The notes beneath the pieces are model-generated. The model was not told the origin of the DNA and ran no database searches. It worked only from the letters and a program-made list of their open reading frames with translations. The translations under genes were made by a program, and so were the position numbers. This document shows, piece after piece, positions 1-64,000 of a stretch of DNA of 64,000 nucleotides. Each line of letters starts with the position of its first letter. Positions within the stretch are counted from its first letter, which is position 1. Source of the stretch: an uncultured Candidatus Saccharibacteria bacterium (lineage in GTDB: Bacteria > Patescibacteriota > Minisyncoccia > Minisyncoccales > Staskawiczbacteraceae); NCBI GenBank assembly GCA_964475855.1, contig CAYZAV010000001.1, positions 143,014 through 207,013 on the forward strand, given 5' to 3'.

Positions 1-3000
1 TTTCAGGCTCTTTTGCACTTCCCCCATCTTCGTCTTCAACCGCAGATCCAAGTTCATCGCCTTTTCCATCTACTAGCGCAACTTCTGGCTCTTCGGGCGA
101 ATTGTCAGTAGGAAGATTTTCATACTTTTGTTGGTTAACCAATAAACTTTCTATCTTATTAATCAGAACATCCTTTTTGAGAACATTATTAATGTCTTCA
201 AAATATTCTTCAACATCAGGTAATTCTCTACCTTTGGCCGTATCCCTAACAACCCCTCTCCAATATTCTATTTTCTTAACAATATTTTCTACCTTCAAAT
301 CGCCCCTCATCCCTTTTATAATCCTTGCCTTATCTTCATCTCTATTCCGCAAAATTTCGTAAAGTGCCGGAAAGCTACCTGCATTTCCAATGTCAGTTTC
401 CACCTCTGTGTTTAGTTTTTCCCATTTTCTTTGTTCTGCAGCTTCTTCCTGTTGTTGTTGTTCATACTTCTTAGTTCCTTCTGTTTTTCCAAGCAATGTC
501 CATCCTTCTGGGAAAGCCTCGTTCTTAAAATTTTCCCATACAAACCTCGACCAGCGCGCCACTTTTGATTTTAGCTCTTCGTCTTCTTGTTCATCATCTC
601 CCTCCTCTCCTTCGTTAGAATCATCACCATTTTTGCCAACATTTGCCGCGGCGGCCTTTTTGGCATCATTTGACGTTCGTTCAGACGCTAACGGCGATTT
701 TTCTAAAGCACCAGGCTTCGGCCTTCTCGCCTTTTGCCTATCGCTAGCCAACGCCCTCTCTTTTACTTCGTTTTTTAACGCATTCAACTCTTTAAATTCT
801 GCATTAATTTCATCCCACAATCTGCCTTCCACTAACTTATCTTTCTCTGCTTTAAATTGTGCAATTTTTCTTTCAATAGCACTATATTTCGTGCGCAGGT
901 CTGGCCACCCGAACATATCGGTAAACTTATTAATTTCAATCAACATTAACTCCAACTGATTATCAATATCATTTACTGCCTTCGCTTTCTTCTCTACATG
1001 TCGCTGATCTTCTCCGGCAAGATTTATTTTTGGGGAATCCGCACTAGATTCAGCGCTATCAAATGGTCCAGCTAAGTCAAAAGAGCCCGAAGTTAATTCG
1101 CTTGGTTTCGACCCACTCCCACTATCAGAATCAAGACTTAGGTCGAAGTAGCCAGATTCAACTGATGGGATAGGATTATTACTATCTAAACTTAATTCAG
1201 AAGATTGGTTCGGATTGTCTTGGTTTGCGCTAGGATTTTTATCTAAATCTTCTTGGACTGTAAATTCTTCTGGTGGCCCCGGCTCGAAAAACTTTATTAA
1301 CCTATTTAAATTACTATTAATATCCCTATAAATCCATTGATAGGTTGCTGTTTCTGTAAACCCCTCAATAAGCACTCCCTCCTCAAAATCATTAAGATTC
1401 TTAACAATCCCATCGTATATTGGGGTTAGGTATGTTTTATCTATTTCTATCGTATCGCCTTTTTTCTTTGGATTATGAATTCTTACACGTTTTTCCGCTG
1501 GAATGGCATCAATTCTACTATTCATAAGCAGAAGACTATCTCGCATAGCCTTAATAGCAGCTTCCCTTGTCTCCCCCTTTTTCTTAACCCCATCTTCTGT
1601 ATCCAACTCAACTTCACTACCATTTTTTGGATCTTTTGGCGCTATCGGTTTTGACCCATCAGGTTTTTGCAACTCTGGCCTAGGACCAGTACGTTTTGCG
1701 TAAGCGGTTTTACCATTTCCATCTACATATTTAACCACTTGACTATATGGTGCAATAATAGGCTTGACACCTTCTTTATTAAATTCAAGAGAAAGTTCGC
1801 CAGAAGTGCTCATTTGTTCTCTTGCTATTCTTTCATCAAAATTACCGACCTCATCTCTTACAATTACCGAGTCTGCGCTATCTTCAAATTTAGCACTGCC
1901 AACAGCAATCGTCGGAACGCTAATTTCATCTTCCGTTGGCTCGCCCTTTTTCCATTCCCTGAATTCTATTTTTCCAATTTTCTGCTTTATAATTTTTTGG
2001 TTGCCATCTTTATTAAGCACAGGATTTCCATCCATATCAAAAACCCCAAACTCTAGTTCCGTTTCATTCAGTTTGCTTGCTTTAATAGTAGAAGCAAAAT
2101 TTCTAAGTTGCACATATTGCTGTACCAGATTACCTTCGGCATCTTTAGAAAACCGGTACGTTCGCCTACCAGCTACTCTTTTTAATAGCTTATTGATCCT
2201 TGCCTCCCACTCTTCCTTATTTTCCTTTTTTTCTTTCTTTAGCACCTCTCCCAGATTCTTTTTTTCAGGGCCTAATTCTTCCGTTTCATCGCCCTCTTTT
2301 TTCTCCCCCTTTTCAGTAGTTTTTAGATCCCCTGCAATTGGCTTATCCATCTTAAAGGTATCTCCATTCTCACCGAAAACTGCAGGAACTTTCACTGTAG
2401 TTAAATCCTCGCCAGATTTAGGGATTTCAGGTTGTTCTAAATGTTGGTTATAAAAATCAAATTTTTTATCCCAATAGCTATATATTTTTTCCCAACGTTC
2501 TTCAAAATTTCCTATATCTCCAACTTCAAAGCCCGGATCAAAAGATTCCACATCGAAGGCCCGCAACACAGCAATATCATGGTTTAAACCTTCAACGTCT
2601 TGAGGTTTTAGATTTTTCTTTTCAACAAGCGCGGTACACAAAGCTTCTAATCTGATGACTGAAATTTCCACATAACGACGGAATCGTTCCAGCTCTTCCC
2701 TCTCCTTTTCTGCATTCACCTCTCGCGCCGCAGCAATTTCAGGTAACTTTTCCAGTTCTTCCTGTGTCCGCCTCAAAGCTGCTAATTCATTGTCAATATT
2801 TTCGTCGGTTGCTACTTGTTCACCACCTGCAGTAGCAATATTTGGCGCAACTTCAGAGCCCTTGACCACCCCTTCATCTGGAGGAATAATTTGGTCAAAC
2901 AATTTATCTACGAGCTCTTGCGTTTTTGGATCAACAATTTCCGCTTCATTTGTTTGATCAACTTCTACATATCCACCTTCCTCCGCGGAAATTTCCTTCA

Positions 3001-3658
3001 TTTTTTCTAGTTCAGATTCCTTTTTTTCACCAGATGAGTAATAATCCAGTGGCTTCGACGACTTGATTGACTCTTCAATTGAAGTCCTTTTTGCTGCTTT
3101 TCTACTCTCAATAATGGCATATAGCCTATCTTGAGCTTTTTGCAACCGGTCTACCTTTTCTTTAAAATGGGAATTATCTAAATTACCCTTTTTATACTGC
3201 CTTCTTAGTTCCGTAATCCTATCTCCATATGCATCTTTTACGATCTTCTTTTTTGCTATCTTGGCCGCTTCAGGTAAACCTAAAATACCCCTTGCCTCTT
3301 TTTCCGATATTAAAACATCTTCTACTGTTTCTTGCACCCCCTTTCCTGTTTCCGATTCAATATCTTCAGTCGCCGGTTTAGGATTTTTTTCTCGCGAAAG
3401 AGTATCGGGCGCCCCCATATTCTGAAGAGTATCCTTTAGTTCGGTAACAGTTCCGGCGTATATATTATCCGCCGGGAGTTCAGAATTTCCTTGTGGAACG
3501 GGCAGTGCCGACTCTAAAGGTGCAACCGTATCAGGTGCTATCATAGCCTTAATCGTATCCCCTAGCTCAGCAGCATTTTTTACAACCAAATTATCTGCTG
3601 GGACTAAAGAATCTTCAGGTTTTTCTGGAATGTTATTTTCTGCTCGTTTTTCAGCCAT
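1..3658 (-). CDS. Large acidic hypothetical protein, N-terminus complete, C-terminus cut by window edge (at least 1219 codons)
   Basis: ATG at 3658-3656. Hand translation of the minus strand reaches position 2 with no stop. It is absent from the ORF track because it has no stop in the window. The + strand ORFs listed at 102-3010 are S/F/L-rich shadows of it. The product is E/K/D-rich with no TM segment or signal peptide seen, and no family was recognised. Confidence 0.8.
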   Translation of the reverse strand, partial: MAEKRAENNIPEKPEDSLVPADNLVVKNAAELGDTIKAMIAPDTVAPLESALPVPQGNSELPADNIYAGTVTELKDTLQNMGAPDTLSREKNPKPATEDIESETGKGVQETVEDVLISEKEARGILGLPEAAKIAKKKIVKDAYGDRITELRRQYKKGNLDNSHFKEKVDRLQKAQDRLYAIIESRKAAKRTSIEESIKSSKPLDYYSSGEKKESELEKMKEISAEEGGYVEVDQTNEAEIVDPKTQELVDKLFDQIIPPDEGVVKGSEVAPNIATAGGEQVATDENIDNELAALRRTQEELEKLPEIAAAREVNAEKEREELERFRRYVEISVIRLEALCTALVEKKNLKPQDVEGLNHDIAVLRAFDVESFDPGFEVGDIGNFEERWEKIYSYWDKKFDFYNQHLEQPEIPKSGEDLTTVKVPAVFGENGDTFKMDKPIAGDLKTTEKGEKKEGDETEELGPEKKNLGEVLKKEKKENKEEWEARINKLLKRVAGRRTYRFSKDAEGNLVQQYVQLRNFASTIKASKLNETELEFGVFDMDGNPVLNKDGNQKIIKQKIGKIEFREWKKGEPTEDEISVPTIAVGSAKFEDSADSVIVRDEVGNFDERIAREQMSTSGELSLEFNKEGVKPIIAPYSQVVKYVDGNGKTAYAKRTGPRPELQKPDGSKPIAPKDPKNGSEVELDTEDGVKKKGETREAAIKAMRDSLLLMNSRIDAIPAEKRVRIHNPKKKGDTIEIDKTYLTPIYDGIVKNLNDFEEGVLIEGFTETATYQWIYRDINSNLNRLIKFFEPGPPEEFTVQEDLDKNPSANQDNPNQSSELSLDSNNPIPSVESGYFDLSLDSDSGSGSKPSELTSGSFDLAGPFDSAESSADSPKINLAGEDQRHVEKKAKAVNDIDNQLELMLIEINKFTDMFGWPDLRTKYSAIERKIAQFKAEKDKLVEGRLWDEINAEFKELNALKNEVKERALASDRQKARRPKPGALEKSPLASERTSNDAKKAAAANVGKNGDDSNEGEEGDDEQEDEELKSKVARWSRFVWENFKNEAFPEGWTLLGKTEGTKKYEQQQQEEAAEQRKWEKLNTEVETDIGNAGSFPALYEILRNRDEDKARIIKGMRGDLKVENIVKKIEYWRGVVRDTAKGRELPDVEEYFEDINNVLKKDVLINKIESLLVNQQKYENLPTDNSPEEPEVALVDGKGDELGSAVEDEDGGSAKEPE

Positions 3659-3737
3659 GCAATAAATACCTTTAAATTAAATAATTTTACCACGTATATA
3701 AAAACAATACCAAGTACCGTGCCAAACAAACTAACTA

Positions 3738-3766
3738 TTGACAATGCTATATATAAATGATATATA
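3738..3766 (+). promoter_or_regulatory. Sigma70-type promoter, TTGACA-17-TATATA
   Basis: TTGACA at 3738-3743, 17-nt spacer, TATATA at 3761-3766. It lies about 40 nt upstream of the GTG at 3808. Confidence 0.6.
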
Positions 3767-3807
3767 TAAAACATCGCCTCAGCACCTTACTTTTTGGAGG
3801 AATTCCC

Positions 3808-4296
3808 GTGGCCGACGATCAGGTTAAGAAAATTAAAGAGACTGAAGAGTTCAAGATTGGAGGAGCAGTAGACGACGAGCAAAACAAAGACATCAGCAAC
3901 CTCCAATTGCAAATGAAGGAGCAAATGGAAGCTACGCAGGCCTTGGCCAAACAAGTCCAAGATTTGTCTGAAGCCGTCGCCGAGATGGGAAATTTCCGGA
4001 ACGCAATCACCCAGCTCTCAGACCAGCGACAAGCAGACGCTGTCAACATCCAGCGACGCGAAGAGGCCTCACTCAAGGCAGCACATGCGCTTGCAGAACT
4101 GACCAGGGTGATCAAAGAAAGAACTCTGCACTTCAAACAAGTCTTTACCAACGGATTGACTCCTTTGGCGCTGACCAACGAGACCACGGTCAATGGATCT
4201 CAAACGGTACTACCCCCACCAGAATCAATTCTAGTGCTAGAAGACGCCGACGGGGAAGTTCCTGTCACTCAAAGTAACGAAGCAAACAACGCATAG
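3808..4296 (+). CDS. Hypothetical coiled-coil-like protein (162 aa)
   Basis: GTG at 3808 is preceded by GGAGG (3796-3800) with a 7-nt spacing, in frame with track ORF 3757..4296. The upstream ATG at 3757 falls inside the promoter, so it is rejected. Q/E/A-rich; no family recognised. Confidence 0.6.
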   Translation: MADDQVKKIKETEEFKIGGAVDDEQNKDISNLQLQMKEQMEATQALAKQVQDLSEAVAEMGNFRNAITQLSDQRQADAVNIQRREEASLKAAHALAELTRVIKERTLHFKQVFTNGLTPLALTNETTVNGSQTVLPPPESILVLEDADGEVPVTQSNEANNA

Positions 4297-4302
4297 TCCC
4301 AG

Positions 4303-4336
4303 GCCCGAAACCTTTTATGGTTCCGGGCATTTTTTT
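4303..4336 (+). terminator. Rho-independent terminator
   Basis: Stem GCCCGAAACC / GGTTCCGGGC (one mismatch), loop TTTTAT, followed by ATTTTTTT. Confidence 0.7.
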
Positions 4337-4343
4337 ACATCAA

Positions 4344-4368
4344 TTTTGTCCCGCGTAGCGGGACAAAA
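4344..4368. other. Perfect 11-bp stem / 3-nt loop hairpin
   Basis: TTTTGTCCCGC-GTA-GCGGGACAAAA, lying between the terminator and the rpsT promoter. Confidence 0.6.
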
Positions 4369-4381
4369 TAATAGCTAGCTC

Positions 4382-4410
4382 TTGCAGAAAACACATCATT
4401 CTGCTATACT
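4382..4410 (+). promoter_or_regulatory. Promoter TTGCAG-17-TATACT for rpsT
   Basis: TTGCAG at 4382-4387, 17-nt spacer, TATACT at 4405-4410. The ATG is only about 11 nt downstream of the -10, implying a very short leader. Confidence 0.5.
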
Positions 4411-4420
4411 ATTTTTATAT

Positions 4421-4681
4421 ATGGCAATCACCAAATCAGCGAAAAAAGCTATCCGCCAGAACAAGAGGCGCAGGGCCCACAATGTGGTTTATTTGAATGG
4501 AATAAAAAAGCTTCTCAAACAAGCTAAGGATTTTGTGGTGCAAAAGAAAAATAAAGAGGCAAAAGAACTGTTGCCAAAAGTGTACCAGATTTTAGACAAA
4601 GCAGCTAAAGTGGGAATTATCAAAAAAAATACCGCATCACGTAGGAAATCCAGATTAACCAAGTTAATAGAGCGATCCTAA
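4421..4681 (+). CDS. rpsT: 30S ribosomal protein S20
   Basis: MAITKSAKKAIRQNKRRRAHN... is the typical S20 N-terminus. The track start at 4382 (TTG) overlaps the promoter, so the ATG at 4421 is preferred. Confidence 0.9.
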   Translation: MAITKSAKKAIRQNKRRRAHNVVYLNGIKKLLKQAKDFVVQKKNKEAKELLPKVYQILDKAAKVGIIKKNTASRRKSRLTKLIERS

Positions 4682-4710
4682 TCTACGAATTACATCCGAA
4701 TGATCCGAAT

Positions 4711-4736
4711 AAAAAACCGCCTTCTGGCGGTTTTTT
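4711..4736. terminator. Bidirectional rho-independent terminator
   Basis: AAAAAACCGCC-TTCT-GGCGGTTTTTT, lying inside cassette A. Confidence 0.8.
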
Positions 4737-4744
4737 GATTATCC

Positions 4745-5122
4745 TTAATATGACTGCAGGGCGGGATTTAGCACTCTTTTCGGTTTTAAATACGTGCTCC
4801 TAAAATTGACTATTAATCCTAATTCTAAATTACTTCCCGAAAGATACCTTTGCATTTGGAAATAATCTTCTTTAGTAATAAATTTTTTTGCCTTCACATC
4901 AATGATAATCTTGTCATCAATAAGAAAATCAAACCTATTTCCCTTCACTGGTGCATCTGGAATTTCAAACTCTCTTTTATAGGTAATTTGTTTTTCTTTG
5001 AGCACCAATTCCAAAGCATCCGCATATTGCTTTTCACGCAAAAACCGGCCGTGCTTATTTTGGATATCGAAACAAATCCCTGTTAATTCATATGATAATT
5101 GTGCGTGCAATATTCGGGTCAT
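4745..5122 (-). CDS. GxxExxY-family protein (PD-(D/E)XK nuclease fold)
   Basis: 125 aa. GRFLREKQY, DFLIDD...IDVK and LGLIVNF match the family pattern as I recall it (TIGR04256-like). Confidence 0.7.
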   Translation of the reverse strand: MTRILHAQLSYELTGICFDIQNKHGRFLREKQYADALELVLKEKQITYKREFEIPDAPVKGNRFDFLIDDKIIIDVKAKKFITKEDYFQMQRYLSGSNLELGLIVNFRSTYLKPKRVLNPALQSY

Positions 5123-5149
5123 TCGGATGTAATTCGTAAATTAGGATCG

Positions 5150-6085
5150 CTAGATTTGCGACACCAGCAAATCTAAAGCTGTTTCTAATTCTATTTTGCC
5201 GGTTTTAATATCTGAATCAGTTTGGAATATTTTATGATATATTTTTTTTAATTCCTCAAAGCTGAACTGGTGGCACTGCTCATACGTTTTTTTGACCACA
5301 AACGGGTGTAGCCCGCTTTTTTTGACAATAGAGTCATACATCATCCGTTTCTCAGCCAGCTCTTTAACAATTAATAAATTTTTAAACTGGAAGGCAATCA
5401 TACTTAATAGGTACAACACGTTATCACCTTCGTCCAAATGTTTGCGCAGCAGCACCAGCGCCTGCTTTTTATTTTTGTGCGCCAGGGCGTCAATAGTTTT
5501 AAAAATGTCCAGCGCAATACTTGGCCGTACCATTAATTCCACATCTTCTTTTTTAATGGTTACGCCCTTTTTATAATCCGCCAGTTTTTTGATTTCCTGG
5601 TGCAAGCGCCAGCAATCTGGGCCAGTATAGGCCGTCAGCAAATCCAGTGCATCCAAGTTTATTTTTGCGTTCAAAACCTGCAATTCGCTCTGCGCCCAAA
5701 GTTTCAAGTTTTTAGGATCCAGAGACTTGAATTCCTGGCATTTGGCCATTTTAACAAGCTGTTTGAAAATTTTTAACCGCTGGTCAGGTTCTTCATCTTC
5801 ATAGACAACAGTAATATCTTGTAACTCCTGCAGTGTTTTCACCTCTTCTAAAAAATCTTCCTGGAACTGTTTATTGGCAAATAAATTTTTCAGCACCACC
5901 AGCTTTTTTTCAGCAAACATGCCCACCGCCCGGAAGTGTCCGAAAAACTCCGCAAAGTCCGCCTCAATCGCATCCACCCGCATCAAATTCAGCCCGCTTT
6001 TACGAACATTTTTATACTGCCCCACAATCTCATCCAGTTTTTGCTTCGATCTATAACTATCTTGTCCGAATAAAAAAATTATCAT
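5150..6085 (-). CDS. holA: DNA polymerase III delta subunit
   Basis: 311 aa. The MIIFLFGQDSYRSKQKLDEI... N-terminus and overall length are typical of HolA. Confidence 0.8.
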   Translation of the reverse strand: MIIFLFGQDSYRSKQKLDEIVGQYKNVRKSGLNLMRVDAIEADFAEFFGHFRAVGMFAEKKLVVLKNLFANKQFQEDFLEEVKTLQELQDITVVYEDEEPDQRLKIFKQLVKMAKCQEFKSLDPKNLKLWAQSELQVLNAKINLDALDLLTAYTGPDCWRLHQEIKKLADYKKGVTIKKEDVELMVRPSIALDIFKTIDALAHKNKKQALVLLRKHLDEGDNVLYLLSMIAFQFKNLLIVKELAEKRMMYDSIVKKSGLHPFVVKKTYEQCHQFSFEELKKIYHKIFQTDSDIKTGKIELETALDLLVSQI

Positions 6086-6093
6086 GGGTCGCA

Positions 6094-6530
6094 GTTATAA
6101 AGTTTGTAAAGTTATAAAGTTCATAAAGTCCTGTGCCATAATCTTATAAAGTTTTTATTAAGCCTGAAATCATCCGAGATATTTCCTTAGACAAAGAATT
6201 TATTTTTTCAAATTCTTCTCTTGAAACATAATTTAAGTCTACTGCAGTATATGACATTGATCTTACCTCTGAACAAGAACCTTTGGCAATATACAAAAAT
6301 CTAATAAACTCTTTATTTCCCATTCTTTCGAATCCTTCTGCGATATTATTACCAACACTAACTGTTGCCCTTTTGATTTGGTCACAAAAACTAAAATCTC
6401 TGTTATTTTTAAATAACGCATATATTAGTACTGCCAATTGCCTGCTTTTTTGCCAAGCAACAATATCTTCAAATTTTTCGAATTTCATTTTAGAACTTTA
6501 TAACTTTACAAACTTTATGAACTTTATAAC
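6094..6530. mobile_element. IR-bounded cassette B carrying a four-helix-bundle gene
   Basis: Flanks 6094-6130 and 6493-6530 are built from the same 8-11-nt units (GTTATAAAGTT, TGTAAAGTT, ATAAAGTT, CATAAAGT) in inverted orientation with permuted order. The cassette occupies the whole mutM-holA spacer. Confidence 0.6.
6144..6488 (-). CDS. Four-helix-bundle protein (23S rRNA intervening-sequence protein family)
   Basis: FEDIVAWQKS...NNIAEGFER...KGSCSEV matches the family pattern. Confidence 0.85.
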   Translation of the reverse strand: MKFEKFEDIVAWQKSRQLAVLIYALFKNNRDFSFCDQIKRATVSVGNNIAEGFERMGNKEFIRFLYIAKGSCSEVRSMSYTAVDLNYVSREEFEKINSLSKEISRMISGLIKTL

Positions 6531-7405
6531 TATAGCACCTGACATTTCGGGCAATAGAATGCGCTTCGGGCGGCGATTACTTTGCGCACAATAATCGCTT
6601 TACACCGGGAACAATTCTTGCCTTCCATTTGATATGCTTTTTTATGACCTTCGAAATTGCCCTTATTACCATCAACATCACGGTAATCAGAAAAGCTGTC
6701 TCCACCAAAATCTATGCCAGCGTTGAGTACTTTTTTAATATATTTATAGAGCAACTGTAATTCTTGCCTACTTAAATTTTCTGCCCGCTTTTCAGGGTGG
6801 AGACGCGCCCACCATAGCGCCTCGCTGGCATAAATATTACCAATGCCGGCAATCACAAATGGATCCATTATGACTTGCTTTATCTTTCCGCGTTTTTTGG
6901 AAACAATAGCCGCAAACTTTTCAAACGTGAAATTATTTTCCAGCGGTTCAGGCCCTATTTTCTTAAATTCCGGCGACACCAACAGTTCGTCCGTTTTCCA
7001 TAATTCAACCTTGGCAAATTTGCGCATATCAGAAAGCGCAATCATGTCGCCATTATCCAAAAAGAATATTATGTGCAAAAATCCATTTATCCGTTCGCGC
7101 AACGGGCCTTCGTCAGCCGACACCCATGTTCCATGCTTCATGTTCCATGTTCCATGAAGAAAGTGTCCCGTCATTTTCATATGCACTAACAAAGAATATC
7201 CGTCTGACAATTCAAATATGACATTTTTCGCCCGACGCCAAACGCGGATAATTTTCTTGCCCTTCAATTCTTTTTTAAACTGCGTAAACGGCCGCGGCCG
7301 TTTCACCATCTTTTCCCAATCGCACCACACATCAACAAAGGCCCGGTTAAGGACCTTTGCTTGTAACCCATTGACGGTGGTTTGTACTTCAGGTAGTTCC
7401 GGCAT
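6530..7405 (-). CDS. mutM: Formamidopyrimidine-DNA glycosylase
   Basis: MPELPEV N-terminus (catalytic Pro2) and a C-terminal zinc finger CSRC...CPKC. The track start at 7513 adds 36 spurious residues. Confidence 0.9.
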   Translation of the reverse strand: MPELPEVQTTVNGLQAKVLNRAFVDVWCDWEKMVKRPRPFTQFKKELKGKKIIRVWRRAKNVIFELSDGYSLLVHMKMTGHFLHGTWNMKHGTWVSADEGPLRERINGFLHIIFFLDNGDMIALSDMRKFAKVELWKTDELLVSPEFKKIGPEPLENNFTFEKFAAIVSKKRGKIKQVIMDPFVIAGIGNIYASEALWWARLHPEKRAENLSRQELQLLYKYIKKVLNAGIDFGGDSFSDYRDVDGNKGNFEGHKKAYQMEGKNCSRCKAIIVRKVIAARSAFYCPKCQVL

Positions 7406-8024
7406 CTTCCCTTGGCTCGCCCAAGTTTTCAGTAGGGGCGGTTTCCACGCTTTTCGGCTTTCGTTTGCGCTCCACCTTTTTCTCCAACTGTTCCCGAAGC
7501 TCCACAAGTTCACCCCTCAACCCCGCCGTTTCCGTGTCGCGGTTTTTTGCATCCTGTTGGAATTTCTCCACACTTAAGGCTAGGCGCTCAAGCTCCATGG
7601 TCCTGTTTTTGATTTTTTGCTCTAGAGCTTCGATAGTTTCCTCCAAGGCCCCGGTCCTTGCCTTTACTTTCATATCAACCGACCGCTCCAGGGTCTGGGT
7701 TTCGTTTTTGCTTTCTTCAAATTCTTCAGCAATTTTGTTGAACACCCTGGCCAATTCCCCAATCTCATCCTTGCTTTCAGAATAAAACCGGCTTTTTAAA
7801 TCCCCTTTACTTAAACCATCGGCACGCTGCAACAACTTCTTGATCGGCACGGCAAAGTTTTGGCCCGTGGCAAATCCGAATAAAAAAATGTACACAATTA
7901 ACAAGCCAAGAATAATATAAAAATTAATATTGAGCGTTTCATAATTTAAGGCGATAAACGCCACGATAATGAAAAGCCCCGCAATGATAATAGGATACGC
8001 AATTTTAAAAGATAGCTTAGGCAT
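7389..8024 (-). CDS. Membrane protein with two TM segments, a HAMP domain and a coiled coil, no output domain
   Basis: Two N-terminal hydrophobic segments, a HAMP-like PIKKLLQRADGLSKGDL...DEIGELARVFNKIAEE, then an E/K-rich coil. Its 3' end overlaps the mutM start by 17 nt. Confidence 0.6.
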   Translation of the reverse strand: MPKLSFKIAYPIIIAGLFIIVAFIALNYETLNINFYIILGLLIVYIFLFGFATGQNFAVPIKKLLQRADGLSKGDLKSRFYSESKDEIGELARVFNKIAEEFEESKNETQTLERSVDMKVKARTGALEETIEALEQKIKNRTMELERLALSVEKFQQDAKNRDTETAGLRGELVELREQLEKKVERKRKPKSVETAPTENLGEPREDAGTT

Positions 8025-8046
8025 GGCTTGATTATATCAAATTGGA

Positions 8047-8931
8047 TTAAAAAACTATAGTGGACAAACGGTCGATTAAGGTGAAAAATCCCAATTCTTT
8101 AAACATCGTTTCCATTTTGGCTTTGTCAAAATTACCGAATTTGCAGGCTTCCAGATTAAAATCCATGTCCACATTTTTATCAGTGGTTACCAATTGTAAT
8201 GAAAGTAGCGCCTTGTCTTTGTTGGCTTTTAGCGCCTCTTTTACCTTAGGCTTAAGTACAGCCGTATCCGTTGCAATTTCAGCATACAAATTTTCAATCG
8301 TTCCGTAATTATTAATAATCTCTGCAGCTGTTGTTTTCCCAATGCCCGGCACGCCGGGAATATTATCTGAATTATCACCCGTCAGTGCCTTGAATTCATT
8401 CATCTGGTCAGGTCGCACCCCAAACCTTTCTATTACGCGCGGGGCGTCGTATATGACGCTCTCTTTTATTCCCTTGCCCATGGTATAGACATTTATATTT
8501 TCTTCCACTAATTGCAGGTTGTCCAAATCCCCGCTTAAGATAAATACTTTTGCCCCACCTTTTGCTTTTTGGGAAATGGTGGCAATTAGGTCGTCAGCCT
8601 CAAATCCCTCTTTTTCAAACATGGGAATGCCAAATACTTCAAGCACCTGTTTCATCATGGGCATCTGGGAAGCGATGCCATCGGGCATTTTCGCGCGGCC
8701 GGCTTTGTATTCCGCAAATTGTTCATGCCGGAAAGTTGGTTTTTTGGTGTCAAAACAGGCAACGATATGAGTAGCCTCAACATCCTTGATGGCTTTAAAC
8801 AAAATAAGTAAAAATCCATACACCGCGTTGGTTAGTTGGCCGTTTTTATTGGACAACGGCGGCAAAGCATGGAACGCCCTATATAATAGAGAGTGGCCGT
8901 CAATGATAATAAGACGCTTAACTTGATTCAT
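8047..8931 (-). CDS. Stand-alone 5'-3' exonuclease (Pol I N-terminal / FEN-like)
   Basis: IIIDGHSLLYRAFHA, GDNSDNIPGVPGIGKTTA. Confidence 0.85.
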   Translation of the reverse strand: MNQVKRLIIIDGHSLLYRAFHALPPLSNKNGQLTNAVYGFLLILFKAIKDVEATHIVACFDTKKPTFRHEQFAEYKAGRAKMPDGIASQMPMMKQVLEVFGIPMFEKEGFEADDLIATISQKAKGGAKVFILSGDLDNLQLVEENINVYTMGKGIKESVIYDAPRVIERFGVRPDQMNEFKALTGDNSDNIPGVPGIGKTTAAEIINNYGTIENLYAEIATDTAVLKPKVKEALKANKDKALLSLQLVTTDKNVDMDFNLEACKFGNFDKAKMETMFKELGFFTLIDRLSTIVF

Positions 8932-8975
8932 GATTTAGGATATAAGATTTACGAATTATACCACTAAAAAAACGA

Positions 8976-9005
8976 AATAAAAAAGCCTCCCTGATGCGGG
9001 AAGGC
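8976..9005 (-). terminator. Rho-independent terminator after the HD-domain gene
   Basis: On the minus strand, GCCTTCCC-GCATCA-GGGAGGC is followed by a T-run. Confidence 0.6.
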
Positions 9006-9012
9006 CTATCTG

Positions 9013-9816
9013 TTACATTGTCTCAACTTGCGTAATTAGCCACCAAAGGCCTTCTTCGCCAAGATTATCCAACACAATCTTCCTCCAGAGATTATAAAAG
9101 GTAAATTCAGTATCCTTGTGGATTGACTCGATGGTGTGGGGTTTTCCCAAATGCAGATAATTGCGACGGTGAAAGCGCATCGAATCAAGTAGCGCGCCGG
9201 GATTGGCAAAGATAGAATCGGTCCTACTCAAGAGTGGCTTGAGCAAAGGATATTTCTTGCCAAATTCTTTCAGCCTCGGGCCGTAACTCATGGCTGGCCT
9301 AAGGGCGAGCAAATTTCCGGCAAACAACTCATGCAGGCTTTCGCAGTAGGCATCAAGCTTATCGGCATAGCTTACCACCTGCGCCTCAACACAATCCTTC
9401 TGTAGGGCATGGTAAAGCAAACTCCCATAAAAATAATGCTTCCGCCCCAAGCTAAGCGTAGTTGGGGCATCGTCATCACTGGCCAAAAACCCAATCGCCT
9501 TGGCTTCATTATTGTGGACTTCGTTGAGTTCCGCGTCACTCATGGCTTCCTTGTGCCCAAGCTGGACATCGCCGGTAATCATTTCTGCATCGTCATGGAC
9601 AAGCGCCAAAATCTCGGCCTTGTCCGCATCGTAGCCCGGGATACTTTCGCCCGCAATTTTGGAAAGTTCACGGGTGATAAAGTACACCCGCAAGCTGTGC
9701 TGCCAGAGCGAAGAACGGTACAAAAAAACTTCAGCAATCGAGAAACGCTTGATAGAACGGAGCTTTTGCTCGCGATCAGCGCCAAACCGGCCAGTAATCT
9801 TTTTGTAATCGCCCAT
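9013..9816 (-). CDS. HD-domain phosphohydrolase
   Basis: LWQHSLRV...LVHDDAEMITGD contains the H...HD...D motif series. Confidence 0.65.
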   Translation of the reverse strand: MGDYKKITGRFGADREQKLRSIKRFSIAEVFLYRSSLWQHSLRVYFITRELSKIAGESIPGYDADKAEILALVHDDAEMITGDVQLGHKEAMSDAELNEVHNNEAKAIGFLASDDDAPTTLSLGRKHYFYGSLLYHALQKDCVEAQVVSYADKLDAYCESLHELFAGNLLALRPAMSYGPRLKEFGKKYPLLKPLLSRTDSIFANPGALLDSMRFHRRNYLHLGKPHTIESIHKDTEFTFYNLWRKIVLDNLGEEGLWWLITQVETM

Positions 9817-9877
9817 ACTATCCCCCTTTTAAGAATGGTACTATTAAGGTTCTACGCGTAGGACATAGTATAGAGTA

Positions 9878-10303
9878 CTATGAACTAACTGTCAATTCCC
9901 GTTTGTTTTCCTCTAGGTGCGTAAACTGAATCGAAATAATTTCTTTGGGCAACAATCCGGCAATTTTCTCTGGCCATTCAATGGCAATAATATTATGCGG
10001 ATTTTTTAGTATTTCTTCAAAACCAAGCTGTAAAATATCTTTTGGTTCATCTAGCCGATAACAATCAATATGATAAAAATTCTTAAATCTTTTTAAAATA
10101 ACAAACGTTGGACTGTTAACTACTTCACTGATTCCAAGCCCACGCGCAAAACCCTGTAAAAATGTTGTTTTTCCTGCTCCCAGGTCCCCACTCAAGGCCA
10201 AAACAACCGCGGATTTCCCTGGTTTTTTTCGCAGGATTTTCTTGGCAAATTCTGCAGCGATTTCTTGCGTCTCTTGTGCGCCAGTTGTTATATATTTGTC
10301 CAC
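9878..10303 (-). CDS. tsaE: tRNA t6A biosynthesis ATPase TsaE
   Basis: LSGDLGAGKTTFLQGFARGLG...SPTF...YHIDCYRL; GTG start. Confidence 0.85.
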   Translation of the reverse strand: MDKYITTGAQETQEIAAEFAKKILRKKPGKSAVVLALSGDLGAGKTTFLQGFARGLGISEVVNSPTFVILKRFKNFYHIDCYRLDEPKDILQLGFEEILKNPHNIIAIEWPEKIAGLLPKEIISIQFTHLEENKRELTVSS

Positions 10304-10338
10304 TTGCTTTATTTAATGAAATACTATAGTTTGAAACC

Positions 10339-11106
10339 ATGTACGACGAAGCAAAAAAACTTATCAGTGAATCTAAAAATATCTGCATTGTGCCCGCCCA
10401 AACCCATGAGCCACAAAGCTTAGCTGCTACTTTGGCTCTTTTTTATACGTTACGCGAAATGGGCAAAAATGTAAACGTGATTTCTGATGAATTCCCCGAA
10501 ATACTGCGATTTTTGGTGCCACCACTGGATTTTATCTCCGCCCCGAAAAATCTTGTCATCTCCATCCCGCGCACCAGCGCCGATGTTTCTCAAATTTACT
10601 ATGAAAAGGGCGAGGAAAGCCTTAAAATCCATCTGACCGTTGACCGGGGCCGGGTCAAAAAAGAAGACTTGTTACTCTATTTTGAAAATGCCAAACCCGA
10701 TGCCGTTATCACTCTTGGCATTCAAAATTTCAGGACAGAGCTGGAACACAAACTGGATTCATATGGCTTTTTACTGGACGCGCCCATCATCAATATTGAT
10801 ACCAATACCGATAACGTAAAATTCGGACAGGTTAACCTGGTTTCAAAAACATCAATCTCTGAAACAGTGCTTGATATTATTAACGCCATGGGTGCCACCA
10901 TCACCAAAGAAGCGGCTGATTGCCTGCTAACCGGACTTACGTTGCAGTATGAAAATTTTCAAAATCCCTCAACAACCCCGGAAGTATTTGAGCGGTGCGC
11001 CTTATTAATGAAACATGGCGCCGATCGTAAAAATATTATCAACCATTTGTACCTATCGCCCCAAAAAGAGACTTCTATCATGAAAGAAACTGTGATTGAA
11101 GCATAA
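10339..11106 (+). CDS. DHH-family-like protein with degenerate catalytic motifs
   Basis: The layout resembles the NrnA DHH domain, but the expected DHH position reads DTN (INIDTNTDNVKFG) and the motif I aspartates are absent. Confidence 0.4.
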   Translation: MYDEAKKLISESKNICIVPAQTHEPQSLAATLALFYTLREMGKNVNVISDEFPEILRFLVPPLDFISAPKNLVISIPRTSADVSQIYYEKGEESLKIHLTVDRGRVKKEDLLLYFENAKPDAVITLGIQNFRTELEHKLDSYGFLLDAPIINIDTNTDNVKFGQVNLVSKTSISETVLDIINAMGATITKEAADCLLTGLTLQYENFQNPSTTPEVFERCALLMKHGADRKNIINHLYLSPQKETSIMKETVIEA

Positions 11107-11115
11107 TAATATATC

Positions 11116-12438
11116 ATGGAAGAAACAGCACCAAAAAAACTATTGGGCTCCGTCACTATCTCTCCGGAAATTGCCGACGATGTCCAAAAAAATATCAGCA
11201 ACATCGCCCAATTTTCCAAAAAAATAGAGGAGTACGCCGCCCAAAGCACTACCAACTTATTGGACATAATTTTATTTGGCGCCATCCATTTACAAGTTTC
11301 CGATATCCATATTGAGCCGCAAAATGACAGTATCCGGTTGCGCACGCGCATTGATGGCGTATTGCAGGATACCGCCCAATTTGACACCGCTATTTACCAT
11401 AATTTATTAAGCAGGATAAAACTGCTTAGCAAGATAAAACTTAATATTACCGATAAACCACAAGACGGCCGGTTTTCCATTGCTGTTGGCGATGCGCTGG
11501 TTGAAATAAGAACCTCGAACTTACCGGCCGAATACGGCGAAGCAGTGGTAATGCGGGTACTTAACCCAAAAAACTTCATGGAACTTGAGGCGCTTGGCTT
11601 GAGAAAAGATTTATACGAAGTATTTGAAAAAGAGGTTAAAAAACCCAATGGTATGATTGTGGTAACTGGGCCAACAGGATCGGGAAAAACCACCACCCTG
11701 TACGCGTTTTTAATGAAAATCCAAAACCCGGAAATGAAAATTGTGACTATTGAAGATCCGATTGAATACCACCTAAAAGGCGTTTCACAAACCCAGGTTT
11801 CCCCCGAAAAAGGCTATACATTTTCTGAAGGGTTGCGCTCCATTGTCCGCCAAGACCCGGATGTTATTTTAATCGGTGAAATCCGTGATTTAGAAACAGC
11901 CAAAATTGCCCTGCAAGCTTCACTGACCGGGCATTTGGTGTTGTCCACCCTGCATACCAATGATGCTGCCGGCACTATTCCCCGCCTAGTTGATTTGGGC
12001 GAACAGCCTTCAAGCATCGCCCCGGCCCTGAAAATGGCGGTTGGCCAGCGACTGGTCAGGAAAGTATGTAAAAAATGTTCCGTGTTGACCGCGCCAAGCA
12101 AAGAAGAATTAGCTGAAATAAAAAAAGGGCTTGCCAAGTTACCCAAGCACATTGAGCTTCCCGCTGATTTGGCAAAAGTAAAAATCGCCAAAGCTTCAGA
12201 AAAAGGTTGCGAAGATTGCAACTTCACCGGATATCGCGGCCGCAAAGGGTTGTATGAATTATTCTTAGTTGATGATGAGATGGAACGCTTTATTTTAACC
12301 AACCCGCCCGTTTCAAAAATAAAAGAATTGCTGGTAAAAAAAGGCATGGTCACCCTGTGGCAATCCGGTTTAATTGAAGTGGTGGAGGGAAACACGACTA
12401 TGGAAGAGGTGAAGAAGGTAGTAGAAGCGGACGAGTAA
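11116..12438 (+). CDS. GspE/PilB-family secretion ATPase
   Basis: Walker A GPTGSGKTTT, ILIGEIRD, LSTLHTNDA, and a tetracysteine CKKC...CEDC. Confidence 0.85.
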   Translation: MEETAPKKLLGSVTISPEIADDVQKNISNIAQFSKKIEEYAAQSTTNLLDIILFGAIHLQVSDIHIEPQNDSIRLRTRIDGVLQDTAQFDTAIYHNLLSRIKLLSKIKLNITDKPQDGRFSIAVGDALVEIRTSNLPAEYGEAVVMRVLNPKNFMELEALGLRKDLYEVFEKEVKKPNGMIVVTGPTGSGKTTTLYAFLMKIQNPEMKIVTIEDPIEYHLKGVSQTQVSPEKGYTFSEGLRSIVRQDPDVILIGEIRDLETAKIALQASLTGHLVLSTLHTNDAAGTIPRLVDLGEQPSSIAPALKMAVGQRLVRKVCKKCSVLTAPSKEELAEIKKGLAKLPKHIELPADLAKVKIAKASEKGCEDCNFTGYRGRKGLYELFLVDDEMERFILTNPPVSKIKELLVKKGMVTLWQSGLIEVVEGNTTMEEVKKVVEADE

Positions 12439-12449
12439 TTTTATAACAA

Positions 12450-12587
12450 AAAAACAGCTCGGGAGTTGGAGGAGCATGCTATCTGGGATAGCAGTAAAGG
12501 TTTTCCTGAGGAATAGTTGAGCCGGAGCAAAACTATCCATAAACTAAAGAAAACCCATATAAGACCTCCAACTCCTGAGCTGTTTTT
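12450..12587 (+). other. 138-nt structured element closed by a 23-bp inverted repeat
   Basis: 12450-12472 equals the reverse complement of 12565-12587 at 22/23 positions. Inner hairpins lie at 12477-12493 and 12510-12538. The element ends in TTTTT. Confidence 0.5.
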
Positions 12588-12633
12588 ATCCCTTATTTAC
12601 CCAATATCTTCATTATATCACCCCATACTTTAT

Positions 12634-13644
12634 ATGTCAAGCATATTAGGCAAAAATACGCTTCCCTCCGAAGAATTGCTAGATTCGGCCCTGCGGCCAA
12701 AAACCTGGTCAGACTACGTCGGTCAGGAAAATATCAAGGAAAATTTGAAGGTTATTTTAACCGCCGCCAAGCAACGCAACCAATCCCCGGACCATTTGTT
12801 GTTATATGGCAACTCCGGGCTTGGCAAAACCACCCTGGCCTATTTAGTTGCTTTAGAAATGGGCAAGAAAATCCGCATTACCACCGGCCCGGCTATTGAA
12901 CGGGCAGGAGACTTGGCCGCCATTTTAACTAATTTACAAGAAGGCGACGTGTTGTTTCTGGACGAAATTCACCGCCTCCACAAAACGGTGGAAGAATACA
13001 TTTACCCGGCCATGGAGGAGTATAAACTGAATTTGATTTTAGGCAAAGGGCCGATGGCGCGGACCATGGAATTAAAACTCCCGCACTTTACCCTGATTGG
13101 TGCCACTACGCGGCCGGGATTACTCTCCGCCCCACTGCGAAACCGTTTTGGCGCCACCTTCCAGTTGAATTTTTACAAACCCGAAGACATTGAAAAAATT
13201 GTCCTGCGTTCTGCCAGGATTTTGGGCGTGCAAATTAATTCCGATGCCGTCCAGATTATTGCCCGACGGTCTCGCTTCACACCTCGCGTTGCCAACCGGC
13301 TGATAAAACGGGTGCGGGATTTTGCTCAAGTGGAAGGGCTGGATGTGATTACTAAAGAAATTACCGAACACGCCTTAACTTCCCTGGAAGTTGACCACGC
13401 GGGCCTCGAGCCGGGCGACATAAAAATACTGCAGGCTATGATTGAAAAATTTGACGGCGGGCCAGTTGGACTGCAATCATTGGCGGCCGCCGCACTGGAA
13501 GAAGAAGACACTATTTTAGACATGTACGAACCTTATTTAATGCAATGCGGATTTATTGAACGCACCCCAAAAGGCCGCGTGGCTTCACGCTTGGCCTATG
13601 AACATTTAGGAGTACCATACAATAAACAGCATAATTTAATATAA
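12634..13644 (+). CDS. ruvB: Holliday junction helicase RuvB
   Basis: [39 protein letters not shown]. The track start at 12517 runs through the structured element. Confidence 0.9.
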
Positions 13645-13656
13645 AACACTTTGTAA

Positions 13657-13688
13657 TAAAAAACCGCCTAATTTAATGGCGGTTTTTC
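13657..13688. terminator. Bidirectional terminator between ruvB and pyk
   Basis: AAAAAACCGCC-loop-GGCGGTTTTT. Confidence 0.75.
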
Positions 13689-13702
13689 GTTACAGCGAAA
13701 GA

Positions 13703-14725
13703 CTAGCTCGCCCAGTAGTTCATTTTATTGTAGTATTCGTCAGCCCGGTCAATGATTTTTTTCATCGTCACTACACATTCAAGGGGAAATTTTCCCACTG
13801 ATGTTTCATCAGAAAGCATCAGAGTATCCGCTCCGTCAAACACGGCATTAGCCACATCGGTTACTTCGGCATAGGTTGGATGCGCTTTTTCCACCATAGA
13901 AAGCATCATCTGGGTAGCAACCATGGCAGATTTTTTGTGCCAGTGGGCGTGCCTGATCAGTTCTTTTTGTAAAATAGGTAATTCCTCTAAAGGCATTTCA
14001 ATTCCCAGATCCCCGCGGGCGATCATGATACCATCAGATTCCCGGATAATTTTATCAATAGAAGGCATGGCAGTTCCACGCTCAATTTTGGCAATAATCT
14101 TGATATTTGGCCCGATGATTTTGCGCAGCTTGATAATATCCTGTTCGCTCTGCACAAACGAAAGTCCCATGTAGTCAACACCGACAGAAGCTCCAAATGC
14201 CGCGTCCTTCTCATCTTTTGGCGTCAAACCCCCGCTAGACAAATTGGTCTTTGGAAGGTTGATTCCCTTTTTACTGCTCAATAATCCCCCGCGTTCAACG
14301 GTGGCATAAATTTTTCCATTTTCGATTTTGGTAATAGCTAATTCAATAGCACCGTTTACCAAATAAAACGGGTGGCCGATTTCTAAGTCGTCGATTAACT
14401 CCTTGCTGTCAATCGGAATACAGGTTTTATCGCCAGCTTCACACTTGTCAAAAGAAAAGGTATATTCTTCACCCTCTTTCATGTGGATCTCTTCAGGAAG
14501 AACGCCCACGCGGATCCTTGGCCCACATAAATCTTGGAACACTTTTACATCCAAACCTGTTTCTTCTTTGATTTTTTTGACGTTTTCTTTAAGTTCCAAT
14601 AATTGCTCATTGGAGGCGTGTGCAAAATTAAGCCGGGCAGTATCCATACCAGCCAACGCCATTTTTTTTAACAACTCATAATCTCCTGACCGCTGTCCCA
14701 CATTTGCTACAATTTTTGGATTCAT
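13703..14725 (-). CDS. pyk: Pyruvate kinase, short form (A+B domains only)
   Basis: ARLNFAHAS, IIAKIE, IMIARGDLGIEMP. It is 340 aa versus about 470 aa for canonical enzymes. Confidence 0.85.
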   Translation of the reverse strand: MNPKIVANVGQRSGDYELLKKMALAGMDTARLNFAHASNEQLLELKENVKKIKEETGLDVKVFQDLCGPRIRVGVLPEEIHMKEGEEYTFSFDKCEAGDKTCIPIDSKELIDDLEIGHPFYLVNGAIELAITKIENGKIYATVERGGLLSSKKGINLPKTNLSSGGLTPKDEKDAAFGASVGVDYMGLSFVQSEQDIIKLRKIIGPNIKIIAKIERGTAMPSIDKIIRESDGIMIARGDLGIEMPLEELPILQKELIRHAHWHKKSAMVATQMMLSMVEKAHPTYAEVTDVANAVFDGADTLMLSDETSVGKFPLECVVTMKKIIDRADEYYNKMNYWAS

Positions 14726-14898
14726 AAGATATTAACCTTTTAATATATAAGGGGATTATACGGTATAGTGAGTAAAATTACAATACACCACGTCTGTATA
14801 ATTTGACAAATAGCAAGATACCACTGCAACACACAACTACCACTTGTGGCGATTTTTTTCTGTATTGGATATAATTAAAGAAGTCATAGAAATTCTTT

Positions 14899-16092
14899 AT
14901 GAAAAAAGCATTTATTATTATTGTCGCCATTATTGCCACTGGGTGTTTTAGTCCGTTTGTCAGTGCCGCTAACCCTTCCGATGTGGTTATCAATGAAATC
15001 GCCTGGATGGGAACGGCCGACTCCGCCAATGACGAGTGGCTGGAGTTAAAAAATAGTACCAATGAAGTCATAAAATTGGACAGTTGGCTACTTAAAACTA
15101 CGGACGGGAAAATGAAATTATATTTAACCGGCCAAATTGCGCCCCATGGCTTTTATCTGCTTGAGCGTACGGATGACAGTTCTGTTCCCGAAGTTAAAGC
15201 TGATTTTATATACACCGGCGCATTAAGTAATACCGGGCAATCACTGGAACTATACCAAAATTCAAGCACCCTGATTGACAGCATCAGCTTTTCCTCAAAG
15301 TGGCCGGCCGGAGACAACGCCACCAAAAAAACTATGGAAAAAGTTGGGAATGATTGGCAAACAAGCAAGGAACCCGGAGGAACTCCTGGAATGGAAAATC
15401 AGAAATCACAAGCACCAAATCCAAAACAAACCCAAAATACAAATGACCAAAAATTTAAAACTGAACCGGAAATAATAATATCGTATCCAGTAGGGATTAT
15501 TATCAATGAAGTATTACCCTCTCCGGAGGGTGCGGATGAAACTAATGAGTGGATTGAATTTAAAAACACCACTGCCACATCTATTAATATTTCCGGCTGG
15601 AAGTTACAAGATGCCGACGGCACCAAAACGGCATATGTGTTTCCTGAAAATTCAATCGTGTCAGCTAATGGATATTTGGTGGCAAAACGGCCCCAAACTA
15701 ATATTACGCTCAACAACGACCAGGATTCATTGCAATTAGTATTTCCCAACGGCATCATGGCTGATAGCATGTCCTATGGCAAAGCCAGTGCTAACCGATC
15801 ATACAATAAAACTGCTTCACAATGGCAATGGAGTAGTACTCAAACTCCAGGAAAAGCCAATGTAATTACCTTGGCAGCCGCCAAAAAAACATTGCCAAGC
15901 GCTAAAAAATCTGATATCAACAGTACTGTAGTAGCAAATACGTCCGTCGCGCCCAATCCATTTTTGGCCGAATTACCAAAAGAAACGGTAACCACCTCAA
16001 ACCCCTGGATGATATTTTTTATTGCTTTGGGGTTGGCTATTGTTTCAGCCGCCGCCATACTTTATATAAAATTATTTAGAAAAGCGAATTAA
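14899..16092 (+). CDS. Secreted protein with two lamin-tail domains and a C-terminal TM anchor
   Basis: Signal peptide, two copies of the I(I/V)NE(I/V)...NEW(L/I)E(L/F)KN motif, and a C-terminal hydrophobic helix followed by FRKAN. Confidence 0.7.
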   Translation: MKKAFIIIVAIIATGCFSPFVSAANPSDVVINEIAWMGTADSANDEWLELKNSTNEVIKLDSWLLKTTDGKMKLYLTGQIAPHGFYLLERTDDSSVPEVKADFIYTGALSNTGQSLELYQNSSTLIDSISFSSKWPAGDNATKKTMEKVGNDWQTSKEPGGTPGMENQKSQAPNPKQTQNTNDQKFKTEPEIIISYPVGIIINEVLPSPEGADETNEWIEFKNTTATSINISGWKLQDADGTKTAYVFPENSIVSANGYLVAKRPQTNITLNNDQDSLQLVFPNGIMADSMSYGKASANRSYNKTASQWQWSSTQTPGKANVITLAAAKKTLPSAKKSDINSTVVANTSVAPNPFLAELPKETVTTSNPWMIFFIALGLAIVSAAAILYIKLFRKAN

Positions 16093-16199
16093 GGTATCCC
16101 GCGAAAAAATAAGGTATCCAGCGGAAATCAGGCCGCAAGGTATACGATATAATTAAGCCTGATTTCCGAGGTGATTTTATTCGCCTCGCTCATAAAATC

Positions 16200-16919
16200 A
16201 TGTCTGGCCATAGTCATGCAAAAACCGTCGCGGCTACCAAAAACGCCAACGACGCCAAAAAGGGGAAGATCTTTTCCAAAATGGGAAGGGTAATCACCAT
16301 TGCCGCCAAACAGGGTGGCGGGGATCCAACTAGTAATATCCAACTCAAAGCCGCCATTGAAAAAGCCAAGGAGTTTAATATGCCCAAGGAAAATATTGAA
16401 CGGGCTATAAAAAAAGGTACGGGCGAGCTGGTGGGCGAAAATTTGGAAGAAGTTTCTTTTGAGGCATTGGGATTGGGTGGTATTGCCATTATTATTGAAG
16501 GTATTACGGATAATAAAAACCGGACGCTCGGGGAAATAAAAAGCATTGTAGGCCAGCACTATGCAAAAATGGCGGGCGAAGGAGCAGTGCGTTGGATGTT
16601 TGAAAGAAAAGGGTTGATAATCCTACTCATAGGAAATAAACCGCAAGAAGAGCTGGAATCAGCCGCCATAGAAGCCGGCGCCGATGATGTAAAACTGATA
16701 GGTGACATACTACAGATATATACCAAGCCTGAAGATTTTGAAGCGGTTAAAAAATCCTTGCAAGAAAAACAACTGACCATTGATTCTGCTTCAATATTAT
16801 GGGCACCAAAAGAAGAAATTACCCTGGAAGAAAAAGATACATTAAAAATCCAAGCATTATTTGAAGCGCTAGATGAAAACGACGCCATCCAGGATATATA
16901 TTCGAATTTAAAAAATTAA
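16200..16919 (+). CDS. yebC: YebC/PmpR-family transcriptional regulator
   Basis: MSGHSHAKTVAATKNANDAKKGKIFSK... Confidence 0.9.
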   Translation: MSGHSHAKTVAATKNANDAKKGKIFSKMGRVITIAAKQGGGDPTSNIQLKAAIEKAKEFNMPKENIERAIKKGTGELVGENLEEVSFEALGLGGIAIIIEGITDNKNRTLGEIKSIVGQHYAKMAGEGAVRWMFERKGLIILLIGNKPQEELESAAIEAGADDVKLIGDILQIYTKPEDFEAVKKSLQEKQLTIDSASILWAPKEEITLEEKDTLKIQALFEALDENDAIQDIYSNLKN

Positions 16920-17443
16920 TGATCATCCTTGGAATTGACCCAGGAACGGCTATTACCGGCTATGGTGTTATCCAAACCAAGCAGCCAAAACACATAGCCC
17001 AAGACCGGAACGAAAAACCCACCGTGATTGATTTTGGCTGTATTACTACCCTATCAACCAGCCTGCCCGGAGACCGCCTGGTCAGCATCCACGAGGAAAT
17101 AAACAAATTGATAGACAAGCACAGCCCCGACATTATTTCCGTGGAAAGTTTGTTCTTTTTTAAAAACCTAAAAACCGCTATGCCCGTCAGTCAGGCTAAG
17201 GGAGTAATTTTATTCACCGCCGCCAAAAAAAACATCCCCATTGTGGAATTTACGCCACTGCAAGTAAAAATGACGGTAGTGGGATATGGCCGGGCTGAAA
17301 AAAAACAGGTACAGGCGATGACCAAGCAGTTACTGGATTTGAGTCGGTTTGATGAAAAACAAAAAAGCCGAAAAAAAGATGATGCGTCCGATGCTTTGGG
17401 CATTGCCCTTTGTGCCATGTTTTCACATACGCTTAAGTTATAA
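16919..17443 (+). CDS. ruvC: Crossover junction endodeoxyribonuclease RuvC
   Basis: MIILGIDPGTAITGYGVI...; the ATG overlaps the yebC stop. Confidence 0.85.
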   Translation: MIILGIDPGTAITGYGVIQTKQPKHIAQDRNEKPTVIDFGCITTLSTSLPGDRLVSIHEEINKLIDKHSPDIISVESLFFFKNLKTAMPVSQAKGVILFTAAKKNIPIVEFTPLQVKMTVVGYGRAEKKQVQAMTKQLLDLSRFDEKQKSRKKDDASDALGIALCAMFSHTLKL

Positions 17444-17455
17444 ACAATCAAAGGC

Positions 17456-17483
17456 TTGACAATAGCTTGTGAAAAAATATAAT
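17456..17483 (+). promoter_or_regulatory. Near-consensus promoter TTGACA-16-TATAAT
   Basis: TTGACA at 17456-17461 and TATAAT at 17478-17483. Confidence 0.65.
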
Positions 17484-17505
17484 AGGGAAATATATAAACT
17501 TTAAC

Positions 17506-17569
17506 AGCGTCTAGCGGATAGCGTCTAGGGTCTAGTAAAAACTAAACCCTAAACCCTGAACGCTAAACC
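17506..17569 (+). repeat. Oligo-repeat hairpin (GCGTCTAG / CTAAACC units)
   Basis: 17521-17535 pairs with the 17548-17569 region at about 12/15 positions. Confidence 0.45.
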
Positions 17570-17578
17570 TTAACTATA

Positions 17579-17740
17579 GTGGAAGAGGATTTTCTAACCA
17601 CATTAAACCAGGCTGATGACTTCGAGGACGACCCGAATTCCATTGACGATAATGAAGAGGAGGAAGAAGAAAAATTAGAAGAAGAGGAAGAGGCTGATGA
17701 CGCAGAAGAAGATAGCATAATGGCCGACGAAGAAGAATAA
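17579..17740 (+). CDS. Possible 53-aa hyper-acidic micro-protein
   Basis: GTG start with no clear RBS. The product VEEDFLTTLNQADDFEDDPNSIDDNEEEEEEKLEEEEEADDAEEDSIMADEEE sits between a strong promoter and a terminator. The minus-strand track ORF 17574..17756 is its shadow. Confidence 0.3.
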   Translation: MEEDFLTTLNQADDFEDDPNSIDDNEEEEEEKLEEEEEADDAEEDSIMADEEE

Positions 17741-17757
17741 TCGACACACCTATCAAT

Positions 17758-17782
17758 TAAAAACCCCTCAAAGGGGTTTTTA
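17758..17782 (+). terminator. Rho-independent terminator
   Basis: AAACCCCT-CAA-AGGGGTTTTT. Confidence 0.75.
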
Positions 17783-17825
17783 ATTTGGCCGTTTACATTT
17801 GCGTAAAATGAGTTACTATTAGTCC

Positions 17826-20090
17826 ATGAATAAAAAAATTAGCAACTGGTTCAAAAAATACTTAACAAGAGTCACAAAGCCCTTCCGGCAAAAAAACGGT
17901 TGGCAGATTGCCTGGATGTTTGCCAAAGGCCTGGCCTTCGTATTACTATTTTTTTGCATCATCTTATTGTGCCTCTTTTTCTATTATACCTATGACCTAC
18001 CCCGGCCCGAAAAATTCAGTGAAAACCCACTCATCCAATCAACTAAAATTTATGACCGGACGGGCAAAGTACTGTTATATGATATTTATGGCGAGGAAAA
18101 ACGCGAAGTGGTGCCATTTGAGCAAATTTCTGACAACCTAAAAAAATCGATCCTGGCCTCTGAAGATTCCCGATTCTACCAACATGGCGGCATTGATTTA
18201 CGGGGAATTTTACGGGCAATTTTAATTGATTTAAAGCTCCGATCAAAAAGCCAAGGAGGATCCACTATCACTCAACAGTTAATCCGTTCCGTGTACTTGA
18301 CTAACCAGCGCAGTATTTCCCGGAAAGTAAAAGAAGTGGTTTTGAGTATTGAAATGGAACGGCGCTATTCCAAAGACCAAATTTTTGACTGGTATTTAAA
18401 CCAGGTGCCGTTTGGTCAAAATGCATATGGAGCAGAAGCCGCGGCCCAAACCTATTTCAATAAACCAGCTTCAGATTTGTCAGTTGCACAAGCCGCTACA
18501 TTGACTGCGCTTTTGCCGGCGCCAAGCTACTACTCACCCTATGGTTCACATCGCGACCAGCTTTTACAGCGCAAAGATTATATTTTAACCAGAATGGAGC
18601 AGCTTGGGTTTATTGACCAAGCCCAAAGAGAAGCGGCGCAGCAAGAACAAATCAATTTTTCAGACAATATCACACCCATCAAAGCTCCGCATTTTGTAAT
18701 GTATATAAAGCAATACCTGGAAGAAAAATACGGCCAAGATGAGTTAAAAGAAAAGGGATTAAAAGTGTACACAACACTTGATTGGGATCTGCAAGAATAT
18801 GCCGAAGGAGTTATCCGTGAGGCTGACAAAACTAATGTGCAGTTTAATGCCAATAACACCGCCATGGTGGTTATTGACCCGAAAACGGGAGAAATATTAT
18901 CATTAATCGGATCTAAAGATTATTTTGAAAAGTCTTATCCTAAGGGTTGTGATACCAAGGCTTCGGGCAGTTGTTTATTTGATCCAAAATATGATGTTGC
19001 CACGATTGGAAAACGCCAACCAGGATCTTCATTTAAACCTTTTGTGTATGCTACAGCTTTTGAAAAAGGATATACCCCTTCAACGATATTATGGGACGTG
19101 AACACTGAATTTAATGCGAGCTGCAGTCCGGACGCCAACCAAGTGCGCAGTGAAAATGGTTCATTGTGTTATAACCCTCAAGATTACGACGGCCTATATC
19201 GGGGTAAAGTTTCTATCCGGTCGGCCTTGGCACAATCCTTAAACATCCCTGCTGTTGAAACATTATATTTAGTGGGACTAAAAGACAGCCTAAAAACCGC
19301 CCAAGATCTTGGCATTACCACCTTAAACGAACCTGACCGCTACGGGTTAAGCTTGGTATTAGGGGGAGGTGAAGTCACTCTACTTGAAATGACATCAGCT
19401 TATGGAGTATTTGCCGCTGAGGGCCAGCGCATACCACCTGTCAGTATCTTAAAAATTGAAGATAATAGTGGAGTTATTATTGAAGAAAATAAAAAAGAAT
19501 CCTCTAAGGTAATAGATACCCAGGTTGCCCGGCAAATTAACAGTGTATTGTCCGACAATAGCGCTCGCGCACCTATTTTTGGGGTAAACAACGCCCTACA
19601 TTTTAACAATTACGAAGTGGCCGCCAAGACTGGAACCACCCAGTACTATAACGACGCTTGGACTATGGGCTATAGCCCTTTTGCTGTAGTGGGAGTTTGG
19701 GTGGGAAACAATAATAACGCCTCAACTAATAAACGAACAGGTATCGGTTTAGCTGCTCCTATATGGCGCAAGGTAATGGAAAAACTACTCACTACCCACG
19801 AAAAAGAATATTTCACCGCGCCTAGCCCAATAACTAGTGGTAATCCGGTACTTTTGGGACAATTCCCGGAAAACGATCCACCCCATAGTATTTTGCACTA
19901 CATCAATAAAAGTAACCCAAATGGGCCTGCCCCGGAAAACCCCGGCAAAGACCCTATGTACGCTTTTTGGGAAAAGGCCATACAAAACTGGCTGGGAGTA
20001 CAACCACCGCCCCCAATTGACCCTAATGCCCCACCAAGCGACCTAAACAACCCCACCCCCATTATCCCTCTGCCTCCCATATTGCCATAA
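17826..20090 (+). CDS. Class A penicillin-binding protein (transglycosylase + transpeptidase)
   Basis: EDSRFYQHGGID, GGSTITQQL, SSFKP, KTGT, and a proline-rich C-terminal tail. Confidence 0.9.
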   Translation: MNKKISNWFKKYLTRVTKPFRQKNGWQIAWMFAKGLAFVLLFFCIILLCLFFYYTYDLPRPEKFSENPLIQSTKIYDRTGKVLLYDIYGEEKREVVPFEQISDNLKKSILASEDSRFYQHGGIDLRGILRAILIDLKLRSKSQGGSTITQQLIRSVYLTNQRSISRKVKEVVLSIEMERRYSKDQIFDWYLNQVPFGQNAYGAEAAAQTYFNKPASDLSVAQAATLTALLPAPSYYSPYGSHRDQLLQRKDYILTRMEQLGFIDQAQREAAQQEQINFSDNITPIKAPHFVMYIKQYLEEKYGQDELKEKGLKVYTTLDWDLQEYAEGVIREADKTNVQFNANNTAMVVIDPKTGEILSLIGSKDYFEKSYPKGCDTKASGSCLFDPKYDVATIGKRQPGSSFKPFVYATAFEKGYTPSTILWDVNTEFNASCSPDANQVRSENGSLCYNPQDYDGLYRGKVSIRSALAQSLNIPAVETLYLVGLKDSLKTAQDLGITTLNEPDRYGLSLVLGGGEVTLLEMTSAYGVFAAEGQRIPPVSILKIEDNSGVIIEENKKESSKVIDTQVARQINSVLSDNSARAPIFGVNNALHFNNYEVAAKTGTTQYYNDAWTMGYSPFAVVGVWVGNNNNASTNKRTGIGLAAPIWRKVMEKLLTTHEKEYFTAPSPITSGNPVLLGQFPENDPPHSILHYINKSNPNGPAPENPGKDPMYAFWEKAIQNWLGVQPPPPIDPNAPPSDLNNPTPIIPLPPILP

Positions 20091-20092
20091 TA

Positions 20093-20136
20093 AAAAACAA
20101 ACGCTTCAATCTATGTGTGAAGCGTTTGTTTTTTTG
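20093..20136. terminator. Bidirectional terminator between the PBP gene and dnaN
   Basis: 12-bp stem ACAAACGCTTCA / TGAAGCGTTTGT flanked by an A-run and a T-run. Confidence 0.8.
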
Positions 20137-20151
20137 TCTACAATTCCAATA

Positions 20152-21276
20152 CTACATTGACTTAATTGGCATGACCACATAAATATAGCTAGCATCTCCC
20201 ACTGGGCGTAAGATACACGGCCCCTCTTCCTTGCTGACATCGAACACGATCTCTGAACTATGAATATTCATCAAGCCATCCACTAAATACTTATAATTAA
20301 AAGAGATTTCTATCGCTTCTCCCTCAATACTTGCCTCGATTGCGCCCTGGTGTTCGCCTATTTCAGCTGATTTTGCAAAAATACCCACCTCGTTTTTTTC
20401 AGGGCTTATGGCAATTTTAACCTCATTTACCTTTCCCGAGAATAGTGAAGCTGTTTTTATTTGGTTTAAAAATTCATCGCGTTTGACCGTCGCATGTGTT
20501 TTAAATTTCGTAGGAATAATATCTTGATAATTAGGGTATTCACCATCAATTAAACGGGAAGTGATTTGTACTTGTGGATGGGCAACTTCTTTCATGGGCA
20601 ATTCAAATAAAACCTGGTTATTTGAAAAATATATTTTCACAGCGCCATCTTTGCCATCTAAAATATGCAATATCTCCCGGGCGGGACGTTGGGGTAAAAT
20701 AAAGGCATACTCCTTATTGACCGGCTTTTGAAGGGAAACACTTTTTTCAGCCAGACGAAAACTATCCGTGGCTGCCATAGTAATATTGTTTTTGGAGAAT
20801 GAAAAATATAAGCCAGAAATTTCCGGCCGACTAGTGGATGTCATTGGAATATCAATAATTTGGGATAATGCTTCACATAACTTCCTAGCATCAACTTCTA
20901 AATATTCCGCGTCGGCAAATTTGGGAATAATAGGGAATTCTTCAGGATTATTACCTTGGATATTGGTTTTCAGTTTTTTACATTCAATATGTAAATTCTG
21001 ACCTTCGGCCTCCAATAAAATCTTTTCATTAGGTAGTGAACCCACAAAACTGGAAAGGAATTTAGCAGGTACCAACACTTTTCCCTGTTTTACAATCTTG
21101 GTTAATACCCATAACTTAATAGCTGTTTCAAGATCAGTGGAAACTAGGACTAAAAAACTGTCTTCTGTTTCCATTAATACATTATTAAGCACAGGTAGGG
21201 AAAGATTTTTACCCACAATCCGCTCCACTACTCCTAAACTATTTTTTAAATTTTCCTTTAATATTTCTATTTTCAT
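20152..21276 (-). CDS. dnaN: DNA polymerase III beta sliding clamp
   Basis: MKIEILKENLKNSL... is the typical DnaN start. The track start at 21303 adds 9 residues. The start choice is uncertain because no RBS is evident. Confidence 0.85.
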   Translation of the reverse strand: MKIEILKENLKNSLGVVERIVGKNLSLPVLNNVLMETEDSFLVLVSTDLETAIKLWVLTKIVKQGKVLVPAKFLSSFVGSLPNEKILLEAEGQNLHIECKKLKTNIQGNNPEEFPIIPKFADAEYLEVDARKLCEALSQIIDIPMTSTSRPEISGLYFSFSKNNITMAATDSFRLAEKSVSLQKPVNKEYAFILPQRPAREILHILDGKDGAVKIYFSNNQVLFELPMKEVAHPQVQITSRLIDGEYPNYQDIIPTKFKTHATVKRDEFLNQIKTASLFSGKVNEVKIAISPEKNEVGIFAKSAEIGEHQGAIEASIEGEAIEISFNYKYLVDGLMNIHSSEIVFDVSKEEGPCILRPVGDASYIYVVMPIKSM

Positions 21277-21606
21277 AGTAGTGAATGAGGGTTTATAAAT
21301 CATAAAGTTTTTACTTATGATTTATAAATCTGAATGAACGTTGAAAATATGCTTTGCATATCTTCATAAAAAGTTATCCCCGATTTTTACCAGACTTAGT
21401 AATAATAGTTAGTTAAATTAATTTTATATTTATTGTTATTATTAAGCACCCTATTTTTACTCTTTTCAGTAATAATTCCCAAGCCAGCTATCCTTAATAT
21501 TATTACATATAACTTGTGGATAATGGCGTTTATAATACGGGAAATGAGCGGGGGTTTTTGAGGGATGAGTTTTTTACTAAATAATTTATCCACTCCTTTC
21601 ACTGGT
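21277..21606. other. Candidate oriC segment (dnaA-dnaN spacer): DnaA boxes plus an AT-rich unwinding region
   Basis: TGTGGATAA at 21515-21523, TTATCCACT at 21586-21594 and 21607-21615, a degenerate TTATCCCC at 21374-21381, and an AT-rich tract at 21396-21470. Confidence 0.7.
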
Positions 21607-22965
21607 TTATCCACTATATACTCGCTGTTTTATTAAGTTTACTTCTTCGGTTAATTTACTATTTTCTTCCACTTCTTTGAGGATTTTTTTATAGGCATAA
21701 ATAACCGTAGTGTGGTCTTTGCCTCCAAATTTCCGGGCGATAGCTGGGAAGGAATATTTCAGTTCTTTGCGCAGTAAAAACATGGCAATTTGACGTGGTC
21801 GGACAATTTCCTTGCGCCTTGTTTCATGAAATAAGTGCTTTTCATCCATATTATAGAATTTTGCCACACTTTCAATAATTTTTTTATAGTTAGCCACATC
21901 AAAGGGAGAAAAGATAAAGCTTTTGAGTAGCTTTTTAGCCATTTCAAGGTTTGGAATATTGTTATTGATTTTATGGTAAATAAGCAGGCTATTAAGCGCG
22001 CCTTCTAACTCCCGGACATTCTTTTTAACATTAGAGGCAATATACTCTAAAATATCTTCAGGTAGTTTTAGGTTTTTTTCTTGGAGTTTGCTTTTTAAGA
22101 TGACGAGCCGGGTTTCATAGTCGGGCAAACTGACATCAATAGTCATGCCACCAGAAAGGCGTGAGCGTAGGCGTTCTTCTAATTCTGGGATGGCGTTGGG
22201 TTGCCGATCGCTAGAAAGAATGATTTGCTTATTTTTTTCGTATAACGAATTAAAGACATGGAAAAATTCTTCCTGGGTCTTGGTTTTACCTGAAATAAAC
22301 TGCACATCGTCTATAATTAACACATCAATGGGTGCTAGGCTCGCCTTGAACTGGTCCATACTATTAGTGCGGATAGCCGTCACAATACCTGAAACTAATT
22401 TTTCAGAAGAAATGTATTTTACTTTACGCCTTTTTACATCATTGGCAATTTTATTACCAATGGATTGTATTAAGTGTGTTTTACCTAAACCTACTCCCCC
22501 GTAAATAAATAAGGGGTTATAGCTATGACCGGGGTTTTCTGAAACAGCAAGTCCCGCGGCGTAGGCAAGTTCATTAAATGAACCCACTACAAAATTTTCA
22601 AACGTGTATTTTGGGTTAAGGTTAGTGTCTTTATTTATCTTAAATTCCTCAAACTTAAGTTGTTCAGCATCCATTTTTTCCACTTCCACCATTTCAACGG
22701 AGGATGATTTTTTTGAGGCTTGAGGGTTGATGACAAATTCTAATTCCTTGATAGTGCTATCCATGTCGTGCATGGTTTTGAGCATCAATTTATAGTATTT
22801 ATTGGAAAGCCATTCCTTGGAAAAGGCATTAGGGACAGAGATGGTAATTTTTTCATTGTCCTTAGAGCTGATTTCGGTATTCTGAAACCAGGTGGAAAAA
22901 TTCGCCTTTGAGATGTGGAGCTGCATTTGGGCCAGCACCGATTGCCAAAGTTCACCGTTATTCAT
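21607..22965 (-). CDS. dnaA: Chromosomal replication initiator DnaA
   Basis: GGVGLGKTHL, IDDVQF, and a C-terminal DNA-binding domain (RQIAMFLLRKEL...DHTTVIYA). Confidence 0.95.
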   Translation of the reverse strand: MNNGELWQSVLAQMQLHISKANFSTWFQNTEISSKDNEKITISVPNAFSKEWLSNKYYKLMLKTMHDMDSTIKELEFVINPQASKKSSSVEMVEVEKMDAEQLKFEEFKINKDTNLNPKYTFENFVVGSFNELAYAAGLAVSENPGHSYNPLFIYGGVGLGKTHLIQSIGNKIANDVKRRKVKYISSEKLVSGIVTAIRTNSMDQFKASLAPIDVLIIDDVQFISGKTKTQEEFFHVFNSLYEKNKQIILSSDRQPNAIPELEERLRSRLSGGMTIDVSLPDYETRLVILKSKLQEKNLKLPEDILEYIASNVKKNVRELEGALNSLLIYHKINNNIPNLEMAKKLLKSFIFSPFDVANYKKIIESVAKFYNMDEKHLFHETRRKEIVRPRQIAMFLLRKELKYSFPAIARKFGGKDHTTVIYAYKKILKEVEENSKLTEEVNLIKQRVYSG

Positions 22966-23075
22966 AATAATTTGTAGATGTAATACTCTATTTTTTCTAT
23001 TTATCCACTTCTTGTCAACTAAGGGTAAAATATGGCAGGTTGGGGTTAAACTGTGGATAACTTGTGTGGAAGTTT
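22966..23075. promoter_or_regulatory. DnaA-box cluster and dnaA promoter (second oriC half)
   Basis: TTATCCACT at 23001-23009, TGTGGATAA at 23052-23060, TGTGGAAGT at 23065-23073. The minus-strand TTGACA (reverse complement of 23023-23028) has a box in its spacer. Confidence 0.6.
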
Positions 23076-23082
23076 TTTATGT

Positions 23083-23111
23083 TTGACGCAAACCCCTTTT
23101 TAGACTATAGT
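23083..23111 (+). promoter_or_regulatory. Promoter TTGACG-17-TATAGT for rpmH
   Basis: Hexamers at 23083-23088 and 23106-23111. Confidence 0.55.
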
Positions 23112-23148
23112 AACCATAATATAATAATTAAAAAAGTTATACAATAAG

Positions 23149-23292
23149 ATGAGTTTTACTTATAACCCTAAAAAGAAAAAGCGTGCAAAAACTCACGGCT
23201 TTTTAAAGCGTACACAAACTAAAAATGGCAAACAAGTGATTGCGCGCCGCCGAGCAAAGGGCCGCAAGAGACTGACGGTGAAAACGTCATAA
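23149..23292 (+). CDS. rpmH: 50S ribosomal protein L34
   Basis: [47 protein letters not shown]. Not in the ORF track because it is shorter than 60 aa. Confidence 0.9.
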
Positions 23293-23300
23293 TAATTATC

Positions 23301-23639
23301 ATGTTGCCAAAAGAAAACCGCCTTTCTAAGAAAAATGATTTCGATGCGGTTTTTAAGGATGGGAAAGGAGTACGGACTGCCATAATTTCAGTCAAATCAA
23401 TAAAAAACTCTTTAAGCCACAACCGTTTCGGCTTTGTGGTTAGTAAGAAAATTTCCACCAAGGCTACGGTCCGCAATAAAGTCAAACGCAGATTACGCGA
23501 CATAGTCTCAAAGGTTACCCTATTGGCCGGCGTCGGTCAGGATGTGGTCATAGTTGCCATGCCCGGCATTGAAAAGAAGGAATTTTCCGAGGTGAAGACT
23601 GCCACCGAGTCAGTGTTAGTAAAATTAAATATACTATAG
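23301..23639 (+). CDS. rnpA: RNase P protein component
   Basis: Position after rpmH, and LPKENRLSKKNDFDAVF... Confidence 0.85.
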   Translation: MLPKENRLSKKNDFDAVFKDGKGVRTAIISVKSIKNSLSHNRFGFVVSKKISTKATVRNKVKRRLRDIVSKVTLLAGVGQDVVIVAMPGIEKKEFSEVKTATESVLVKLNIL

Positions 23640-23642
23640 CTA

Positions 23643-24374
23643 ATGTTTGAATTTTTAGTGACGGCGTTTGATTTCGCCCTTTATCGCCCTCTTTTTAATG
23701 CCCTTATCTTGATTTACAACTACCTACCGGGGCATGATTTTGGTTTGGCGATTATTATCCTAACTATCCTTATTAAGCTTATTTTATACCCTTTATCAGT
23801 AAAGGCGCTGAATTCCCAAGTAGCCATGCAAAAACTGCAGCCGAAACTGCAGGAAATCCAGAAAAAATATAAAGACGATAAAGAACAACAAGCCAAGGAA
23901 ACATTAGAGTTATACCGCACCGAAAAGATTAACCCGTTTAGTGGGTTGTTTTTGGCAGTTTTACAGCTTCCTATTTTAATTGCCCTCTACCGTGTTTTTT
24001 GGCGTGGATTAAAACCTGAGGAGCTCGGTCTTTTATATGGTTTTGTGGGTAACCCTCAACACATCAATACTATGTTTTTCGGGATACTTGATTTAACGCA
24101 TCCTAATTTCATCCTCGCCCTTGCTGCTGGTATTTTACAGTTTTTCCAGACCAAAATGCTGATGCCAAAAATAAAAAAAGAAAAGGGTGAGGCTCGTGAT
24201 ATTGCCACGATGATGCAAACCCAGATGACATATATTTTTCCCGTTATCACCGTTATTATTTTAATGAAACTGCCTTCGGCCCTTGGCCTATACTGGATTG
24301 CCAGCGGGATATTTTCCATTGCCCAGCAATATATATTAATGAAACCCAAAAAAGAAGCTGTGGTAAAACTGTAA
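23643..24374 (+). CDS. yidC: Membrane protein insertase YidC (short form)
   Basis: LQPKLQEIQKKYKDDKEQQ...INPFSG, multiple TM segments. Confidence 0.85.
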   Translation: MFEFLVTAFDFALYRPLFNALILIYNYLPGHDFGLAIIILTILIKLILYPLSVKALNSQVAMQKLQPKLQEIQKKYKDDKEQQAKETLELYRTEKINPFSGLFLAVLQLPILIALYRVFWRGLKPEELGLLYGFVGNPQHINTMFFGILDLTHPNFILALAAGILQFFQTKMLMPKIKKEKGEARDIATMMQTQMTYIFPVITVIILMKLPSALGLYWIASGIFSIAQQYILMKPKKEAVVKL

Positions 24375-24375
24375 T

Positions 24376-24840
24376 ATGACCAATGAAACCGACATCGAAA
24401 AAATAACAGCCATAGTTAAGGAATTTTTAGAAAAAATGACTATCCCTGTCCTTACTGTACAGGTGAACACAACCACTGAAGATGCCGCGGACATTGAAAT
24501 TACCATGGATGAAGCCCATTTTTTGATCGGCCAAAACGGCCAGACACTAGTAGATTTACAGCGAATTTTCAGGATGCTGGCCAATAAAGCATTTGGACAC
24601 ACTATTCATTTAGCCCTCGACATTAACGATTATAGCCGTAAAAAAAAGGATTACTTGAAAAATCTGGCCAAAAATGTGGCCAACGAGGTGTTTTTAACCC
24701 GTCAGAAAAAAATCTTGCCACCCATGTCCGCCTATGAACGGCGTATTATTCACGCCGAACTGGCCGGCCGCCAGGATATTATCTCTGAAAGTCAGGGCGA
24801 GGGCCTTGACCGGCGCGTGGTGGTCAGTCCGGTTATTTAG
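24376..24840 (+). CDS. jag: Jag/KhpB-like RNA-binding protein (KH + R3H)
   Basis: C-terminal R3H motif YERRIIHAELAG, and position after yidC. Confidence 0.75.
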   Translation: MTNETDIEKITAIVKEFLEKMTIPVLTVQVNTTTEDAADIEITMDEAHFLIGQNGQTLVDLQRIFRMLANKAFGHTIHLALDINDYSRKKKDYLKNLAKNVANEVFLTRQKKILPPMSAYERRIIHAELAGRQDIISESQGEGLDRRVVVSPVI

Positions 24841-26396
24841 TTTCCCGCAAAGGGCACAATATAGAGCCGGTAGAAATTCCGGTTGCTTTGCAATAAATTA
24901 ATACTTTTTACATTGGTAATTGGTTTTGTAAAAACATCACATCGCTTATCGGTACCGGTATCCCAGTTCTTGGCGTACAGGATAACATAGTAAGCATCCC
25001 TGCTAAACGTAATCCTCTGCAAACAGTCTCCAATACTCCTGCAATCATTAGCTAAATTATTTTGATTATATATTTCATATGGATCTGTTTTCATTAAATC
25101 AAGATTAAGGTTTGATGATTGTGTCAGGTTGCTTGGCCAATGATACTCTCCATTGATGGTAAAATCACTAGAATCAATATTTTTTCTATAGTTTTTGCTT
25201 TGAAGCGTAATCCCACGCAAACTACTAAGGTTTTGCGTTTCCACGTTTAAGATATAGGCCGAAGCGGCTATGTATGGTGCAGCAATAGTAGATTGCACAT
25301 ATAGTGGATTGGCGTTGTCCTCGGCAATTTTAATGCAACTACTATAACCTGCCGTAGTTTGCATAACTGGCGCCGTACATTCGCCACCTTCCCCATAGAT
25401 GGCATTACTTCCTATACTTAATACCACCCCATATTTTTGTTGTAATCCCCTGCCGCTTAAAATTTTCATGGATCGGGCCTGCTGTGGATAGGCCGGTCCT
25501 TTTCGCGCGTCAAATGGTTTAATAGCCCCGTTTGACCGTTGTGCATATGAGCTGATGCCAGTGCAATTATCTGTTAAGTAAAAATATACTCCGGGATTTT
25601 CATAATCCCAGATAAATGAAGCAACATTGGTAACATCAATAGTGTTGGCATTGGCCGGAGTCAATATGCCGTTTCCAGCGATACTGGTGGCAATTATGGG
25701 TTCAGTACCACCTGGAGTTGGGGCGCTACATGGGATTTTAATGGTAGTTACGTCCGGTAACCCATTTCCATTGCCATCAGTAATATCTCGGTCTATTTCC
25801 CATTCCGTATAGTTATATATCCAAACCAACAGTGTTTTTCCGGGGTCAGTGGGAGTGGTAGTGCATTTATAGAATAATTTTGAATCGGTCTCCCATCCAG
25901 TGTAGGAAGTCAACTCTTCTTCAACATCCGGTACAGCATTCTTTGCCTCATAATAAATATAGTCGCCAGTATAGTCATCTACTTCATTATCGCTGATATA
26001 ATACACTCCCGGCTGCACTGTTTCGGGAGTGGTTCCTGGAGTTATTAGTTCTGTGTTGATGGTCCGTAAAATAATAAACGAAGTCATTAAAAGGGCAATT
26101 CCCAATATTGATCCTAGTATTTGTTCGCGGGCGGCGCTGATGGTGGATGGGTTTCCGGCCGCCAAAAGAATTTTCAGGCCTGAAATGACCATAGAAAACA
26201 CTGCTATTAATCCCGCTGCCACCACCATAAACATGAAGAAATAGTTGATGTAATCAATAAAAGAGCTACTGCCGTCAATGGTTGGCGCCCCGGGAATAGG
26301 AATATAATTCACCTCCAGTGCGAAAGCGGTGCTGGCTTGGAGTAGCAAGAAAAGTGCAGTAGTGACTATGAAGGTAATTCTCTGTTTTGTTGGCAT
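24837..26396 (-). CDS. T4SS pilin-like (VirB2/TrbC-type hairpin) domain fused to a 400-aa Cys-containing extracellular domain
   Basis: Signal peptide ending AFA-LE, then two hydrophobic helices joined by AAGNPSTISAAREQILGSILG. The C-terminal region has 8 cysteines and no recognised family. Last gene of the T4SS-like operon. Confidence 0.5.
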   Translation of the reverse strand: MPTKQRITFIVTTALFLLLQASTAFALEVNYIPIPGAPTIDGSSSFIDYINYFFMFMVVAAGLIAVFSMVISGLKILLAAGNPSTISAAREQILGSILGIALLMTSFIILRTINTELITPGTTPETVQPGVYYISDNEVDDYTGDYIYYEAKNAVPDVEEELTSYTGWETDSKLFYKCTTTPTDPGKTLLVWIYNYTEWEIDRDITDGNGNGLPDVTTIKIPCSAPTPGGTEPIIATSIAGNGILTPANANTIDVTNVASFIWDYENPGVYFYLTDNCTGISSYAQRSNGAIKPFDARKGPAYPQQARSMKILSGRGLQQKYGVVLSIGSNAIYGEGGECTAPVMQTTAGYSSCIKIAEDNANPLYVQSTIAAPYIAASAYILNVETQNLSSLRGITLQSKNYRKNIDSSDFTINGEYHWPSNLTQSSNLNLDLMKTDPYEIYNQNNLANDCRSIGDCLQRITFSRDAYYVILYAKNWDTGTDKRCDVFTKPITNVKSINLLQSNRNFYRLYIVPFAGN

Positions 26397-26561
26397 ATAT
26401 TTATTACTTTGAAGTTTGGAGCTGGAAGTTAGGAGCTAGAATAGAATTTGGAATATTGAATTTAGGGTTCGTATTTTCTTTTTCCTGTGCTCCACATCAG
26501 CTTATCAGGGTTAATCTGGAAACTGGTGCGGCGTTGCGGATGAAGTACTTCCCTAGTTGAC

Positions 26562-26705
26562 TCAAGGAAGTATTCGCAATACATAATCCTCCGTTAACTC
26601 CCCTGGGAGGATTATGTATTGCGAATACTTCCGACCTATCTTATGCCGTTCTTGCCAAACATGAAGATCAGTAAATTTTGTAATTTTTCCAGTTGCAATA
26701 TTCAT
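26562..26705 (-). pseudogene. Four-helix-bundle protein remnant (47 codons)
   Basis: MNIATGKITKFTDLHVWQERHK... matches the family N-terminus (compare FEDIVAWQKS at 6144..6488), then loses similarity and stops. Confidence 0.5.
26566..26632. repeat. Perfect 27-bp inverted repeat with a 13-nt loop
   Basis: GGAAGTATTCGCAATACATAATCCTCC at 26566-26592 is the reverse complement of 26606-26632. Confidence 0.85.
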
Positions 26706-26735
26706 AATTCTATATTCTATTCCAGCTCCCAACTC

Positions 26736-28550
26736 CTAACTTCCATCTTCCGTAGCATTGCTTTGTTTTAACTTTTTCCGAGCTTCGCGGATTTTTTCCA
26801 CTTCGCCGGGGGCGGTGGTGATGATCTGGTCTTCTGTGTAACTGGCTTTAACACTCATAAATACATGTTTTTTACCGGCGAAAAATAACCCTTCGCCTAC
26901 CGAAGCTTCCAGGAGTAAATTCTTTTCTTGTTCAGTCAGATTAAACGTTTTTTCTAGGATTTCTACGGCCGCCGGTGATTGTTTAAGTAATAACTGCAGC
27001 GAAGAGTTGGTAATAATAGCCTTGCCATAGGAAGACTTCATAAAATCTTCAATGTCTTGGGTGATAGTGGTAACTCCCAACCAATACTTGCGTCCGCGTT
27101 TTACTAGGCCGAATAGGAATGAGGCGCCGTCTTCGGTTTGCATCAGCCACCAGGCTTCGTCCACTACTAGAATACGTTTTTTGGCCTTACTACGTACAAT
27201 ATTCCAAATATATCGCATAACAATAAAGAGGGCAATCGGTTTTAGTGTCTCTTCCATATCGCGGATGCCAAACACAATAAGCTGTTTATCAATGACGATG
27301 TTAGACTTTTGGTTGAAAAATCCGGAAAAACTGCCTTCGGTGAATTTTTTCAAGCGGCGGGCCAAGGATTCGGCTCCGGTCATATTTTCCAACACCTGTC
27401 CGAAATCAGCCATAATAGGCACGTTTTCCTGCCAGGTAGCCGGGTCGGATGTCGGGGTGATGTCGCGGATGGCATACGTTTCACTGATGGCTTGGTCTAA
27501 AATACTATCTTCTTCCGCTGTCAGTCCGCCCATCATAATGCGTAGCAATCCAACTAGGTTGATAACGTTGGAACGTAACACGTCTTCGGGATTATCATCG
27601 GGTCCGGGCACCGGCAAATCAAACGGGTTGACGTGGTGCTCGGATGTCAAAGAAATTTTAAAGAAATTACCCCCTACCCCATCAGCCAAAAATTCATATT
27701 CATTTTCCGGGTCAATAATAATGACATCAATGCCCCACATCAGGTAACGCAGGATTTCAAGCTTGATGGCGTAGGATTTCCCGGAGCCGGACTTTGCAAA
27801 CACTACCATGTTGGCGTTTTCCAAAGTAAAGCGGTCAAAGAGCACTAGGGAATTATTGTGGCCGTTAACGCCGTATAAAATGCCTTCGTTACTGCTTAAA
27901 TCAAAAGAAATAAAAGGAAAGGTGGTGCTTAATGGTTCGGTATTCATGGGCACATGAATATCCACCAAGTCCATGCCATAGGGGTTTGAAGAAATAAACC
28001 CTTCACGCTGTTTAAAGAGCGCCGGTTTTATGTAAATCAAGCGGGATTCAAAAATAGACCGCAGCGAACTTTCCACTTCCCGCATTTTTTCGGCGTTATT
28101 TTCATAAATGGTGATATATAACCCGAACCGGAACATTTTTTCCTGTGCCGTCACAATTTTGTCGCGCAGCGTTTCAATATCCTGGTAACCCGTTTCCAGG
28201 GCCGGGTCACGGATTAAGCCTTTTTCTTGGCGTTCCAATAATTCCGAAGCCACCTGCGTCACTTTGGACCGCAGTTTTTTCAAAATGACTTCATTGTTGA
28301 CCGGGTGGATGAAAAAACAGATATCCATGGGGACATTCAAATTAATGGCAGGGGAAAGCCAGCCGGTATTTAAATAGCGCGGATAAGAAAAAATAAAAAA
28401 TGATTTGACGAATTTTTCGCCAAGGTTAATGTGGTCCTGGGCAATGCCAATATATGGCGGCGCAATAATATCCTTAATATCAAGCGCTTCGCTGCCATGT
28501 TCGGTCAAATTATCCAAGTCTTCTTTTTTCTTAAAAAAAGGAATTTTCAT
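26736..28550 (-). CDS. virB4: VirB4/TrbE-family type IV secretion ATPase
   Basis: Walker A AKSGSGKS, Walker B ILVVDEAW, and overall Gram-positive-type VirB4 layout. Confidence 0.8.
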   Translation of the reverse strand: MKIPFFKKKEDLDNLTEHGSEALDIKDIIAPPYIGIAQDHINLGEKFVKSFFIFSYPRYLNTGWLSPAINLNVPMDICFFIHPVNNEVILKKLRSKVTQVASELLERQEKGLIRDPALETGYQDIETLRDKIVTAQEKMFRFGLYITIYENNAEKMREVESSLRSIFESRLIYIKPALFKQREGFISSNPYGMDLVDIHVPMNTEPLSTTFPFISFDLSSNEGILYGVNGHNNSLVLFDRFTLENANMVVFAKSGSGKSYAIKLEILRYLMWGIDVIIIDPENEYEFLADGVGGNFFKISLTSEHHVNPFDLPVPGPDDNPEDVLRSNVINLVGLLRIMMGGLTAEEDSILDQAISETYAIRDITPTSDPATWQENVPIMADFGQVLENMTGAESLARRLKKFTEGSFSGFFNQKSNIVIDKQLIVFGIRDMEETLKPIALFIVMRYIWNIVRSKAKKRILVVDEAWWLMQTEDGASFLFGLVKRGRKYWLGVTTITQDIEDFMKSSYGKAIITNSSLQLLLKQSPAAVEILEKTFNLTEQEKNLLLEASVGEGLFFAGKKHVFMSVKASYTEDQIITTAPGEVEKIREARKKLKQSNATEDGS

Positions 28551-28559
28551 GAGTAAAAT

Positions 28560-29231
28560 TTATTTAAGCAGTTCCGGCAATATTTCCGGATAGTATCCCA
28601 CTTCGGCTTCATCGGGATGGTGGATGGCCCAGTATAATTCTATCAGTTCCGGGGTAGTGAGCGGTATGACTTCCAACCCGCAGCGTTTTAAACCCATGGC
28701 TACGAATTCCATTCGCTGCCAGAGCTGGTTTTTCACTTTTTCAAAATTAGCATCAGAAAGGTTGTTGTCTTTGTCATTCGGGTCTTTTTTCTTAAATAGC
28801 CTTCCCAAACCCTTGCTTTTCAATCCCGCGCCCACCCCTAATATTTGGGAGATGGTATAAGGGATGACCACATAAAAACTTTTGGTCATAATGGAATTTC
28901 CCTTGACCAGTTCCCGGATAAACTGCTGATAAGAAGATGTTTGGGTTTTAAGTAGTTCGTTTTCCTGTTGTTCTTCCAAGGCTTTAATATTATCTAAATA
29001 TGGAGTGATATTGATTTTGCGTGACTGGATGACAATCTGGCAGGTAAAATCCAGGGAATTCAAAAAACTCTGGAAGGCGAAAATAATGGCATTTTGTTCT
29101 TCGGAAGATTTAAGGGCAAAATTCATAGAAGAAACCATCAAAATTCCCCGGATCCCATCGTTCTTCAAAACCACCACGCCTTCGCGTATTTCTTTTATCT
29201 CCAAAAATTCTTGTGTAGCAGGTTCTGGCAT
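28560..29231 (-). CDS. VirB4 N-terminal-domain-like protein (no ATPase domain)
   Basis: The FLEIKEIREGVVVLKNDGIRGILMVSSMNFALKSSEEQ pattern resembles the N-domain of conjugative VirB4 ATPases. It ends 9 nt before virB4. Confidence 0.45.
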   Translation of the reverse strand: MPEPATQEFLEIKEIREGVVVLKNDGIRGILMVSSMNFALKSSEEQNAIIFAFQSFLNSLDFTCQIVIQSRKINITPYLDNIKALEEQQENELLKTQTSSYQQFIRELVKGNSIMTKSFYVVIPYTISQILGVGAGLKSKGLGRLFKKKDPNDKDNNLSDANFEKVKNQLWQRMEFVAMGLKRCGLEVIPLTTPELIELYWAIHHPDEAEVGYYPEILPELLK

Positions 29232-29236
29232 ATGTT

Positions 29237-29714
29237 AATTTGAAATTTACAATTTGAAATTTGAATTCAATTTGAAATGGTTAAATATTAAATTTAAAAA
29301 TTAGTTTTTTGTTGAGTAAGCAATTTTACCGAATATTAGTATGAATTCTTTTGACTCTTGCCAGAGATTTCTGCAGTCTTCCTTTATTTTACCATTATCT
29401 ATAGATTCTCCTAGTAACTCCAACCAATACAGAGTTTCCTTGGATTCTTTCTTGCAGATAAATATTTTATTCTGAAAGTCTTTTCTGCTTGATGCGCCAT
29501 TTGCTTCCCGGTAATTCGCCCCGATACTGGTGCCTGAACGTATTAACTGATTGATTAAAGGTATGGTAGTGATGCTTTTTGGACATAGGTTGCAAAAAGT
29601 AATTAACTTGCGGGAAAAATCCAAGGTTCTTTTTTCTAAGTCGTAAGCTTTTTCAAATTCAGCCATTTGCTTTTTTCAAATTGAATTCAAATTTCAAATT
29701 GTAAATTTCAAATT
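29237..29714. mobile_element. IR-bounded cassette C: perfect 41-bp arms around a four-helix-bundle gene
   Basis: 29237-29277 is the exact reverse complement of 29674-29714. It sits between the start of 28560..29231 and the stop of 29714..30121. Confidence 0.85.
29301..29666 (-). CDS. Four-helix-bundle protein (23S rRNA intervening-sequence protein family)
   Basis: LIRSGTSIGANYREA...KESKETLYWLELL. Confidence 0.8.
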   Translation of the reverse strand: MAEFEKAYDLEKRTLDFSRKLITFCNLCPKSITTIPLINQLIRSGTSIGANYREANGASSRKDFQNKIFICKKESKETLYWLELLGESIDNGKIKEDCRNLWQESKEFILIFGKIAYSTKN

Positions 29715-30121
29715 TACTTGCGTGTCTCTACCTTAGTTTTAACATCTTTTAGCGCACTGTGCTGCATTTTCATGGACGTTTTGGCTGTTTCTAGTACGGC
29801 AATCGGTTCGGGTTTTTTATGGACTTTAAACGGATAGGGCACTTCTTTCTTTTTCCAGGTATAGGTTTTTGACTTGGTGGCAAACCCGATAAAATTCATC
29901 AAGACGGTAGTAACCGACATGTTGTTGAGTTTTATAAACGCCACTACAAACGTTATTAGCGCGGTAAACCCGGCAAGGACAATGGCAAACAGCAGGCGCA
30001 GGAGCAGGAAATATCCAAGGCACAAAAATCCGCCAATAACCACCATCCAAAATTGCTTGAATGTCAAAAAAGCAATAATTTTCCCCTCTTCTTCTATAAA
30101 TTGTGGTGTTGGATACTGCAT
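29714..30121 (-). CDS. PrgI-family (VirB3-like) membrane protein
   Basis: MQYPTPQFIEEEGKIIAFLTFKQF followed by two TM helices, the typical PrgI layout. Confidence 0.6.
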   Translation of the reverse strand: MQYPTPQFIEEEGKIIAFLTFKQFWMVVIGGFLCLGYFLLLRLLFAIVLAGFTALITFVVAFIKLNNMSVTTVLMNFIGFATKSKTYTWKKKEVPYPFKVHKKPEPIAVLETAKTSMKMQHSALKDVKTKVETRK

Positions 30122-30142
30122 AAAATTTATTCAATAAATTTT

Positions 30143-30224
30143 CGCGGAATAATGCGGAATTTTACGCGGAACTAAGCGGAATTTTTCGTTTTATTCCGTG
30201 TGAATTTCCGTGTCATTCTGCGCG
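30143..30224. repeat. Cargo-less oligo-repeat hairpin (GCGGAAT units)
   Basis: Four direct GCGGAA(T/C) units followed by the inverted units ATTCCGTG, TTTCCGTG and ATTCTGCGCG. Confidence 0.55.
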
Positions 30225-30233
30225 ATGATAATG

Positions 30234-30818
30234 TTAATTATCATCAATAGGTTCTCTATAACTATCCGGCCCTCTGGTCTCTGTTTCGGGCTGGATTACG
30301 GTGCGGGCTTTAGTTAATTTTTCAGCATTTTCTTCTACATTCTGGGTTTCCCTTAATTGTTCTTTGGTTTGGCGAAGTTTTTCAGCGTTTTCTTCAACAT
30401 TTTTAAACTCTACTTTTTTATCAAATGGAAAAACCGGTTTTTTGTTTGTACTTTCCATCAAGGCTCTTAAGGACTCTTTTTTAGCATTATACTTTATCAA
30501 TTCTTCTTCTTTGACAATATCCAATAATGGAACCAGGTTATGCATAATATCTAGTGATATGTTCTTAATAGTCGTTCGGGGTAGGCGCAGTTTTTCTTCT
30601 AGGGTATTAAAAAATACTTCGTTGGATATTTTCCCCTTAAGCAGATCTTTTATTAAATGGTCTACTATTACTACATTCGGCATCCTTTTTTCCCGGTAGT
30701 CTTTTGAAACTTGGTCGTCGGTTTCCTGTAAATTATTTTTCCGTAAAATTCCTTCAAGTGCCAAATCGGCCTTTTGGGGGAAAATAATAACTAAATTATC
30801 TTTTTTTGGAAGATTCAT
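30234..30818 (-). CDS. Hypothetical protein of the T4SS-like operon
   Basis: 194 aa with a C-terminal tandem NVEENAEKL repeat; no family recognised. Confidence 0.6.
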   Translation of the reverse strand: MNLPKKDNLVIIFPQKADLALEGILRKNNLQETDDQVSKDYREKRMPNVVIVDHLIKDLLKGKISNEVFFNTLEEKLRLPRTTIKNISLDIMHNLVPLLDIVKEEELIKYNAKKESLRALMESTNKKPVFPFDKKVEFKNVEENAEKLRQTKEQLRETQNVEENAEKLTKARTVIQPETETRGPDSYREPIDDN

Positions 30819-30824
30819 GATAGG

Positions 30825-33290
30825 TTAAGGCAGTCTAGTGATTGCCGTTTTAAGGTTATTTAACCTGCGTTCTTCAGTTGTATCTCCTGCGGTTACTGCA
30901 TCTGTAATTTGGTTGTCTATTCCACCTGCAATAGTAATCAAAGTTTTTAAATGTGCTCTTGTGCCTGCTGGTGCTGATTGGAAGTCCCTAATAATATTCG
31001 GTGTAAAAGCTCCGCTAGTTACTACAACATTTATAGTAAGGTCGCTAATAGGAATTTGCTGTTTGACATTTTCTTTCATGCTAGAAATTCTCCTTTCTAA
31101 TTGCTCTAGTCTTACCTCCTGTCGTGCAGTAGCAATGTTAGCAGGGTTCTTCACACCACCTAAATTATTATTAATATATTCATCAATTTTCTTTTGATTA
31201 AATTCTGAGGCCCGATAATCGGATTCTTCAATATTTCTTGGCTTGACTCCATTGCGGTTTGCTTCACCGACAAATTGTTCAAGCTCGGCGGCAGTAAGTC
31301 TTCCAAGCTGCCCATCTTTTGCCATCTGTTGAATAATTTGAGAACGGTCAAATGCAGCATCTTTCCCGGATCGCCCCACTCTGAGTTCGTCAACTCTTTG
31401 GTCTGCACTCATAGCTTCTACGCGCTTCAATCGATCATCTTCATTGACTTTTTTTAATTTATCTTCATCTCTTAGTTTTTGGTTGAGAGCTGTTCTCCCT
31501 GGGGGAAGGCCTCCAAGATATTCGCGTGTCTGAGTAAATTTATCTTTTGTCCAATTAAATGCATCTTTGCTCTTGTCTTTTAAATAAGTTCCCCCCATTT
31601 TTCCTATTCCACTAGCAGTCAACGAAGCCCCGCCAGTCACAATAGCACTGGCCACTTGGGTGGCGATGCCAATGGCGGCTTTGGCGATGGGGCCGGAATT
31701 TTTGGAGGCCATGCGAAGGCCGATGGCTAAAAAGCCAATGACTACGGCGAAGTTGGCTAAAATACGCATTAAGTGTTCGGGGCGGTCGGCGGTCCAGATC
31801 AGGGCGGGGTTGTTTAAAATATCAACCGAAAGCCGTAAAAAGAAAGCGGCGGGGATTAAGATAAAACAATATTTGATAAAATTATGCCACCACTCGCCCC
31901 ATATTTTATTGGCTTCGCCTGAAGGTAGGACCCGGAAGACAAAGACAATAGGGGAAACAATGAATAAAAAGGCCAGGGCAAGGTAGCGCTGCACCACCAT
32001 GAAGGAAAAATAGATAAACGCGGCGGCAATCATTAGGTATAGAATATTGAAAACAGAGCTGATGGTAAAGTATTGGATAGCCTGGTTAAAATCAATGGGG
32101 TGGCGAAGCGGTCTAACAATGTTGTTCCAGGCGTTATTGACTTTTAACACCAGTCCAATTTCTTTTTCACCCCCCACCGTCAGGGTGCGTATCACCAGAT
32201 TACTGGCATCAATGGTAATGCCCACAAACACCACTGAAAAATTAATCAGCAATGCGGTAATGATGATTTTAGGCAGCAGCGCTTTTGCCTTATCCGCCCA
32301 TTCGCGGATTTGCAAGATAAGCATGGTGGCGGCGGCAACCAGGGCAAGGACGATCAAAATATTAGCGTAACTTTTTACCGTATCCCAGGCGCTTAACAAT
32401 ACAGCTGAAATGCCAATACCCTTAGTGATAGACCAGCGGTTATCTGGGTCCTGAATCAGTTCGCTTAAAATATATCGGAATATTTCTGATGCATAATAGG
32501 CAATGTAGTAGCAAGCCCCCGAAAAGAAATTGGTGATTTCCACCAACAGAAAGGTGAAAAATTCATCCCAGGAAAGGGACCAGTGGGCGGAGAATTCGGT
32601 GAAGAAGTCGGTGACGCGGTCCATGGCGTTGGATATTCCATAGAAAATACCAGTAAAACTGCTAGGGTCTTCCACATTAATAACTAATGTATTAGAGCAG
32701 CCAGCTATTGGAAACCAAGTTCCTCCGGCATCATCTTTTGAGTTAGGCAATACCTCGTTGAAGCTCCCAGGGTTTTTTCTTCCAGCTGGCGGTAAAACTC
32801 CAAAGGGGCAGGCTATAATTTGGATGCGTCGAGGGAATGAGACATTCCAGTTTGTAGCATACATTGCAAACGTTGGCTCTAGATTAACCGTTACTTGAAG
32901 ATTGTTAATATAGGTTGTTTGACTTATCTTGACTGTATATTCTTTTATGGGCAGACCAAAGTCGTATACTTTAGATCCAATGCGTTGGGGATTATGCCAC
33001 TCACTCCAGTCGTAAATAGGCAAAACATCGTCAAATTGATATCGTGCCCAAATGCTGGTTTGTGGGGTAAAAAATAGTCCATTTATGGTGAATGTTTGTA
33101 GATTTCCTGAATAGCCTATGGGAAACGTAGATGTTGGCCGGTTTACAAAAACCCTTTTTGGTATCACAGATTCCAAAGATTCAACCGCAGAGGCACTTTT
33201 TGGTACAAAAAACCCACCTAACACAAACACTAAAACAGCCAAAAAGACTGTTTTTTTGTGGTTACGTATTGCGCTAAAAAAACTTGCCAT
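30825..33290 (-). CDS. VirB6/TrbL-like polytopic membrane protein with N-terminal extracellular and C-terminal cytoplasmic domains
   Basis: Signal peptide, a roughly 190-aa N-domain, a block of several TM helices, and a roughly 270-aa charged C-terminal region. First gene of the operon. Confidence 0.5.
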   Translation of the reverse strand: MASFFSAIRNHKKTVFLAVLVFVLGGFFVPKSASAVESLESVIPKRVFVNRPTSTFPIGYSGNLQTFTINGLFFTPQTSIWARYQFDDVLPIYDWSEWHNPQRIGSKVYDFGLPIKEYTVKISQTTYINNLQVTVNLEPTFAMYATNWNVSFPRRIQIIACPFGVLPPAGRKNPGSFNEVLPNSKDDAGGTWFPIAGCSNTLVINVEDPSSFTGIFYGISNAMDRVTDFFTEFSAHWSLSWDEFFTFLLVEITNFFSGACYYIAYYASEIFRYILSELIQDPDNRWSITKGIGISAVLLSAWDTVKSYANILIVLALVAAATMLILQIREWADKAKALLPKIIITALLINFSVVFVGITIDASNLVIRTLTVGGEKEIGLVLKVNNAWNNIVRPLRHPIDFNQAIQYFTISSVFNILYLMIAAAFIYFSFMVVQRYLALAFLFIVSPIVFVFRVLPSGEANKIWGEWWHNFIKYCFILIPAAFFLRLSVDILNNPALIWTADRPEHLMRILANFAVVIGFLAIGLRMASKNSGPIAKAAIGIATQVASAIVTGGASLTASGIGKMGGTYLKDKSKDAFNWTKDKFTQTREYLGGLPPGRTALNQKLRDEDKLKKVNEDDRLKRVEAMSADQRVDELRVGRSGKDAAFDRSQIIQQMAKDGQLGRLTAAELEQFVGEANRNGVKPRNIEESDYRASEFNQKKIDEYINNNLGGVKNPANIATARQEVRLEQLERRISSMKENVKQQIPISDLTINVVVTSGAFTPNIIRDFQSAPAGTRAHLKTLITIAGGIDNQITDAVTAGDTTEERRLNNLKTAITRLP

Positions 33291-33313
33291 TCCTATGTGG
33301 TATAAATTCAGTT

Positions 33314-33357
33314 ATTATACCACTAATTAGCCTGTCAATAAATTGTGGATATCCACA
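33314..33357 (-). promoter_or_regulatory. Operon promoter (extended -10 TGgTATAAT) with an upstream 14-bp palindrome TGTGGATATCCACA
   Basis: The reverse complement of 33314-33322 is TGGTATAAT. The palindrome lies at 33344-33357. Confidence 0.5.
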
Positions 33358-33370
33358 GCGTTTTCTGTGG

Positions 33371-33404
33371 AAAAAAAGCGCCCCGACCGTGGTCGGGGCG
33401 CTTT
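33371..33404 (-). terminator. Rho-independent terminator after rsmA and the small ORF
   Basis: GC-rich stem GCGCCCCGACC / GGTCGGGGCGC followed by T7 on the minus strand. Confidence 0.8.
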
Positions 33405-33416
33405 ACCAGCCTAATA

Positions 33417-33542
33417 TTAGTATTCTAATGCTTTAAGTAGCTCATTAAAATCAGCTTTAGTAGCTTTGGTGTCTAATTTTCCTTCTATATTACGGAATTT
33501 CTCATCCAAATATTGGATAAGCTCAGAAAAATCTTCTTTCAT
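33417..33542 (-). CDS. 41-aa ORF translationally coupled to rsmA
   Basis: ATGA overlap with the rsmA TGA stop. Product MKEDFSELIQYLDEKFRNIEGKLDTKATKADFNELLKALEY, with a terminator directly downstream. Too short for the ORF track. Confidence 0.45.
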   Translation of the reverse strand: MKEDFSELIQYLDEKFRNIEGKLDTKATKADFNELLKALEY

Positions 33543-34378
33543 AGATTTACTATAATCTCGCCGTAACTGCTTGTCAAATTTTTCCAATCCTGCAGGCTAA
33601 GCGTTTCTGCACGGCGTTTGGCATCAATATTATTTTTCAAAAGCCAAGCACTAATAGCTTCTTTATCTTTTTTAAGGGCTTTAGAGAGGTTTCCTGCTAA
33701 TTGCTTGCGCGGTGCTGAAAAACCGGCTTTAACTAGAGTGAAGAATATTTCAGGGTCAATTGTCGATTTTTCCTTGTGCGGGGTGATGGAAATAATAGCC
33801 GAGTCCACGTTGGGTGCCGGCCAGAAGCAATTTTTGGAAACGTAGGAAATAACTTTGGGAGTGGCGTAAAACTGTACCGAAAGGGCCAGAATACTCATGT
33901 CTGGCGGCTTGGCGCAAATACGCTTTGCCACTTCTTTTTGAACCATCAACACCATAATAGTTGGTTGGTGTTTTTCCTCCAGAAATTTTCTGATGATGGG
34001 CGAGGTGATATAGTACGGGATGTTGGCGACTAACTTATAATTTGAAATTTGAAATTTGAAATTTGAAATTTCGAGCGCGTTGCCCTGGACGACTTCTACA
34101 TTGTTAAAGCCTGCTAGTGTTTCTTGTAAAATTTCTACCATGGCGCGGTCTTTTTCTATGGCAATGACATTGCCCGCCTTTTCTGCCAATGCCCTGGTAA
34201 GAGTGCCAATGCCCGGACCAATTTCTAAAACTGTATCCTGGCTGGAAAGCTCTGCCGCCGCAATAATTTTTTCTAAAATCCGTCCGTCAATCAAAAAATT
34301 CTGGCCAAGCCGTTTGGATGGCGCGGCAGCATGTTTTGCTAATAATTCCTTGATTACCGAGGGGGAGATAATGTCCAT
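33539..34378 (-). CDS. rsmA: 16S rRNA (adenine1518/1519-N6)-dimethyltransferase
   Basis: LGQNFLID, EIGPGIGTLT, ANIPYYITSPI. Confidence 0.9.
   Translation of the reverse strand: MDIISPSVIKELLAKHAAAPSKRLGQNFLIDGRILEKIIAAAELSSQDTVLEIGPGIGTLTRALAEKAGNVIAIEKDRAMVEILQETLAGFNNVEVVQGNALEISNFKFQISNYKLVANIPYYITSPIIRKFLEEKHQPTIMVLMVQKEVAKRICAKPPDMSILALSVQFYATPKVISYVSKNCFWPAPNVDSAIISITPHKEKSTIDPEIFFTLVKAGFSAPRKQLAGNLSKALKKDKEAISAWLLKNNIDAKRRAETLSLQDWKNLTSSYGEIIVNL
34039..34074. repeat. Tandem AATTTGAA octamers (4.5 units) inside the rsmA coding sequence
   Basis: Encodes the in-frame NFKFQISN of ...EISNFKFQISNYKLVANIPY. It uses the same 12-mer AATTTGAAATTT that occurs twice in the cassette C arm. Confidence 0.8.
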
Positions 34379-34408
34379 ATATGCCGATTATATCACAAGA
34401 GAGCGTCT

Positions 34409-35599
34409 GTGGATAAGTGCTTGACTGGCAGGCTGGTTAGTGATACCATTAACGTAATATTAAAGTGGCTAATATTAGATACTAAATTGTCTACATTGTC
34501 TACTTTATCGGGGGGAAAATTTAACGGGGATTTGAAGCATAAACAGGGCCGGAATCCATTGGGAGGCGGCTTTTATTTTGGCCTGGCATCATTTGTGTTG
34601 TTTGGCCTTTTATTTTTCAGTTCCAATGGTTTGGCTAAGCTAACAAACCTGCAAGCCAACGATCCTGTATTTTTAACCTCGCTTGCCGGCAATGGTTCAG
34701 AGGCTGATAATGGGGATTTGTTTTTTGCCCAAACCAGGACGTATTCCCCGGAAACCCCTGATTTAAAAATTATTGAAGGCGCGTTTGTCTATGGAGTTTC
34801 AACCCCTCAAGTTTTCAATACCCAGTCATTCGGAGTAATAATCGGCGGCAGCGACCAGCCACAAGACCGCAAAGAGGTTACTGATTATGTGGTCCAGCAG
34901 GGCGATACCGTAGCCTTGGTAGCACAGGCATTTGGGATTTCAACCAATACTGTGCTTTGGGCAAACGATTTATCTAAAAATTCAACCTTAAAAGAAGGCC
35001 AGACACTGGTAATCTTGCCCACAACCGGAGTATTACACGTGGTAAAATCCGGAGATACCATCGGCCAGGTGGGAAAAACCTATACATCAGATGTCAGTGA
35101 AATTATTGCCTTTAACAATCTTACCGGAGAGGGTGATATCTTTATCGGAGATGTGTTGATTGTGCCAGGGGGAGTTGTCCCGGTAAAATTACCTTCGGTA
35201 AGCGCTACGGCGTTGGCCGACAGCTTCTTTATTTATCCAGCCGAAGGGCACATCAGCCAGGGTCTGCATTATTACAATGGCGTGGATGTTGCCAATAAAT
35301 GCGGCACACCAGTGTACGCTGCGGCAGCGGGAACGGTAAGCAGGGCGCTTGGCAAGGGAGGTTATAACGGCGGGAAGGGAAATTATATCACCATTTTACA
35401 TACCGGCGAAGTTTCCACCTATTATGGTCATTTGATGAGCCTGTTTGTAAAACCTGGTGACACGGTAAATGTGGGAGACCGGATCGGGTTAATGGGTCAA
35501 ACCGGCCAAGCCACCGGCTGTCACGTGCATTTCCAGGTTATGGGAGCAAAAAATCCATTGGCAAAGTTTTCCGTAGGGACGGCATTGCAGTATAAATAA
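34409..35599 (+). CDS. LysM (two copies) + M23 peptidase, membrane-anchored
   Basis: Two LysM repeats (VVQQGDTVALVAQAFGIS..., VVKSGDTIGQVGKTYTS...) and an M23 motif (GVDVA...GNYITILH...GCHVHFQV). The start is uncertain: there is no in-frame ATG before the TM segment, and GTG 34409 or TTG 34532 are both possible. Confidence 0.75.
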   Translation: MDKCLTGRLVSDTINVILKWLILDTKLSTLSTLSGGKFNGDLKHKQGRNPLGGGFYFGLASFVLFGLLFFSSNGLAKLTNLQANDPVFLTSLAGNGSEADNGDLFFAQTRTYSPETPDLKIIEGAFVYGVSTPQVFNTQSFGVIIGGSDQPQDRKEVTDYVVQQGDTVALVAQAFGISTNTVLWANDLSKNSTLKEGQTLVILPTTGVLHVVKSGDTIGQVGKTYTSDVSEIIAFNNLTGEGDIFIGDVLIVPGGVVPVKLPSVSATALADSFFIYPAEGHISQGLHYYNGVDVANKCGTPVYAAAAGTVSRALGKGGYNGGKGNYITILHTGEVSTYYGHLMSLFVKPGDTVNVGDRIGLMGQTGQATGCHVHFQVMGAKNPLAKFSVGTALQYK

Positions 35600-35612
35600 T
35601 TGTGTAGGGCGC

Positions 35613-35645
35613 AAAAAAAACTCCGGAAGCACCGGAGTTTTTTTG
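35613..35645. terminator. Bidirectional terminator
   Basis: A8-CTCCGG-AAGCA-CCGGAG-T7. Confidence 0.8.
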
Positions 35646-35663
35646 CCTTACTGGGAGAACGGG

Positions 35664-35978
35664 TTACTCTGTAGCTTTATTGGCTTTTGCCATCAGATAA
35701 GTTGCTATTACATCGGCGGTACTAACTGGTAAGGTTGAAAAGATGCCTTCAAGAAAAACATCTAAGCCGCTTATTAAAAATATGTTGCTACGCTTAAACC
35801 CTTTGAACCATTTATATGCAAAAAATGCTCCTGCAAATGGCCAGCTGAAAATCAGCCCTATATGCGGTATTATAGAAAAAATATCGCAGAGAATAGCAAT
35901 GATAAGCCATATAAAAAAGGCTAAAAGTCCAAATGTTTCCGGGGCGGGCTGGGCTATTTCTTCTTGTTCGGTTTGCAT
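35664..35978 (-). CDS. Small hypothetical membrane protein
   Basis: 104 aa, three predicted hydrophobic helices. Confidence 0.5.
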   Translation of the reverse strand: MQTEQEEIAQPAPETFGLLAFFIWLIIAILCDIFSIIPHIGLIFSWPFAGAFFAYKWFKGFKRSNIFLISGLDVFLEGIFSTLPVSTADVIATYLMAKANKATE

Positions 35979-35983
35979 ATTTT

Positions 35984-37507
35984 TTAGTTTTTTATGCGAT
36001 ACATCAATGCCTCGGCAATATGATCGTGTTGGATATTGTTAGAAAGTGCCAAATCGGCAATGGTCCGGGCAACTTTCAAGATGCGGTGGTATCCCCTGGC
36101 GGACAGTTTGCCCGAATCAATATATTTTTTAAGCAGCGCCCCTGATGTTTCATTATACCCGCAGTATTTTTTTATCTGTGGGATGCCCATTTCCGCGTTC
36201 ACTAATATGTGATCATTGGCAAAACGGTGGGTTTGCATGTTCCGCGCGGCGGCAATGCGTTCTTTTACTTGGTTGCTTTGGTTTTCTCCGGCGTCCGTAG
36301 TTAGTTTTTCATATTTTACCGCTGGTACTTCAATGAAAATATCAATTCGGTCCATTAGGGGGCCTGACAGCTTGCGCTTATACATGGTAATGGCGCCTTG
36401 AGCGCAGGTGCAAGGTTTTTCCGGACTGTTTAAAAAGCCACAGGGGCAGGGGTTGGAAGCCCCTACTAGCATAAACCGGCAGGGAAAGGTAAAGGTGTGC
36501 CGGGCCCGCGAAACAGTTATTTTTCCCTCTTCAATAGGTTGACGCAGTGATTCCAAGACATCACGGTGGAATTCCGGAAATTCATCTAAAAATAGCACTC
36601 CCCGGTGGGCTAGCGTAATTTCTCCCGGCCGCGGCGGACTACCTCCGCCAATCAGTGCCACATCGCTGGAAACATGATGGGGAGCCCGAAACGGCCGTGC
36701 CTGCATTAACGGTTTGTTCTCGGGTAATAATCCGGCAACACTATAAATTTTAGTAACCTCCAGAGATTCTTCAAAGGTCAGTGCGGGCAAGATGGAAGGC
36801 AAGGATTTTGCCAGCAAACTTTTACCTCCTCCTGGCGGCCCGGAGAAAAATAAATTATGCCCGCCGGCAGCTGTGATTTCCAGGGCTCGCTTGGCATATT
36901 CTTGGCCTTTGACCCAACTAATATCAATCAGAGTCTCATTAGCTTGTGATGTTTGGTCTGTGGGCTGTAATAAAAAGGGGGCAATGCGTTTTTTGTTTTC
37001 CAGATGGGCCAGGGTTTCGGCCAGTGTTTGCACGCCAATCACGTCCACATCTTTGATGAGCGCCGCCTCGGCCGCATTTTGCAGGGGCAAGATAATTTCT
37101 TTGATGCCGTGGCTGCGTGCCAGCAAAGCAAATGAAAGCGCCCCTTTGATGGGCCGTAGCTTGCCATCCAGCGCAAGTTCTCCCAGACAAATCTTCCCAT
37201 CAGAAACAAAATTAGTCTGTTTTGAGGCAATTAAAAAAGCCAAGGCGATTGGCAAATCATACAGCGAACCCTCTTTTTTCAAATCAGCCGGGGCAAGGTT
37301 GACTAAAATCCGGAACGTCCGAGTGTGGGGTGATAATAATTTGGCGGATTTGATGGCTGATTCTATCCGTTCTTTTGATTCTTCTACCGCTTTGTCGGGC
37401 AAACCCACAATGGAAAACGACCGCAATCCATGCGAAACATCAACTTCCACTTCAACTAGCTTGGCGTCCAAGCCCGTGATGGCCGCCGAAAAAACTTTGC
37501 TTGGCAT
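35984..37507 (-). CDS. YifB/ComM-family Mg-chelatase-like AAA ATPase
   Basis: N-terminal Lon-protease-like domain, GPPGGGKS, VLFLDEFPEF. Confidence 0.85.
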   Translation of the reverse strand: MPSKVFSAAITGLDAKLVEVEVDVSHGLRSFSIVGLPDKAVEESKERIESAIKSAKLLSPHTRTFRILVNLAPADLKKEGSLYDLPIALAFLIASKQTNFVSDGKICLGELALDGKLRPIKGALSFALLARSHGIKEIILPLQNAAEAALIKDVDVIGVQTLAETLAHLENKKRIAPFLLQPTDQTSQANETLIDISWVKGQEYAKRALEITAAGGHNLFFSGPPGGGKSLLAKSLPSILPALTFEESLEVTKIYSVAGLLPENKPLMQARPFRAPHHVSSDVALIGGGSPPRPGEITLAHRGVLFLDEFPEFHRDVLESLRQPIEEGKITVSRARHTFTFPCRFMLVGASNPCPCGFLNSPEKPCTCAQGAITMYKRKLSGPLMDRIDIFIEVPAVKYEKLTTDAGENQSNQVKERIAAARNMQTHRFANDHILVNAEMGIPQIKKYCGYNETSGALLKKYIDSGKLSARGYHRILKVARTIADLALSNNIQHDHIAEALMYRIKN

Positions 37508-37522
37508 ATACCCATATTCCTA

Positions 37523-37879
37523 TTACTTATTGCAGTCCATGCACAGCCTTGCTTCTGGGCAGACCATTAGTCGGTCTTCGTTGATTCCCTTGTCACACTT
37601 TTCGCACGTTCCGTAATTTCCCGCTGTCATTTTTTCCAGGGCATGGTTTACGTCTTTAAGTTTTAATTCAAGACTGTGTTCCAGGCTCAGTAAATTATCG
37701 TATTCCTGCATCTCGCCGGCTTTTTCCTCCATATCGGTGTCATCAGCTTTGACCGGTTTTACATCCCAATTGTCTTTGACGTTTTTATCGCGTTCGGCAA
37801 AACTTTCCAATTCTTTTTCCAGGGAAGATTTTTCTTCCTGTAATTTTGCAGTTATTGTTTTGATAAATTCTTTATTCAC
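37523..37879 (-). CDS. TraR/DksA-family C4 zinc-finger protein
   Basis: CEKCDKGI...LCMDCNK after a coiled coil. Confidence 0.7.
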   Translation of the reverse strand: MNKEFIKTITAKLQEEKSSLEKELESFAERDKNVKDNWDVKPVKADDTDMEEKAGEMQEYDNLLSLEHSLELKLKDVNHALEKMTAGNYGTCEKCDKGINEDRLMVCPEARLCMDCNK

Positions 37880-37900
37880 GGTAATTCAATAGTTAAATAG

Positions 37901-38521
37901 TTAATTTGCATTTGCCCATTTTTCAATGTCCTCCATAAATTTACGGCGTTGTTCGTTTTCCGCCGTGGCCGTTTCCATGAGTTTTTCCCTTGGCGGCGTA
38001 GTAGGTTGGGCGGGCTTTGGCGGCGCCTCTGCCTCTATTTTTTTTACTCCTTCACTAAGGGAAGCAACACTGGCGGTAATTTCCTCTTTTTTCTGCGAAA
38101 GTTCGGTACGCTTCGCCTCAACATTGACGATGTTTTTTTGGACATCAGCCAATTTTTTCTCAACCATCCAACGCTGTTTTTCCAGTGTTTCTTTTTTGAT
38201 TTCGTCAGGTTCTTTTTCCTGGCGGTCAATTACGCTTGATAGTGATTGCTCTAATTGTTTTTGTTTAGCCGGATTGTTGCTTGGCATGACAACCTTATCA
38301 ACCTCTTTTTCCACTGCCTTAAGTTCGTTTTCCAAGGTTGATTTTTGTTTTTCCATCAGGAAAATCTGTTGCTTTTGGGCTTCGGGGTCTTTTTTCACCG
38401 TTCCCAAATCCAATATTTTCCGGCTCTCCTTGGTCGCATCAGCTTCCCGGAGCCTGGCCAGGTCCTTTTTCATCGTCCGAATAGCCGTTTTTTGGATGGT
38501 TTCCTGTTGGTCAATAGCCAT
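37901..38521 (-). CDS. Hypothetical K/E-rich coiled-coil protein
   Basis: 206 aa; no family recognised. Confidence 0.5.
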   Translation of the reverse strand: MAIDQQETIQKTAIRTMKKDLARLREADATKESRKILDLGTVKKDPEAQKQQIFLMEKQKSTLENELKAVEKEVDKVVMPSNNPAKQKQLEQSLSSVIDRQEKEPDEIKKETLEKQRWMVEKKLADVQKNIVNVEAKRTELSQKKEEITASVASLSEGVKKIEAEAPPKPAQPTTPPREKLMETATAENEQRRKFMEDIEKWANAN

Positions 38522-38526
38522 ACTAC

Positions 38527-38595
38527 TAGTAATCAGTAACAGGTAATCAGTAATTAGTAAATTCTTTTTACCAGTTACTCGCTACCAGTTACTTT
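38527..38595. repeat. Oligo-repeat hairpin (CAGTAAC / GGTAA units) filling the pnp to downstream-gene spacer
   Basis: AGTAACAGGTAATCAGTAA pairs imperfectly with TTACCAGTTACTCGCTACCAGTTACT. Confidence 0.4.
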
Positions 38596-40712
38596 TTTGT
38601 TTTTGGCGTAAATCCCGCGTCTTTGGCAGATAAATTAATCCTACCTAAGTCATCAATACCCATAACGATAACCGGGATGGTTTCACCTTCCTTGACCACT
38701 TCCTGCACATTTTTTATTTGGTACGATACAAATTTGGAGATGTGCACCAATCCTGATTGCCCGGGCAAAATATCCACAAATGCCCCAAAGTCCATGATTT
38801 TGCGTACCACGCCTTCAAATTTTTCCCCTACAGCCACCTCGCGCACCATACTGCTGATTCTGGCTGCGCAGGCATCCACACCCGCCTGGCTTTGGCCGGT
38901 AATAAATACGAGGCCCGAATCCTCGATGGAAATGCTTACGTCAAATTCGTCAATCATCTTATTGATGACGCTGCCCTTTGGCCCAACCACCTCTCCGATC
39001 CTGGCCGGGTTGATCATCATAGAATGTATCTTTGGCGCATACGGCGAAAGCTGTTTGCGCGGCTCAGCAATTCCCTCCTTTATTATATCAAGAATTTTCA
39101 ATCTTGCATCTTTTGCGCGGCGCAAAGCTTCCTGCATGATTTCGGCGCTAATGCCATCAATTTTAATGTCCATCTGGATGGCAGTAATGCCATTTTTGGT
39201 ACCGGCCACTTTAAAGTCCATGTCACCAAAATGGTCTTCTGGACCCTGAATATCGGTCAAAACCACATGCTTTCCTGAAACCTCGTCTTTGGCGAGACCA
39301 ATGGAAATTCCAGCCACGGGTTCTAAAATAGGCACGCCGGCGTCCATTAAGGCAATGGTTGCCGCGCATACCGAAGCCATGGAAGTGGATCCATTACTAC
39401 TTAAAGCTTCAGACACAATTCTGATAGTATATGGGAAAACGGCCGGATCAGGAATAACTGGTAGTAATGCCTTTTCAGCCAAATGTCCGTGCCCGATTTC
39501 ACGCCGTTTTGGTCCGCGCATTGGTGCAGTTTCCCCGGTGGAATATGGCGGAAAATTATAGTGGTGCATAAAGCGTTTTTTGCCAACCACTTCCATGCCT
39601 TCCAAAATTTGCTGGTCATCCGGGCCGCCGAGGGTCAGGATAGACAAAATTTTGGTCATGCCTCGGTGGAAAACACCAGATCCATGCGTGCGTGGCAACA
39701 CGGCCACTTCAGCCCACAATGCCCTGATTTCATGGTCTTTTCTGCCATCGGGCCGTTGGTTTTTTTCAATGATGTTATGGATGATAATCCGTTCCATTTC
39801 TTTTTCAAAAAATGGCAGTACCTGCTTTTCCTTGCCGGTATCGGGATATTTTTCTTTGATATAGGTAGTTAATTCGGTGCGCAATTCTTCGGCCGGGCCT
39901 AAGTTCTTTTCCCCTGGCGCAGCGTTGGTGATGGCTTTTTCCAACCGGTCACCCAAAAACGCCTTGATGTCAGTTTCAATATCAGAATGCACTGCTGGTT
40001 GAAATGTTTCTTTTTCGCGGCCCACCTTGGCAATGATGTTTTTCTGGAAATCAATGATTTGTTGCAATGTTTCCTGTGCAAATTCCACCGCAGCCATGAC
40101 ATCGTCTTCGGCTACCTGCTTGGCTCCCATTTCAATCATGTTGATCAATACTTTGCTGTCTTTCAAAATGGCGGTAAACGTCAAATCCATGTCGCCTTCA
40201 GCACGTTCTTTGTATGTTGGATTGATAATAAAATTTCCGCCCACGCGCCCGATGCGTACCGCCCCCAATGGCCCATTCCAGGGGATTTGCGACATTCCGA
40301 GGGCTATGGAAGCGCCAACCATGGCGGCAATGTCTGGGTCGTTTTCCTGGTCCCAAGTCAAACAGGTAATAATCACCTGCACTTCTTTTTTGAAATCTTT
40401 TGGGAATAATGGCCGTACTGCCCGGTCAATCATTCGGCTGGTTAAAACCGCCTCGTCCGTTGGCCGGCTTTCGCGCTTTAAAAAGCGACTGCCATAAATT
40501 TTCCCGGCAGCATAAAACTTTTCCTCGTACTCCACCATTAGCGGGAAAAAATCTTTCCCCTCAACACTATTTTGCGAAAGTGTGGCGTTGGCGATAACCT
40601 CGGTTTCGCCATACTGCACTACGCATGATCCACTTGCCTGTACCGCCCATTCGGGAAACTTCACCTTCAGTTTTTTCCCGCCCACCATAAGCTCAAATGC
40701 TTCTTTTTTCAT
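38589..40712 (-). CDS. pnp: Polyribonucleotide nucleotidyltransferase
   Basis: 707 aa: two RNase PH domains, KH and S1 (GVVRKIMDFGAFVDI). Confidence 0.95.
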   Translation of the reverse strand: MKKEAFELMVGGKKLKVKFPEWAVQASGSCVVQYGETEVIANATLSQNSVEGKDFFPLMVEYEEKFYAAGKIYGSRFLKRESRPTDEAVLTSRMIDRAVRPLFPKDFKKEVQVIITCLTWDQENDPDIAAMVGASIALGMSQIPWNGPLGAVRIGRVGGNFIINPTYKERAEGDMDLTFTAILKDSKVLINMIEMGAKQVAEDDVMAAVEFAQETLQQIIDFQKNIIAKVGREKETFQPAVHSDIETDIKAFLGDRLEKAITNAAPGEKNLGPAEELRTELTTYIKEKYPDTGKEKQVLPFFEKEMERIIIHNIIEKNQRPDGRKDHEIRALWAEVAVLPRTHGSGVFHRGMTKILSILTLGGPDDQQILEGMEVVGKKRFMHHYNFPPYSTGETAPMRGPKRREIGHGHLAEKALLPVIPDPAVFPYTIRIVSEALSSNGSTSMASVCAATIALMDAGVPILEPVAGISIGLAKDEVSGKHVVLTDIQGPEDHFGDMDFKVAGTKNGITAIQMDIKIDGISAEIMQEALRRAKDARLKILDIIKEGIAEPRKQLSPYAPKIHSMMINPARIGEVVGPKGSVINKMIDEFDVSISIEDSGLVFITGQSQAGVDACAARISSMVREVAVGEKFEGVVRKIMDFGAFVDILPGQSGLVHISKFVSYQIKNVQEVVKEGETIPVIVMGIDDLGRINLSAKDAGFTPKTKK

Positions 40713-40722
40713 TATTTTTTGC

Positions 40723-40822
40723 AGCGATCCGAATAACCCGAATCTTCATCCGAATAACCCGAATAATCCTGCCGCCCAGCGGATTCGGAACATTCGGATG
40801 CTATCCGTAAATTAGGATCGCT
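40723..40822. repeat. Cargo-less hairpin with the same termini as cassette A
   Basis: Starts AGCGATCC and ends GGATCGCT. The reverse complement of the right arm is AGCGATCCTAATTTACGgatagCATCCGAATG, against cassette A AGCGATCCTAATTTACGaattaCATCCGAATG. Confidence 0.7.
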
Positions 40823-40827
40823 ATTAA

Positions 40828-41328
40828 TTATTTTTTTAACAAAAACTTTTCATTCCCGTCCAGATCAATAAACTCGTCTGCCACTTCAATTAATTTTCCT
40901 GAAGTGGTTTTGCCAAACGCCAATATTTCCACGCGCTTGCCCTGGTTTTTTAAGTATTCTACTAGTGGAATAAAGTCGCCATCGCCAGAACAAAGTACAA
41001 TAACATCTAAACCGGGCGATGTACGGATAGCATCAATAACAATACCCACGTCCCAATCAGCTTTTTTGGCGCCGCCATAAAATTCCTGCAAATCGCGTAC
41101 CCGGGTTTCAATGCCTAGCTTGCTTAATGCATCAAAAAACGGCTTTTCTTCGCCGGTTTTTGTGCGCACCACGTATCCAAACGCCCGGATGAATTTACGT
41201 CCCGCCACCGCGGCCTTGAGTACTTCAGCAAAATTAACCTTTGACTGGTACAAATTCCGCGCCGAATAATACAAATTCTGCACATCAATCAGGACTTCGA
41301 CCCTTTGTTCTTTTGATTTAGTTAGCAT
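40828..41328 (-). CDS. NYN-domain (LabA-like) protein
   Basis: LIDVQNLYYSARN...VLCSGDGDFIPLVEYLKNQGKRVEILAF. Confidence 0.7.
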   Translation of the reverse strand: MLTKSKEQRVEVLIDVQNLYYSARNLYQSKVNFAEVLKAAVAGRKFIRAFGYVVRTKTGEEKPFFDALSKLGIETRVRDLQEFYGGAKKADWDVGIVIDAIRTSPGLDVIVLCSGDGDFIPLVEYLKNQGKRVEILAFGKTTSGKLIEVADEFIDLDGNEKFLLKK

Positions 41329-41331
41329 ACA

Positions 41332-41429
41332 ATAGTTTTTAGTTGATAGTTATTAGTTTTGGTTTTGCAGTTTCTAGTTTTAACTGTTAACAAAGTAACT
41401 AAAACTAATTACCAATAACTATTAACTAT
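41332..41429. repeat. Oligo-repeat hairpin, TAGTT family
   Basis: The left half TAGTTTTTAGTTGATAGTTATTAGTTTTGGTTTTG is inverted in the right half. The same sequence family occurs at 53139-53240. Confidence 0.55.
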
Positions 41430-41692
41430 TTTTTCAGGCCGATCTTTTTAATGACATCCTTGTAGCGTGCTTCGTCTTCCTTCATTAAATAGGCCAATAA
41501 TTTCTTCCTTTTTACTACCATGCGCAATAGTCCGCGCTTAGAGTGCAAATCTTTTGGGTGGTCTTTTAAATGCAAAATCAGGGCATCCATTTCTTCTGAA
41601 AGCAGCCCAATTTGCACATCGGCAGAACCGGTGTCTTTTTCGTTAATGGCGTGCGCTTTGACAATCTTTACCTTCTTCTCTTTTTTTAACAT
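41426..41692 (-). CDS. rpsO: 30S ribosomal protein S15
   Basis: TGSADVQIGLLSEEMDALILHLKDHPKDLHSKRGLL. Confidence 0.9.
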   Translation of the reverse strand: MLKKEKKVKIVKAHAINEKDTGSADVQIGLLSEEMDALILHLKDHPKDLHSKRGLLRMVVKRKKLLAYLMKEDEARYKDVIKKIGLKK

Positions 41693-41842
41693 TGTTGATA
41701 TAAAACCAGCTTCCGGCTGGCCTGTTAGATAATGGGCTAAGTATAGTATGTTTTTTTATATTTGTAAAGTGTCGCGTAATAATTTATAAAATAAATTAAA
41801 CGCGACTACAACGTAAAATTTGCTTTGCAAATTTGTTCGTTG

Positions 41843-41915
41843 TGCTCCCAGTTGGATTCGAACCAACGACCTTATCCTTAAGAGGGATTTGCTCTACCAG
41901 CTGAGCTATGGGAGC
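41843..41915 (-). tRNA. tRNA-Lys (anticodon CUU), no encoded CCA
   Basis: Hand-folded cloverleaf: acceptor GCTCCCA/TGGGAGC, D arm GCTC-AGCTGGTA-GAGC, anticodon loop CT-CTT-AA, T arm GTTGG-TTCGAAT-CCAAC. Confidence 0.9.
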
Positions 41916-41928
41916 GCGGGGTTTGCGT

Positions 41929-42387
41929 TTAAAACGAACTCCAGGCGCCAGTGTACCCTATCAACATTAACACAATGCTGATGAACAGCCAAGAGCCGAA
42001 GATGAACATCAGGGCAATAACAGATCCCCAGAGCATGGTTTTACCCATGTCGTAATATTTGGGTGCGGCGCCCGAAACCATAATTAAAATGCCTCCGGTC
42101 ACAATCAACAAACCCGCCAATGGCACAGAAATGGTCCAAACGATAAAGTTGTATATGCGTAGCGCCATCACAAAAATATCAGCCATTTCACATCGGCAAT
42201 CAGGGTATTGGCCACAGGGTACCAGCGAGCCGGCGGTGTCGGGGTGGACATAGTTTATACCGGTCGGGTCAGGCGGAGGGGGAAACACATGCGGCACATC
42301 GCACTCAACGGCACGGACCGGTAGTGAAAAAGAAAGCAAAGACAAAGCCAGGAATGAAAGAAGGGTTATGGAAAAAAGTTTCTTCAT
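41929..42387 (-). CDS. Orphan T4SS pilin-like (VirB2/TrbC-type) protein
   Basis: Signal peptide (VRA-VE), a four-Cys segment with LVPCG, and two TM helices joined by SGAAPKYYDMGKTMLWGS. The architecture parallels the N-terminus of 24837..26396. Confidence 0.5.
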   Translation of the reverse strand: MKKLFSITLLSFLALSLLSFSLPVRAVECDVPHVFPPPPDPTGINYVHPDTAGSLVPCGQYPDCRCEMADIFVMALRIYNFIVWTISVPLAGLLIVTGGILIMVSGAAPKYYDMGKTMLWGSVIALMFIFGSWLFISIVLMLIGYTGAWSSF

Positions 42388-42391
42388 AAAA

Positions 42392-42470
42392 GTTTACCCT
42401 GAGCGAAGTCGAAGAGTTTACACTGAGCGAGCGTAGCGAAGTCGAAGCGTTTACACTGAGCCTGTCGAAG
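42392..42470. repeat. Three tandem units GTTTAC(A/C)CTGAGC...GTCGAAG
   Basis: Units at 42392-42414, 42416-42446 (with an 8-nt internal duplication) and 42448-42470. The array abuts the tRNA-Arg 3' end. Confidence 0.8.
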
Positions 42471-42472
42471 TG

Positions 42473-42544
42473 TGCTCCCGGAGGGATTCGAACCCCCAAT
42501 AACAGGTTCGAAGCCTGTCGTGATATCCGTTTCACCACGGGAGC
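42473..42544 (-). tRNA. tRNA-Arg (anticodon UCG), no encoded CCA
   Basis: Hand-folded: acceptor GCTCCCG/CGGGAGC, D arm GTGA-AACGGATA-TCAC, anticodon stem ACAGG/CCTGT with loop CT-TCG-AA, T arm GGGGG-TTCGAAT-CCCTC. Confidence 0.9.
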
Positions 42545-42604
42545 AGTTTTGCTAATCATACATAAAAAATTGAAATTAATCAATTTTGGGGATAAGATGG
42601 TGGT

Positions 42605-44059
42605 ATGGTCATTCCCAAAGAAGTTAAAATTATACTGGAAAAACTGAAAAGCGCAGGCTTTGAGGCCTACATCGTCGGCGGATGCGTGCGCGATTTTTTA
42701 TTGGGGCACGAACCAAAAGACTGGGATGTGACCACTAATGCCAAGCCTGAAGAAATTCAAAAGGTGTTTCCCGACAGTTTTTACGAGAATACGTTTTTAA
42801 CGGTGACGGTCAAGATGCCTGGAATGGAGGTAGAAGTAACTACTTATCGATCTGAAGCCAAATATTCTGACAAGCGCCATCCGGATGCGGTGGAATACGC
42901 GAAGACGTTGGAGGAGGATTTAAGCCGGCGGGATTTTACCGTCAATGCAATGGCGATAGATCATGAAGCATGGAACATGAAACATGGAACAGGGGTGATC
43001 GACCCGTTTGGTGGCCAAGAGGATTTAAAGAAAAAAATTATCAGGACGGTGGGAAATGCCAATGATCGTTTTGGGGAAGATGCGTTGCGTATGTTGCGGG
43101 CGGTGCGGTTTGCGGCAGTGCTTGATTTTACGATAGAAGAAAAAACGGCTGAAGCGATAAAAAAGAACAGCCTGTGGATTGATGCCGTTTCAAAGGAGCG
43201 CATCAGGGATGAGTTTGTGAAAATGGTTATGTCGCTCAGGGCAGCTGACGGTGTTGAGTTGCTGCGGGAATTTGGTTTGCTGAAAATTATTATCCCGGAA
43301 TTACAAGAAAATGTAGGGGTAGGACAAAATAAGCATCATATTTATGATTGCTATGAGCATGCCTTAAAGGCGCTGGAGTATACGGCTAAGAAAAAATTTA
43401 GCTTGCACGTGCGTCTGGCCGCCTTGTTACACGACGTTGGAAAGCCGCGGGTGAAAATGGGAGAAGGCAAAGAATCAACGTTTTATAACCACGAAATGAT
43501 TGGGGCTCGCCTGGCCTTCCAAATTTTGCAGCGCCTGAAATTTTCCAATAATGATGTTAATGCGGTGGTCAATTTGGTGCGCCACCATATGTTTTACTAT
43601 AATGTGGATGAAGTGACGGAATCTTCCGTGCGCCGGCTGGTTAAAAAAGTGGGCCCTGAAAATATGGAGGCGCTTTTACAGGTGCGTGAAGCGGATCGGA
43701 TTGGCAGTGGTGTGCCAAAGGCAGAGCCCTATAAGCTGCGCCACTTAAAATATATCATTGAAAAAGTTTCCAAGGACCCGATTTCGGTCAAAATGTTAGC
43801 GATAGATGGCAAAGACGTGATGGATGTGCTGGGTATTGCGCCAGGGCCAAAGATAGGACAAATTTTGGACGCGCTATTAGGACATGTGCTTGATGATCCA
43901 TCTAAAAACACCGCCGAATTTTTGAAGAGTGAAATTAAGGTTCTGGGCGCGCTTAGTGAAAAAGAATTACAAAGCCTGGCCGAAAAAAGCAAGGAAGATA
44001 CATTTGGCGCACAGTCAGTTGAAGACGAAAAAGTGAAAAGCAAGTATTGGGTGAAGTAA
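42605..44059 (+). CDS. cca: CCA-adding enzyme (tRNA nucleotidyltransferase with HD domain)
   Basis: VGGCVRDFLLG...DWDVTT, RRDFTVNA, and an HD region LLHDVGKP. Confidence 0.85.
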   Translation: MVIPKEVKIILEKLKSAGFEAYIVGGCVRDFLLGHEPKDWDVTTNAKPEEIQKVFPDSFYENTFLTVTVKMPGMEVEVTTYRSEAKYSDKRHPDAVEYAKTLEEDLSRRDFTVNAMAIDHEAWNMKHGTGVIDPFGGQEDLKKKIIRTVGNANDRFGEDALRMLRAVRFAAVLDFTIEEKTAEAIKKNSLWIDAVSKERIRDEFVKMVMSLRAADGVELLREFGLLKIIIPELQENVGVGQNKHHIYDCYEHALKALEYTAKKKFSLHVRLAALLHDVGKPRVKMGEGKESTFYNHEMIGARLAFQILQRLKFSNNDVNAVVNLVRHHMFYYNVDEVTESSVRRLVKKVGPENMEALLQVREADRIGSGVPKAEPYKLRHLKYIIEKVSKDPISVKMLAIDGKDVMDVLGIAPGPKIGQILDALLGHVLDDPSKNTAEFLKSEIKVLGALSEKELQSLAEKSKEDTFGAQSVEDEKVKSKYWVK

Positions 44060-44092
44060 AAACCCGCGTGCCCTATCGGCACGCGGGTTTTT
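44059..44092. terminator. Bidirectional terminator
   Basis: 11-bp stem ACCCGCGTGCC / GGCACGCGGGT followed by T5. Confidence 0.8.
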
Positions 44093-44094
44093 AG

Positions 44095-44283
44095 CTATTT
44101 ATTCCTGTCAGCCCGCATGTTTTCTGGGCGCAGAGTGTCCTTAGTATTTTCTGTACCCCGCTTGGCCGATTCTTCATTTTTCCTTGCAGTATCTCCTTGC
44201 ATATTGTGCGGCCTTAAGGCGTCACGCGTTTTTTCAGATGCGCGATCCTCTGATTTTTCGGTGTCTGTTTTTGGGTCATCCAT
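44095..44283 (-). CDS. Possible 62-aa hydrophilic protein with an internal repeat
   Basis: TRDALRPHNMQGD and TKDTLRPENMRAD repeat; no RBS evident. Confidence 0.3.
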   Translation of the reverse strand: MDDPKTDTEKSEDRASEKTRDALRPHNMQGDTARKNEESAKRGTENTKDTLRPENMRADRNK

Positions 44284-44438
44284 AATATTATTTTTTTAAC
44301 GTTAATATTGCTATTATATCCGACCTTTGCGTACCACTTAAGACGCTGCCAGAAGTCGTTGCTTACAAGCTTTTTTGCTTTACATTTTGGCTATAAGGTC
44401 TATGATGAGTATAGTCTTACTATTAACTATTATTACCT

Positions 44439-45419
44439 ATGGAAAATACGGTTATTAATCCACATAACGAATTAGCATTGCCAAAGCGTAATTTGCCGCG
44501 CGATGTGTTTTTGCATTTGTTAGCCATGGTCACTTTATACTGGTCTGCCATCACGTTTATCATGCTGCTTTGGCAACATGTGAACTATTTTTTTCCTGAC
44601 GCGCTCAACATATACTATAGTGGCCTTGCTAGCCCCATCCGCTTTGCCATTGCTTCGTTGGTAATCGTCTTCCCTATTTTTATCCTGGTTTCATGGTTTT
44701 TAAACAAAATTTATGCTAAAGAAGCCGGGGTGCGTGAAAGTAAAATCCGCAAATGGCTGATTTACCTGACTCTGTTTGTCGCTTCACTTGTAATTATTGG
44801 CGACTTAATTAGCATTATTAATACTTTTTTGGGTGGTGAGCTGACCATGCGTTTTATTCTGAAAGCGCTTTCGGTTATTGTAGTGGCCGTGGTGGTATTC
44901 TGGTATTACTTAGATGATGTAAAAAGGCCAACCTCTTCCCCATTGGCGAAATATTTTGCCTGGGTGGCCGGGGTTGCCGTGGCCATTGCAGTTATTGGAG
45001 CCTTTTTTATCATTGGCTCTCCCATGAAGGCGAGGTCAGAGCAGTTTGACCAGCAACGCCTAAGTGATCTGCAAAGCATCCAGTGGCAAGTGGTAAATTA
45101 CTGGCAGAGCAAAGAGAAAATGCCAGCCAGTCTAGCTGATTTAACGGACTCCATTTCTGGTTATATGGCTCCGGTTGACCCTGAAACGGGCAATGCGTAT
45201 GAATATCGGGTAAAAAATGCAGCGGGATTGAATTTTGAATTGTGTGCCACATTTAACCTTGAATATGCCGAAGGACTTGATGGCAGAACACCAAAAGCTA
45301 TGCCCGTGTATCCATATGATGATATGAACTCCCAAGCTTGGAGCCATGCCGCCGGCCGTATCTGTTTTGACCGGACGATTGATCAGCAATTATATCCACC
45401 ACTCACTAAGGGAAAATAA
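44439..45419 (+). CDS. Polytopic membrane protein with a C-terminal pilin-like globular domain
   Basis: Several N-terminal TM helices (DUF5671-like from memory). The C-terminus RLSDLQSIQWQVVNYW...PVDPETGNAYEY...LCATF resembles pseudopilin cores. Confidence 0.4.
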   Translation: MENTVINPHNELALPKRNLPRDVFLHLLAMVTLYWSAITFIMLLWQHVNYFFPDALNIYYSGLASPIRFAIASLVIVFPIFILVSWFLNKIYAKEAGVRESKIRKWLIYLTLFVASLVIIGDLISIINTFLGGELTMRFILKALSVIVVAVVVFWYYLDDVKRPTSSPLAKYFAWVAGVAVAIAVIGAFFIIGSPMKARSEQFDQQRLSDLQSIQWQVVNYWQSKEKMPASLADLTDSISGYMAPVDPETGNAYEYRVKNAAGLNFELCATFNLEYAEGLDGRTPKAMPVYPYDDMNSQAWSHAAGRICFDRTIDQQLYPPLTKGK

Positions 45420-45420
45420 G

Positions 45421-45651
45421 ATGGAACTAGAACAGTCAAAAAATCCCGAACAGGAAAAGGCCACTAATATGGAGATCACCTTATTTCTAAGTCAACACAT
45501 TGATAATCCTTGTGAAGTTGAGGTGTATGCTGGACAAAAGGAAAATATTCGGGGTTTTTATCTTAAGGAGGCTGAAAAAATTCTCTTAACTATGACAGAT
45601 GAAAATGCCAGAAAAATGATGGAAGAAAAAATTGCCGAGTATAAAGAATAG
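45421..45651 (+). CDS. Hypothetical protein (76 aa)
   Basis: The ATG at 45421 follows the upstream stop directly. The track start at 45346 overlaps the previous gene. Confidence 0.45.
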   Translation: MELEQSKNPEQEKATNMEITLFLSQHIDNPCEVEVYAGQKENIRGFYLKEAEKILLTMTDENARKMMEEKIAEYKE

Positions 45652-45654
45652 AAT

Positions 45655-46038
45655 ATGGACACCAGGCAACTAGGCGAATTAGGTGAAAAAATAGCCTGTG
45701 GATATCTTGTTGAAAAGGGGTTTACTATCCTGGGGAAAAACTATAGGATAACGTTCGGAGAAATAGACATTATTGCGCGTCATAAAGATATTATTCATTT
45801 TGTGGAAGTAAAAGCCCTTCGACAGGCTCAGGGCGAGCCATTAATCGAGGGCTTTTTTCCTGAAGAGCATGTCAATTACAAAAAGCAGCGAAAATTGCTG
45901 CAGATGGCCCAGATCTGGCTTGAGCAAAACCGTTATCCACAAGATTTCCCCTATCAAATAGATATCGTGGGTATTTTGGTAAATGAAACCGTCCGCAGCG
46001 CCAAACTCCATTATTTTCCTAATGCCGTCGGGGGATAG
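45655..46038 (+). CDS. yraN: YraN-family endonuclease (UPF0102)
   Basis: GELGEKIACGYLVEKGFTILGKNYR...GEIDIIA...FVEVK. Confidence 0.8.
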   Translation: MDTRQLGELGEKIACGYLVEKGFTILGKNYRITFGEIDIIARHKDIIHFVEVKALRQAQGEPLIEGFFPEEHVNYKKQRKLLQMAQIWLEQNRYPQDFPYQIDIVGILVNETVRSAKLHYFPNAVGG

Positions 46039-46063
46039 TCATCTTCCTACGCGCGCCATTTGT

Positions 46064-46114
46064 TGACAAGAGATTTTGTTACTGTATACTTAATTTATAC
46101 CTGGGGGGTAGGTA
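46064..46114 (+). promoter_or_regulatory. Promoter-like hexamers plus a CsoR-type operator candidate TACCtGGGGGGtaGGTA
   Basis: TTGACA at 46064-46069 and TATACT at 46085-46090 (short 15-nt spacer). The G-tract pseudo-palindrome at 46098-46114 lies 18 nt upstream of the csoR ATG. Confidence 0.5.
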
Positions 46115-46132
46115 CTAGTAACCTATAAAACT

Positions 46133-46408
46133 ATGATTTCACATAATAAACAAAAAGCCTTGATTAGTTTCAAAAAAGCTCAAAGCCATATCTCAAAAAT
46201 TATAGAGATGGTTGAGCAAGATAAATATTGCATTGATGTTATGCAGCAGAATTTGGCTGTGCTTGGTTTACTTAAATCAGCCCACAAAATGCTAATGGAA
46301 AATCATTTGAATATGTGTTTTAAGGACGCAATGGCAAGTAAGAATGAAAAAAAGAAACAAGAAATGACACAGGAAATCCTTAAAGTTACTAACCTATTCA
46401 ATAAATAA
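46133..46408 (+). CDS. csoR: CsoR/RcnR-family metal-sensing repressor
   Basis: YCIDVMQQ...HL..C pattern (the C-H-C ligand set). Confidence 0.75.
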   Translation: MISHNKQKALISFKKAQSHISKIIEMVEQDKYCIDVMQQNLAVLGLLKSAHKMLMENHLNMCFKDAMASKNEKKKQEMTQEILKVTNLFNK

Positions 46409-46409
46409 C

Positions 46410-47429
46410 ATGGCACAAGAACAAACATACTATATTAAGGGAATGCATTGTGCCGCTTGCGAAATCCTGATTGAAAAGAAGCTCTTGGAAATTCCAGGTG
46501 TTAAAGCTGTTGATGCCTCAATTGTGGATGGAAAGGCTGTTGTCGAATACGAAGGTGAAAAACCTGCTTTAGGTTTCTTGAATAACATTTTCAGGAAAGA
46601 TAATTATTCCTTTTCAGAAAGCCAAAGTTTTGTTGCTGAAAATACTAATACTTCGGGAAACTCAATGTTGCTTGGTTTGGCTATAGCAGTAATCATTATT
46701 GCGGTATTTTTAGGATTAGAAAGAATGGGAATATCTGGATTTTTTAACATAAGCTCTAGTTCCTCGTTATTCTCATTCTTTGGTTTTGGGATATTGGCTG
46801 GTTTTTCCAGTTGTGCTGCATTAGTGGGTGGTATTGTATTATCTATGGCAAAGCAATGGAGTGAACTGTATTCAGCAGAAGACTCTTCTGTTAAAAAGCT
46901 ACAACCACATATTTTATTTAATACAGGACGCATTTTATCTTATGCAATACTTGGTGGAGTTTTAGGGTTAATTGGTAGTAGGTTGTCGTTATCTTTCACG
47001 GTAACAGCCTGGCTCATTATTGTTATTTCCCTGTTAATGATTACGCTTGCCCTTCAAATGTTAGACATGAAAGCATTCAGAAAATTCCAAATTAGGTTGC
47101 CCAAAAGCATTACCCAAGGAATTGCCAATGAAAAGAAATTTAAAGGCAGATATATGCCATTTATGATGGGAGCGGCCACTTTCTTTTTACCTTGTGGCTT
47201 TACCATTACCGCCCAAACCATTGCCTTGCTATCGGCTAATACAATCCAGGGAGCTTTGATTATGGGACTTTTTGCCTTGGGGACAGCTCCCGTACTCTTG
47301 CTTATTGGCATATCCAGCGTAAAATTTCTTTCAAAGCCGCACTTAGCATTAACTTTTTCAAAAGTAGCAGGGTTTTTGGTATTATTTTTCGCTATATATA
47401 ATATTTATAATCAAATACAATTATTATGA
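46410..47429 (+). CDS. HMA-domain protein fused to a polytopic membrane domain (DsbD_2/TauE-like)
   Basis: N-terminal GMHCAACE metal-binding motif, with membrane Cys motifs SSCAALVGG and FFLPCGFT. Confidence 0.55.
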   Translation: MAQEQTYYIKGMHCAACEILIEKKLLEIPGVKAVDASIVDGKAVVEYEGEKPALGFLNNIFRKDNYSFSESQSFVAENTNTSGNSMLLGLAIAVIIIAVFLGLERMGISGFFNISSSSSLFSFFGFGILAGFSSCAALVGGIVLSMAKQWSELYSAEDSSVKKLQPHILFNTGRILSYAILGGVLGLIGSRLSLSFTVTAWLIIVISLLMITLALQMLDMKAFRKFQIRLPKSITQGIANEKKFKGRYMPFMMGAATFFLPCGFTITAQTIALLSANTIQGALIMGLFALGTAPVLLLIGISSVKFLSKPHLALTFSKVAGFLVLFFAIYNIYNQIQLL

Positions 47430-47842
47430 ACCAGAAAATTATTCAATATGGGTCAGTCGCAGTTATTATCGTTGCTGTTTTGATTTCAGGATATATCATG
47501 TTAAATCCGAAATCCGAAGCACGAAATCCGAATACGAGTGGTTTGGCTCCAATAGTTGATGGAAAACAAGAAGTTAAAATGACTGTGCTCGCCGTAGACT
47601 ACTCCCCTCGCACTTTTAAGGTAAAAGCAGGCGTGCCAGTAAAATGGGAAATCACTTCCTCGGGTCAAGCTGGATGTGCCAGCGGAGCCGTATATATCAA
47701 TGGCTTAGTAGAAAGTCCCATTTACTTAAATCCAGAGCAGGGACAAGTTAAAGTGGTAGAATTTACGCCGCAAACACCAGGAACATATAAATTTAATTGC
47801 AGTATGAATATGGCGCGCGGAACTATAGAAGTTATTAACTAA
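47426..47842 (+). CDS. Membrane-anchored cupredoxin-like protein
   Basis: N-terminal TM segment, GCASG, and C-terminal FNCSMNMARG ligand-like motifs. Confidence 0.55.
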   Translation: MNQKIIQYGSVAVIIVAVLISGYIMLNPKSEARNPNTSGLAPIVDGKQEVKMTVLAVDYSPRTFKVKAGVPVKWEITSSGQAGCASGAVYINGLVESPIYLNPEQGQVKVVEFTPQTPGTYKFNCSMNMARGTIEVIN

Positions 47843-47851
47843 TTTAAGTCA

Positions 47852-50068
47852 ATGATTTCAAAAACTTTCATCATAAAAGGGATGCACTGTGCTTCTTGCT
47901 CAAGCCTTATAGAAATGACCCTCAAGAAAATTGAAGGAGTATTTTCTGTGGAAGCTAATTATGCAACTGAAACCGCTAAAATCTCTTTTGATGAAACAAA
48001 AATTACTCCAGAAAATCTTTCAAAAAAGATAGAGCCTTTGGGTTATTCATTTATTATGCCAGCTGAACACGCCGCCCACACTGGTATTGGCCAATCCAAA
48101 AAAGAAAAACTGGCTGAAATCAAAGAGCAGAAAAATAAAGTGTTATCGGCTATCCCACTTGCCGTAATTAGTATTTTTATTATGGGCTGGGACATATTGG
48201 CACAATTTAATTGGGTTCCTGCCATGAATTATACAACCAGTGAATTTTTCCATCACCTATTACCGATTATAGCCACCTATATGCTTTTTGTAGTTGGCAA
48301 GCCGTATCTTTTAGGGATGTATCGGTTTTTTCGTTATGGGAAAGCAAATATGGACAGCTTAATTGGTATTGGGACTTCTGTCGCCTTTTTGTATAGCTTC
48401 ATTGTAACGGCCTTTGAAGAACCACTGGCTCAATTCATTAATGTCCAGCACACCTACTATGATATTACCATTGTAGTTATTGCTTTCATTACTCTTGGAA
48501 AATATTTAGAAGCCAAGTCAAAGTTAAAAACAGGGGACGCCATAGAAAAGTTACTCAACCTTCAAGCCAAAACAGCATTGGTGATAAAAAACGGCAAGGA
48601 AGTGGAAATTCCGGTAAATGAAGTAAAACACGGGGACCTGATTATTATCAAACCCGGGGCTAAAATTCCTGTTGACGGCATTATTACCGAAGGCAGTTCG
48701 TTTATTGATGAATCAATGGTTACTGGCGAACCTATGCCAACAGAAAAGAAAGTTGGAGATTCAGTTGTTAGTGGAACTCTAAATACTAACAGCACATTTA
48801 CGTTTAAGGCCACTAAAGTTGGCTCTGAAACTTTACTCGCTCATATTGTTAAAATGGTGCAGGATGCCCAAGGAAGCCGAGCACCCATTCAGGCTTTGGC
48901 TGATAAAATTTCCAGTGTCTTTGTGCCAATAGTTTTAGTGATCTCTGTAGTTACTTTAATTATTTGGCTTACCGTGGGAACATATTATCTAGGTTTTTCC
49001 CAGGCTCTTTCCTTGGGATTAACTTCTTTCGTAGGTATTCTTATTATTGCTTGTCCCTGTGCATTGGGTCTGGCTACGCCTACGGCAATCATTGTAGGTG
49101 TCGGCAAAGGAGCGAGAGAGGGTATTCTTATTAAGGATGCCGCAACGCTGGAAAAACTTCACAAGGTAGACACGGTTATTATGGATAAAACAGGAACGCT
49201 AACCCGCGGCAAGCCGGAAGTAACCCATGTTTCAGACGAAAGCATTATGCAAATTTTTGCTTCTCTGGAAAGTAAATCAGAGCATCCAATTGCTTCTGCT
49301 ATTGTGGCTTACGCAGCTGCGCGAAACATTTCTTTGCTGCCGGTTTCTGATTTTTCTGCGATTCACGGAAAAGGGGTGAAAGGCGTCATTAATGGTAAGA
49401 AATATTTTGCCGGCAACGCAAAAATGATGATTGATATTGGGCTAGAGGTTGATGGCGGGCCACAGCTTGCACTGGCCACGAAAGAAAAAGTATTGGGAAC
49501 CGTTATGGTTGCCGATGCGGTAAAACCAGAAGCGATTGAGGCTATTAACAATCTTCACAAACTTGGTATTAAAACGGTTATGCTTACGGGAGATAGTAAA
49601 AATACCGCCAACGCTATTGCCAAAGAGGTTGGCATTGACGAAGTGATTGCGGAAGTGCTTCCTGAAGATAAATTGAATACCGTAAAAGAGTTTCAAAAGA
49701 AGGGAAGAATAGTTGCTATGGCTGGAGACGGGGTAAACGATGCTCCTGCACTTGCCCAAGCTGATGTGGGCATTGCTATGGGAACGGGAACTGATGTGGC
49801 TATAGAGACTGCTGGAATCACTCTTTTGCACGGAGATGTCTCCAAGATAGTTAAAGTCATTAAATTATCGAAAATTACGATGAGAGGCATTAAGCAGAAT
49901 CTTTTTTGGGCCTTTATCTATAACTTGGCGGGTATACCGCTTGCTGCAGGTTTATTTTTCCCAATATTCGGCTGGACATTGAATCCCATTTTTGCTGGAC
50001 TTGCCATGGCTTTTTCAAGTTTGAGTGTAGTAAGTAATAGTTTAAGGATTAAGGCAAAGAAACTATAA
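47852..50068 (+). CDS. copA: Copper-translocating P-type ATPase
   Basis: GMHCASC HMA domain, CPC in [28 protein letters not shown]. Confidence 0.9.
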
Positions 50069-50157
50069 AAACTAAGCCTTTTTGGGGGGGGGCGAGCTGA
50101 CAGCGCGGTTTATTTTAAAGGCGCTATCGGTGATTGCCGTTTCCTTCCCCATTAGCC

Positions 50158-50382
50158 GGTGAATATCTTGTTGAAAAAGGGTTTACCATCCTGGGTAAAA
50201 ACCATAGGGTAAAGTTTGGAGAAATAGATATTATCGCGCGGCATAAAGATAGTATTCATTTCGTGGAAGAAAACCGTTATCTACAGGATTTTTCCTATCA
50301 AATAGATATTATTGGTATTTTGGTTGACGAAGTCGTTCGCCGCGCCAAGTTGCATTATTTTCCGAATGCGGTTAGTGGGTAA
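50158..50382 (+). pseudogene. Decayed second copy of yraN
   Basis: 60 of 73 alignable residues are identical to 45655..46038 (counted from the track translations). It lacks the N-terminus and the internal 39 aa that include the EVK catalytic motif. Confidence 0.7.
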
Positions 50383-50420
50383 TAGTGAAATCAACGAGAC
50401 CCGGCCTCGTTGCGAAATCA

Positions 50421-50449
50421 TTGACGTAATTAAAATAGTGTGCTAAATT
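50421..50449 (+). promoter_or_regulatory. Promoter TTGACG-17-TAAATT
   Basis: Hexamers at 50421-50426 and 50444-50449. Confidence 0.45.
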
Positions 50450-50498
50450 AAAGAGATGTCTGAACCTTGAAAACTGAACTCTGTCTTTGGAGATTTTG

Positions 50499-52304
50499 AT
50501 GAAGACTTTGATGACGGTCACTGGTTATTTTCTGGAACTGAAAGCCGTTTTGATTTCGGTCAACCGGCAGGTGTGGGGTATTGATCCCTGGTATGTGGCC
50601 TACAGCTGGATTGCGGAAGCTTTTTCGTATCTGACCAATGTGGCGCCATTCCTGTTTGTCGTCATTGGTGTCGGCTATGTCATTGAAACGCCAGAGCTAA
50701 GCTCGGCCGTGGTATTGGTGGGGGTTGGTGTATTCACCGCCTATTTGGCCGTGAAAAGCATCTTGGAATCCTGGTCGGATGAACGGCGCAGCCTGTTTGA
50801 CAATCTGTTGTCAACTCGGCTGGAGCTATCCTATATTGAGCATCTTGCCACATTGGATTTGGGTCGCTTGACTGACCCTGCCTTTATCAAACTTGCGCGT
50901 CTGGCCGAAAGCCGGGGCAAGCAATCGGTCAAAAATCTGTGGGAGTCCCAGAAAAACCTGGTTGGCGCTACGGTTGCGGTCCTGGCATTCGCATCCCTGT
51001 TGCTGACACTTGATTGGGTGATCGGGATTCTTGCCATTTTCATGGCGGCTCCCGCGATTGCCAAGCGCTGGTTTTCCGAACAGAAACTCCGGGAGCTTGA
51101 TGAAATGGAAACGCTGATATACCGCCAACGCAGTACGTTTCGCGATGCTATTTCCGATCCCGAAATGGCCATTTTGACCCGTCTGCTTAAATTAACCAAG
51201 CCATTTTTCAGCAGGTATTTTGATCTTACCGACATCCTGAAAACCAACGTCTACCTGCTTGCCCGCTTCCAAAAATGGTGGGACTTGTTTGTCGGGTTTA
51301 CGATGTTGGTATGCATTGTCGTGTTCGGCCTGTATTTCTCATCTGGGTTGGTGGCAGGCCGCTATACCCTGGTAGAAATCGGAGGAATTCTTACCAGCTT
51401 GCGGTTAATCACATTTAGCATCCAGCAATTTGGCTGGTCGCTTGGCCAAATTGGCAAGGAGCGCAAAGACTACGGGTATTTGGAAGAATTTTTCCAAACC
51501 CGGCCGCTGGTTGACGAGTGCGGATGCCGTCCCATTATTTTGGCCGCTACTCCGGAGTTGAAATTTAATGACCTTACGTTTGCCTATCCCAGACAAACGA
51601 AAAATGTCATTAATGGTATTTCTTTTACCATTGCCCCCGGCGAAAAATCCGCCTTGGTCGGGCCAAATGGCTGTTGTAAGACAACCCTGTTGCGCCTGAC
51701 TAGCAAGGTGTACGTTTCCAAAGGCAGTATTTGGGCTGGCCAACACCGGTTGGATGAAATGCTGCAAGATTCCTGGCTGCGTCACGTGGTCATGATTACC
51801 CAATCTGCCTCGTTGTCCGGCATGGAAATTGCCAGGGCTATCACTGGTCAGGAACGGGCAAAAGCTGATCTGCAGCGCCTCAACAAAGCATTGGCATTTG
51901 CCGGTGCTGATAGTATTGTCAGTGAACTCCCACTCGGGCTGGATACCTGGATTGGCGAAGAGTGGCCAAACGGCAAGGGGTTTTCCCCGGGCGAGCGCAA
52001 ACGGTTTATCTTGGCCGCCGCCTTTTATCAGCTGCTTTGTCCACAGGTCTTCATCGCCCTGTTTGATGAACCAACGGAAAGTTGCGATGCCGAAACCAAA
52101 GCCAAGTTTTACCAGGCAATTACCCAAGCTCCCGAATTTGTCGAAAAGACCATTTTGGTAAGCCTGCACGATCCACTGTACCTGCATTTTTTTGACCGCG
52201 TGCTCCAATTTGAATCGGGCAGGCTGGTCAACGATTTGCGTGGCCCATCGGAAATCGAAGCCTATCAAGGCACCATTAGCCTGGCATTGGCCCAGGATTT
52301 GTAA
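50499..52304 (+). CDS. Fused ABC transporter (permease + ATPase) with a non-canonical P-loop
   Basis: The ATG at 50499 is preceded by GGAG (50489-50492). The motifs are Walker A GPNGCCKT (C where the invariant G precedes K), signature FSPGE, Walker B LFDEPT, and an H-loop SLHD. Confidence 0.7.
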   Translation: MKTLMTVTGYFLELKAVLISVNRQVWGIDPWYVAYSWIAEAFSYLTNVAPFLFVVIGVGYVIETPELSSAVVLVGVGVFTAYLAVKSILESWSDERRSLFDNLLSTRLELSYIEHLATLDLGRLTDPAFIKLARLAESRGKQSVKNLWESQKNLVGATVAVLAFASLLLTLDWVIGILAIFMAAPAIAKRWFSEQKLRELDEMETLIYRQRSTFRDAISDPEMAILTRLLKLTKPFFSRYFDLTDILKTNVYLLARFQKWWDLFVGFTMLVCIVVFGLYFSSGLVAGRYTLVEIGGILTSLRLITFSIQQFGWSLGQIGKERKDYGYLEEFFQTRPLVDECGCRPIILAATPELKFNDLTFAYPRQTKNVINGISFTIAPGEKSALVGPNGCCKTTLLRLTSKVYVSKGSIWAGQHRLDEMLQDSWLRHVVMITQSASLSGMEIARAITGQERAKADLQRLNKALAFAGADSIVSELPLGLDTWIGEEWPNGKGFSPGERKRFILAAAFYQLLCPQVFIALFDEPTESCDAETKAKFYQAITQAPEFVEKTILVSLHDPLYLHFFDRVLQFESGRLVNDLRGPSEIEAYQGTISLALAQDL

Positions 52305-52314
52305 ATTACCCATA

Positions 52315-52347
52315 CTCCGCTATTATCATGGCGGAGCTTTTATTTTG
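52315..52347 (+). terminator. Rho-independent terminator
   Basis: CTCCGC-loop-GCGGAG followed by CTTTTATTTT. Confidence 0.55.
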
Positions 52348-52359
52348 AGGGACTATATA

Positions 52360-52387
52360 TTGACGGAATGCTAATATGTAGTAGTAT
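52360..52387 (+). promoter_or_regulatory. Promoter TTGACG-16-TAGTAT
   Basis: Hexamers at 52360-52365 and 52382-52387. Confidence 0.45.
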
Positions 52388-52437
52388 TAAATTAATAAGG
52401 GAATGTTTCCCTTTGCACCTACACAAGGAGATCGAAT

Positions 52438-52980
52438 ATGTTCTGGTTCATCGTCTTTGCGCTGATGGTATTGCAACAGGTTGTCAATATGTGGCGGAAA
52501 GGAATCTTTTACCGCGCGGAGGTTGTTTTGCTGGGTATCTCCGCCTTGCTATGCGCATTGATATTGGCTAGTGTCACGGCTTTCTCAGTGGGTGCTCTGG
52601 TTGGTGCCCAAGAAAAGCAATGGGTTTTGGAAGAAACCGAAGAAATCATCAAGTTGGTCAGCTTGCGCGACCAACAAGGAGGGGCCGCCGGACGCTTTAT
52701 GCTTGGCACCGGTACTATCGGCAACGCTGATTATTATTACTTCTACAAAGAAGTTGGTGACGGCTATCAAGCCGACAAGGTGCGCGTGGGCAACAACGCG
52801 ACCATCTTCGAACGAAAGTCAGAGGCCGAAAAACAGCCGGGCAGCGAGTTGAAAATCCGTAGGATTACGTTTAAGTTGAAGTATTCTTCTTGGTTTTACT
52901 TCTCCTTCCCGCCCAATTCCACCGTAGAATACCAGTTCTTCATTCCTCAAGGAAGCTTAAAGAAAAGCTTCAGCCTGTAG
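52438..52980 (+). CDS. Hypothetical membrane protein (180 aa)
   Basis: Strong RBS AAGGAG 7 nt upstream, two N-terminal TM helices; no family recognised. Confidence 0.6.
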   Translation: MFWFIVFALMVLQQVVNMWRKGIFYRAEVVLLGISALLCALILASVTAFSVGALVGAQEKQWVLEETEEIIKLVSLRDQQGGAAGRFMLGTGTIGNADYYYFYKEVGDGYQADKVRVGNNATIFERKSEAEKQPGSELKIRRITFKLKYSSWFYFSFPPNSTVEYQFFIPQGSLKKSFSL

Positions 52981-52998
52981 TAAGGCAAATAGTGTTAA

Positions 52999-53030
52999 GG
53001 GCCTGGCTTTACGCCACGCCCCCTTTTTTT
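52999..53030 (+). terminator. Rho-independent terminator
   Basis: GGGCCTGGC-TTTAC-GCCACGCCC (8/9 paired) followed by CCTTTTTTT. Confidence 0.65.
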
Positions 53031-53098
53031 ACCCAAAATTTGACAGTGGGACTGTTGTTTGTTAAGCTGTAAGTAACTTATCTTGATGACTAAACGAT

Positions 53099-53126
53099 GT
53101 CCGTCTGAAAACGGGCTTTCTTTTTT
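53099..53126 (+). terminator. Weak terminator-like hairpin in the nusA leader (attenuator candidate)
   Basis: 6-bp stem GTCCGT/ACGGGC with one G-U pair, followed by an interrupted T-run TTTCTTTTTT. Confidence 0.4.
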
Positions 53127-53138
53127 ATAAATTTAAAA

Positions 53139-53240
53139 ATAGTTTATAGTTATTAGTTCATAGTTTTAGTTAACTAGTTACTAGTTAGCAAAACTAATGA
53201 CTAAAAAACCAAAACTAATAACTAAAAACTAAAGACTAAT
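53139..53240. repeat. Oligo-repeat hairpin, TAGTT family, abutting the nusA ATG
   Basis: The reverse complement of the right half contains TAGTTTTTAGTTATTAGTTTTGGTTTT, near-identical to 41335-41367. Confidence 0.55.
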
Positions 53241-54446
53241 ATGGACATAAAAAACTTCCAGCGTGCGCTGGCGCAAATTGCTGAAACTCGGGGCATTTCG
53301 CCTGAAGCCATCATTGAAACTATTGAGGCGGCTTTGGCAACGGCTTACAAAAAGGACTATGGGCAGAAGGGGCAGAAAATAAAAGCCAAATTTAACCAGG
53401 TATCGGGTGATGCCCAGTTTTGGCAACTGAAATTGGTGGTGGATGAAAGTATGCTGTATACGGAAGAGGAAATTGAAGAAATGAAGGCCCAGAAATTGGT
53501 ACCGGCTGAAGATTTTGGTGTGGCGCGCGAAGGAGAAGAGCCGATTAAAAAAGTGGTCTTTAATGCTGAAAAGCATATCATGCTGGCCGATGCCAAGAAA
53601 GAAAATAAGGGTATTGCTGTGGGCGAAGAGCTGGAAATCCCCTTGGTATCAAAGCAAGATTACGGCCGGATTGCCGCCCAAACTGCTAAACAGGTTATTT
53701 TACAGAAAATCCGTGAAGCGGAAAAAGATGTCATTGCCTCCGAATATCGAAGCAAGGAAGGGGAAATCATCTCCGGCGTGGTACAGCGCATGGAGGGAAG
53801 CGTGGTACTGGTGGATATTGGCAAGACGCTAGGTATTTTAAACCGCGAAGAACAAATTCCCGGCGAATATTACAAGCAAGCCCAACGCCTAAAATTTTAT
53901 ATTCTAAAAGTGGAAGAAACGCCAAGGGGAAGCGTGGTGGTTTTGAGTCGCGCCTATCCAAAACTGGTTTCGCGGTTGTTTGAATTAGAGGTTCCTGAAA
54001 TTGCTTCGGGGGTGGTGGAAATTAAATCCATTGCGCGTGAAGCAGGGTATCGCACCAAAATAGCTGTGGCTTCAACAGAAGATCGGATTGACCCGATTGG
54101 CAGTTGTGTGGGCCAGCGGGGCAGTCGCATTATGGCGGTGATTAATGAATTGGGCGGAGAAAAAATTGATGTTATCGGCTGGAGCGATGACCCGCAAAAA
54201 TTTATTGCCAATGCATTGAGCCCGGCTAAAGTGTCCAGGGTGCATATTGGTGAAAAAAATTCAGCCGCGGTTGATGTGGGCGAAGACCAGTTGAGTCTCG
54301 CTATTGGCAAGGAGGGCAGGAATGTGAGGCTGGCAAGTAATTTGACAGGCTGGAAGATTGATATCAAGCCGGTTGCGGCACCAAAGGAAACAAAAGCGGC
54401 AGAAGATGCAGAAGTTACAAAGGACGCACCAAAAGAAGAAAAATAG
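53241..54446 (+). CDS. nusA: Transcription termination/antitermination factor NusA
   Basis: N-terminal domain, S1 and two KH domains (GSCVGQRGSRI, AIGKEGRNVRLA). Confidence 0.9.
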   Translation: MDIKNFQRALAQIAETRGISPEAIIETIEAALATAYKKDYGQKGQKIKAKFNQVSGDAQFWQLKLVVDESMLYTEEEIEEMKAQKLVPAEDFGVAREGEEPIKKVVFNAEKHIMLADAKKENKGIAVGEELEIPLVSKQDYGRIAAQTAKQVILQKIREAEKDVIASEYRSKEGEIISGVVQRMEGSVVLVDIGKTLGILNREEQIPGEYYKQAQRLKFYILKVEETPRGSVVVLSRAYPKLVSRLFELEVPEIASGVVEIKSIAREAGYRTKIAVASTEDRIDPIGSCVGQRGSRIMAVINELGGEKIDVIGWSDDPQKFIANALSPAKVSRVHIGEKNSAAVDVGEDQLSLAIGKEGRNVRLASNLTGWKIDIKPVAAPKETKAAEDAEVTKDAPKEEK

Positions 54447-54458
54447 GAAGATAAACCT

Positions 54459-55307
54459 ATGCAAAGGGAGTTAATTGTTAGATTGCACAAAAACTTTGAA
54501 GATTGTGCTCATGAGAAAAATGGGGTTGAGTTTTGGTATGCCCGGGAGTTGCAAGGACTTTTAGGGTATGATAAATGGAGTAACTTTGAAAATGTAATTG
54601 CTAAAGCAAAGATTGCTTGTGAAAATGCTAAACAGGCAGTTGCTGATCATTTTGCCGACGTCGGTAAAACGATCCAAATGCCCAAGGGGGCTAGCAAAGA
54701 AATACCTGATGTCATGTTAACCAGATATGCCTGCTATCTGATCGCTCAGAATGGTGACCCTAGAAAAGATGAAATAGCTTTTGCTATGACGTACTTTGCC
54801 GTGCAGACAAGGAGGCAGGAAGTGGTGGAGCAAAGATTGGCACAATGGGAACGGCTAAAAGCCAGGGGAAAACTTTCCATTTCAGAAAAAACGTTATCGG
54901 GCATTTTATTTGAGAGAGGTGTTGATGGGCAAGGGTTTGCTAGAATTAGAAGCAAGGGCGATGCAGCGCTCTTTGGAGGAAATACAACTCAAGATATGAA
55001 AAGCAAACTTGGTGTGCCAGAGAATAGGGCATTGGCAGATTTTTTGCCAAGTGTAACTATTAAGGCTAAAGACTTTGCTAATGAAATTACGAGTTTTAAT
55101 GTAAAAAAAGATAAAAATGTAAAGGGTGAGGTACCTATTACGGGTGAGCATATAAAAAATAATAACAATGTTCGTGAAGTTCTTGCAAAGAGTGGAATTC
55201 GCCCCGAATTATTGCCGCCAGAAGAAGATATTAAAAAGCTTGAGCGAAAACTGAAGTCTGAAGATAAGAAATTACCAAAGTCAGTCAAGAAGCTAGAAAG
55301 AAAATAA
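54459..55307 (+). CDS. dinD: DNA damage-inducible protein D (DinD-like, BRO-N type)
   Basis: EFWYARELQGLLGY, LTRYACYLIAQNGDP and YFAVQTRRQE parallel E. coli DinD as I recall it. Confidence 0.7.
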   Translation: MQRELIVRLHKNFEDCAHEKNGVEFWYARELQGLLGYDKWSNFENVIAKAKIACENAKQAVADHFADVGKTIQMPKGASKEIPDVMLTRYACYLIAQNGDPRKDEIAFAMTYFAVQTRRQEVVEQRLAQWERLKARGKLSISEKTLSGILFERGVDGQGFARIRSKGDAALFGGNTTQDMKSKLGVPENRALADFLPSVTIKAKDFANEITSFNVKKDKNVKGEVPITGEHIKNNNNVREVLAKSGIRPELLPPEEDIKKLERKLKSEDKKLPKSVKKLERK

Positions 55308-55323
55308 TTAACTTCTTTAAACT

Positions 55324-55938
55324 ATGCCAAAACAAGAGGGCGATCCGTTACCAGAAGAAAAACCGATAAAAAATTCTCCACCAGAATTATTAGAAACAAC
55401 CCCCGCGAATCAAAATCTGGAAGAACGTGAAGAAGAGTTAAAAGAAAGGCTTCTTGGGGAACTTAATCAGAAGATTGAATATGCCATGGCTTCGGACATA
55501 GAAGATCCCGAATTCGGCCATAAGCACGACATTGTAAGGTTGCAACATGATAAAACATTTATTGAAAGTATGCTTCCGAGAGATACTAAGACATTCCTTG
55601 GAACAAAATTTGGGAGTCGGGAATGGCATCAACGACTTCTTGAAGACGCGTTAAGAGAGGAGGAAATTCTTCAACAAGAAGATGCAAAACTAAGTGAAGA
55701 GTATAAGAGTGTTAGCGGAGAAATGATAAAAGCTGCGGGATTGGTTAAGTCACAGGAATTATGGTCAAAAGCTAGGAATATTTTGACTTTTGGTATTTAC
55801 AAAGGAAGGGATTACCAAAAAGAATACGAAGATCTTAAAAAACATAGGGATGAGGTGCAAGAAAAAATTCTGGAAAATGAGAGAAAATTAAGGCTCGCTA
55901 AATCTCAGGAAGATTCAGCTATAAAAGCGTTAAAATAA
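55324..55938 (+). CDS. Hypothetical charged protein (204 aa)
   Basis: No family recognised. Confidence 0.5.
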   Translation: MPKQEGDPLPEEKPIKNSPPELLETTPANQNLEEREEELKERLLGELNQKIEYAMASDIEDPEFGHKHDIVRLQHDKTFIESMLPRDTKTFLGTKFGSREWHQRLLEDALREEEILQQEDAKLSEEYKSVSGEMIKAAGLVKSQELWSKARNILTFGIYKGRDYQKEYEDLKKHRDEVQEKILENERKLRLAKSQEDSAIKALK

Positions 55939-55981
55939 GAAAAATAAATATTAAAAAACAAATTATTAATATATTAAAAGT

Positions 55982-57976
55982 ATGTTAATCACCTATTTCC
56001 CTATTATCGTCTCGTTGTTCGCCATTGCGTTTGTATGGTTTCTGATTGCTAAAATCAGGAAGGCGCCTGCTGCTAAAGACAGGGCGGTGGCCATTACGGC
56101 GGCTATCCAAGAAGGGGCATACTCGTATTTAAAACGCCAATACAAAACGGTGGGAGTGGTGGCTGCGGTAATGTTCGTAGTGTTATTTTTCTTCATGGGC
56201 TGGAAAATTGCCATTGGATTTTTAATCGGGGCCGTGCTTTCCGGAGTTTCCGGGTTCATTGGTATGATCATTTCCACCCAGGCAAATACTCGGGTGGCAA
56301 AAGCGGCTGAACGCGGACTTGACCACGCTTTGGATATTTCATTTAAGGGTGGCTTGGTTACCGGATTGATGGTGGTAAGCTTGGGCTTGCTGGCTGTTTC
56401 CGGATATTACTTTGCTACGGGAATTGAAGGGTTGGTTGCTTTGGGATTTGGAGCCAGCTTGATTTCCATGTTTGCCAGAGTTGGCGGTGGAATTTATACC
56501 AAGGCCGCTGATGTGGGAGCTGACTTGGTGGGAAAGGTGGAAAAAGGCATTCCTGAAGACGACCCAAGAAACCCAGCCGTTATTGCCGACCAAGTGGGTG
56601 ACAACGTGGGAGATTGCGCAGGTATGGCCGCTGACATTTTTGAAACGTACTCTGTTTCTATGGTTGCAACCATGGTGCTTGGGGCATTATTGTTCCCCCG
56701 CGCCCCGCAATTTGTTTTGTTGCCACTATTCTTGGGCAGCATTTCTATTTTAACGTCTATTATCGGTAGTTTTTTTGTGAAGCTTGGAAAATCGCAAAGC
56801 ATTATGGGCAGCATGTACAAAGGCTTGGCCGTTTCTATGGTGCTTTCGGCTATTGGTTTTTATCCGGTTATTAACAACATGATGGCGGGACAAACTATTA
56901 GCGTAAATAATTTGTATGGCTCAACACTGGTTGGGCTCTTGGTGGCTGCCGGAATGTTTGTGATTACGGAATATTACACTTCTAAAAAATTCAGCCCGGT
57001 GCGTAGTATCGCCAAGGCTTCTGAAACTGGTCACGGCACGAATATTATCCGTGGTTTGGGACTTGGCATGCAGTCAACAGCGTTGCCGGTGTTATTGATT
57101 GCGTTTGGAACTATTGTCAGTTTTTGGCTAGCAGGAACCTATGGCGTGGCATTGGCAGTTGTTTCTATGCTTTCGCTTTCAGGAATTGTGGTGGGTATTG
57201 ATGCTTTTGGCCCGATTACCGATAACGCCGGAGGAATTGCCGAAATGTCCGGAATGCCCGAAAACATCAGGAAAATTACCGATGCTTTGGATGCTGTTGG
57301 AAATACTACTAAAGCGGTTACCAAGGGATATGCTATTGCTTCAGCCGGATTGGCGGCACTAGTTTTGTTTGCGGCATATGGCGAAGAAGTGGTGGCAAGG
57401 TCCGGATCTGCCGAAGCCGGGGTATTCGTGCTTTCAAATCCAAATGTCATTGCCGGATTATTGATCGGAGGTTTGCTACCTTATTTATTCGCTTCATTCT
57501 TGATGGGCGCGGTGGGAAAAACGGCCGGCAAAGTGGTTGAAGAAGTGCGCCGCCAGTTCCGCGATATCAAAGGATTGATGGAAGGCACGGCAAAACCCGA
57601 ATATGGAAAGTGTGTGGATATTGTAACCGCCGCCGCCATTAAAGAAATGATGATCCCGGCTTTGATTCCCGTGCTGGCACCTGTTTTGGTGGGCGTGATT
57701 TTAGGCCCGCAAGCGCTAGGAGGCTTATTAATTGGTGCTACAGTTACCGGATTGTTTGTGGGTATTTCCATGACCACCGGAGGAGCCGCCTGGGACAACG
57801 CCAAAAAATACATTGAAGAAGGAAACCATGGTGGAAAGGGCAGTTTTGCGCATCAAGCAGCCGTTACTGGCGACACTGTTGGAGACCCGTACAAAGATAC
57901 TGCTGGACCTGCTATTAACCCTATGATTAAGGTGCTGAATATTGTGGCACTGTTGATTGTGGCGTTTCTGGTTTAA
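55982..57976 (+). CDS. hppA: Membrane-bound ion-translocating pyrophosphatase
   Basis: [50 protein letters not shown]. Confidence 0.95.
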
Positions 57977-58016
57977 TTTGAAGTAGTAAATTTTTTTAAG
58001 TAGTATCTAAGTTAAG

Positions 58017-58364
58017 ATGGATATAAAGAAAATTACGCTACCAGTAGCAATTGTGGTTGTGGCAATTATTTTGGCAGCCGGATTTTATATGGCTCAGAAT
58101 AATAAACAACAATCTATTGAAAGACAACAAGCGCTTGAGATGGAAGAAGATAGGGCACAGCAAAAATTGGAAAATGAAATAGCAGAGCTAAAATTAAAAC
58201 AAGACGAGTGTAAGTCATTGTCATCTGGGGTGGCAAAGAGATGGAATAATATTATAGGAGTCACCTACGACAAATTCTGGGGAGAATGTGTCGTAACGTA
58301 TACGGATACTAAAACCGGAGAAGTGAAGACTTCCCCGCTGAGTTTTATGCAAGATGTTAAATAG
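58017..58364 (+). CDS. Hypothetical membrane-anchored protein
   Basis: 115 aa, N-terminal TM segment. Confidence 0.5.
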   Translation: MDIKKITLPVAIVVVAIILAAGFYMAQNNKQQSIERQQALEMEEDRAQQKLENEIAELKLKQDECKSLSSGVAKRWNNIIGVTYDKFWGECVVTYTDTKTGEVKTSPLSFMQDVK

Positions 58365-58389
58365 ATCGCCTATCTCCAAAGAATAAATT

Positions 58390-58785
58390 ATGAACTATAA
58401 AGGCGTAATTATAGAAGAAAGCCTAGATAGTAAAGACGTTTTAAGAGACGTCACTATTATAAGTACAAAAATTGAGCCAATTACCGAAGAACATAAAACT
58501 CCGTGGCTCAAGCAATGGACGCTGTACACAGTTGAAATCCCAGAAGAAAAAGCTGATGAAATTGTTGGAAAATTGGCAAAAGATTTAGAAACAAAACACA
58601 ATGCTTGGTACGCAGATTTTAAGAATGATAAATTTCATTATATTGTGTTCAGTGGTGGCAAGGTATTCAAGGTTGATTTACAAAATCCTATTTTATATAA
58701 AGAAGCCAAGGCACACGGGATTTCATTGGGAATTCCGGAATATCAAGTAGATTTTGCGCCAGAAGATAAAATTTGGGAAAGGTAG
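58390..58785 (+). CDS. Hypothetical protein
   Basis: 131 aa; no family recognised. Confidence 0.5.
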   Translation: MNYKGVIIEESLDSKDVLRDVTIISTKIEPITEEHKTPWLKQWTLYTVEIPEEKADEIVGKLAKDLETKHNAWYADFKNDKFHYIVFSGGKVFKVDLQNPILYKEAKAHGISLGIPEYQVDFAPEDKIWER

Positions 58786-58790
58786 AAAAC

Positions 58791-59129
58791 ATGAAGAAGA
58801 TAGAAAAGGATTTTCTTAAAAAATTTCTATTGCGTCACGAAGGGTTACTATCGCCTGTAGATTTATTTAATAGCGTGGGAGAGCATAAAAGCGAAAAACT
58901 GATTCATAAACTGATAGCAACTGGATTTATAGAAGAAGTCCCACATAGGGTTTATGAAAGAGACTATACTTTTTACCGATTGACAGAAAAGGCTCATAGT
59001 ATATTTTATCCCTTCCATCAAAAAATCTATTTTTTAATCAAAGGTGATATTAGAACAGTAATTGTTTCATCTATTGTCGCAATAGCAACCACATTAATAG
59101 CTTTAGTCCTGAATAATTTATTTACATAA
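58791..59129 (+). CDS. Hypothetical protein with a C-terminal TM segment
   Basis: ATG at 58791 (MKKIEKDF...). The track start at 58773 overlaps the previous gene. Confidence 0.45.
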   Translation: MKKIEKDFLKKFLLRHEGLLSPVDLFNSVGEHKSEKLIHKLIATGFIEEVPHRVYERDYTFYRLTEKAHSIFYPFHQKIYFLIKGDIRTVIVSSIVAIATTLIALVLNNLFT

Positions 59130-59140
59130 TATAAGCAATA

Positions 59141-60403
59141 ATGAAAACCGAACTTAAAAAATTACCAAAATCTGAAGTGGAAATTTCCTTTGAAATGCCA
59201 GCGGAAGATTTTGCCAAATATGTAGACAGGGCGTTGGAGCATTTGAAGGGACACGTGAAAATGGACGGGTTTCGCCAAGGACAGGTGCCAAAAGAAATGG
59301 TGGAAAAGAAAGTTGGGCAGGAAAATTTGCTGATGGAAGCGGGAGATTTGGCAGTGAAAGAGGCGTACACCAAATTTGTGAACGAGAATAATTTAGAACC
59401 CATTGGCGACCCAGATGTGCAGATAAAAAAAATAGCCAAAGGCAGTGAAATGGTGTTTACGGTGAAAGTGGCAGTGCTGCCGGAAGTTGAGTTGCCCGAT
59501 TATAAAAAAATCGCAGCTGAAGCCAAGGGGTTGGAAATTTCAGTTGAGGCGCAAGAAATTGACGAGGCTTTGAACTATTTGCAACGCTCACGGGCAAAAT
59601 TTACTGACAAGACTGGCGCGGCAGAAAAAAAGGACTACATTAAAATTGAATATACTAGCGAGCATATTGCCAGCGGTAAACCGGTAAAAGATATTTTTAT
59701 TCTGGGAGAAGGCGGATTTTTGAAGGATTTTGAAGATAATTTACTGGGTATGAAAACAGGGGAAGAGAAAGAATTTATGGCAAAATTCCCCGAAAATGCA
59801 CCTAAGGAGCTGGTTGGAAAAGAGGGGAAATTCCAGGTGAAAATGCTGGCGGTGCAAACCATGGAATTGCCGGAAATGAATGACGAATTTGCTAAGGGGC
59901 TTGGGGTATTCGAAAATGTTGCGGCACTGAAAGAAAATGTGCGTGAAGGCATTACCCTGGAAAAACAGGACGCCGAAAAACAACGCAAGCGCAGCGAAAT
60001 ACTAAGTATCATTACCAAAGAAATTACCTTTAATTTACCTGAAAAAATGGTGGAGAGCGAACAAATCCGCCTATTTGAAGACTTAAAAAACCAGGTGAGT
60101 TCGCAGTTTAGCATCCCATTTGAACAATATCTTGCCAGTGTTAAAAAAACGGAGGAAGAAATCAAGGCAAGTTACAAATTGGAAGCCGAAAAACGGATTA
60201 AAAACTTTCTGACCCTGCGCCAGATTGGCTTGGTTGAAAAGATTGATGTTTCTAATGAAGAGCTAGAAAAAGAGATGAATAAAGAAGTGGCACGATACAG
60301 TAAAGACCAAGTTTCCAAAATTGACATAAGCCGGTTAAAGGAGTACACTAAAGGAGCGATATTTAACGAGAAAGTATTTGAAAAACTGGAGAGTTTTTCT
60401 TAG
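59141..60403 (+). CDS. tig: Trigger factor
   Basis: N-terminal ribosome-binding region with GFRQGQVP, and position upstream of clpP. Confidence 0.85.
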   Translation: MKTELKKLPKSEVEISFEMPAEDFAKYVDRALEHLKGHVKMDGFRQGQVPKEMVEKKVGQENLLMEAGDLAVKEAYTKFVNENNLEPIGDPDVQIKKIAKGSEMVFTVKVAVLPEVELPDYKKIAAEAKGLEISVEAQEIDEALNYLQRSRAKFTDKTGAAEKKDYIKIEYTSEHIASGKPVKDIFILGEGGFLKDFEDNLLGMKTGEEKEFMAKFPENAPKELVGKEGKFQVKMLAVQTMELPEMNDEFAKGLGVFENVAALKENVREGITLEKQDAEKQRKRSEILSIITKEITFNLPEKMVESEQIRLFEDLKNQVSSQFSIPFEQYLASVKKTEEEIKASYKLEAEKRIKNFLTLRQIGLVEKIDVSNEELEKEMNKEVARYSKDQVSKIDISRLKEYTKGAIFNEKVFEKLESFS

Positions 60404-60418
60404 AATAATTCAAAAATA

Positions 60419-61006
60419 ATGCCAATAGTACCAACTATTGTAGAGAGAACACAGCGCGGTGAGCGCGTATACGACATATTTTCTAGGCTTTTGGAAGAGC
60501 GTATTGTTTTTTTGGCCGGCCCGGTTACGGATATGAACGCAAATGTGGTTATCGCACAAATGCTGTATCTGGTAAGTAAGGACCCTAAAAAAGACATTAA
60601 GCTTTACATTAACAGTCCCGGCGGTTCAGTTACCGCTGGTTTGGCAATTTACGACACCATGCAGTTCATCCAGTGCCCGGTTTCCACCATTTGCGTGGGG
60701 CTTGCGGCTTCCATGGGGGCGGTGCTTTTGGCGGCGGGAACTAAAGGCAAGCGGTTTGCCCTGCCTAATGCCGAAATCATGCTCCACCAGGTGGCCAGCG
60801 GAGTTGAAGGACAGGCAACGGAAATAGAAATAGCTGCAAAGCAGATTATAAAAATCAAAGGCAAGATCAATGAGATCCTGGCCGGCCAAACAGGCCAGCC
60901 CAAAGAGGTAATTGAAAAAGATACCGACCGTGATTTTTATATGACTGCTATTGAAGCCCAAAAGTACGGGCTGATTGATGAGGTGATCGTGGGAACCAAA
61001 AAATAA
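60419..61006 (+). CDS. clpP: ATP-dependent Clp protease proteolytic subunit
   Basis: [27 protein letters not shown], and MLHQ (Ser-His-Asp triad context). Confidence 0.95.
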
Positions 61007-61093
61007 CGGTTAACCCTGTAGCCATAGGAATTCGTATACAAGCAACTCACCATGTTGGATGAGTTTTTTTGCTATCATTAACACAAAAAATAT

Positions 61094-62629
61094 ATGGACA
61101 ATAGTATATTAATTTTGGTGCTCTCAGTGAGCGCATCATTGCTTGGAGGTTCGTTTTTTGGCTATTACATCAGGCAGGTGCTTGCCCGTCAGCGGGCCGG
61201 ATCATTGGAGGCCAAGATGCTAAAAAGGGTGCAGCAGGTGAAAGAGGAGACTGCGGCATTGGTAAAAACAGCTGAAGCCAAAGCGTCTGAAGTCACAGAA
61301 AGAGTCCAAAAAGACATTGACCAGCGCAGGCGGGAGTTTTTGAAGGCCGAACAAGTGTTGCTGGACCGCGAAAAGTTGATGGATAATAAAATAGAAGTTT
61401 TCGACAAGAAGGAAAAGGAACTTGAGGATAAAGTTGTCAAAGTAAAAGGCGTCAAGGACGATCTTGAAAAATTACGCGAAGAAGCCGAAGTTAAGCTAGA
61501 AAAAGTGGCAAGCTTGACGCGCGAAGATGCCAAAAAAGAATTGCTGACTTCGGTTGAAGTGAGCAGTCAGAAAGAAATTTTAGAACGTATGCGCAAACTG
61601 GAAGAATCGGGTAAAGAAGCTTTGCAGATAAAAGCCCGGGAAATTGTAACCCTGGCTATTCAAAAGTGCGCTGTGGCACATACCCAGGAATTAAGCACCA
61701 CCAGCGTTATTTTACCGAGCGAAGACATTAAAGGCCGGATTATCGGCAAAGAAGGGCGCAATATTAAGACGTTTGAAAAAATGACAGGCGTTGAGCTGAT
61801 TTTGGATGAAACACCTGACTCTGTGGTTATCTCTTGCTTTAACCCTATCCGTCGCCAGATTGCCAAAATGGCACTTGATAAACTGATTGCCGACGGTCGC
61901 ATCCAGCCGGCAAAAATTGAAGAAAAAGTAGCCGAAGCAACCGCGGAAATTGGCGACATTGTTAAAAAGGCCGGTGAAAAAGCCATTTTTGACATGGCAT
62001 TGTTGGGCATTAATGATAAATTGATACAAATTTTGGGCCGGTTGCATTACCGCACCAGTTATGGCCAGAATGTGCTGCAGCATTCTATGGAAGTGGCGTT
62101 GATTGCCGAAACTATTGCTGACGAACTGGGCGCTAACAGCCAGGTGGCCAAGCGTGGAGGATTGTTCCACGACATTGGAAAGGCACTGGACCAGCAAATC
62201 CAGGGTAGCCACATTGAAATCGGGATCAAGATTTTGGAAAAGTATGGCGAAAGCGAAGCAGTGGTGCATTCCATGCGATCCCATCATGGCGACTATCCAC
62301 ATGACAGCATTGAAGCCGTTATTGTTACCGTGGCTGATAGCATTTCAGCTTCACGGCCAGGTGCACGTAAAGACAGTATTGAAAATTATTTACAACGCTT
62401 GAAGGCATTGGAAGATATTGCCAACCGTTTTGACGGCGTTGAAAAAACCTACGCTATTCAGGCAGGGCGTGAAATCCGCGTGTTTGTTAAATCTGATAAG
62501 GTAGACGACTTAGCCTCACAGAAAATGGCCAAACAAATCGCCCAAAATATTGAAGAAGAATTAAAGTATCCGGGTGAAATCAAGGTTACGGTTATCCGGG
62601 AAAATCGGGTAGTGGAGTACGCTAGATAG
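61094..62629 (+). CDS. rny: Ribonuclease Y
   Basis: N-terminal TM segment, coiled coil, KH (GRIIGKEGRNI) and HD (LFHDIGKA). Confidence 0.9.
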   Translation: MDNSILILVLSVSASLLGGSFFGYYIRQVLARQRAGSLEAKMLKRVQQVKEETAALVKTAEAKASEVTERVQKDIDQRRREFLKAEQVLLDREKLMDNKIEVFDKKEKELEDKVVKVKGVKDDLEKLREEAEVKLEKVASLTREDAKKELLTSVEVSSQKEILERMRKLEESGKEALQIKAREIVTLAIQKCAVAHTQELSTTSVILPSEDIKGRIIGKEGRNIKTFEKMTGVELILDETPDSVVISCFNPIRRQIAKMALDKLIADGRIQPAKIEEKVAEATAEIGDIVKKAGEKAIFDMALLGINDKLIQILGRLHYRTSYGQNVLQHSMEVALIAETIADELGANSQVAKRGGLFHDIGKALDQQIQGSHIEIGIKILEKYGESEAVVHSMRSHHGDYPHDSIEAVIVTVADSISASRPGARKDSIENYLQRLKALEDIANRFDGVEKTYAIQAGREIRVFVKSDKVDDLASQKMAKQIAQNIEEELKYPGEIKVTVIRENRVVEYAR

Positions 62630-62650
62630 TTATCTTTATTCTAAAAGCAT

Positions 62651-62679
62651 AAGCCGGTAGATGTTTCTACTGGCTTTTT
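62651..62679 (+). terminator. Rho-independent terminator after rny
   Basis: AGCCGGTAG-ATGTTT-CTACTGGCT followed by TTTT. Confidence 0.7.
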
Positions 62680-62693
62680 GTTAATAGTCCTTA

Positions 62694-63209
62694 TTAATTC
62701 ACCAACGAGTCAACAATTTTTTTGATCGTGGCGGCATCTCGGTTGCTAATGTTTGCCGGCACTTCCAGTATGGCTATTTGCCCGTCCCCTAGTGCTATGT
62801 GTAGCTTATGCACACCCCTGTGAGTTGGAAAAGATATGTTGTGGATAGATGTATCTTTTTTATCATCTTTAATATTTTTAACCGTATATTTGCGTTCTTT
62901 TGCTTCCCAATTGACAATGGCATCGGGTTTTGCCCCATATCTTTTATAATCCCGGATAACACTTAACAGACGTCCTTTGTAGGTGTTAAGTGACTGGATA
63001 CTGTAACTTTCTTTATATTTACTGATGAGGCCGAGGTAAATTTCCCCCATCCGCTGCTGGATCAGGTCCAATGATTCCCGTTCGTCTTCAGTTAGTATGC
63101 TGTCAAATAATTTCAACGCCGCCCGCCTGCCGTGCGCCGTATTAGCTGGATATTTCCGGTTTTTTTCGGCCAGATCTATGAAATCATATAAGGTATTGAA
63201 TTCGTTCAT
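62694..63209 (-). CDS. Hypothetical protein (171 aa)
   Basis: No family recognised. Its own TATAAT (reverse complement of 63231-63236) lies upstream. Confidence 0.5.
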   Translation of the reverse strand: MNEFNTLYDFIDLAEKNRKYPANTAHGRRAALKLFDSILTEDERESLDLIQQRMGEIYLGLISKYKESYSIQSLNTYKGRLLSVIRDYKRYGAKPDAIVNWEAKERKYTVKNIKDDKKDTSIHNISFPTHRGVHKLHIALGDGQIAILEVPANISNRDAATIKKIVDSLVN

Positions 63210-63239
63210 GATGGTTATCTTTATACTATCTATTATACC

Positions 63240-63270
63240 AAAAACCAGCTATCTTTTCAAAGATAGCTGG
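63240..63270 (-). terminator. Rho-independent terminator after the PAS gene
   Basis: Perfect 11-bp stem CCAGCTATCTT / AAGATAGCTGG followed by T5 on the minus strand. Confidence 0.75.
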
Positions 63271-63289
63271 CAGAACATAATTCAATAAA

Positions 63290-63844
63290 TTACTTCTTTT
63301 TCAATTCCTCAAGTTCTTTTGTCAGCGCCAGCATACTGTCTTCTAGTATGTCGGTGCGTTCGGTTATCCGTATCTCAAATTGGTTGGTATGGTCAGCCAA
63401 CCTTTTGGCAATATCCATCATTTCTGTGACATCTTCTATGGCAAGCAGGATAATGGGTGGAAATACTTCAGAGGTGGTATTTTCTTTATAAATCCGACGG
63501 GCATTTAAGATCATTACTTTCCGCCCGATTAACGGGAACTCATGGATAACTTCAAACCCTTTAAAAAACGTATTTTTTGGCAGGATATCTTCAAGTAGCC
63601 TACGCAACGCCGGAATATCCCACTGGCCATTACCCAGTTCATAGACAATCTTTTTTTCGGTGTCTTTTTCCTCAACTTGGAATGTTTGGTAAAAAGACTC
63701 GTTGGCTGCCATAATGCGAAGGTCTTTATCAAGAATTAAAAAAGGCTCTCGCATGACATCAACCACTGTTTTTATATACGTCCAGCTTTCTTGCCAGATT
63801 TGTTCTGTAAATTCACTGCCCCGAATATGTGTTTTGTTGTTCAT
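63290..63844 (-). CDS. Stand-alone PAS-domain protein with a C-terminal coiled coil
   Basis: FLILDKDLRIMAANESFYQTF...YELGNGQWDIPALRRLLE...MILNARRI resembles the PAS domains of CheR-associated sensors. Confidence 0.6.
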   Translation of the reverse strand: MNNKTHIRGSEFTEQIWQESWTYIKTVVDVMREPFLILDKDLRIMAANESFYQTFQVEEKDTEKKIVYELGNGQWDIPALRRLLEDILPKNTFFKGFEVIHEFPLIGRKVMILNARRIYKENTTSEVFPPIILLAIEDVTEMMDIAKRLADHTNQFEIRITERTDILEDSMLALTKELEELKKK

Positions 63845-63850
63845 ATAAAA

Positions 63851-63943
63851 TTAAGCCGTAAAATGGTAAATATTATTACAGGTGTCATGTAGAGGACTTC
63901 TATCATATAACATTGTAATATCCTATGACTATTTACGGCTTAA
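63851..63943. promoter_or_regulatory. Inverted repeat ATTAAGCCGTAAA / TTTACGGCTTAAT in a divergent promoter region
   Basis: The core 63851-63862 is the reverse complement of 63932-63943. Confidence 0.4.
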
Positions 63944-63947
63944 TATT

Positions 63948-64000
63948 ATGACGAGTCTAAAACGCCTGGAAAAGCTTCAGGCGCTATTGACCGGTGCACA
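63948..64000 (+). CDS. Start of an ORF running off the right edge
   Basis: ATG at 63948, MTSLKRLEKLQALLTGA...; only 17 codons are visible. Confidence 0.3.
   Translation, partial: MTSLKRLEKLQALLTGA

Follow-up and report, generated by a model that had tools for sequence, protein, structure and literature searches.

A giant gene at the left edge of the window

The window (the whole 64,000-nucleotide stretch of DNA that was analysed) begins within a large gene on the minus strand. Translation from an ATG at position 3658 down to position 2 reads 1219 codons with zero stops, as an earlier note on this DNA had found by hand. That note had allowed for a misread stop codon, and re-translation found none. 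The frame is missing from the program-made list of open reading frames because, as the note had surmised, it runs off the window, and for no other reason. The C-terminal 206 codons of the gene lie past the left window edge, and the corresponding 206 residues, which the note had hoped to obtain by extending the contig leftwards, were read from other contigs on which the gene is identical. The complete protein (henceforth P0001) has 1425 residues, a mass of 160 kDa and a pI of 4.8, and the identical 1425-residue product is found on five public contigs (NCBI, ENA, Logan). The uvrB gene adjoining the P0001 gene is 70-76% identical to that of Staskawiczbacteria MAGs, and the note's picture of one giant gene in a reduced genome holds for this Staskawiczbacteria-like bacterium of the CPR. 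The gene and its upstream region comprise:

1..3658, minus strand: first 1219 of the 1425 codons of the P0001 gene (stop-free translation; positive coding score throughout; full-length product on five contigs)
3684..3713, minus strand: candidate promoter-like site TTGGTA-18-(TG)TAAAAT, whose end lies 26 nt before the ATG (consensus scan)

The promoter-like site is plausible by position only, one such site being the chance expectation here. About 11 nt before the ATG there is an AAAGG element resembling a Shine-Dalgarno sequence.

Codon statistics identify the open frame as a real protein gene. The codon log-likelihood of the called frame is +0.27 bits per codon, compared with -0.33 and -0.98 in the two alternative frames of the same strand and with values between -0.23 and -0.40 for the plus-strand frames. 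The score exceeds zero in each 200-codon window, in a range similar to that of the neighbouring genes (+0.22 to +0.38), and synonymous codon usage correlates with that of reference genes (r=0.75). Since the coding score favours the called minus frame, the plus-strand open reading frames at 102-3010 are shadows, as the note had proposed. The note would have abandoned the gene had its codon usage looked non-coding and homologs been lacking altogether; the statistics are gene-like and relatives exist (see below). That the frame is a decaying, non-functional relic or an assembly chimera is extremely unlikely: P0001 clusters with no other sequence at either 90% or 50% and much of its sequence is of low complexity, but the 4.3-kb frame is free of stops despite a genomic GC content of 40%, its codon statistics are gene-like along the whole length, independent assemblies yield the same product, and a core with invariant residues is conserved in about 13 syntenic orthologs. 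Thus, P0001 is a genuine lineage-specific protein.

P0001 lies in a fast-changing slot between rpsT and uvrB

The P0001 gene is flanked by one divergent and one convergent gene and therefore has no operon partners from which a function could be borrowed; by this arrangement it is a predicted single-gene transcription unit. The divergent upstream gene (window positions 3757-4296) was considered as a conserved partner and rejected, as none of the 88 other loci contains a homolog of it. The surrounding block holds rpsT together with the DNA replication and repair genes holA, fpg, a 5'-3' exonuclease gene, uvrB, ruvA and ruvB. The order holA-(PDDEXK_3)-rpsT(-)-gene(+)-uvrB(-) is common to P0001 and its relatives P0003, P0004, P0005, P0007 and P0008, and all relatives of known context occupy the rpsT-uvrB interval of Staskawiczbacteria-like genomes.

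In sister genomes the same slot is filled by non-homologous E/K-rich proteins of 390-1586 residues. Most other Staskawiczbacteria carry there a protein that, like P0001, is convergent with uvrB, E/K-rich and of a type whose length varies greatly. These proteins differ from P0001 in having a conserved helical module of about 280 residues (core B) that matches nothing in Pfam and is unrelated to the conserved domain of P0001 (core A, below; hhalign probability 0.1%). Core A and core B never occur together in one locus. The only possible link between them is a weak resemblance to core B within P0003 (domain E 2e-5, full-sequence E 0.29), which was gone after one iteration; iterations 4-5 of the core B profile were discarded because they had drifted into Fpg. 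The rpsT-uvrB interval is thus a fast-changing slot in Staskawiczbacteria-like genomes.

P0001 is acidic and hydrophilic, with short predicted helical regions

The protein is E/K/D-rich and acidic, as had been noted from the sequence (E 12.8%, K 10.4%, D 7.9%; pI 4.84), and its GRAVY of -0.84 compares with a mean of -0.10 +/- 0.32 for the other proteins of the window. The earlier impression that it lacks a TM segment, a signal peptide and a recognisable catalytic motif also stood up to scrutiny. Kyte-Doolittle means over 19 residues peak at 0.92, and P0001 therefore has no TM helix; hydropathy reveals no signal peptide, the N-terminus MAEKRAENNIPEKPEDS being hydrophilic; and a motif scan for HPD, HExxH, CxxC, LPxTG and RTX (GGxGxD) found none of these. 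Scans against Pfam and NCBIfam returned no domain of any kind, and the PADLOC and PHROGs libraries of anti-phage defence and phage proteins gave no match. The following features were mapped along the protein:

3524..3604, minus strand: N-terminal repeat copy 1, aa 19-45, VPADNLVVKNAAELGDTIKAMIAPDTV
3398..3478, minus strand: N-terminal repeat copy 2, aa 61-87, LPADNIYAGTVTELKDTLQNMGAPDTL
3065..3349, minus strand: predicted helical region, aa 104-198, with a helical hairpin at aa ~129-198 as its best predicted part (single-sequence AF2, pLDDT 69-82 at aa 140-180)
2438..2803, minus strand: predicted helical region, aa 286-407, with the aromatic-rich end WEKIYSYWDKKFDFY (low-confidence helix map, composition scan)
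1634..2290, minus strand: core A, aa 457-675, the sole part common to relatives (phmmer/hmmsearch, alignments, AF2)
1295..1567, minus strand: predicted mixed alpha/beta region, aa 698-788, after a P/K-rich linker (low-confidence model, composition scan)
1019..1291, minus strand: S/D/N/P-rich region, aa 790-880, predicted disordered (charge-hydropathy scan; no secondary structure, pLDDT about 30)
731..1012, minus strand: predicted three-helix region, aa 883-976 (AF2 pLDDT 51-76, heptad scan), where the sole heptad-like segment of P0001 lies (aa 882-918)
587-730, minus strand: acidic linker, aa 977-1024, preceding the Trp-rich helical region
137..586, minus strand: predicted Trp-rich helical region, aa 1025-1174 (composition scan, AF2 helix map, motif scan)

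The two N-terminal repeat copies of 27 residues align with a local score of 69, where shuffled sequences average 18.3 +/- 3.9 (z=13), and are identical at 13 of 27 residues and 50 of 81 nucleotides. The repeat pair reported in the earlier note is therefore real, but its second copy lies at 3398-3478 rather than 3401-3481; a blastp self-comparison found no further internal repeats.

Outside the core, the composition scan and a low-confidence model suggest that P0001 is built as beads on a string, with short bundles of helices connected by acidic linkers that are predicted to be disordered. The full-length single-sequence AlphaFold model has a pLDDT of 41 and served as a helix map only, not for fold searches. 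A large, E/K-rich protein that is mostly helical outside its core invites comparison with crescentin, FilP and Mycoplasma HMW2, which are likewise large, charged and rich in helix, and the note had considered a cytoskeleton-like role. We regard a coiled-coil filament protein of this type as very unlikely, since the long heptad rod of those proteins is missing and the predicted helices are short (at most 42 residues) and interrupted by disordered linkers. The longest stretch free of Pro and Gly spans 45 residues, and the single heptad-like segment of 37 residues was matched or exceeded in 11 of 200 shuffles in a custom scan that was neither COILS nor Marcoil. The heptad scan thus gives no support to the cytoskeleton-like role, if this is taken to mean a coiled-coil filament.

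L003, the nearest relative, has a slot protein that raised another identity, that of a J-protein-like adaptor recruiting DnaK. This slot protein is large and E/K-rich like P0001, occupies the same genomic slot and contains a Pfam DnaJ domain (E 1.3e-13), while aa 118-185 of P0001 show a superficially J-like pattern along with the predicted helical hairpin. However, the Pfam DnaJ model (PF00226) is unmatched by full-length P0001 and, even at E<=10, by its aa 105-195 or by similar segments of five relatives. Smith-Waterman comparison with the L003 J domain gave z=0.9 for P0001 and z<=1.2 for 13 of 13 family members, none of which has a J-domain match. P0001 lacks the HPD motif and reads KKGNLD in the loop at the equivalent place, and the L003 domain itself reads APD instead of HPD. 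No other J domain was present among the sequences searched, so that no local profile could be built. A J-like domain at aa 118-185 (region aa 104-198) is thereby effectively refuted at the level of sequence, and we give the J-protein identity almost no credence.

A conserved core defines a small family with divergent flanks

An exhaustive HMMER (phmmer) search with P0001 over 1.84 billion representative proteins revealed seven genuine relatives (E 1e-16 to 2e-5), all aligning through aa ~440-695. A core profile matched the uvrB loci L004, L005, L008, L011 and L012, and a metagenome scan with this profile returned only two loci, L088 and L089, which resemble P0005 and L011, respectively, and look like copies of these known members. 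Independent members score 3.5e-18 to 3.8e-14 against the profile, and P0001, which was itself used to build it, scores 5.7e-71. A word-indexed homology search with full-length P0001 returned only P0001; with the core alone or the core alignment it returned nothing and missed even P0001, so that this null is uninformative and is superseded by the exhaustive search. Judging from these matches and their shared location, core A defines a small family of positional orthologs that is confined to this lineage and counts about a dozen relatives; P0001 is its largest known member. The label of orphan given to the protein in the earlier note is apt in that homologs are almost absent, but it misses the core of about 200 residues (aa 457-675) common to this family. 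A literature search on large proteins of Staskawiczbacteria found nothing.

Family members are recognised by the motifs P-x-x-K-x-L, G-[RK]-R-x-Y-x-F, W-K-x-x-E-P and G-x-x-A-Y-A-x-R-T-x-x-R-P. P0001 carries all of them, as GPEKKNL, G-R-R-x-Y-x-F, R-E-W-K-K-x-E-P-T and G-K-x-A-Y-A-x-R-T-x-x-R-P, in addition to the rpsT-uvrB location. In a comparison across related genomes, which the note had recommended, core A alone proved conserved in sequence, and the rpsT-uvrB position was kept wherever the context is known. Outside the core, P0001 shows no similarity to any other member, and its flanks align to those of the closest core relative with z about 0. An all-versus-all phmmer search with the core masked gave P0004-P0007 as its sole match. 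The family flanks diverge far faster than core A; the sequence around the core has been replaced or has diverged beyond recognition even among close relatives.

The flanks of the relatives contain diverse modules. The ortholog P0008 has a PP2C phosphatase domain (PF00481, E 4e-11), which a Pfam scan shows to be absent from P0001. L011 carries both CxxC zinc ribbons, which are also present in P0005, and glycine-rich hydrophobic hairpins, which are also present in P0004 and L004. As the hydrophobic segments look like hairpins, both flanks would lie on the same side of the membrane. Zinc-ribbon and PP2C modules are typically cytoplasmic, and their fusion to relatives, along with the absence of a signal peptide and TM helix, suggests that P0001 is cytoplasmic.

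These observations bear on the host-interaction role put forward in the note. Spelled out, and widened to phages, P0001 would be exported or surface-exposed and would contact a host or phage, and the rapid turnover of the slot would stem from diversifying selection where the episymbiont meets its host or the cell meets a phage. CPR bacteria are generally regarded as episymbionts, and both the non-homologous E/K-rich proteins of 390-1586 residues in sister-genome slots and the rapid change of flanks relative to core would fit such selection. By contrast, hydropathy reveals a signal peptide in none of the 13 family members and no TM segment in P0001, the LPxTG and RTX motifs are absent from P0001, the relatives bear zinc ribbons and PP2C as well as hairpin-like hydrophobic segments, and the phage and defence libraries gave no match. 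We therefore consider this role unlikely, and the note's suggestion found no positive support.

Predicted fold of core A

Core A is absent from Pfam, NCBIfam, PHROGs, PADLOC and the PDB. An AF2 model (pLDDT 76, pTM 0.63, from an alignment of only 8 sequences) predicts two helices followed by two beta-rich subdomains. A Foldseek search with this model, the structure-based check that the note had called for, found nothing in PDB or BFVD that matches the fold at E<0.01. The top matches, none of them significant (E>=0.05, probability <=0.41, TM<=0.21), were tandem Tudor, Spindlin, Agenet, SAWADEE and ribosomal eS4 domains, and a PDB profile search with core A listed eS8 at E=0.049.

These weak matches are those expected if the core were a pair of small SH3/Tudor/KOW-like beta barrels binding RNA, DNA or a ribosomal surface, with the charged arms as chaperone-like or spacer elements. 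The predicted core does have two small all-beta subdomains, and the gene adjoins rpsT within the replication and repair block. Yet every structural match falls below any significance threshold, sequence similarity to Tudor-type readers is lacking, no aromatic cage has been demonstrated, and the neighbours are not co-transcribed with the P0001 gene. The net charge of the core ranges from -5 to +12 across members and is not consistently basic; charge was accordingly dropped as a pointer to a nucleic-acid ligand. A nucleic-acid- or ribosome-associated function is, in our judgement, improbable.

A modular scaffold as the proposed role

We tentatively favour, as a possibility, a reading in which P0001 is a cytoplasmic modular scaffold or adaptor whose core binds a conserved partner while its charged arms evolve freely. 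Core A would bind one conserved cellular partner. The variable arms would act as spacers, keep the protein soluble and supply attachments particular to a lineage, namely the membrane hairpin, zinc ribbons or PP2C phosphatase of the relatives; P0001 itself carries none of these.

In architecture only, P0001 resembles polar organisers of the HubP/FimV type in being modular, longer than 1000 residues and of low pI, with long acidic low-complexity regions, and some of its relatives appear membrane-anchored. HubP/FimV-type hubs have a LysM domain, a single TM segment and a FimV C-terminal motif. P0001, unlike them, lacks the LysM domain, the N-terminal TM segment and the FimV C-terminal/TPR-like motif, and has no acidic tandem repeats beyond its single 27-residue pair.

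The extreme turnover of the slot could equally reflect conflict-driven evolution instead of a housekeeping scaffold. A bolder reading, which we regard as unlikely, would make the slot a dedicated hypervariable site at which giant, non-homologous E/K-rich proteins (core A, core B, the J-domain type and others) swap over short evolutionary distances, with conflict or compatibility with hosts or phages as the driving force. The fold of core A would then be one unseen so far and serve as the one fixed docking element, and P0001 would be the largest allele of a new class of fast-evolving identity or interface determinants rather than a housekeeping scaffold.

CPR genomes measure about 1 Mb. For a genome of this size, a 4.3-kb gene that belongs to no known family represents a considerable investment and is unlikely to be neutral. 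The analysis yields a defined conserved domain of about 200 residues that can be used for expression, crystallisation and as bait, a fixed genomic address (rpsT-uvrB) for finding core A genes, and evidence for unrelated charged giants at this address in sister lineages. Without a partner, core A would be one more well-delimited domain of unknown function. To our knowledge, most known cytoskeletal and polarity systems are missing from CPR organisms; if the partner of the core is found, it could reveal a lineage-specific module of their cell biology.

The giant gene encodes a large acidic protein

The minus-strand frame that begins with an ATG at 3658 (first residues MAEKRAENN) continues for 1219 stop-free codons to position 2, as the earlier note had read by hand; on translation, no in-frame stop codon proved to have been misread. 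The gene is missing from the minus-strand ORF listing because its frame runs off the window, and over 102-3010 the listing holds only short plus-strand ORFs. A codon log-likelihood, trained on 22 genes of this window with assigned families, gave the called frame +0.27 bits/codon, against -0.33 and -0.98 for the other two frames and values from -0.23 to -0.40 on the opposite strand. The score was positive throughout (+0.13 to +0.36 in all 200-codon windows) and within the range of holA, fpg and other neighbors (+0.22 to +0.38), with synonymous codon choice correlating with that of the reference genes (r=0.75). Thus, the ORF is coding and the plus-strand ORFs are shadows, as proposed in that note. 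That the giant gene is a non-functional ORF is highly improbable given these coding statistics, its presence in independent assemblies and its conserved core (see below). The combination of no homolog with codon usage resembling non-coding DNA was likewise not found: relatives exist and the codon statistics are those of neighboring genes.

Extension to the left recovered the full product from public contigs: P0001, a 1425-residue entry in the protein database, is encoded on five contigs (NCBI, ENA, Logan), the longest of 345 kb. It is indeed rich in E (12.8%), K (10.4%) and D (7.9%), has a pI of 4.84 and, with a GRAVY of -0.84, is the most hydrophilic of the window proteins (rest: -0.10 ± 0.32). 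The GC content of the gene (39.9%) is unremarkable. Third-position C is 9% in the giant gene (2-3658, minus strand) versus 23% in the window reference genes, at least partly because E and K codons, whose third base is A or G, are in excess. The two N-terminal 27-residue repeats are real (Smith-Waterman score 69 versus a shuffle mean of 18.3 ± 3.9, z=13), with the second copy at 3398-3478 (minus strand), 3 nt away from the 3401-3481 first assigned to it.

In L001, the locus of the giant gene, a divergent 162-residue orphan and rpsT lie upstream, and a 43-residue ORF, convergent uvrB, ruvA and a Mur ligase gene follow downstream. The giant gene therefore stands without an operon partner. A TTGGTA-18-TGnTAAAAT sequence resembling a promoter is found 26 nt upstream of the ATG, where one such site is the chance expectation. 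The adjoining UvrB shares 70-76% of its residues with the UvrB proteins of Candidatus Staskawiczbacteria MAGs, and the genome is that of a CPR (Patescibacteria/Parcubacteria) bacterium. The window also encodes a PilB/GspE-type ATPase, and several small genes lie nearby.

Small genes near the giant gene (window positions unless a locus is named)
L001:14320-14451, plus strand: 43-residue ORF between the giant gene and uvrB, outside the window just past the giant-gene stop, without family hit
3757-4296, plus strand: small hydrophilic gene divergent from the giant gene, called as 162 residues from about 3808
4745-5122, minus strand: PDDEXK_3/GxxExxY protein gene, on one side of holA
6144-6488, minus strand: '23S rRNA intervening-sequence' four-helix-bundle protein gene, on the other side of holA
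7389-8024, minus strand: 211-residue protein with a HAMP domain and a coiled-coil-like tail, without kinase or other output domain
8047-8931, minus strand: stand-alone 5'-3' exonuclease of 294 residues, with a match to DNA polymerase I in its N-terminal part alone

The small divergent gene is a second orphan beside the giant gene: none of the 88 other loci has a homolog, and no family matches it (T2SSF comes closest at E=0.0099, below the cut-off). In locus L086 the four-helix-bundle gene occupies the uvrB-ruvA interval and there is no PDDEXK_3 gene, which suggests that these small genes move around. The 3' end of the HAMP-protein gene overlaps fpg when this ORF is extended as far as possible, to a GTG at 7513; fpg as called begins inside that ORF. 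No polymerase domain adjoins the exonuclease.

A rare family defined by a conserved core at one genomic address

P0001 has no match in Pfam, NCBIfam, PHROGs, PADLOC or PDB sequence searches, and a word-indexed homology search with the full-length protein returned only itself. With the core alone or its alignment, that search missed even P0001, so the index is unreliable for such sequence and these nulls are discounted. By contrast, exhaustive phmmer against 1.84 billion representatives gave eight matches besides P0001. One, P0006, was rejected as a repeat artefact; the other seven (P0002-P0005, P0007-P0009; E 1e-16 to 2e-5) match residues ~440-695 only. In the set of 80 uvrB loci, L011 and L008 came to light with phmmer and jackhmmer, and L012, L005 and L004 with a core profile. 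Scanning metagenomes yielded just two more, L088 and L089, with ORFs that resemble copies of P0005 and L011. These relatives indicate a real but rare family of about 13 distinct members, here named after its shared domain, core A (P0001 residues 457-675). P0001 is thus close to an orphan without strictly being one.

The genes for P0008, P0004, P0005, P0007 and P0003 share the order holA-(PDDEXK_3)-rpsT(-)-gene(+)-uvrB(-)-ruvA. Indeed, every core-A member with retrievable context, across this family with its common core, occupies the same rpsT-uvrB slot, and those in uvrB loci are convergent with uvrB. Core-A members are positional orthologs.

In alignment A1, ten core sequences have 40% mean column identity, with P10, K13, L15, G55, Y61, L64, L81, F83 and G195 invariant (numbered within a 222-residue fragment starting at P0001 residue 455) and motifs including GPEKKNL, G-[RK]-R-x-Y-x-F, REWKKxEPT and G-K-x-AYA-x-RT-x-x-RP. 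An AlphaFold2 model from a shallow alignment of eight sequences (mean pLDDT 76, pTM 0.63) has two N-terminal helices followed by subdomains of five and then six strands, with a low-confidence loop between the two. The Foldseek search advised in the earlier note gave no match at E<0.01 in PDB or BFVD (TM-scores at most 0.22), and the core is absent from every library searched. The top weak hits, none significant, were tandem Tudor, Spindlin, Agenet and SAWADEE domains and ribosomal eS4, and a PDB profile search gave eS8, also not significant (E=0.049); these hits would suggest SH3-like barrels. Such hits, together with the DNA-repair/rpsT neighborhood, would fit a nucleic-acid- or ribosome-associated protein, which we consider unlikely since the hits lack significance and the charge of the core is not consistent among members.

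The regions outside the core are unconstrained

Outside the core, P0001 has nothing in common with any relative. Even for P0004 and L008, with 69% identity between their cores, similarity in the flanks is confined to islands (z about 6). The tails of the family are modular: that of P0008 has a PP2C phosphatase (E 4e-11), those of P0005 and L011 carry several CxxC zinc ribbons, and those of P0004, L011 and L004, and more weakly P0003, have glycine-rich hydrophobic hairpins. P0001 has none of these. P0008 (L082:8001-10340, plus strand) joins its core to a PP2C-type Ser/Thr phosphatase domain at residues 366-595 and has a K/R-rich tail at its end; no other enzymatic domain was seen among the members.

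A charge-hydropathy scan and a single-sequence AF2 model (poor, pLDDT 41) agree on a beads-on-a-string layout.

Predicted layout of P0001 around the beta core
N-terminus: disordered, with the repeat pair
Residues 104-198, 286-407, 883-976 and 1025-1174: helical segments
Between these segments and the beta core: acidic or S/D/N-rich linkers

Predicted helices reach at most 42 residues, and the longest Pro/Gly-free run is 45. The cytoskeleton-like role floated earlier fared poorly: a coiled-coil filament is very unlikely, as the heptad test found one 37-residue segment, equaled or bettered by 11 of 200 shuffles. By this and the other home-made tests, P0001 lacks export, TM and coiled-coil signals. 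That it is exported as a host or phage interface is consistent with turnover of the slot (see below), but the absence of export signals in 13 members speaks against such a host-interaction role and leaves it improbable. The earlier note recognized no catalytic motif, and P0001 indeed has no HPD, HExxH, CxxC, LPxTG or RTX motif. An isolated Walker-A-like GWTLLGKT (G-x4-G-K-T; 482-505, minus strand; residues 1052-1059) is probably due to chance; no NTPase family or fold was detected around it.

Unrelated cores alternate in the rpsT-uvrB slot

Most Staskawiczbacteria loci have, convergent with uvrB, a gene for an E/K-rich protein (E 12-18%, K 11-18%) of 390-1586 residues. Most of those outside the core-A family are marked by core B, a conserved helical module of ~280 residues found in at least 23 loci, without Pfam match and unrelated to core A (hhalign probability 0.1%). 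The two cores never occur in one locus.

Slot proteins other than core A
L006, L007, L009, L013, L015, L016, L018-L020, L024-L026, gene convergent with uvrB at about 12000-17000 per locus: core B
L028, L030, L033, L035-L038, L041, L042, L066, L079, gene convergent with uvrB at about 12000-17000 per locus: core B
L003:12476-15802, minus strand: E/K-rich protein of 1109 residues with a genuine N-terminal DnaJ domain (E 1.3e-13)

The slot protein of L003, the nearest UvrB neighbor of the source genome, has neither core. Its DnaJ domain reads APD where the catalytic HPD is expected, and a hydrophobic segment and the HExxH-like motif HENSH occur in the same protein. A J-protein-like adaptor role for P0001 itself was tested and rejected, as its J-like segment gave no Pfam DnaJ match even at E≤10, aligned to the L003 J domain with z=0.9 only, and P0001 has no HPD motif; we give it hardly any credence.

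In a UvrB neighbor-joining tree without bootstrap support, the core-A carriers are confined to a single subclade, where core-B, J-type and unclassified slot proteins occur as well; in the sister clade and the outgroups, core B prevails. Replacement or extreme divergence is thus concentrated at this slot, the most unusual observation here. That it is a conflict-driven, hypervariable slot with a docking domain of new fold is a bolder and rather doubtful proposal.

A possible scaffold and its significance

The conserved core contrasts with unconstrained flanks, and the fusion partners of the orthologs are of cytoplasmic type. We tentatively favor P0001 as a cytoplasmic modular scaffold or adaptor, a reading that falls short of even odds and in which location, docking role and the partner's existence are inferred. 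The core would dock onto a conserved partner, and the charged arms would be evolutionarily free spacers, bearing a membrane anchor, zinc ribbons or a phosphatase in relatives. In architecture, P0001 comes closest to hub proteins of the HubP/FimV kind, which are likewise large and acidic, but it has none of the domains that define them.

CPR genomes commonly encode hypothetical proteins that are large, charged and specific to a lineage, so that one such giant would not astonish a specialist, and we regard P0001 as a variant within the class of charged ORFan or scaffold proteins that evolve fast. The new elements are a core domain with defined limits, the strict place in the genome at which it occurs, and the finding that unrelated cores alternate there.

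Follow-up and report, generated by a model that had tools for sequence, protein, structure and literature searches.

Cassettes of about 0.45 kb are wedged between housekeeping genes in the window, the whole 64,000-nt stretch of Candidatus Saccharibacteria DNA analyzed here. Each has one tiny gene and, on both sides, inverted arrays of 7–9-base repeats. What are these units, and which part of them disperses? We put the probability at about 0.6 that they belong to a family of minute selfish cassettes (about 0.35–0.5 kb) with a wide distribution and that the 23S rRNA intervening sequences (IVSs) with an S23p ORF are elements of the same kind. Such a family of IVS-type selfish cassettes is apparently undescribed outside rRNA.

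Four repeat-bounded units in the window

When the inverted repeats of the window (arms within 1.5 kb of each other) are ranked, the first four places go to the arms of four cassettes, A to D. They stand far above a background of 24–30 nt pairs at 70–76%, which confirms the inverted-repeat cassettes observed in a preliminary description of this DNA. The units measure 340–491 nt and their arms 31–51 nt. That description counted four gene-bearing cassettes; A, B and C are intact, and D is a decayed remnant.

Cassette A (4666–5156, minus strand) has arms with a CGAAT/CTAAT core at 4666–4711 and 5111–5156 (46 nt, 91% complementary). Its gene (4745–5122) encodes a GxxExxY/PDDEXK_3 protein (PF13366/TIGR04256, E = 2e-20). 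Cassette B (6093–6531, minus strand) has arms of ATAAAGTT-type units at 6093–6132 and 6492–6531 (31–40 nt, 78–94% complementary) and a four-helix-bundle gene at 6144–6488 (PF05635/TIGR02436, E = 9e-35). The product matches 2GSC and 2RLD, both structures of pentameric four-helix bundles, and has a weak match to the phage Avd family (E = 7e-4). Cassette C (29234–29717, minus strand) has arms of AATTTGA/AATTTAC heptamers at 29234–29277 and 29674–29717 (44 nt, 98% complementary); its four-helix-bundle gene (29301–29666) is of the same family as that of B (E = 3e-14). Cassette D (26411–26750, minus strand) keeps its arms, at 26411–26461 and 26700–26750 (51 nt, 76% complementary), around a decayed interior. 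What remains there is an ORF of 56 aa, weakly similar over its first 18 residues to the N-terminus of the bundle profile, and a perfect 27-nt palindrome at 26566–26632. A tblastn search of the window found no additional intact cargo copy.

All four cassettes lie between protein-coding genes, with housekeeping or secretion genes as neighbors, and none is inserted in a 23S or 16S rRNA helix; an Rfam scan of the window returned two tRNAs only. At its outer ends, A overlaps the stop codon of holA and the final codons of rpsT; B fits between the stop codon of mutM (6530) and the start codon of holA (6085). C lies between PrgI-like and TraC-like genes of a type IV secretion locus, and D between VirB4-like and pilin-like genes. 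The abutment on start and stop codons described earlier holds, at distances of 0–15 nt rather than 0–10 nt. Co-orientation with the upstream gene, another of the original observations, is seen in 4/4 cassettes and at 72 of 77 related loci (93.5%, against a background of 73.5%). ORFs flank the cassette at every related locus checked.

The interior of cassette A also holds a resident bidirectional terminator (4710–4737), the sole intrinsic-terminator match among the arms, hairpins and cassettes checked. Simple insertion of a unit leaves its enclosure unaccounted for, which counts against an insertion model.

Arm motifs and selection on the arms

We compared 86 related cargo loci from other Patescibacteria with 550 control genes; a gene passed if the inverted-repeat score of its flanks reached 30 or more. 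Cargo genes of relatives do have inverted-repeat flanks: 73% of them pass, against 3–4% of controls (Mann–Whitney P = 1e-30). Arms are present at 30 of 44 GxxExxY loci, drawn from many CPR phyla and Bacteroidetes MAGs; three bundle genes in one genome (L076) have none. Outside CPR, five of six bundle genes from plasmids of cyanobacteria and Riemerella (Bacteroidota) are accompanied by inverted heptamer arrays, and the sixth is without arrays. The median distance between an arm end and the end of the neighboring ORF is 4 nt.

The arms are arrays of 7–9-nt units with a core motif set by cargo lineage: AAAGT for B-type bundles, AATTTGA/AATTTAC for C-type bundles and CGAAT/CTAAT for GxxExxY (A-type) genes. 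Units are spaced at 7 nt in C-type, 7–9 nt in B-type and 8–9 nt in A-type arms. Motif density was counted as occurrences per 100 nt upstream, with a background of 0.1–0.25. For AAAGT, CKAAT and AATTTRM, respectively, it is 3.5, 0.07 and 0.1 in B-type arms, 0.29, 2.6 and 0.29 in A-type arms, and 0, 0 and 4.4 in C-type arms, an enrichment of the cognate motif of at least 15-fold. The arrays mostly point inward (257:15 upstream, 290:19 downstream). Each motif is conserved between phyla and at insertion sites that have no relation to one another, and its tie to cargo lineage holds in more than 120 cassettes from unrelated genomes and contexts.

Could the repeats have arisen by chance or from low sequence complexity, or be intrinsic terminators of the ordinary kind? 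The A+T richness and internal repetition of the arms do raise the number of alternative alignment registers. The control comparison nevertheless refutes a chance or artefactual origin, and both the rank of the arms in the window and the motif enrichment argue against it. A short G+C-rich stem with a T run behind it, the form of an intrinsic terminator, is absent from all arms and cargo-less hairpins. We give this explanation practically no chance.

Paired arms of a cassette evolve together: complementarity is 39 within and 28 between cassettes for B-type arms (P = 1e-6), and 41.5 within and 19 between for A-type arms (P = 2e-9). Such covariation would also suit arms selected for a stem in the mRNA, which would loop out the cargo, make RNase III sites and so punctuate the operon. 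When the sense transcripts of cassettes A, B and C are folded, the minimum-free-energy structures have closing helices of 35–41 bp (z = −9.6, −2.8 and −5.9), and an RNA role draws further support from the folding of cargo-less hairpins (below), the high rate of co-orientation with the upstream gene and the RNase III cleavage of the equivalent Coxiella IVS stem.

The mismatches between arms speak against selection for an RNA stem. On the sense strand, G:U-compatible mismatches equal the A:C type (71 vs 62 and 33 vs 31), with no G:U bias or excess in the total (104 vs 93). The G/T alternation in the CGAAT/CTAAT core produces G:A or T:C oppositions, unit spacing (7, 8 or 9 nt) is unequal between arms and within arrays, and arm sequence is kept per cargo lineage across phyla beyond pairing. 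In cassette A, transcription meets the intrinsic terminator before the distal arm, which would thus be missing from most transcripts. From the lack of G:U bias and the placement of this terminator, selection on the arms looks DNA- or protein-level rather than RNA-stem-level. An RNA stem as the object of selection seems rather unlikely.

Occupancy of insertion sites and cargo-less derivatives

The preliminary description proposed that IVS-like, inverted-repeat-bounded units are dispersed in intergenic junctions. This is supported, and occupancy varies among relatives. Empty and filled versions of orthologous sites are seen at two junctions. A cassette occupies mutM|holA in the window and in L007, L009 and L010; in L005, where mutM and holA overlap, the site is empty, and in L004 and L006 it is taken by other small genes. 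At holA|rpsT, the window and L010 have a cassette, and L006, L007 and L009 have an empty site. A MAG with an empty holA|rpsT junction has an A-like cassette at comM|M23 (82% nucleotide identity), and the homology spans the arms and stops exactly at their GCGAC...GTCGC outer ends. None of 80 B-like loci is at a mutM|holA junction, and C-like cassettes are found at atpA|atpG, at PrgI|TraC and between giant surface protein genes. Insertion contexts include ATP synthase, type IV secretion, cas and DNA-repair operons as well as surface-protein genes. Closely similar cassettes (55–83% protein identity, same arms) recur in dozens of unrelated junctions, and junctions of type IV secretion operons hold different cassette types in different lineages.

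Some observations would suit immobile host modules, in which a nucleic-acid-binding regulator has operator arrays flanking its own gene and patchiness reflects gene loss. The mutM|holA copy is retained in several Staskawiczbacteria, and its divergence (69–77% among cassette copies, 65–68% for holA) is about equal to that of the hosts, which fits long vertical inheritance and perhaps even a domesticated role. No pair of copies from different loci reached 90% identity, so that any recent movement is conjectural. Nor is there a target-site duplication: across the outer ends, the mean length of the longest direct repeat is 3.53 nt, and shuffled pairs give 3.58 nt. Immobility is nevertheless improbable in view of the dozens of junctions with functionally unlinked neighbors, the different cassette types found at one junction according to lineage, and the existence of decayed copies and cargo-less derivatives. 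No recognized transposase or integrase was found; every cargo protein belongs to PF05635 or PF13366.

The window also has derivatives without cargo, and its tandem-repeat output is dominated by period-7 arrays. Six cargo-less hairpins had been listed, of which five fold strongly (z from −4 to −6). One of the five, at 40723–40822 between the PNPase and NYN-domain genes, has A-type (CCGAAT) arms 87–91% identical to those of cassette A and a small central GC hairpin. Two others, at 41331–41430 (TAGTTAT-type heptamers, adjoining the start of the NYN-domain gene) and 53140–53238 (TAGTT-type heptamers, directly upstream of nusA), form one family with 91% identity over 34 nt. The remaining two are at 38525–38593 (AGTAAyy heptamers, at the PNPase stop codon) and 17509–17568 ((GTCTAGN)4 / (NCTAAAC)4, downstream of ruvC). 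The sixth, at 30136–30207 upstream of the PrgI-like gene, folds weakly (z = −1.5) and is mostly a direct GCGGAAT array with one inverted unit; the array is also found in a relative (L144:32–71).

Single arms had also been reported in frame within three genes. The rsmA tract (34039–34074, minus strand) is (AATTTGA)x5, the arm motif of cassette C, in a variable loop; it is no insertion relative to a solved homologue. The other two are insertions. The mutM tract (7124–7156, minus strand) consists of CATGGAA-type heptamers coding HGTWNMKHGTW and is inserted compared with solved Fpg structures. The akin heptamer tract of cca (42962–42991, plus strand; 96% identity over 23 nt) is a 7-residue insertion (AWNMKHG) compared with solved CCA-adding enzymes. 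A fourth tract, absent from the earlier list, is (AAATCCG)x4.3 in a cupredoxin-like gene (47503–47532, plus strand).

Could the arms be host hairpins of STRR-like tandem repeats that were there before the cargo? Hairpins of this style without cargo occur here and in Geobacter metallireducens, where inverted array pairs lie between consecutive genes. The small genes alone would then be mobile, homing into the loops, and the cargo-less hairpins would be empty targets; a small GC hairpin is enclosed by cassette A and by 40723–40822 alike. Against this, a motif tied to cargo lineage is unexpected if arms are a property of the host site, and the homology of the relocated A-like cassette takes in the arms up to their outer ends. 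In addition, no empty hairpin of the AAAGT or AATTTGA type was seen in the window. Mobility of the gene alone is highly improbable.

We therefore prefer selfish cassettes in which the dispersing entity would be the whole unit, gene plus arms. A unit would consist of one small gene, for a four-helix-bundle (Avd-like, pentameric) or a GxxExxY PD-(D/E)XK-fold protein, and on each flank an inward-pointing array of about 3–6 tandem units of 7–9 nt with the core motif of its cargo lineage. It would settle exactly in intergenic junctions, mostly within operons and co-oriented with the upstream gene, and would thus be expressed by read-through. Long vertical inheritance would follow, with cargo-less hairpins and solo arrays as decay products. 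The arrays would be recognition sites on DNA for the cassette's own protein, so that both arms would track cargo lineage; binding of either cargo protein to them is putative, as is its part in movement. Transcription of both arms would yield a long RNA duplex as a by-product only, which RNase III would cut as in rRNA, uncoupling the cargo from its neighbors.

Relation to rRNA intervening sequences and heptamer arrays

The 23S rRNA IVS of Coxiella is 428–444 nt long, with a 28-bp terminal stem cut by RNase III, an S23p/PF05635 ORF, and tandem heptamers in the 5′ arm (GACAGAT x3–4) whose copy number varies from strain to strain (PMC4990558). The cassettes resemble the S23p IVSs of Coxiella burnetii and Leptospira in size (both about 0.43–0.5 kb; S23p-type rRNA IVSs as a class measure about 0.4–0.75 kb), in their complementary terminal arms (stems of about 28–45 bp), in the single PF05635 (23S_rRNA_IVP) ORF of B and C, in the tandem heptamers within an arm and in their sporadic distribution (PMC4990558). 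They differ in sitting between protein-coding genes rather than in helix 25 or 45 of 23S rRNA, in having a second cargo family, GxxExxY, in the same layout and in being accompanied by cargo-less and in-frame solo-array derivatives. RNase III cuts the IVSs, whereas excision of the cassettes is predicted by analogy.

The preliminary description had these elements spreading from rRNA into mRNA operons. This direction is unsupported: in a CPR survey of annotated rRNA-insertion ORFs, at most 22 of 455 were not homing endonucleases. Free-standing copies far outnumber those in rRNA, so derivation of rRNA IVSs from free-standing cassettes is at least as likely. The preliminary description also placed the GxxExxY family in rRNA IVSs, for which a search found no confirmation.

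Like MITEs and small IS, the cassettes have terminal inverted repeats, small size, dispersed copies and gene-less derivatives. Unlike them, they have no transposase, target-site duplication or near-identical multi-copy set, and their arms differ from one cassette lineage to another. Some transposons have arrayed subterminal repeats bound by their transposase, and the cassettes share such short subterminal motif arrays. Free-standing homing endonuclease genes, such as seg and mob of T-even phages, are likewise small nuclease-fold genes placed precisely between conserved genes and variably present among relatives, but they are not known to be bounded by inverted repeat arrays, and the four-helix-bundle cargo has no nuclease fold. 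The weak match of the B cargo recalls Avd of diversity-generating retroelements; unlike in those systems, neither a reverse transcriptase nor a pair of template and variable repeats was seen beside the cassettes, whose neighbors are housekeeping or secretion genes.

Cyanobacterial STRR sequences were reportedly described by Mazel in 1990 and Vioque in 1997. The cassette arrays resemble STRR and other heptamer arrays as tandem 7–9-nt units in intergenic spacers, some within genes, that abut start codons, but they come in inverted pairs around one small gene and match its lineage. TAACTGA repeats occur in intergenic DNA of Beggiatoaceae, Cyanobacteria and Bacteroidetes, and the 'global regulator sites' of G. 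metallireducens are opposite-strand tandem-repeat pairs between consecutive genes; the reports treat heptamer arrays as regulatory sites of unexplained origin and link no gene to them (PMC4679880, PMC2700814).

It is possible, though on balance doubtful, that PF05635 (Avd-like) and PF13366 proteins bind their own 7–9-nt arrays sequence-specifically and mobilize or maintain the 0.45-kb unit, and that such units are the common source of S23p IVSs and STRR-type arrays. If so, the cassettes would represent a novel class of minimal mobile elements that lack a canonical transposase, and S23p-type rRNA IVSs and heptamer arrays would share an origin. The cassettes would also be the source of the arrays in Cyanobacteria, Bacteroidota, Beggiatoaceae, Geobacter and Patescibacteria and of the in-frame tracts in housekeeping proteins. 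Cassettes of this kind may be where the heptamer repeat arrays of bacteria come from.

The cassettes of the window

The central observation of the preliminary description, that small genes bounded by inverted repeats lie within protein-coding operons, is confirmed and generalises. These cassettes have the architecture of S23p-type intervening sequences (IVSs, found in rRNA genes), but are located in protein-coding operons. Relatives of its holA place the host in Candidatus Staskawiczbacteria (Patescibacteria/CPR). At least two cargo families are in use, and the arms are lineage-specific arrays.

When inverted-repeat pairs no more than 1.5 kb apart were ranked across the whole window, cassettes C (29234-29717), A (4666-5156), D (26411-26750) and B (6093-6531) took the top four places, which establishes all four as real units. 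Their arms are 40-51 nt long with 76-98% complementarity, compared to 24-30 nt and 70-76% for other pairs. Cassette A encodes a GxxExxY protein (4745-5122, minus strand; PF13366/TIGR04256), and cassettes B (6144-6488) and C (29301-29666) each encode a four-helix-bundle protein (PF05635/TIGR02436); 2GSC and 2RLD, both pentameric structures, are further matches of the B protein. The earlier claim of one small gene per cassette thus holds for A, B and C but not for D, whose interior has a 56-aa ORF with only the first 18 residues resembling the start of the bundle profile. A tblastn search found no further intact cargo copy in the window. The decayed cassette D also contains a perfect 27-nt palindrome with a 13-nt loop (26566-26632), with no second copy in the window or any fetched locus. 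For the GxxExxY protein, structure prediction from the single sequence gave a poor model (pLDDT 55) and a PDB sequence search gave no match. The cassettes had no match in defence-system libraries.

As originally described, the arms lie close to neighboring genes, abutting or overlapping the adjacent stop and start codons (distance 0-15 nt), and all four units are oriented like the gene upstream.

Site occupancy and distribution in other genomes

Occupancy of orthologous junctions varies among relatives, giving the filled and empty sites expected in the preliminary description. Both cassettes (mutM/holA and holA/rpsT) are present in all contigs encoding an identical holA. Among related loci fetched from other genomes (L numbers), mutM/holA carries a B-type bundle gene with AAAGTT-type arms in the window, L007, L009 and L010; is empty in L005, where mutM and holA overlap by ATGA; and contains other genes instead in L004 and L006. 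The holA/rpsT junction carries a GxxExxY cassette with homologous arms in the window and L010, and only a terminator in L006, L007 and L009. L005 has a Bro-N-like gene and a 52-aa ORF at this site, and L004 has a gene-free gap of ~550 nt, with rpsT absent.

The same cassette also occurs at unrelated junctions. L113 has an A-like cassette between comM-like and M23 peptidase genes and comes from the same metagenome-assembled genome (MAG) as L007, whose holA/rpsT site is empty. It is 82% identical in nucleotide sequence to the holA-site cassette of L109, and its homology to holA-site cassettes is bounded exactly by GCGAC...GTCGC. At the corresponding window junction (35600-35983), a 104-aa ORF without any family match precedes a terminator-like hairpin. 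Conversely, one junction can house different cassettes: at PrgI/TraC, the window and L146 have a C-type bundle gene while L098 and L128 have a GxxExxY cassette, and TraC/VirB4 has a B-type bundle gene in L037 and a 9-nt spacer in the window. Variable occupancy, the same cassette at unrelated junctions and different cassettes at the same junction together lend good support to mobility on evolutionary time scales. The stronger notion of mobile selfish elements is borne out to that extent, but all-against-all cassette BLAST at ≥85% identity gave only same-locus or tandem pairs, with no near-identical dispersed copies as signs of very recent transposition. No target-site duplication was found, and the cassettes contain no transposase.

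A metagenome scan with B found 80 loci (55-66% protein identity), none at mutM/holA and 56 flanked on both sides by other genes. With A, a genome scan found 45 loci in many CPR phyla and also in three MAGs of Bacteroidetes (34-64% identity), with inverted-repeat arms at 30 of 44. The C-type query by itself returned >7,000 clusters (90% identity). We followed five C-like proteins (63-83% identical) back to their contigs, and all have AATTTGA/AATTTAC arms; their sites include atpA/atpG, the counterpart of the window's secretion locus and a position between giant surface protein genes. The host with the secretion-locus copy has a second one upstream of its PrgI-like gene. In the window, the secretion-like locus (24837-30121; PrgI-like, TraC-like, VirB4-like and pilin-like genes) houses two of the four cassettes. 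Type IV secretion-like loci might help cassettes spread, since homologous CPR loci house other cassette types.

To assess the layout across loci, we scored the two flanks of each gene against each other by Smith-Waterman, using other genes from the same loci as controls. Cargo genes in relatives keep their inverted-repeat flanks: 73% of 86 scored ≥30, compared to 3-4% of 550 controls (p 1e-30). In 72 of 77 cases the cargo shares the orientation of its upstream gene, compared to 73.5% for ordinary neighbors (about 4 standard deviations), and the median distance from arm end to neighboring ORF end is 4 nt over all loci.

Outside CPR, inverted heptamer arrays flank five of six plasmid bundle genes (from Nostoc, Anabaena, Pseudanabaena, Geminocystis and Riemerella). 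Two of these genes, in L092 and L094 (plasmids of Anabaena sp. 90 and Pseudanabaena), are housed in the cas6/cas4 interval of type I-D CRISPR loci, the Pseudanabaena copy between long arrays of (AAAAGCT)n and (AAAAGCC)n. Bundle genes inside cas loci have been noticed before (PMC3936711). Three clustered bundle genes at L076:1009-4240, two of them tandem duplicates (87% identical), have no flanking inverted repeats. No cassette within rRNA was present among the fetched loci, and the proposed direction of spread, from rRNA to mRNA operons, found no support.

Other small CPR genes are repeat-flanked (L027:11249-11788, L006:3630-4127, L031:5600-5980 and L054:16593-16874; PaaX_M/Cas2-like, DUF559 and GIY-YIG). 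The L006 gene occupies mutM/holA, where the window has cassette B. Two copies of a palindrome flank the PaaX_M-like and DUF559 genes, and a plain inverted repeat flanks the GIY-YIG gene. We kept these genes apart from the cassettes because their repeats are not tandem-unit arrays.

Arm motifs and their proposed recognition

Each cargo lineage has its own arm motif. Per 100 nt upstream of the cargo, B-type arms contain 3.5 AAAGT, 0.07 C(G/T)AAT and 0.1 AATTT(G/A)(A/C); A-type arms contain 0.29, 2.6 and 0.29, respectively; and C-type arms contain 0, 0 and 4.4. The background is ~0.25 (0.22 per 90 nt), 0.18 and 0.09. The arrays point inward (AAAGT upstream 257:15, ACTTT downstream 290:19). Arms typically have 4-6 units, spaced by 7 nt in C-type and 8-9 nt in A-type cassettes; B-type arrays mix spacings of 7, 8 and 9 nt. 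Between cassettes of the same lineage, arms align with a median score of 28-29, compared to 14 for random sequence, and arms match their own partners better still (B-type 39 versus 28, A-type 41.5 versus 19). We considered that cargo genes home into pre-existing hairpins and rejected this model on the ground that arm motifs go with the lineage of the cargo.

The preliminary description proposed that the arms act as an RNA stem that loops out the cargo and is processed by RNase III. When transcribed, both arms are predicted to close helices of 35-41 bp, and RNase III cuts the corresponding stem in the Coxiella IVS (PMC4990558). However, mismatches in the would-be sense transcript show no bias of the kind expected from RNA-level selection (G:U versus A:C, 71 versus 62 for bundle and 33 versus 31 for GxxExxY cassettes). 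The core-motif sequence is kept across hosts of different phyla, oppositions that do not pair arise where the CGAAT/CTAAT core alternates between G and T, and the two arms often differ in unit number and spacing. Cassette A also has a resident bidirectional terminator (4710-4737) between its cargo and distal arm, homologous to the terminator at the empty L006 site; judging from this sequence, most holA-cargo transcripts should end before reaching that arm. For these reasons, we argue that RNA pairing is not what is selected in the arms. Both arms carry the lineage-specific motif, as expected of protein sites, which suggests that these arms may serve as sites bound by the protein that the cassette itself encodes.

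Repeats without cargo, known systems and implications

Period-7 arrays are the dominant repeats of the window (Tandem Repeats Finder) and coincide with every arm, hairpin and in-frame tract. All six cargo-less hairpins listed in the preliminary description exist, and five fold far better than shuffled sequences (z -4 to -6), but 30136-30207 is for the most part a direct array. We rejected the idea that this array is left over from an additional C-type cassette, which L146 has at the same junction, because the motifs differ. None of the listed hairpins has intrinsic-terminator form, the sole real terminator being the one in cassette A. By arm cross-matching, hairpin 40723-40822 consists of A arms without cargo (87-91% identical), and hairpins 41331-41430 and 53140-53238 form one family. 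Hairpins 40723-40822 and 41331-41430, which differ from each other, stand on either side of an NYN-domain (RNase-like) gene at 40828-41328. Hairpin 63845-63949, upstream of gene 63290-63844 and at the edge of the window, has 36-nt arms (75% complementarity, z -5.4) not made of tandem heptamers. A 20-nt unit repeated 1.9 times (TAAGGTATCCAGCGAAAAAA) at 16090-16127, in the overlap of two ORFs, is unrelated to the heptamer arrays.

The in-frame tracts, previously read as single arms, fit that reading in part. The rsmA tract, (AATTTGA)x5, is the C-arm unit; relative to solved homologues, it lies in a variable loop and is not an insertion. The mutM (7124-7156) and cca (42962-42991) tracts are 96% identical over 23 nt and both encode WNMKHGT in otherwise unrelated genes, forming loop insertions of 11 and 7 residues, respectively, relative to solved homologues, but their motif is in no cassette arm of the window. 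An additional in-frame tract at 47503-47532 had been overlooked.

The closest known system is the Coxiella IVS, of 428-444 nt with a 28-bp terminal stem and an S23p ORF. Three to four GACAGAT heptamers lie between its Shine-Dalgarno sequence and start codon; strains differ in how many they carry, and the first repeat is where RNase III cuts (PMC4990558). Some CPR rRNA insertions encode 23S_rRNA_IVP, and 433 of 455 annotated CPR rRNA-insertion ORFs are homing endonucleases (bioRxiv 10.1101/2024.02.27.582315). Geobacter metallireducens has dozens of inverted tandem-repeat array pairs between consecutive genes, interpreted as global-regulator sites (PMC2700814), and TAACTGA heptamer arrays are common to Beggiatoaceae, Cyanobacteria and Bacteroidetes, with "no mechanism evident" (PMC4679880). 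The function of PDDEXK_3 is listed as unknown (PMC3424549). Our literature search found no description of free-standing repeat-armed GxxExxY or bundle cassettes and nothing linking such genes to cognate inverted arrays; its coverage was incomplete, with subscription papers mostly outside it, and a prior description is possible.

To our knowledge, the protein families PF05635 and PF13366, both very large, have no known function, and the origin and spread of rRNA intervening sequences have been unclear since about 1990. Both families would gain a testable function under the hypothesis that each protein recognises its cognate flanking array. This would tie together rRNA intervening sequences, intergenic heptamer arrays, which the papers describing them leave without a mechanism (PMC4679880, PMC2700814), and the small 'four helix bundle' and 'GxxExxY' genes scattered as interruptions of operons, cas operons among them (PMC3936711). 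Genome annotators could treat such units as insertions and not as operon members, and the in-frame arrays show that the repeats are able to add loops to essential proteins.

Follow-up and report, generated by a model that had tools for sequence, protein, structure and literature searches.

Inverted arrays of short units bracket a four-helix-bundle gene inserted between mutM and holA

At the junction of mutM and holA, in the 64,000-nucleotide stretch of patescibacterial DNA analysed here (the window), a four-helix-bundle gene lies between two inverted arrays of short tandem units, and arrays built on the same plan flank homologous genes in many phyla. The best explanation of this segment (cassette B), which we hold with moderate confidence, is that it is a promoterless IVS-like four-helix-bundle cassette whose inverted arms pair in the transcript of the mutM-holA operon. 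Proteins of this type have long been associated with the intervening sequences of bacterial rRNA; the function and origin of the rRNA IVS ORFs were described as still unclear in 2016 (PMC4990558) and the domain was called functionally uncharacterised as late as 2024 (PMC11270868). Throughout the text we give positions in the window and use 5′ and 3′ for the arms in the sense of the cassette gene; the features are collected in Table 1.

Table 1. Features of cassette B, its host genes and its sister cassettes in the window
Feature	Positions	Strand	Description
mutM/fpg	6530..7408	-	formamidopyrimidine-DNA glycosylase; upstream host gene; stop codon 6530-6532, at the base of the predicted stem
Cassette B, 5′ arm	6492..6531	-	upstream, gene-sense; AGTT-ATAAAGTT-CATAAAGTT-TGTAAAGTT-ATAAAGTT-C; four AAAGTT cores
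Cassette B, gene	6144..6488	-	four-helix-bundle gene, 114 aa + stop; 23S_rRNA_IVP / TIGR02436 family
Cassette B, fifth ACTTT unit	6145..6153	-	within the ORF, at its 3′ end; AAAACTTTATAA encodes K-T-L-stop
Cassette B, 3′ arm	6093..6132	-	downstream, gene-sense; GGACTTTATG-AACTTTAT-AACTTTACA-AACTTTATAACT; four ACTTT cores
holA	5150..6085	-	DNA polymerase III delta subunit; downstream host gene; start codon 6083-6085
Cassette A	4666..5156	-	GxxExxY / PDDEXK_3 gene 4745-5122; CCGAAT-type units
Cassette C	29234..29717	-	four-helix-bundle gene 29301-29666, 121 aa

Anatomy of cassette B and its sister cassettes

The gene that the initial annotation had seen as a four-helix-bundle gene filling the mutM-holA spacer is confirmed by domain models, according to which its product is a member of the 23S_rRNA_IVP / TIGR02436 family: PF05635 (23S_rRNA_IVP) matches at E 8.7e-35 and 119.6 bits (cut-off 33.8) over the full length of the model (1-106 of 106), and TIGR02436 ('four helix bundle protein') does so at E 5.7e-34 and 116.6 bits (cut-off 24). 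The related structures 2GSC (E 1e-11) and 2RLD (E 1e-10) are pentameric four-helix bundles, with five chains in each deposition, and the cassette B protein is probably a homopentameric four-helix bundle as well. The helix motif RxxxSxxxNxxE reported for the family (PMC3936711) is present as R40-x3-S44-x3-N48-x2-E51 within QIKRATVSVGNNIAEG; S44, N48 and E51 are invariant among 34 homologues and R40 nearly so. The protein has a predicted pI of 9.2. In the domain-model search 23S_rRNA_IVP was the sole domain of the cassette, with no transposase or recombinase domain encoded, and the PADLOC defence-system models gave no family match for any of the three cassette proteins of the window.

Each arm consists of four units of 8-9 nt that share an AAAGTT core, and the two arrays are set in inverted orientation, much as the first description of the flanks had it; on the + strand the left flank (6093-6132) reads AGTT ATAAAGTT TGTAAAGTT ATAAAGTT CATAAAGTC. 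The right flank does reach the mutM stop codon, the first two bases of the 5′ arm being the AG of its TAG (a 2-nt overlap), and this arm finishes ~5 nt ahead of the cassette B ATG, while the 3′ arm finishes 7 nt ahead of the holA start codon. The initial annotation had further described the unit order as permuted between the arms and had concluded that they would pair only with bulges. The order does differ, but this has no meaning beyond a shift of register: the arms are 78% complementary over 40 nt when aligned end to end, and after a shift by one unit 6097-6127 and 6488-6518 pair contiguously at 29/31 positions (31 nt, 94%), because all units have one common core. Tandem units permit several such registers, and we rejected permutation as a meaningful feature of the arms. 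In the minimum free energy (MFE) structure of the sense RNA (-102.1 kcal/mol vs -83.0 ± 5.2 for shuffled sequences, z -3.7) nearly all of both arms is paired, with small bulges, and the ORF is closed in the stem; the fold of the opposite strand gives z -4.8.

The unit strings are concentrated in the cassette. GTTATAAAGTT and TGTAAAGTT have no copies in the 64 kb outside cassette B, 6 of the 10 ATAAAGTT sites of the window fall inside the 440-nt cassette B segment, and the remaining four match the chance expectation (~5 for the whole window). Since the rest of the window has either none of the strings or no more than chance would give, we rejected a chance or low-complexity origin of the units; that they might be common AT-rich sequence unlinked to four-helix-bundle genes is further contradicted by their enrichment beside homologues (see below). 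On the gene strand we found no convincing promoter and no terminator within the cassette. Rfam gave no match within 5950-6700, which covers the cassette and its arms, and the window as a whole has no rRNA match, cassette B lying between mutM and holA and not in a 23S or 16S helix. Variation in unit number is absent between the window and two other assemblies of the strain, which are identical across 6.3 kb.

That cassette B is an insertion exactly at the mutM-holA intercistronic junction, as had been supposed, is well supported by the comparison of relatives. The junction is empty in one of them (L084, holA 73% identical), where the mutM stop and the holA start overlap as ATGA, and two Staskawiczbacteria-like relatives (L003, L004) have it occupied by an orthologous four-helix-bundle cassette, the unit number and spacer bases differing even between these orthologous cassettes and that of the window. 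Judging by its holA matches, the window is itself probably of Staskawiczbacteria-like origin. In three others (L083, L085, L086) unrelated ORFs occupy the junction, with no inverted repeats around them. The neighbours of cassette B are mutM, holA, a HAMP-domain protein, a 5′-3′ exonuclease, the GxxExxY gene and rpsT.

The GxxExxY gene belongs to cassette A, and the mutM-holA operon does carry two insertions within 2 kb, as the initial annotation had stated. The arms of cassette A (4666-4711 and 5111-5156) are 46 nt long and 91% complementary, and an intrinsic terminator (4710-4737) lies between its ORF and the downstream arm. Cassette C, whose protein is 25% identical to that of cassette B, has arms of 44 nt that are 98% complementary and consist of AATTTGAA-type 8-nt units; its array unit, written AAUUUGAA, is the counterpart of AAAGUU/AAAGTT in cassette B. 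Its arms overlap the stop of the upstream gene and end 2 nt ahead of the next ATG. One architecture houses two unrelated folds here, the four-helix bundle and PD-(D/E)XK, an observation that weakens the case for the encoded protein as the reader of the repeats.

Unit cores across the protein family

Beyond this locus, the architecture is family-wide and every protein subfamily has a unit core of its own. In the subfamily of cassette B, which extends over many phyla, significant inverted arms were found at 57/73 homologous loci, all on AAAGT cores; in subfamily C, which includes cassette C of the window, they were found at 56/66 loci, on AATTTnnA units. The cores do not cross over: the 60 nt upstream of subfamily B genes contain on average 2.73 AAAGT (background 0.13) and 0.12 AATTT, and the same interval in subfamily C contains 3.95 AATTT (background 0.29) and 0.10 AAAGT. 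Just upstream of B homologues the density of AAAGT rises to 1.24 per 20 nt (background 0.044), and just downstream that of its complement, ACTTT, rises to 1.04 per 20 nt, which amounts to a 20-28-fold enrichment of the core beside homologues, in one orientation only. Other paralogues each have a unit of their own, as do 3/3 GxxExxY genes, and core similarity roughly follows protein similarity. Inverted heptamer arrays, again with a unit particular to each, also flank 8/10 four-helix-bundle genes taken from the finished plasmids of cultured bacteria. We met one exception to the inversion, a Pseudanabaena locus (L174) with direct arrays.

The arms typically comprise 4-5 units, i.e., 32-45 bp, and are thus no shorter than the two or so helical turns that RNase III requires. 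Their complementarity is partly trivial, much of it being due to the common cores: arms score higher against their own partner than against the arms of other loci by only a moderate amount (38.4 vs 28.1 and 44.9 vs 37.2).

The cassettes sit in operons. Neighbours on both sides are co-directional at 58/66 subfamily B loci (0.70 expected, p 6e-4) and at 32/35 subfamily C loci (0.60 expected, p 4e-5); the first core begins ~0 nt from the upstream stop codon, and the next start codon follows 13-20 nt beyond the last core. An rRNA context was found for 0/20 homologous loci tested. Besides the cassettes themselves we found 16 gene-less hairpins with units identical in kind to those of the resident cassette. 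Our search of the literature, which covered openly readable papers, yielded no account of unit arrays beside four-helix-bundle or IVS-type genes.

Explanations for the arrays

We propose the following sequence of events for cassette B. The mutM-holA operon transcript would include the cassette, and in it the 5′ array, (AAAGUU)n, and the 3′ array, (AACUUU)n, would form an AU-rich stem of 31-40 bp that loops out the cassette ORF, with the stop codon of mutM and the start codon of holA within ~7 nt of each other at its base. We infer that this pairing takes place in vivo and that the stem is a likely RNase III substrate, by analogy with the 23S rRNA IVS of Coxiella and Leptospira with their like ORF. 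Cleavage would free the cassette mRNA and the host cistrons would stay functional, so that the insertion would be of little cost to the host. The encoded, probably pentameric, protein probably reads the arrays in a sequence-specific manner, because the core is subfamily-specific and kept across phyla while the spacers turn over. Such recognition could aid RNA folding or processing, autoregulation or the spread of the cassette; against it speaks the variable spacing of the cores in subfamily B (7, 8 or 9 nt), which offers no fixed binding geometry. Extending this to the family as a whole, we tentatively suggest a widespread, unrecognised class of cassettes that carry members of the two 'IVS protein' families (four-helix-bundle and GxxExxY) as cargo and in which the encoded protein reads a lineage-specific array unit. 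In the four-helix-bundle proteins a pentameric ring could then contact ~4-5 repeats, in the way that TRAP binds spaced triplets.

Two observations weigh against the RNA stem. There is no strand bias of G-U mismatches between the arms (sense vs antisense 31 vs 37 in subfamily B and 42 vs 47 in subfamily C): as a means of telling an RNA role from a DNA role this count is uninformative or negative, and it shows no selection for a helix in the sense RNA. At one homologous locus (L032), as in cassette A, an intrinsic terminator separates the ORF from the downstream arm, which would prevent the stem in the terminated transcript.

Both observations count in favour of a rival explanation, in which the arrays are the terminal inverted repeats of a DNA-level mobile element, each with several copies of a short double-stranded site to which the element's own protein or a trans-acting partner binds symmetrically, bringing about synapsis for excision, insertion or homing, with RNA pairing incidental. 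We regard this explanation as possible, if on the unlikely side. It would account for the like double-stranded motif mirrored at both ends with its core kept across phyla, for the patchy presence at an orthologous site of which an empty version exists, for the distribution of the family over many phyla at 55-68% protein identity and for the gene-less hairpins, which resemble non-autonomous MITEs; GxxExxY proteins, moreover, come from a nuclease superfamily. However, no target-site duplication was seen outside the arms when 35 B loci and 50 C loci were compared with cross-locus controls, the longest common string outside the arms having a mean length of 3.29 and 3.76 within loci vs 3.50 and 3.67 between loci. 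The cassette lacks a transposase or recombinase domain, although an enzyme could act in trans, and no catalytic motif is known for the four-helix-bundle family. The 7-9-nt spacing of the cores is out of helical phase. The enrichment in co-directional operons and the tight abutment to stop and start codons fit a reliance on host transcription instead, and phages are no visible vector, as a search of 2.9 million viral contigs returned one distant B match and no GxxExxY match.

We consider it unlikely that the arrays are a neutral by-product, with the gene an accessory host gene, the arrays made and kept alike by slippage during replication and by template switching that corrects imperfect palindromes, the repeats unread, and the common core a matter of shared descent, perhaps seeded by the ORF-terminal codons. 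The unit number and spacer bases do turn over fast, even among orthologous cassettes, the units within a locus are more alike than those of other loci, and the absence of a G-U bias is as expected from such an origin; the K-T-L-stop codons that end the cassette B ORF (AAAACTTTATAA) constitute a unit, and in C the array extends into the first codons of the gene. These codons are nonetheless insufficient as both seed and keeper of the core, as ACTTT occurs in the last 20 nt of only ~30% of B genes and ACTTT arrays remain at three loci (L014, L048, L032) despite other C-terminal codons; a seed at the end of the ORF is therefore unable to keep the core in place. Neutral origin is also difficult to reconcile with a 5-nt core that is kept at 53-77% protein identity across phyla next to variable spacers, that is strictly orientation-specific and ~20-fold enriched, and with an architecture that recurs around two unrelated folds from Patescibacteria (CPR) to cyanobacteria.

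Avd works with structured RNA segments flanking the template of diversity-generating retroelements (DGRs). That the cassette B gene is an Avd-type accessory protein of such a retroelement, with the repeats part of the element, is very improbable and already contradicted by the gene neighbourhood: Avd is a homologous pentameric four-helix-bundle protein of the PF05635 kind (PMC10053308) and the cassette B protein has a PHROG match to 'Avd protein of DGR', but this similarity is weak (E 7e-4), and neither a reverse transcriptase nor a template/variable repeat pair lies near cassette B or in the operon-spacer contexts of its homologues.

Relation to known systems and meaning

The closest counterparts of the proposed IVS-like cassette are the 23S rRNA IVS of Leptospira and Coxiella, in which, as in cassette B, a PF05635 ORF is looped out by a long stem of complementary termini and lies in sense orientation within the host transcript; in Coxiella the termini that enclose the S23p ORF form a stem of 28 bp, which is an in vitro substrate of RNase III (PMC4990558). 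The host transcript differs, being rRNA for the IVS and the protein-coding mutM-holA operon for cassette B, and short-unit arrays with a subfamily-specific core are a feature of cassette B that openly readable papers do not report for rRNA IVS.

The arrays themselves have their nearest likeness in the STRR (short tandemly repeated repetitive) heptamer hairpins of cyanobacteria, which sit in spacers such as that between hupS and hupL and have been suggested to help stabilise transcripts or couple translation (PMC2670836). Like the cassette B arrays, STRR consist of tandem short units, can form hairpins and lie in operon spacers, and gene-less AAAGT-unit hairpins exist beside B-type cassettes. 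They differ in that STRR were described without a gene, whereas the cassette B arrays bracket one, in unit length (8-9 nt in the window vs 7 in STRR) and in host (a patescibacterium vs cyanobacteria). On plasmids of Nostoc, Anabaena, Calothrix and Geminocystis, STRR-like inverted heptamer arrays flank four-helix-bundle genes, and these heptamers look like the long-known STRR repeats; in the openly readable literature we found no paper tying STRR to four-helix-bundle genes.

Co-transcribed MITEs, such as the Correia elements of Neisseria, have terminal inverted repeats that fold in mRNA and can be RNase III targets, and gene-less copies of Correia-type MITEs are scattered through intergenic spacers. 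MITEs have unique terminal repeats, whereas cassette B has unit-array arms together with a conserved protein gene and shows no target-site duplication. Homing-endonuclease genes in introns and inteins, and integron cassettes, resemble cassette B in function, as small promoterless genes of a selfish or accessory kind relying on host transcription. Their vehicles keep the insertion harmless to the host transcript, a task for which the device proposed in cassette B is an RNase-processed RNA stem; cassette B is without intron or intein chemistry. Judged by layout, with two symmetric arrays and housekeeping neighbours, it is also unlike an integron with attC and integrase.

Two puzzles of ~30 years' standing, the purpose and spread of the ORFs in bacterial rRNA IVS and the nature of the cyanobacterial STRR hairpins (PMC2670836), are linked by cassette B and its ~150 relatives, non-rRNA IVS-type genes bracketed by inverted arrays of 7-9-nt units. 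For genes annotated as 'hypothetical protein' this offers a concrete hypothesis of cognate protein-repeat pairs, and it accounts for the presence of such genes inside cas operons, tRNA clusters and housekeeping operons. Annotators gain a signature for such insertions and for their gene-less remnants. If the cassette-class reading is true, the arrays and their proteins would constitute a new protein-repeat recognition system directing RNA maturation or cassette spread, and the STRR-type hairpins of cyanobacteria and other bacteria would be its non-autonomous derivatives.

Cassette B and the mutM-holA junction

The single gene of cassette B encodes a mildly basic protein (pI 9.2) that matches the Pfam model 23S_rRNA_IVP over its full extent (E 8.7e-35) and, at E 5.7e-34, the NCBIfam model TIGR02436 ('four helix bundle protein'). 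It is related to 2GSC and 2RLD, two solved four-helix-bundle structures of five chains each, and clearly belongs to the 23S_rRNA_IVP/TIGR02436 family. On the gene strand no convincing promoter or terminator was found inside the cassette; the simplest reading is that it has no promoter of its own and is transcribed together with its neighbours (see table). In gene sense, the upstream side runs from the end of mutM (...CAG GTG CTA TAG) through TT, the units ATAAAGTT CATAAAGTT TGTAAAGTT ATAAAGTT and CTAAA to the ATG, and the downstream side from the end of the ORF (AAA ACT TTA TAA) through GATTATGGCACAG, the units GACTTTATG AACTTTAT AACTTTACA AACTTTATAACT and GCGACCC to the ATG of holA. Each flank consists of four tandem 8-9-nt units that share a core, read as AAAGTT on the upstream side and as the complementary AACTTT on the downstream side; the unit strings named in the initial annotation are correct on reading of the sequence, and so is its claim that their order differs between the two arms. 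In end-to-end alignment over 40 nt the complementarity of the arms is 78%, and a shift of one unit lets 6097-6127 pair with 6488-6518 at 29 of 31 positions. The arms close the whole ORF in the predicted fold of the sense RNA (-102.1 kcal/mol against -83.0 +/- 5.2 for shuffles, z -3.7) and likewise on the opposite strand (z -4.8). The longer unit strings are absent elsewhere in the 64 kb, and ATAAAGTT occurs ten times in the window, six times inside cassette B and four times elsewhere, in line with chance (~5 expected over the whole window).

To judge by the relatives of its holA, the source organism is probably a Staskawiczbacteria-like member of the Patescibacteria. Over 6.3 kb, two further assemblies of this strain show no difference. 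Among the relatives (comparison loci L003, L004 and L083 to L087 in the table), the junction is empty, cassette-bearing or otherwise occupied; it is therefore a variable spot, with the cassette as one alternative occupant. No inverted repeats were found beside the unrelated ORFs at this junction in L083, L085, L086 and L087. The arms of L003 and L004 differ in unit make-up, yet are still built on the AAAGTT core and still complementary to each other. Cassette B is an insertion at the mutM-holA junction, which is a hot spot of accessory genes.

Features of the window and of comparison loci in other genomes
Locus	Position	Feature	Details
Window	6144..6488	Cassette B ORF, minus strand	114 aa; only ORF in 6093-6532
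Window	6530-7408	mutM/fpg	Upstream neighbour, co-directional with cassette B ORF
Window	5150-6085	holA	Downstream neighbour, co-directional with cassette B ORF
Window	4666-5156	Cassette A, GxxExxY/PDDEXK_3 gene at holA-rpsT junction	46-nt arms, 91%
Window	4710-4737	Bidirectional intrinsic terminator of cassette A	Between ORF and downstream arm
Window	29234-29717	Cassette C	44-nt arms, 98% complementary
Window	29301-29666	Second four-helix-bundle gene (cassette C), minus strand	121 aa; TIGR02436 E 9e-20
Window	29714-30121	Gene upstream of cassette C	Stop overlapped by arm
Window	28560-29231	Gene after cassette C	ATG 2 nt beyond arm
Window	53140-53231	Gene-less hairpin	40-nt arms, 12-nt loop; TAGTT/AACTA short units
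Window	26566-26632	Perfect 27-nt inverted repeat	13-nt loop; no short units (GGAAGTATTCGCAATACATAATCCTCC)
Window	12450-12587	23-nt inverted repeat	96% complementary; arms 92 nt apart (AAAAACAGCTCGGGAGTTGGAGG)
L084		Empty mutM-holA junction; mutM stop overlaps holA start (...AAATTGAAATGATTATT...)	holA 73% identity
L003, L004		Orthologous four-helix-bundle cassette at mutM-holA junction	holA 66%, 65%; protein 77% and 68% identical
L083	2950-3465	Unrelated 171-aa ORF at mutM-holA junction, opposite strand	holA 80%
L085	2956-3453	Unrelated 165-aa ORF at mutM-holA junction	holA 73%; PaaX_M match
L086, L087	2814-3437 (L086)	Unrelated 207-aa ORF at mutM-holA junction	holA 68%; no family
L003	4635-4695	Gene-less AAAGTT/AACTT hairpin at holA-rpsT junction	Where window has cassette A
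L037	2883-2957, 3398-3469	Two tRNA genes with B-type cassette between	Arms begin ~10 nt past first, finish ~9 nt ahead of second
L006	80-3333	GxxExxY cassette, TGGAAT-unit four-helix-bundle gene and B-type cassette	Within 3.3 kb
L039	1996-2740	Two tandem B-type genes	ACTTT array after each

The arms of cassette A, built of CCGAAT-type units of which one lies inside the first codons (ATGACCCGAATA), overlap the stop codon of rpsT as well as that of holA; L085 and L086 have no insert between holA and rpsT. The cassette C protein is 25% identical to that of cassette B, and the arms of cassette C are of AATTTGAA-type 8-nt units. The hairpin at 53140-53231, directly upstream of a nusA-like start codon (~53241), looks like a solo form of cassette arms with a different core.

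Unit arrays across the subfamilies

Eighty subfamily B loci (homologues at 53-77% protein identity in species-representative genomes of Patescibacteria, Bacteroidota, Gammaproteobacteria, Desulfobacterota, Leptospirales, Omnitrophota, Bdellovibrionales, Firmicutes and others) and 80 metagenome loci of subfamily C (50-74% identity to the cassette C protein) were compared, most comparison loci being metagenome-assembled. With simple local alignment of 130 nt upstream and downstream against shuffles, which destroy the cores too, inverted arms stood well above shuffles in 57 of the 73 subfamily B loci with enough flank, nearly all as tandem units on the AAAGTT-type core common to cassette B. Between -40 and -20 relative to the start codon, AAAGT reaches 1.24 per 20 nt (background 0.044), and ACTTT reaches 1.04 per 20 nt directly after the stop (background 0.036), the opposite orientations being at background level; there are a median of five cores per arm, spaced 7, 8 or 9 nt apart in 93, 75 and 122 cases. 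Subfamily C has inverted arms of 8-nt AATTTnnA units in 56/66 loci, and its array extends into the first codons of the ORF. Per 60 nt of upstream arm, AAAGT and AATTT number 2.73 and 0.12 in subfamily B (backgrounds 0.13 and 0.22) and 0.10 and 3.95 in subfamily C (backgrounds 0.12 and 0.29): the unit cores of B and C are reciprocally subfamily-specific. Other four-helix-bundle paralogues, met by chance in the fetched loci, have cores TGGAAT, CGTGAAA, ATCCTTT and ATTTTGA, and all three GxxExxY genes seen have CCGAAT, CGCGGAA and CGCTGA. Two subfamily B loci, L077 and L057, carry divergent units (…CCCCAGT…; AGTACGCA x4) that retain an AAGT or CAGT core. CCCCAGT, here in a subfamily B locus of a Moraniibacteriota genome, is identical to a classical cyanobacterial STRR heptamer.

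By ORF heuristics for the neighbour gene calls, both neighbours are co-directional in 58/66 subfamily B loci (0.70 expected, p 6e-4) and 32/35 subfamily C loci (0.60 expected, p 4e-5). The arrays abut these neighbours, the first core lying ~0 nt from the upstream stop and the next start codon following the last core at a median distance of 13 nt in B and 20 nt in C. Cassettes cluster (L006, L039), and the subfamily B loci also hold 16 gene-less hairpins of AAGT/ACTT arrays with the unit flavour of the resident cassette.

Ten distant four-helix-bundle genes (33-45% identity) were taken from finished plasmids of cultured bacteria, and at eight of them heptamer arrays stand in inverted orientation, with cores specific to the locus, on the plasmids of Riemerella (AAGGTT), Nostoc (GGGAAAA, GGGAACA, GGAGTCA), Geminocystis (GGGAAAA), Calothrix (GGGTGTA) and Anabaena sp. 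90 (pANA02, L171; ACAGGTG), the last with its gene in a CRISPR-Cas operon, between cas6 and cas4, with cas1d after cas4. One gene, likewise placed between cas6 and cas4 in a CRISPR-Cas operon on Pseudanabaena galeata pPg_01 (L174; units AAAAGCT/AAAAGCC), has a long array on each side, direct rather than inverted, and one has a downstream array only and adjoins a transposase gene. Genes of the 23S_rRNA_IVP family have been published earlier inside cas operons (PMC3936711) and inside CPR rRNA insertions (PMC11270868). Core similarity roughly tracks protein similarity; plasmid proteins 98% identical have a common GGAGTCA, those 72% identical a common GGGAA(C/A)A, and the one nearest to cassette B (48%) has AAGGTT. 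The cyanobacterial arrays look like STRR, repeats known since 1990. STRR are 7-bp tandem repeats forming potential hairpins, e.g., between hupS and hupL, of unknown function and with a proposed role in transcript stability or translational coupling (PMC2670836); cassette B is similar but additionally holds a gene.

Proposed mechanism and class of the cassettes

In the 23S IVS of Coxiella and Leptospira, an S23p ORF of the same family lies within a stem of complementary termini, cleaved by RNase III in vitro in Coxiella, and neither for the element nor for its ORF are origin and function known (PMC4990558). Cassette B is built alike but sits in a protein-coding operon, and on the strength of this anatomy we prefer a reading in which its arms would pair within the transcript of the operon, leaving the ORF as a loop. 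The mutM stop at the stem base would thus be brought to ~7 nt from the holA start, and the stem would form a 31-40 bp substrate for RNase III. In this way the host would tolerate an insertion at a site where, without it, the two genes are translationally coupled. Because a mere stem does not need a conserved, subfamily-specific core, that core points to a sequence-specific reader travelling with the cassette; the obvious candidate is the encoded protein, whose homologues include pentameric proteins and the RNA-associated Avd.

Several findings may count against the preferred reading: G-U-compatible mismatches show no excess on the sense strand (31 vs 37; 42 vs 47), own-arm pairing beats cross-locus pairing only moderately, a few cassettes have a terminator between ORF and downstream arm, L174 has direct arrays, and two unrelated folds, four-helix-bundle and GxxExxY, share one architecture. 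They leave room for a model at the DNA level, with the arrays as terminal repeats of several sites each that would serve excision, insertion or homing; however, neither a target-site duplication nor a recombinase was found. A purely neutral origin by slippage and homogenisation fits poorly with a core of 5 nt that is conserved across phyla at 53-77% protein identity while spacers turn over, and it fails where the ORF-terminal 'seed' codons differ and the arrays are nevertheless present.

As to class, cassette B would seem to work like an rRNA IVS yet lies outside rRNA, so that it is not an IVS; its assignment as a diversity-generating retroelement, integron cassette, classical MITE/IS element or known defence system was rejected, and Rfam has no model for it. 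In the openly accessible full-text literature we found no description of inverted short-unit arrays flanking IVS-protein genes or of their subfamily-specific cores, and nothing that connects such genes with STRR repeats. Within a large class of cassettes, cassette B itself is unexceptional; what appears to be new is the architecture that defines the class.
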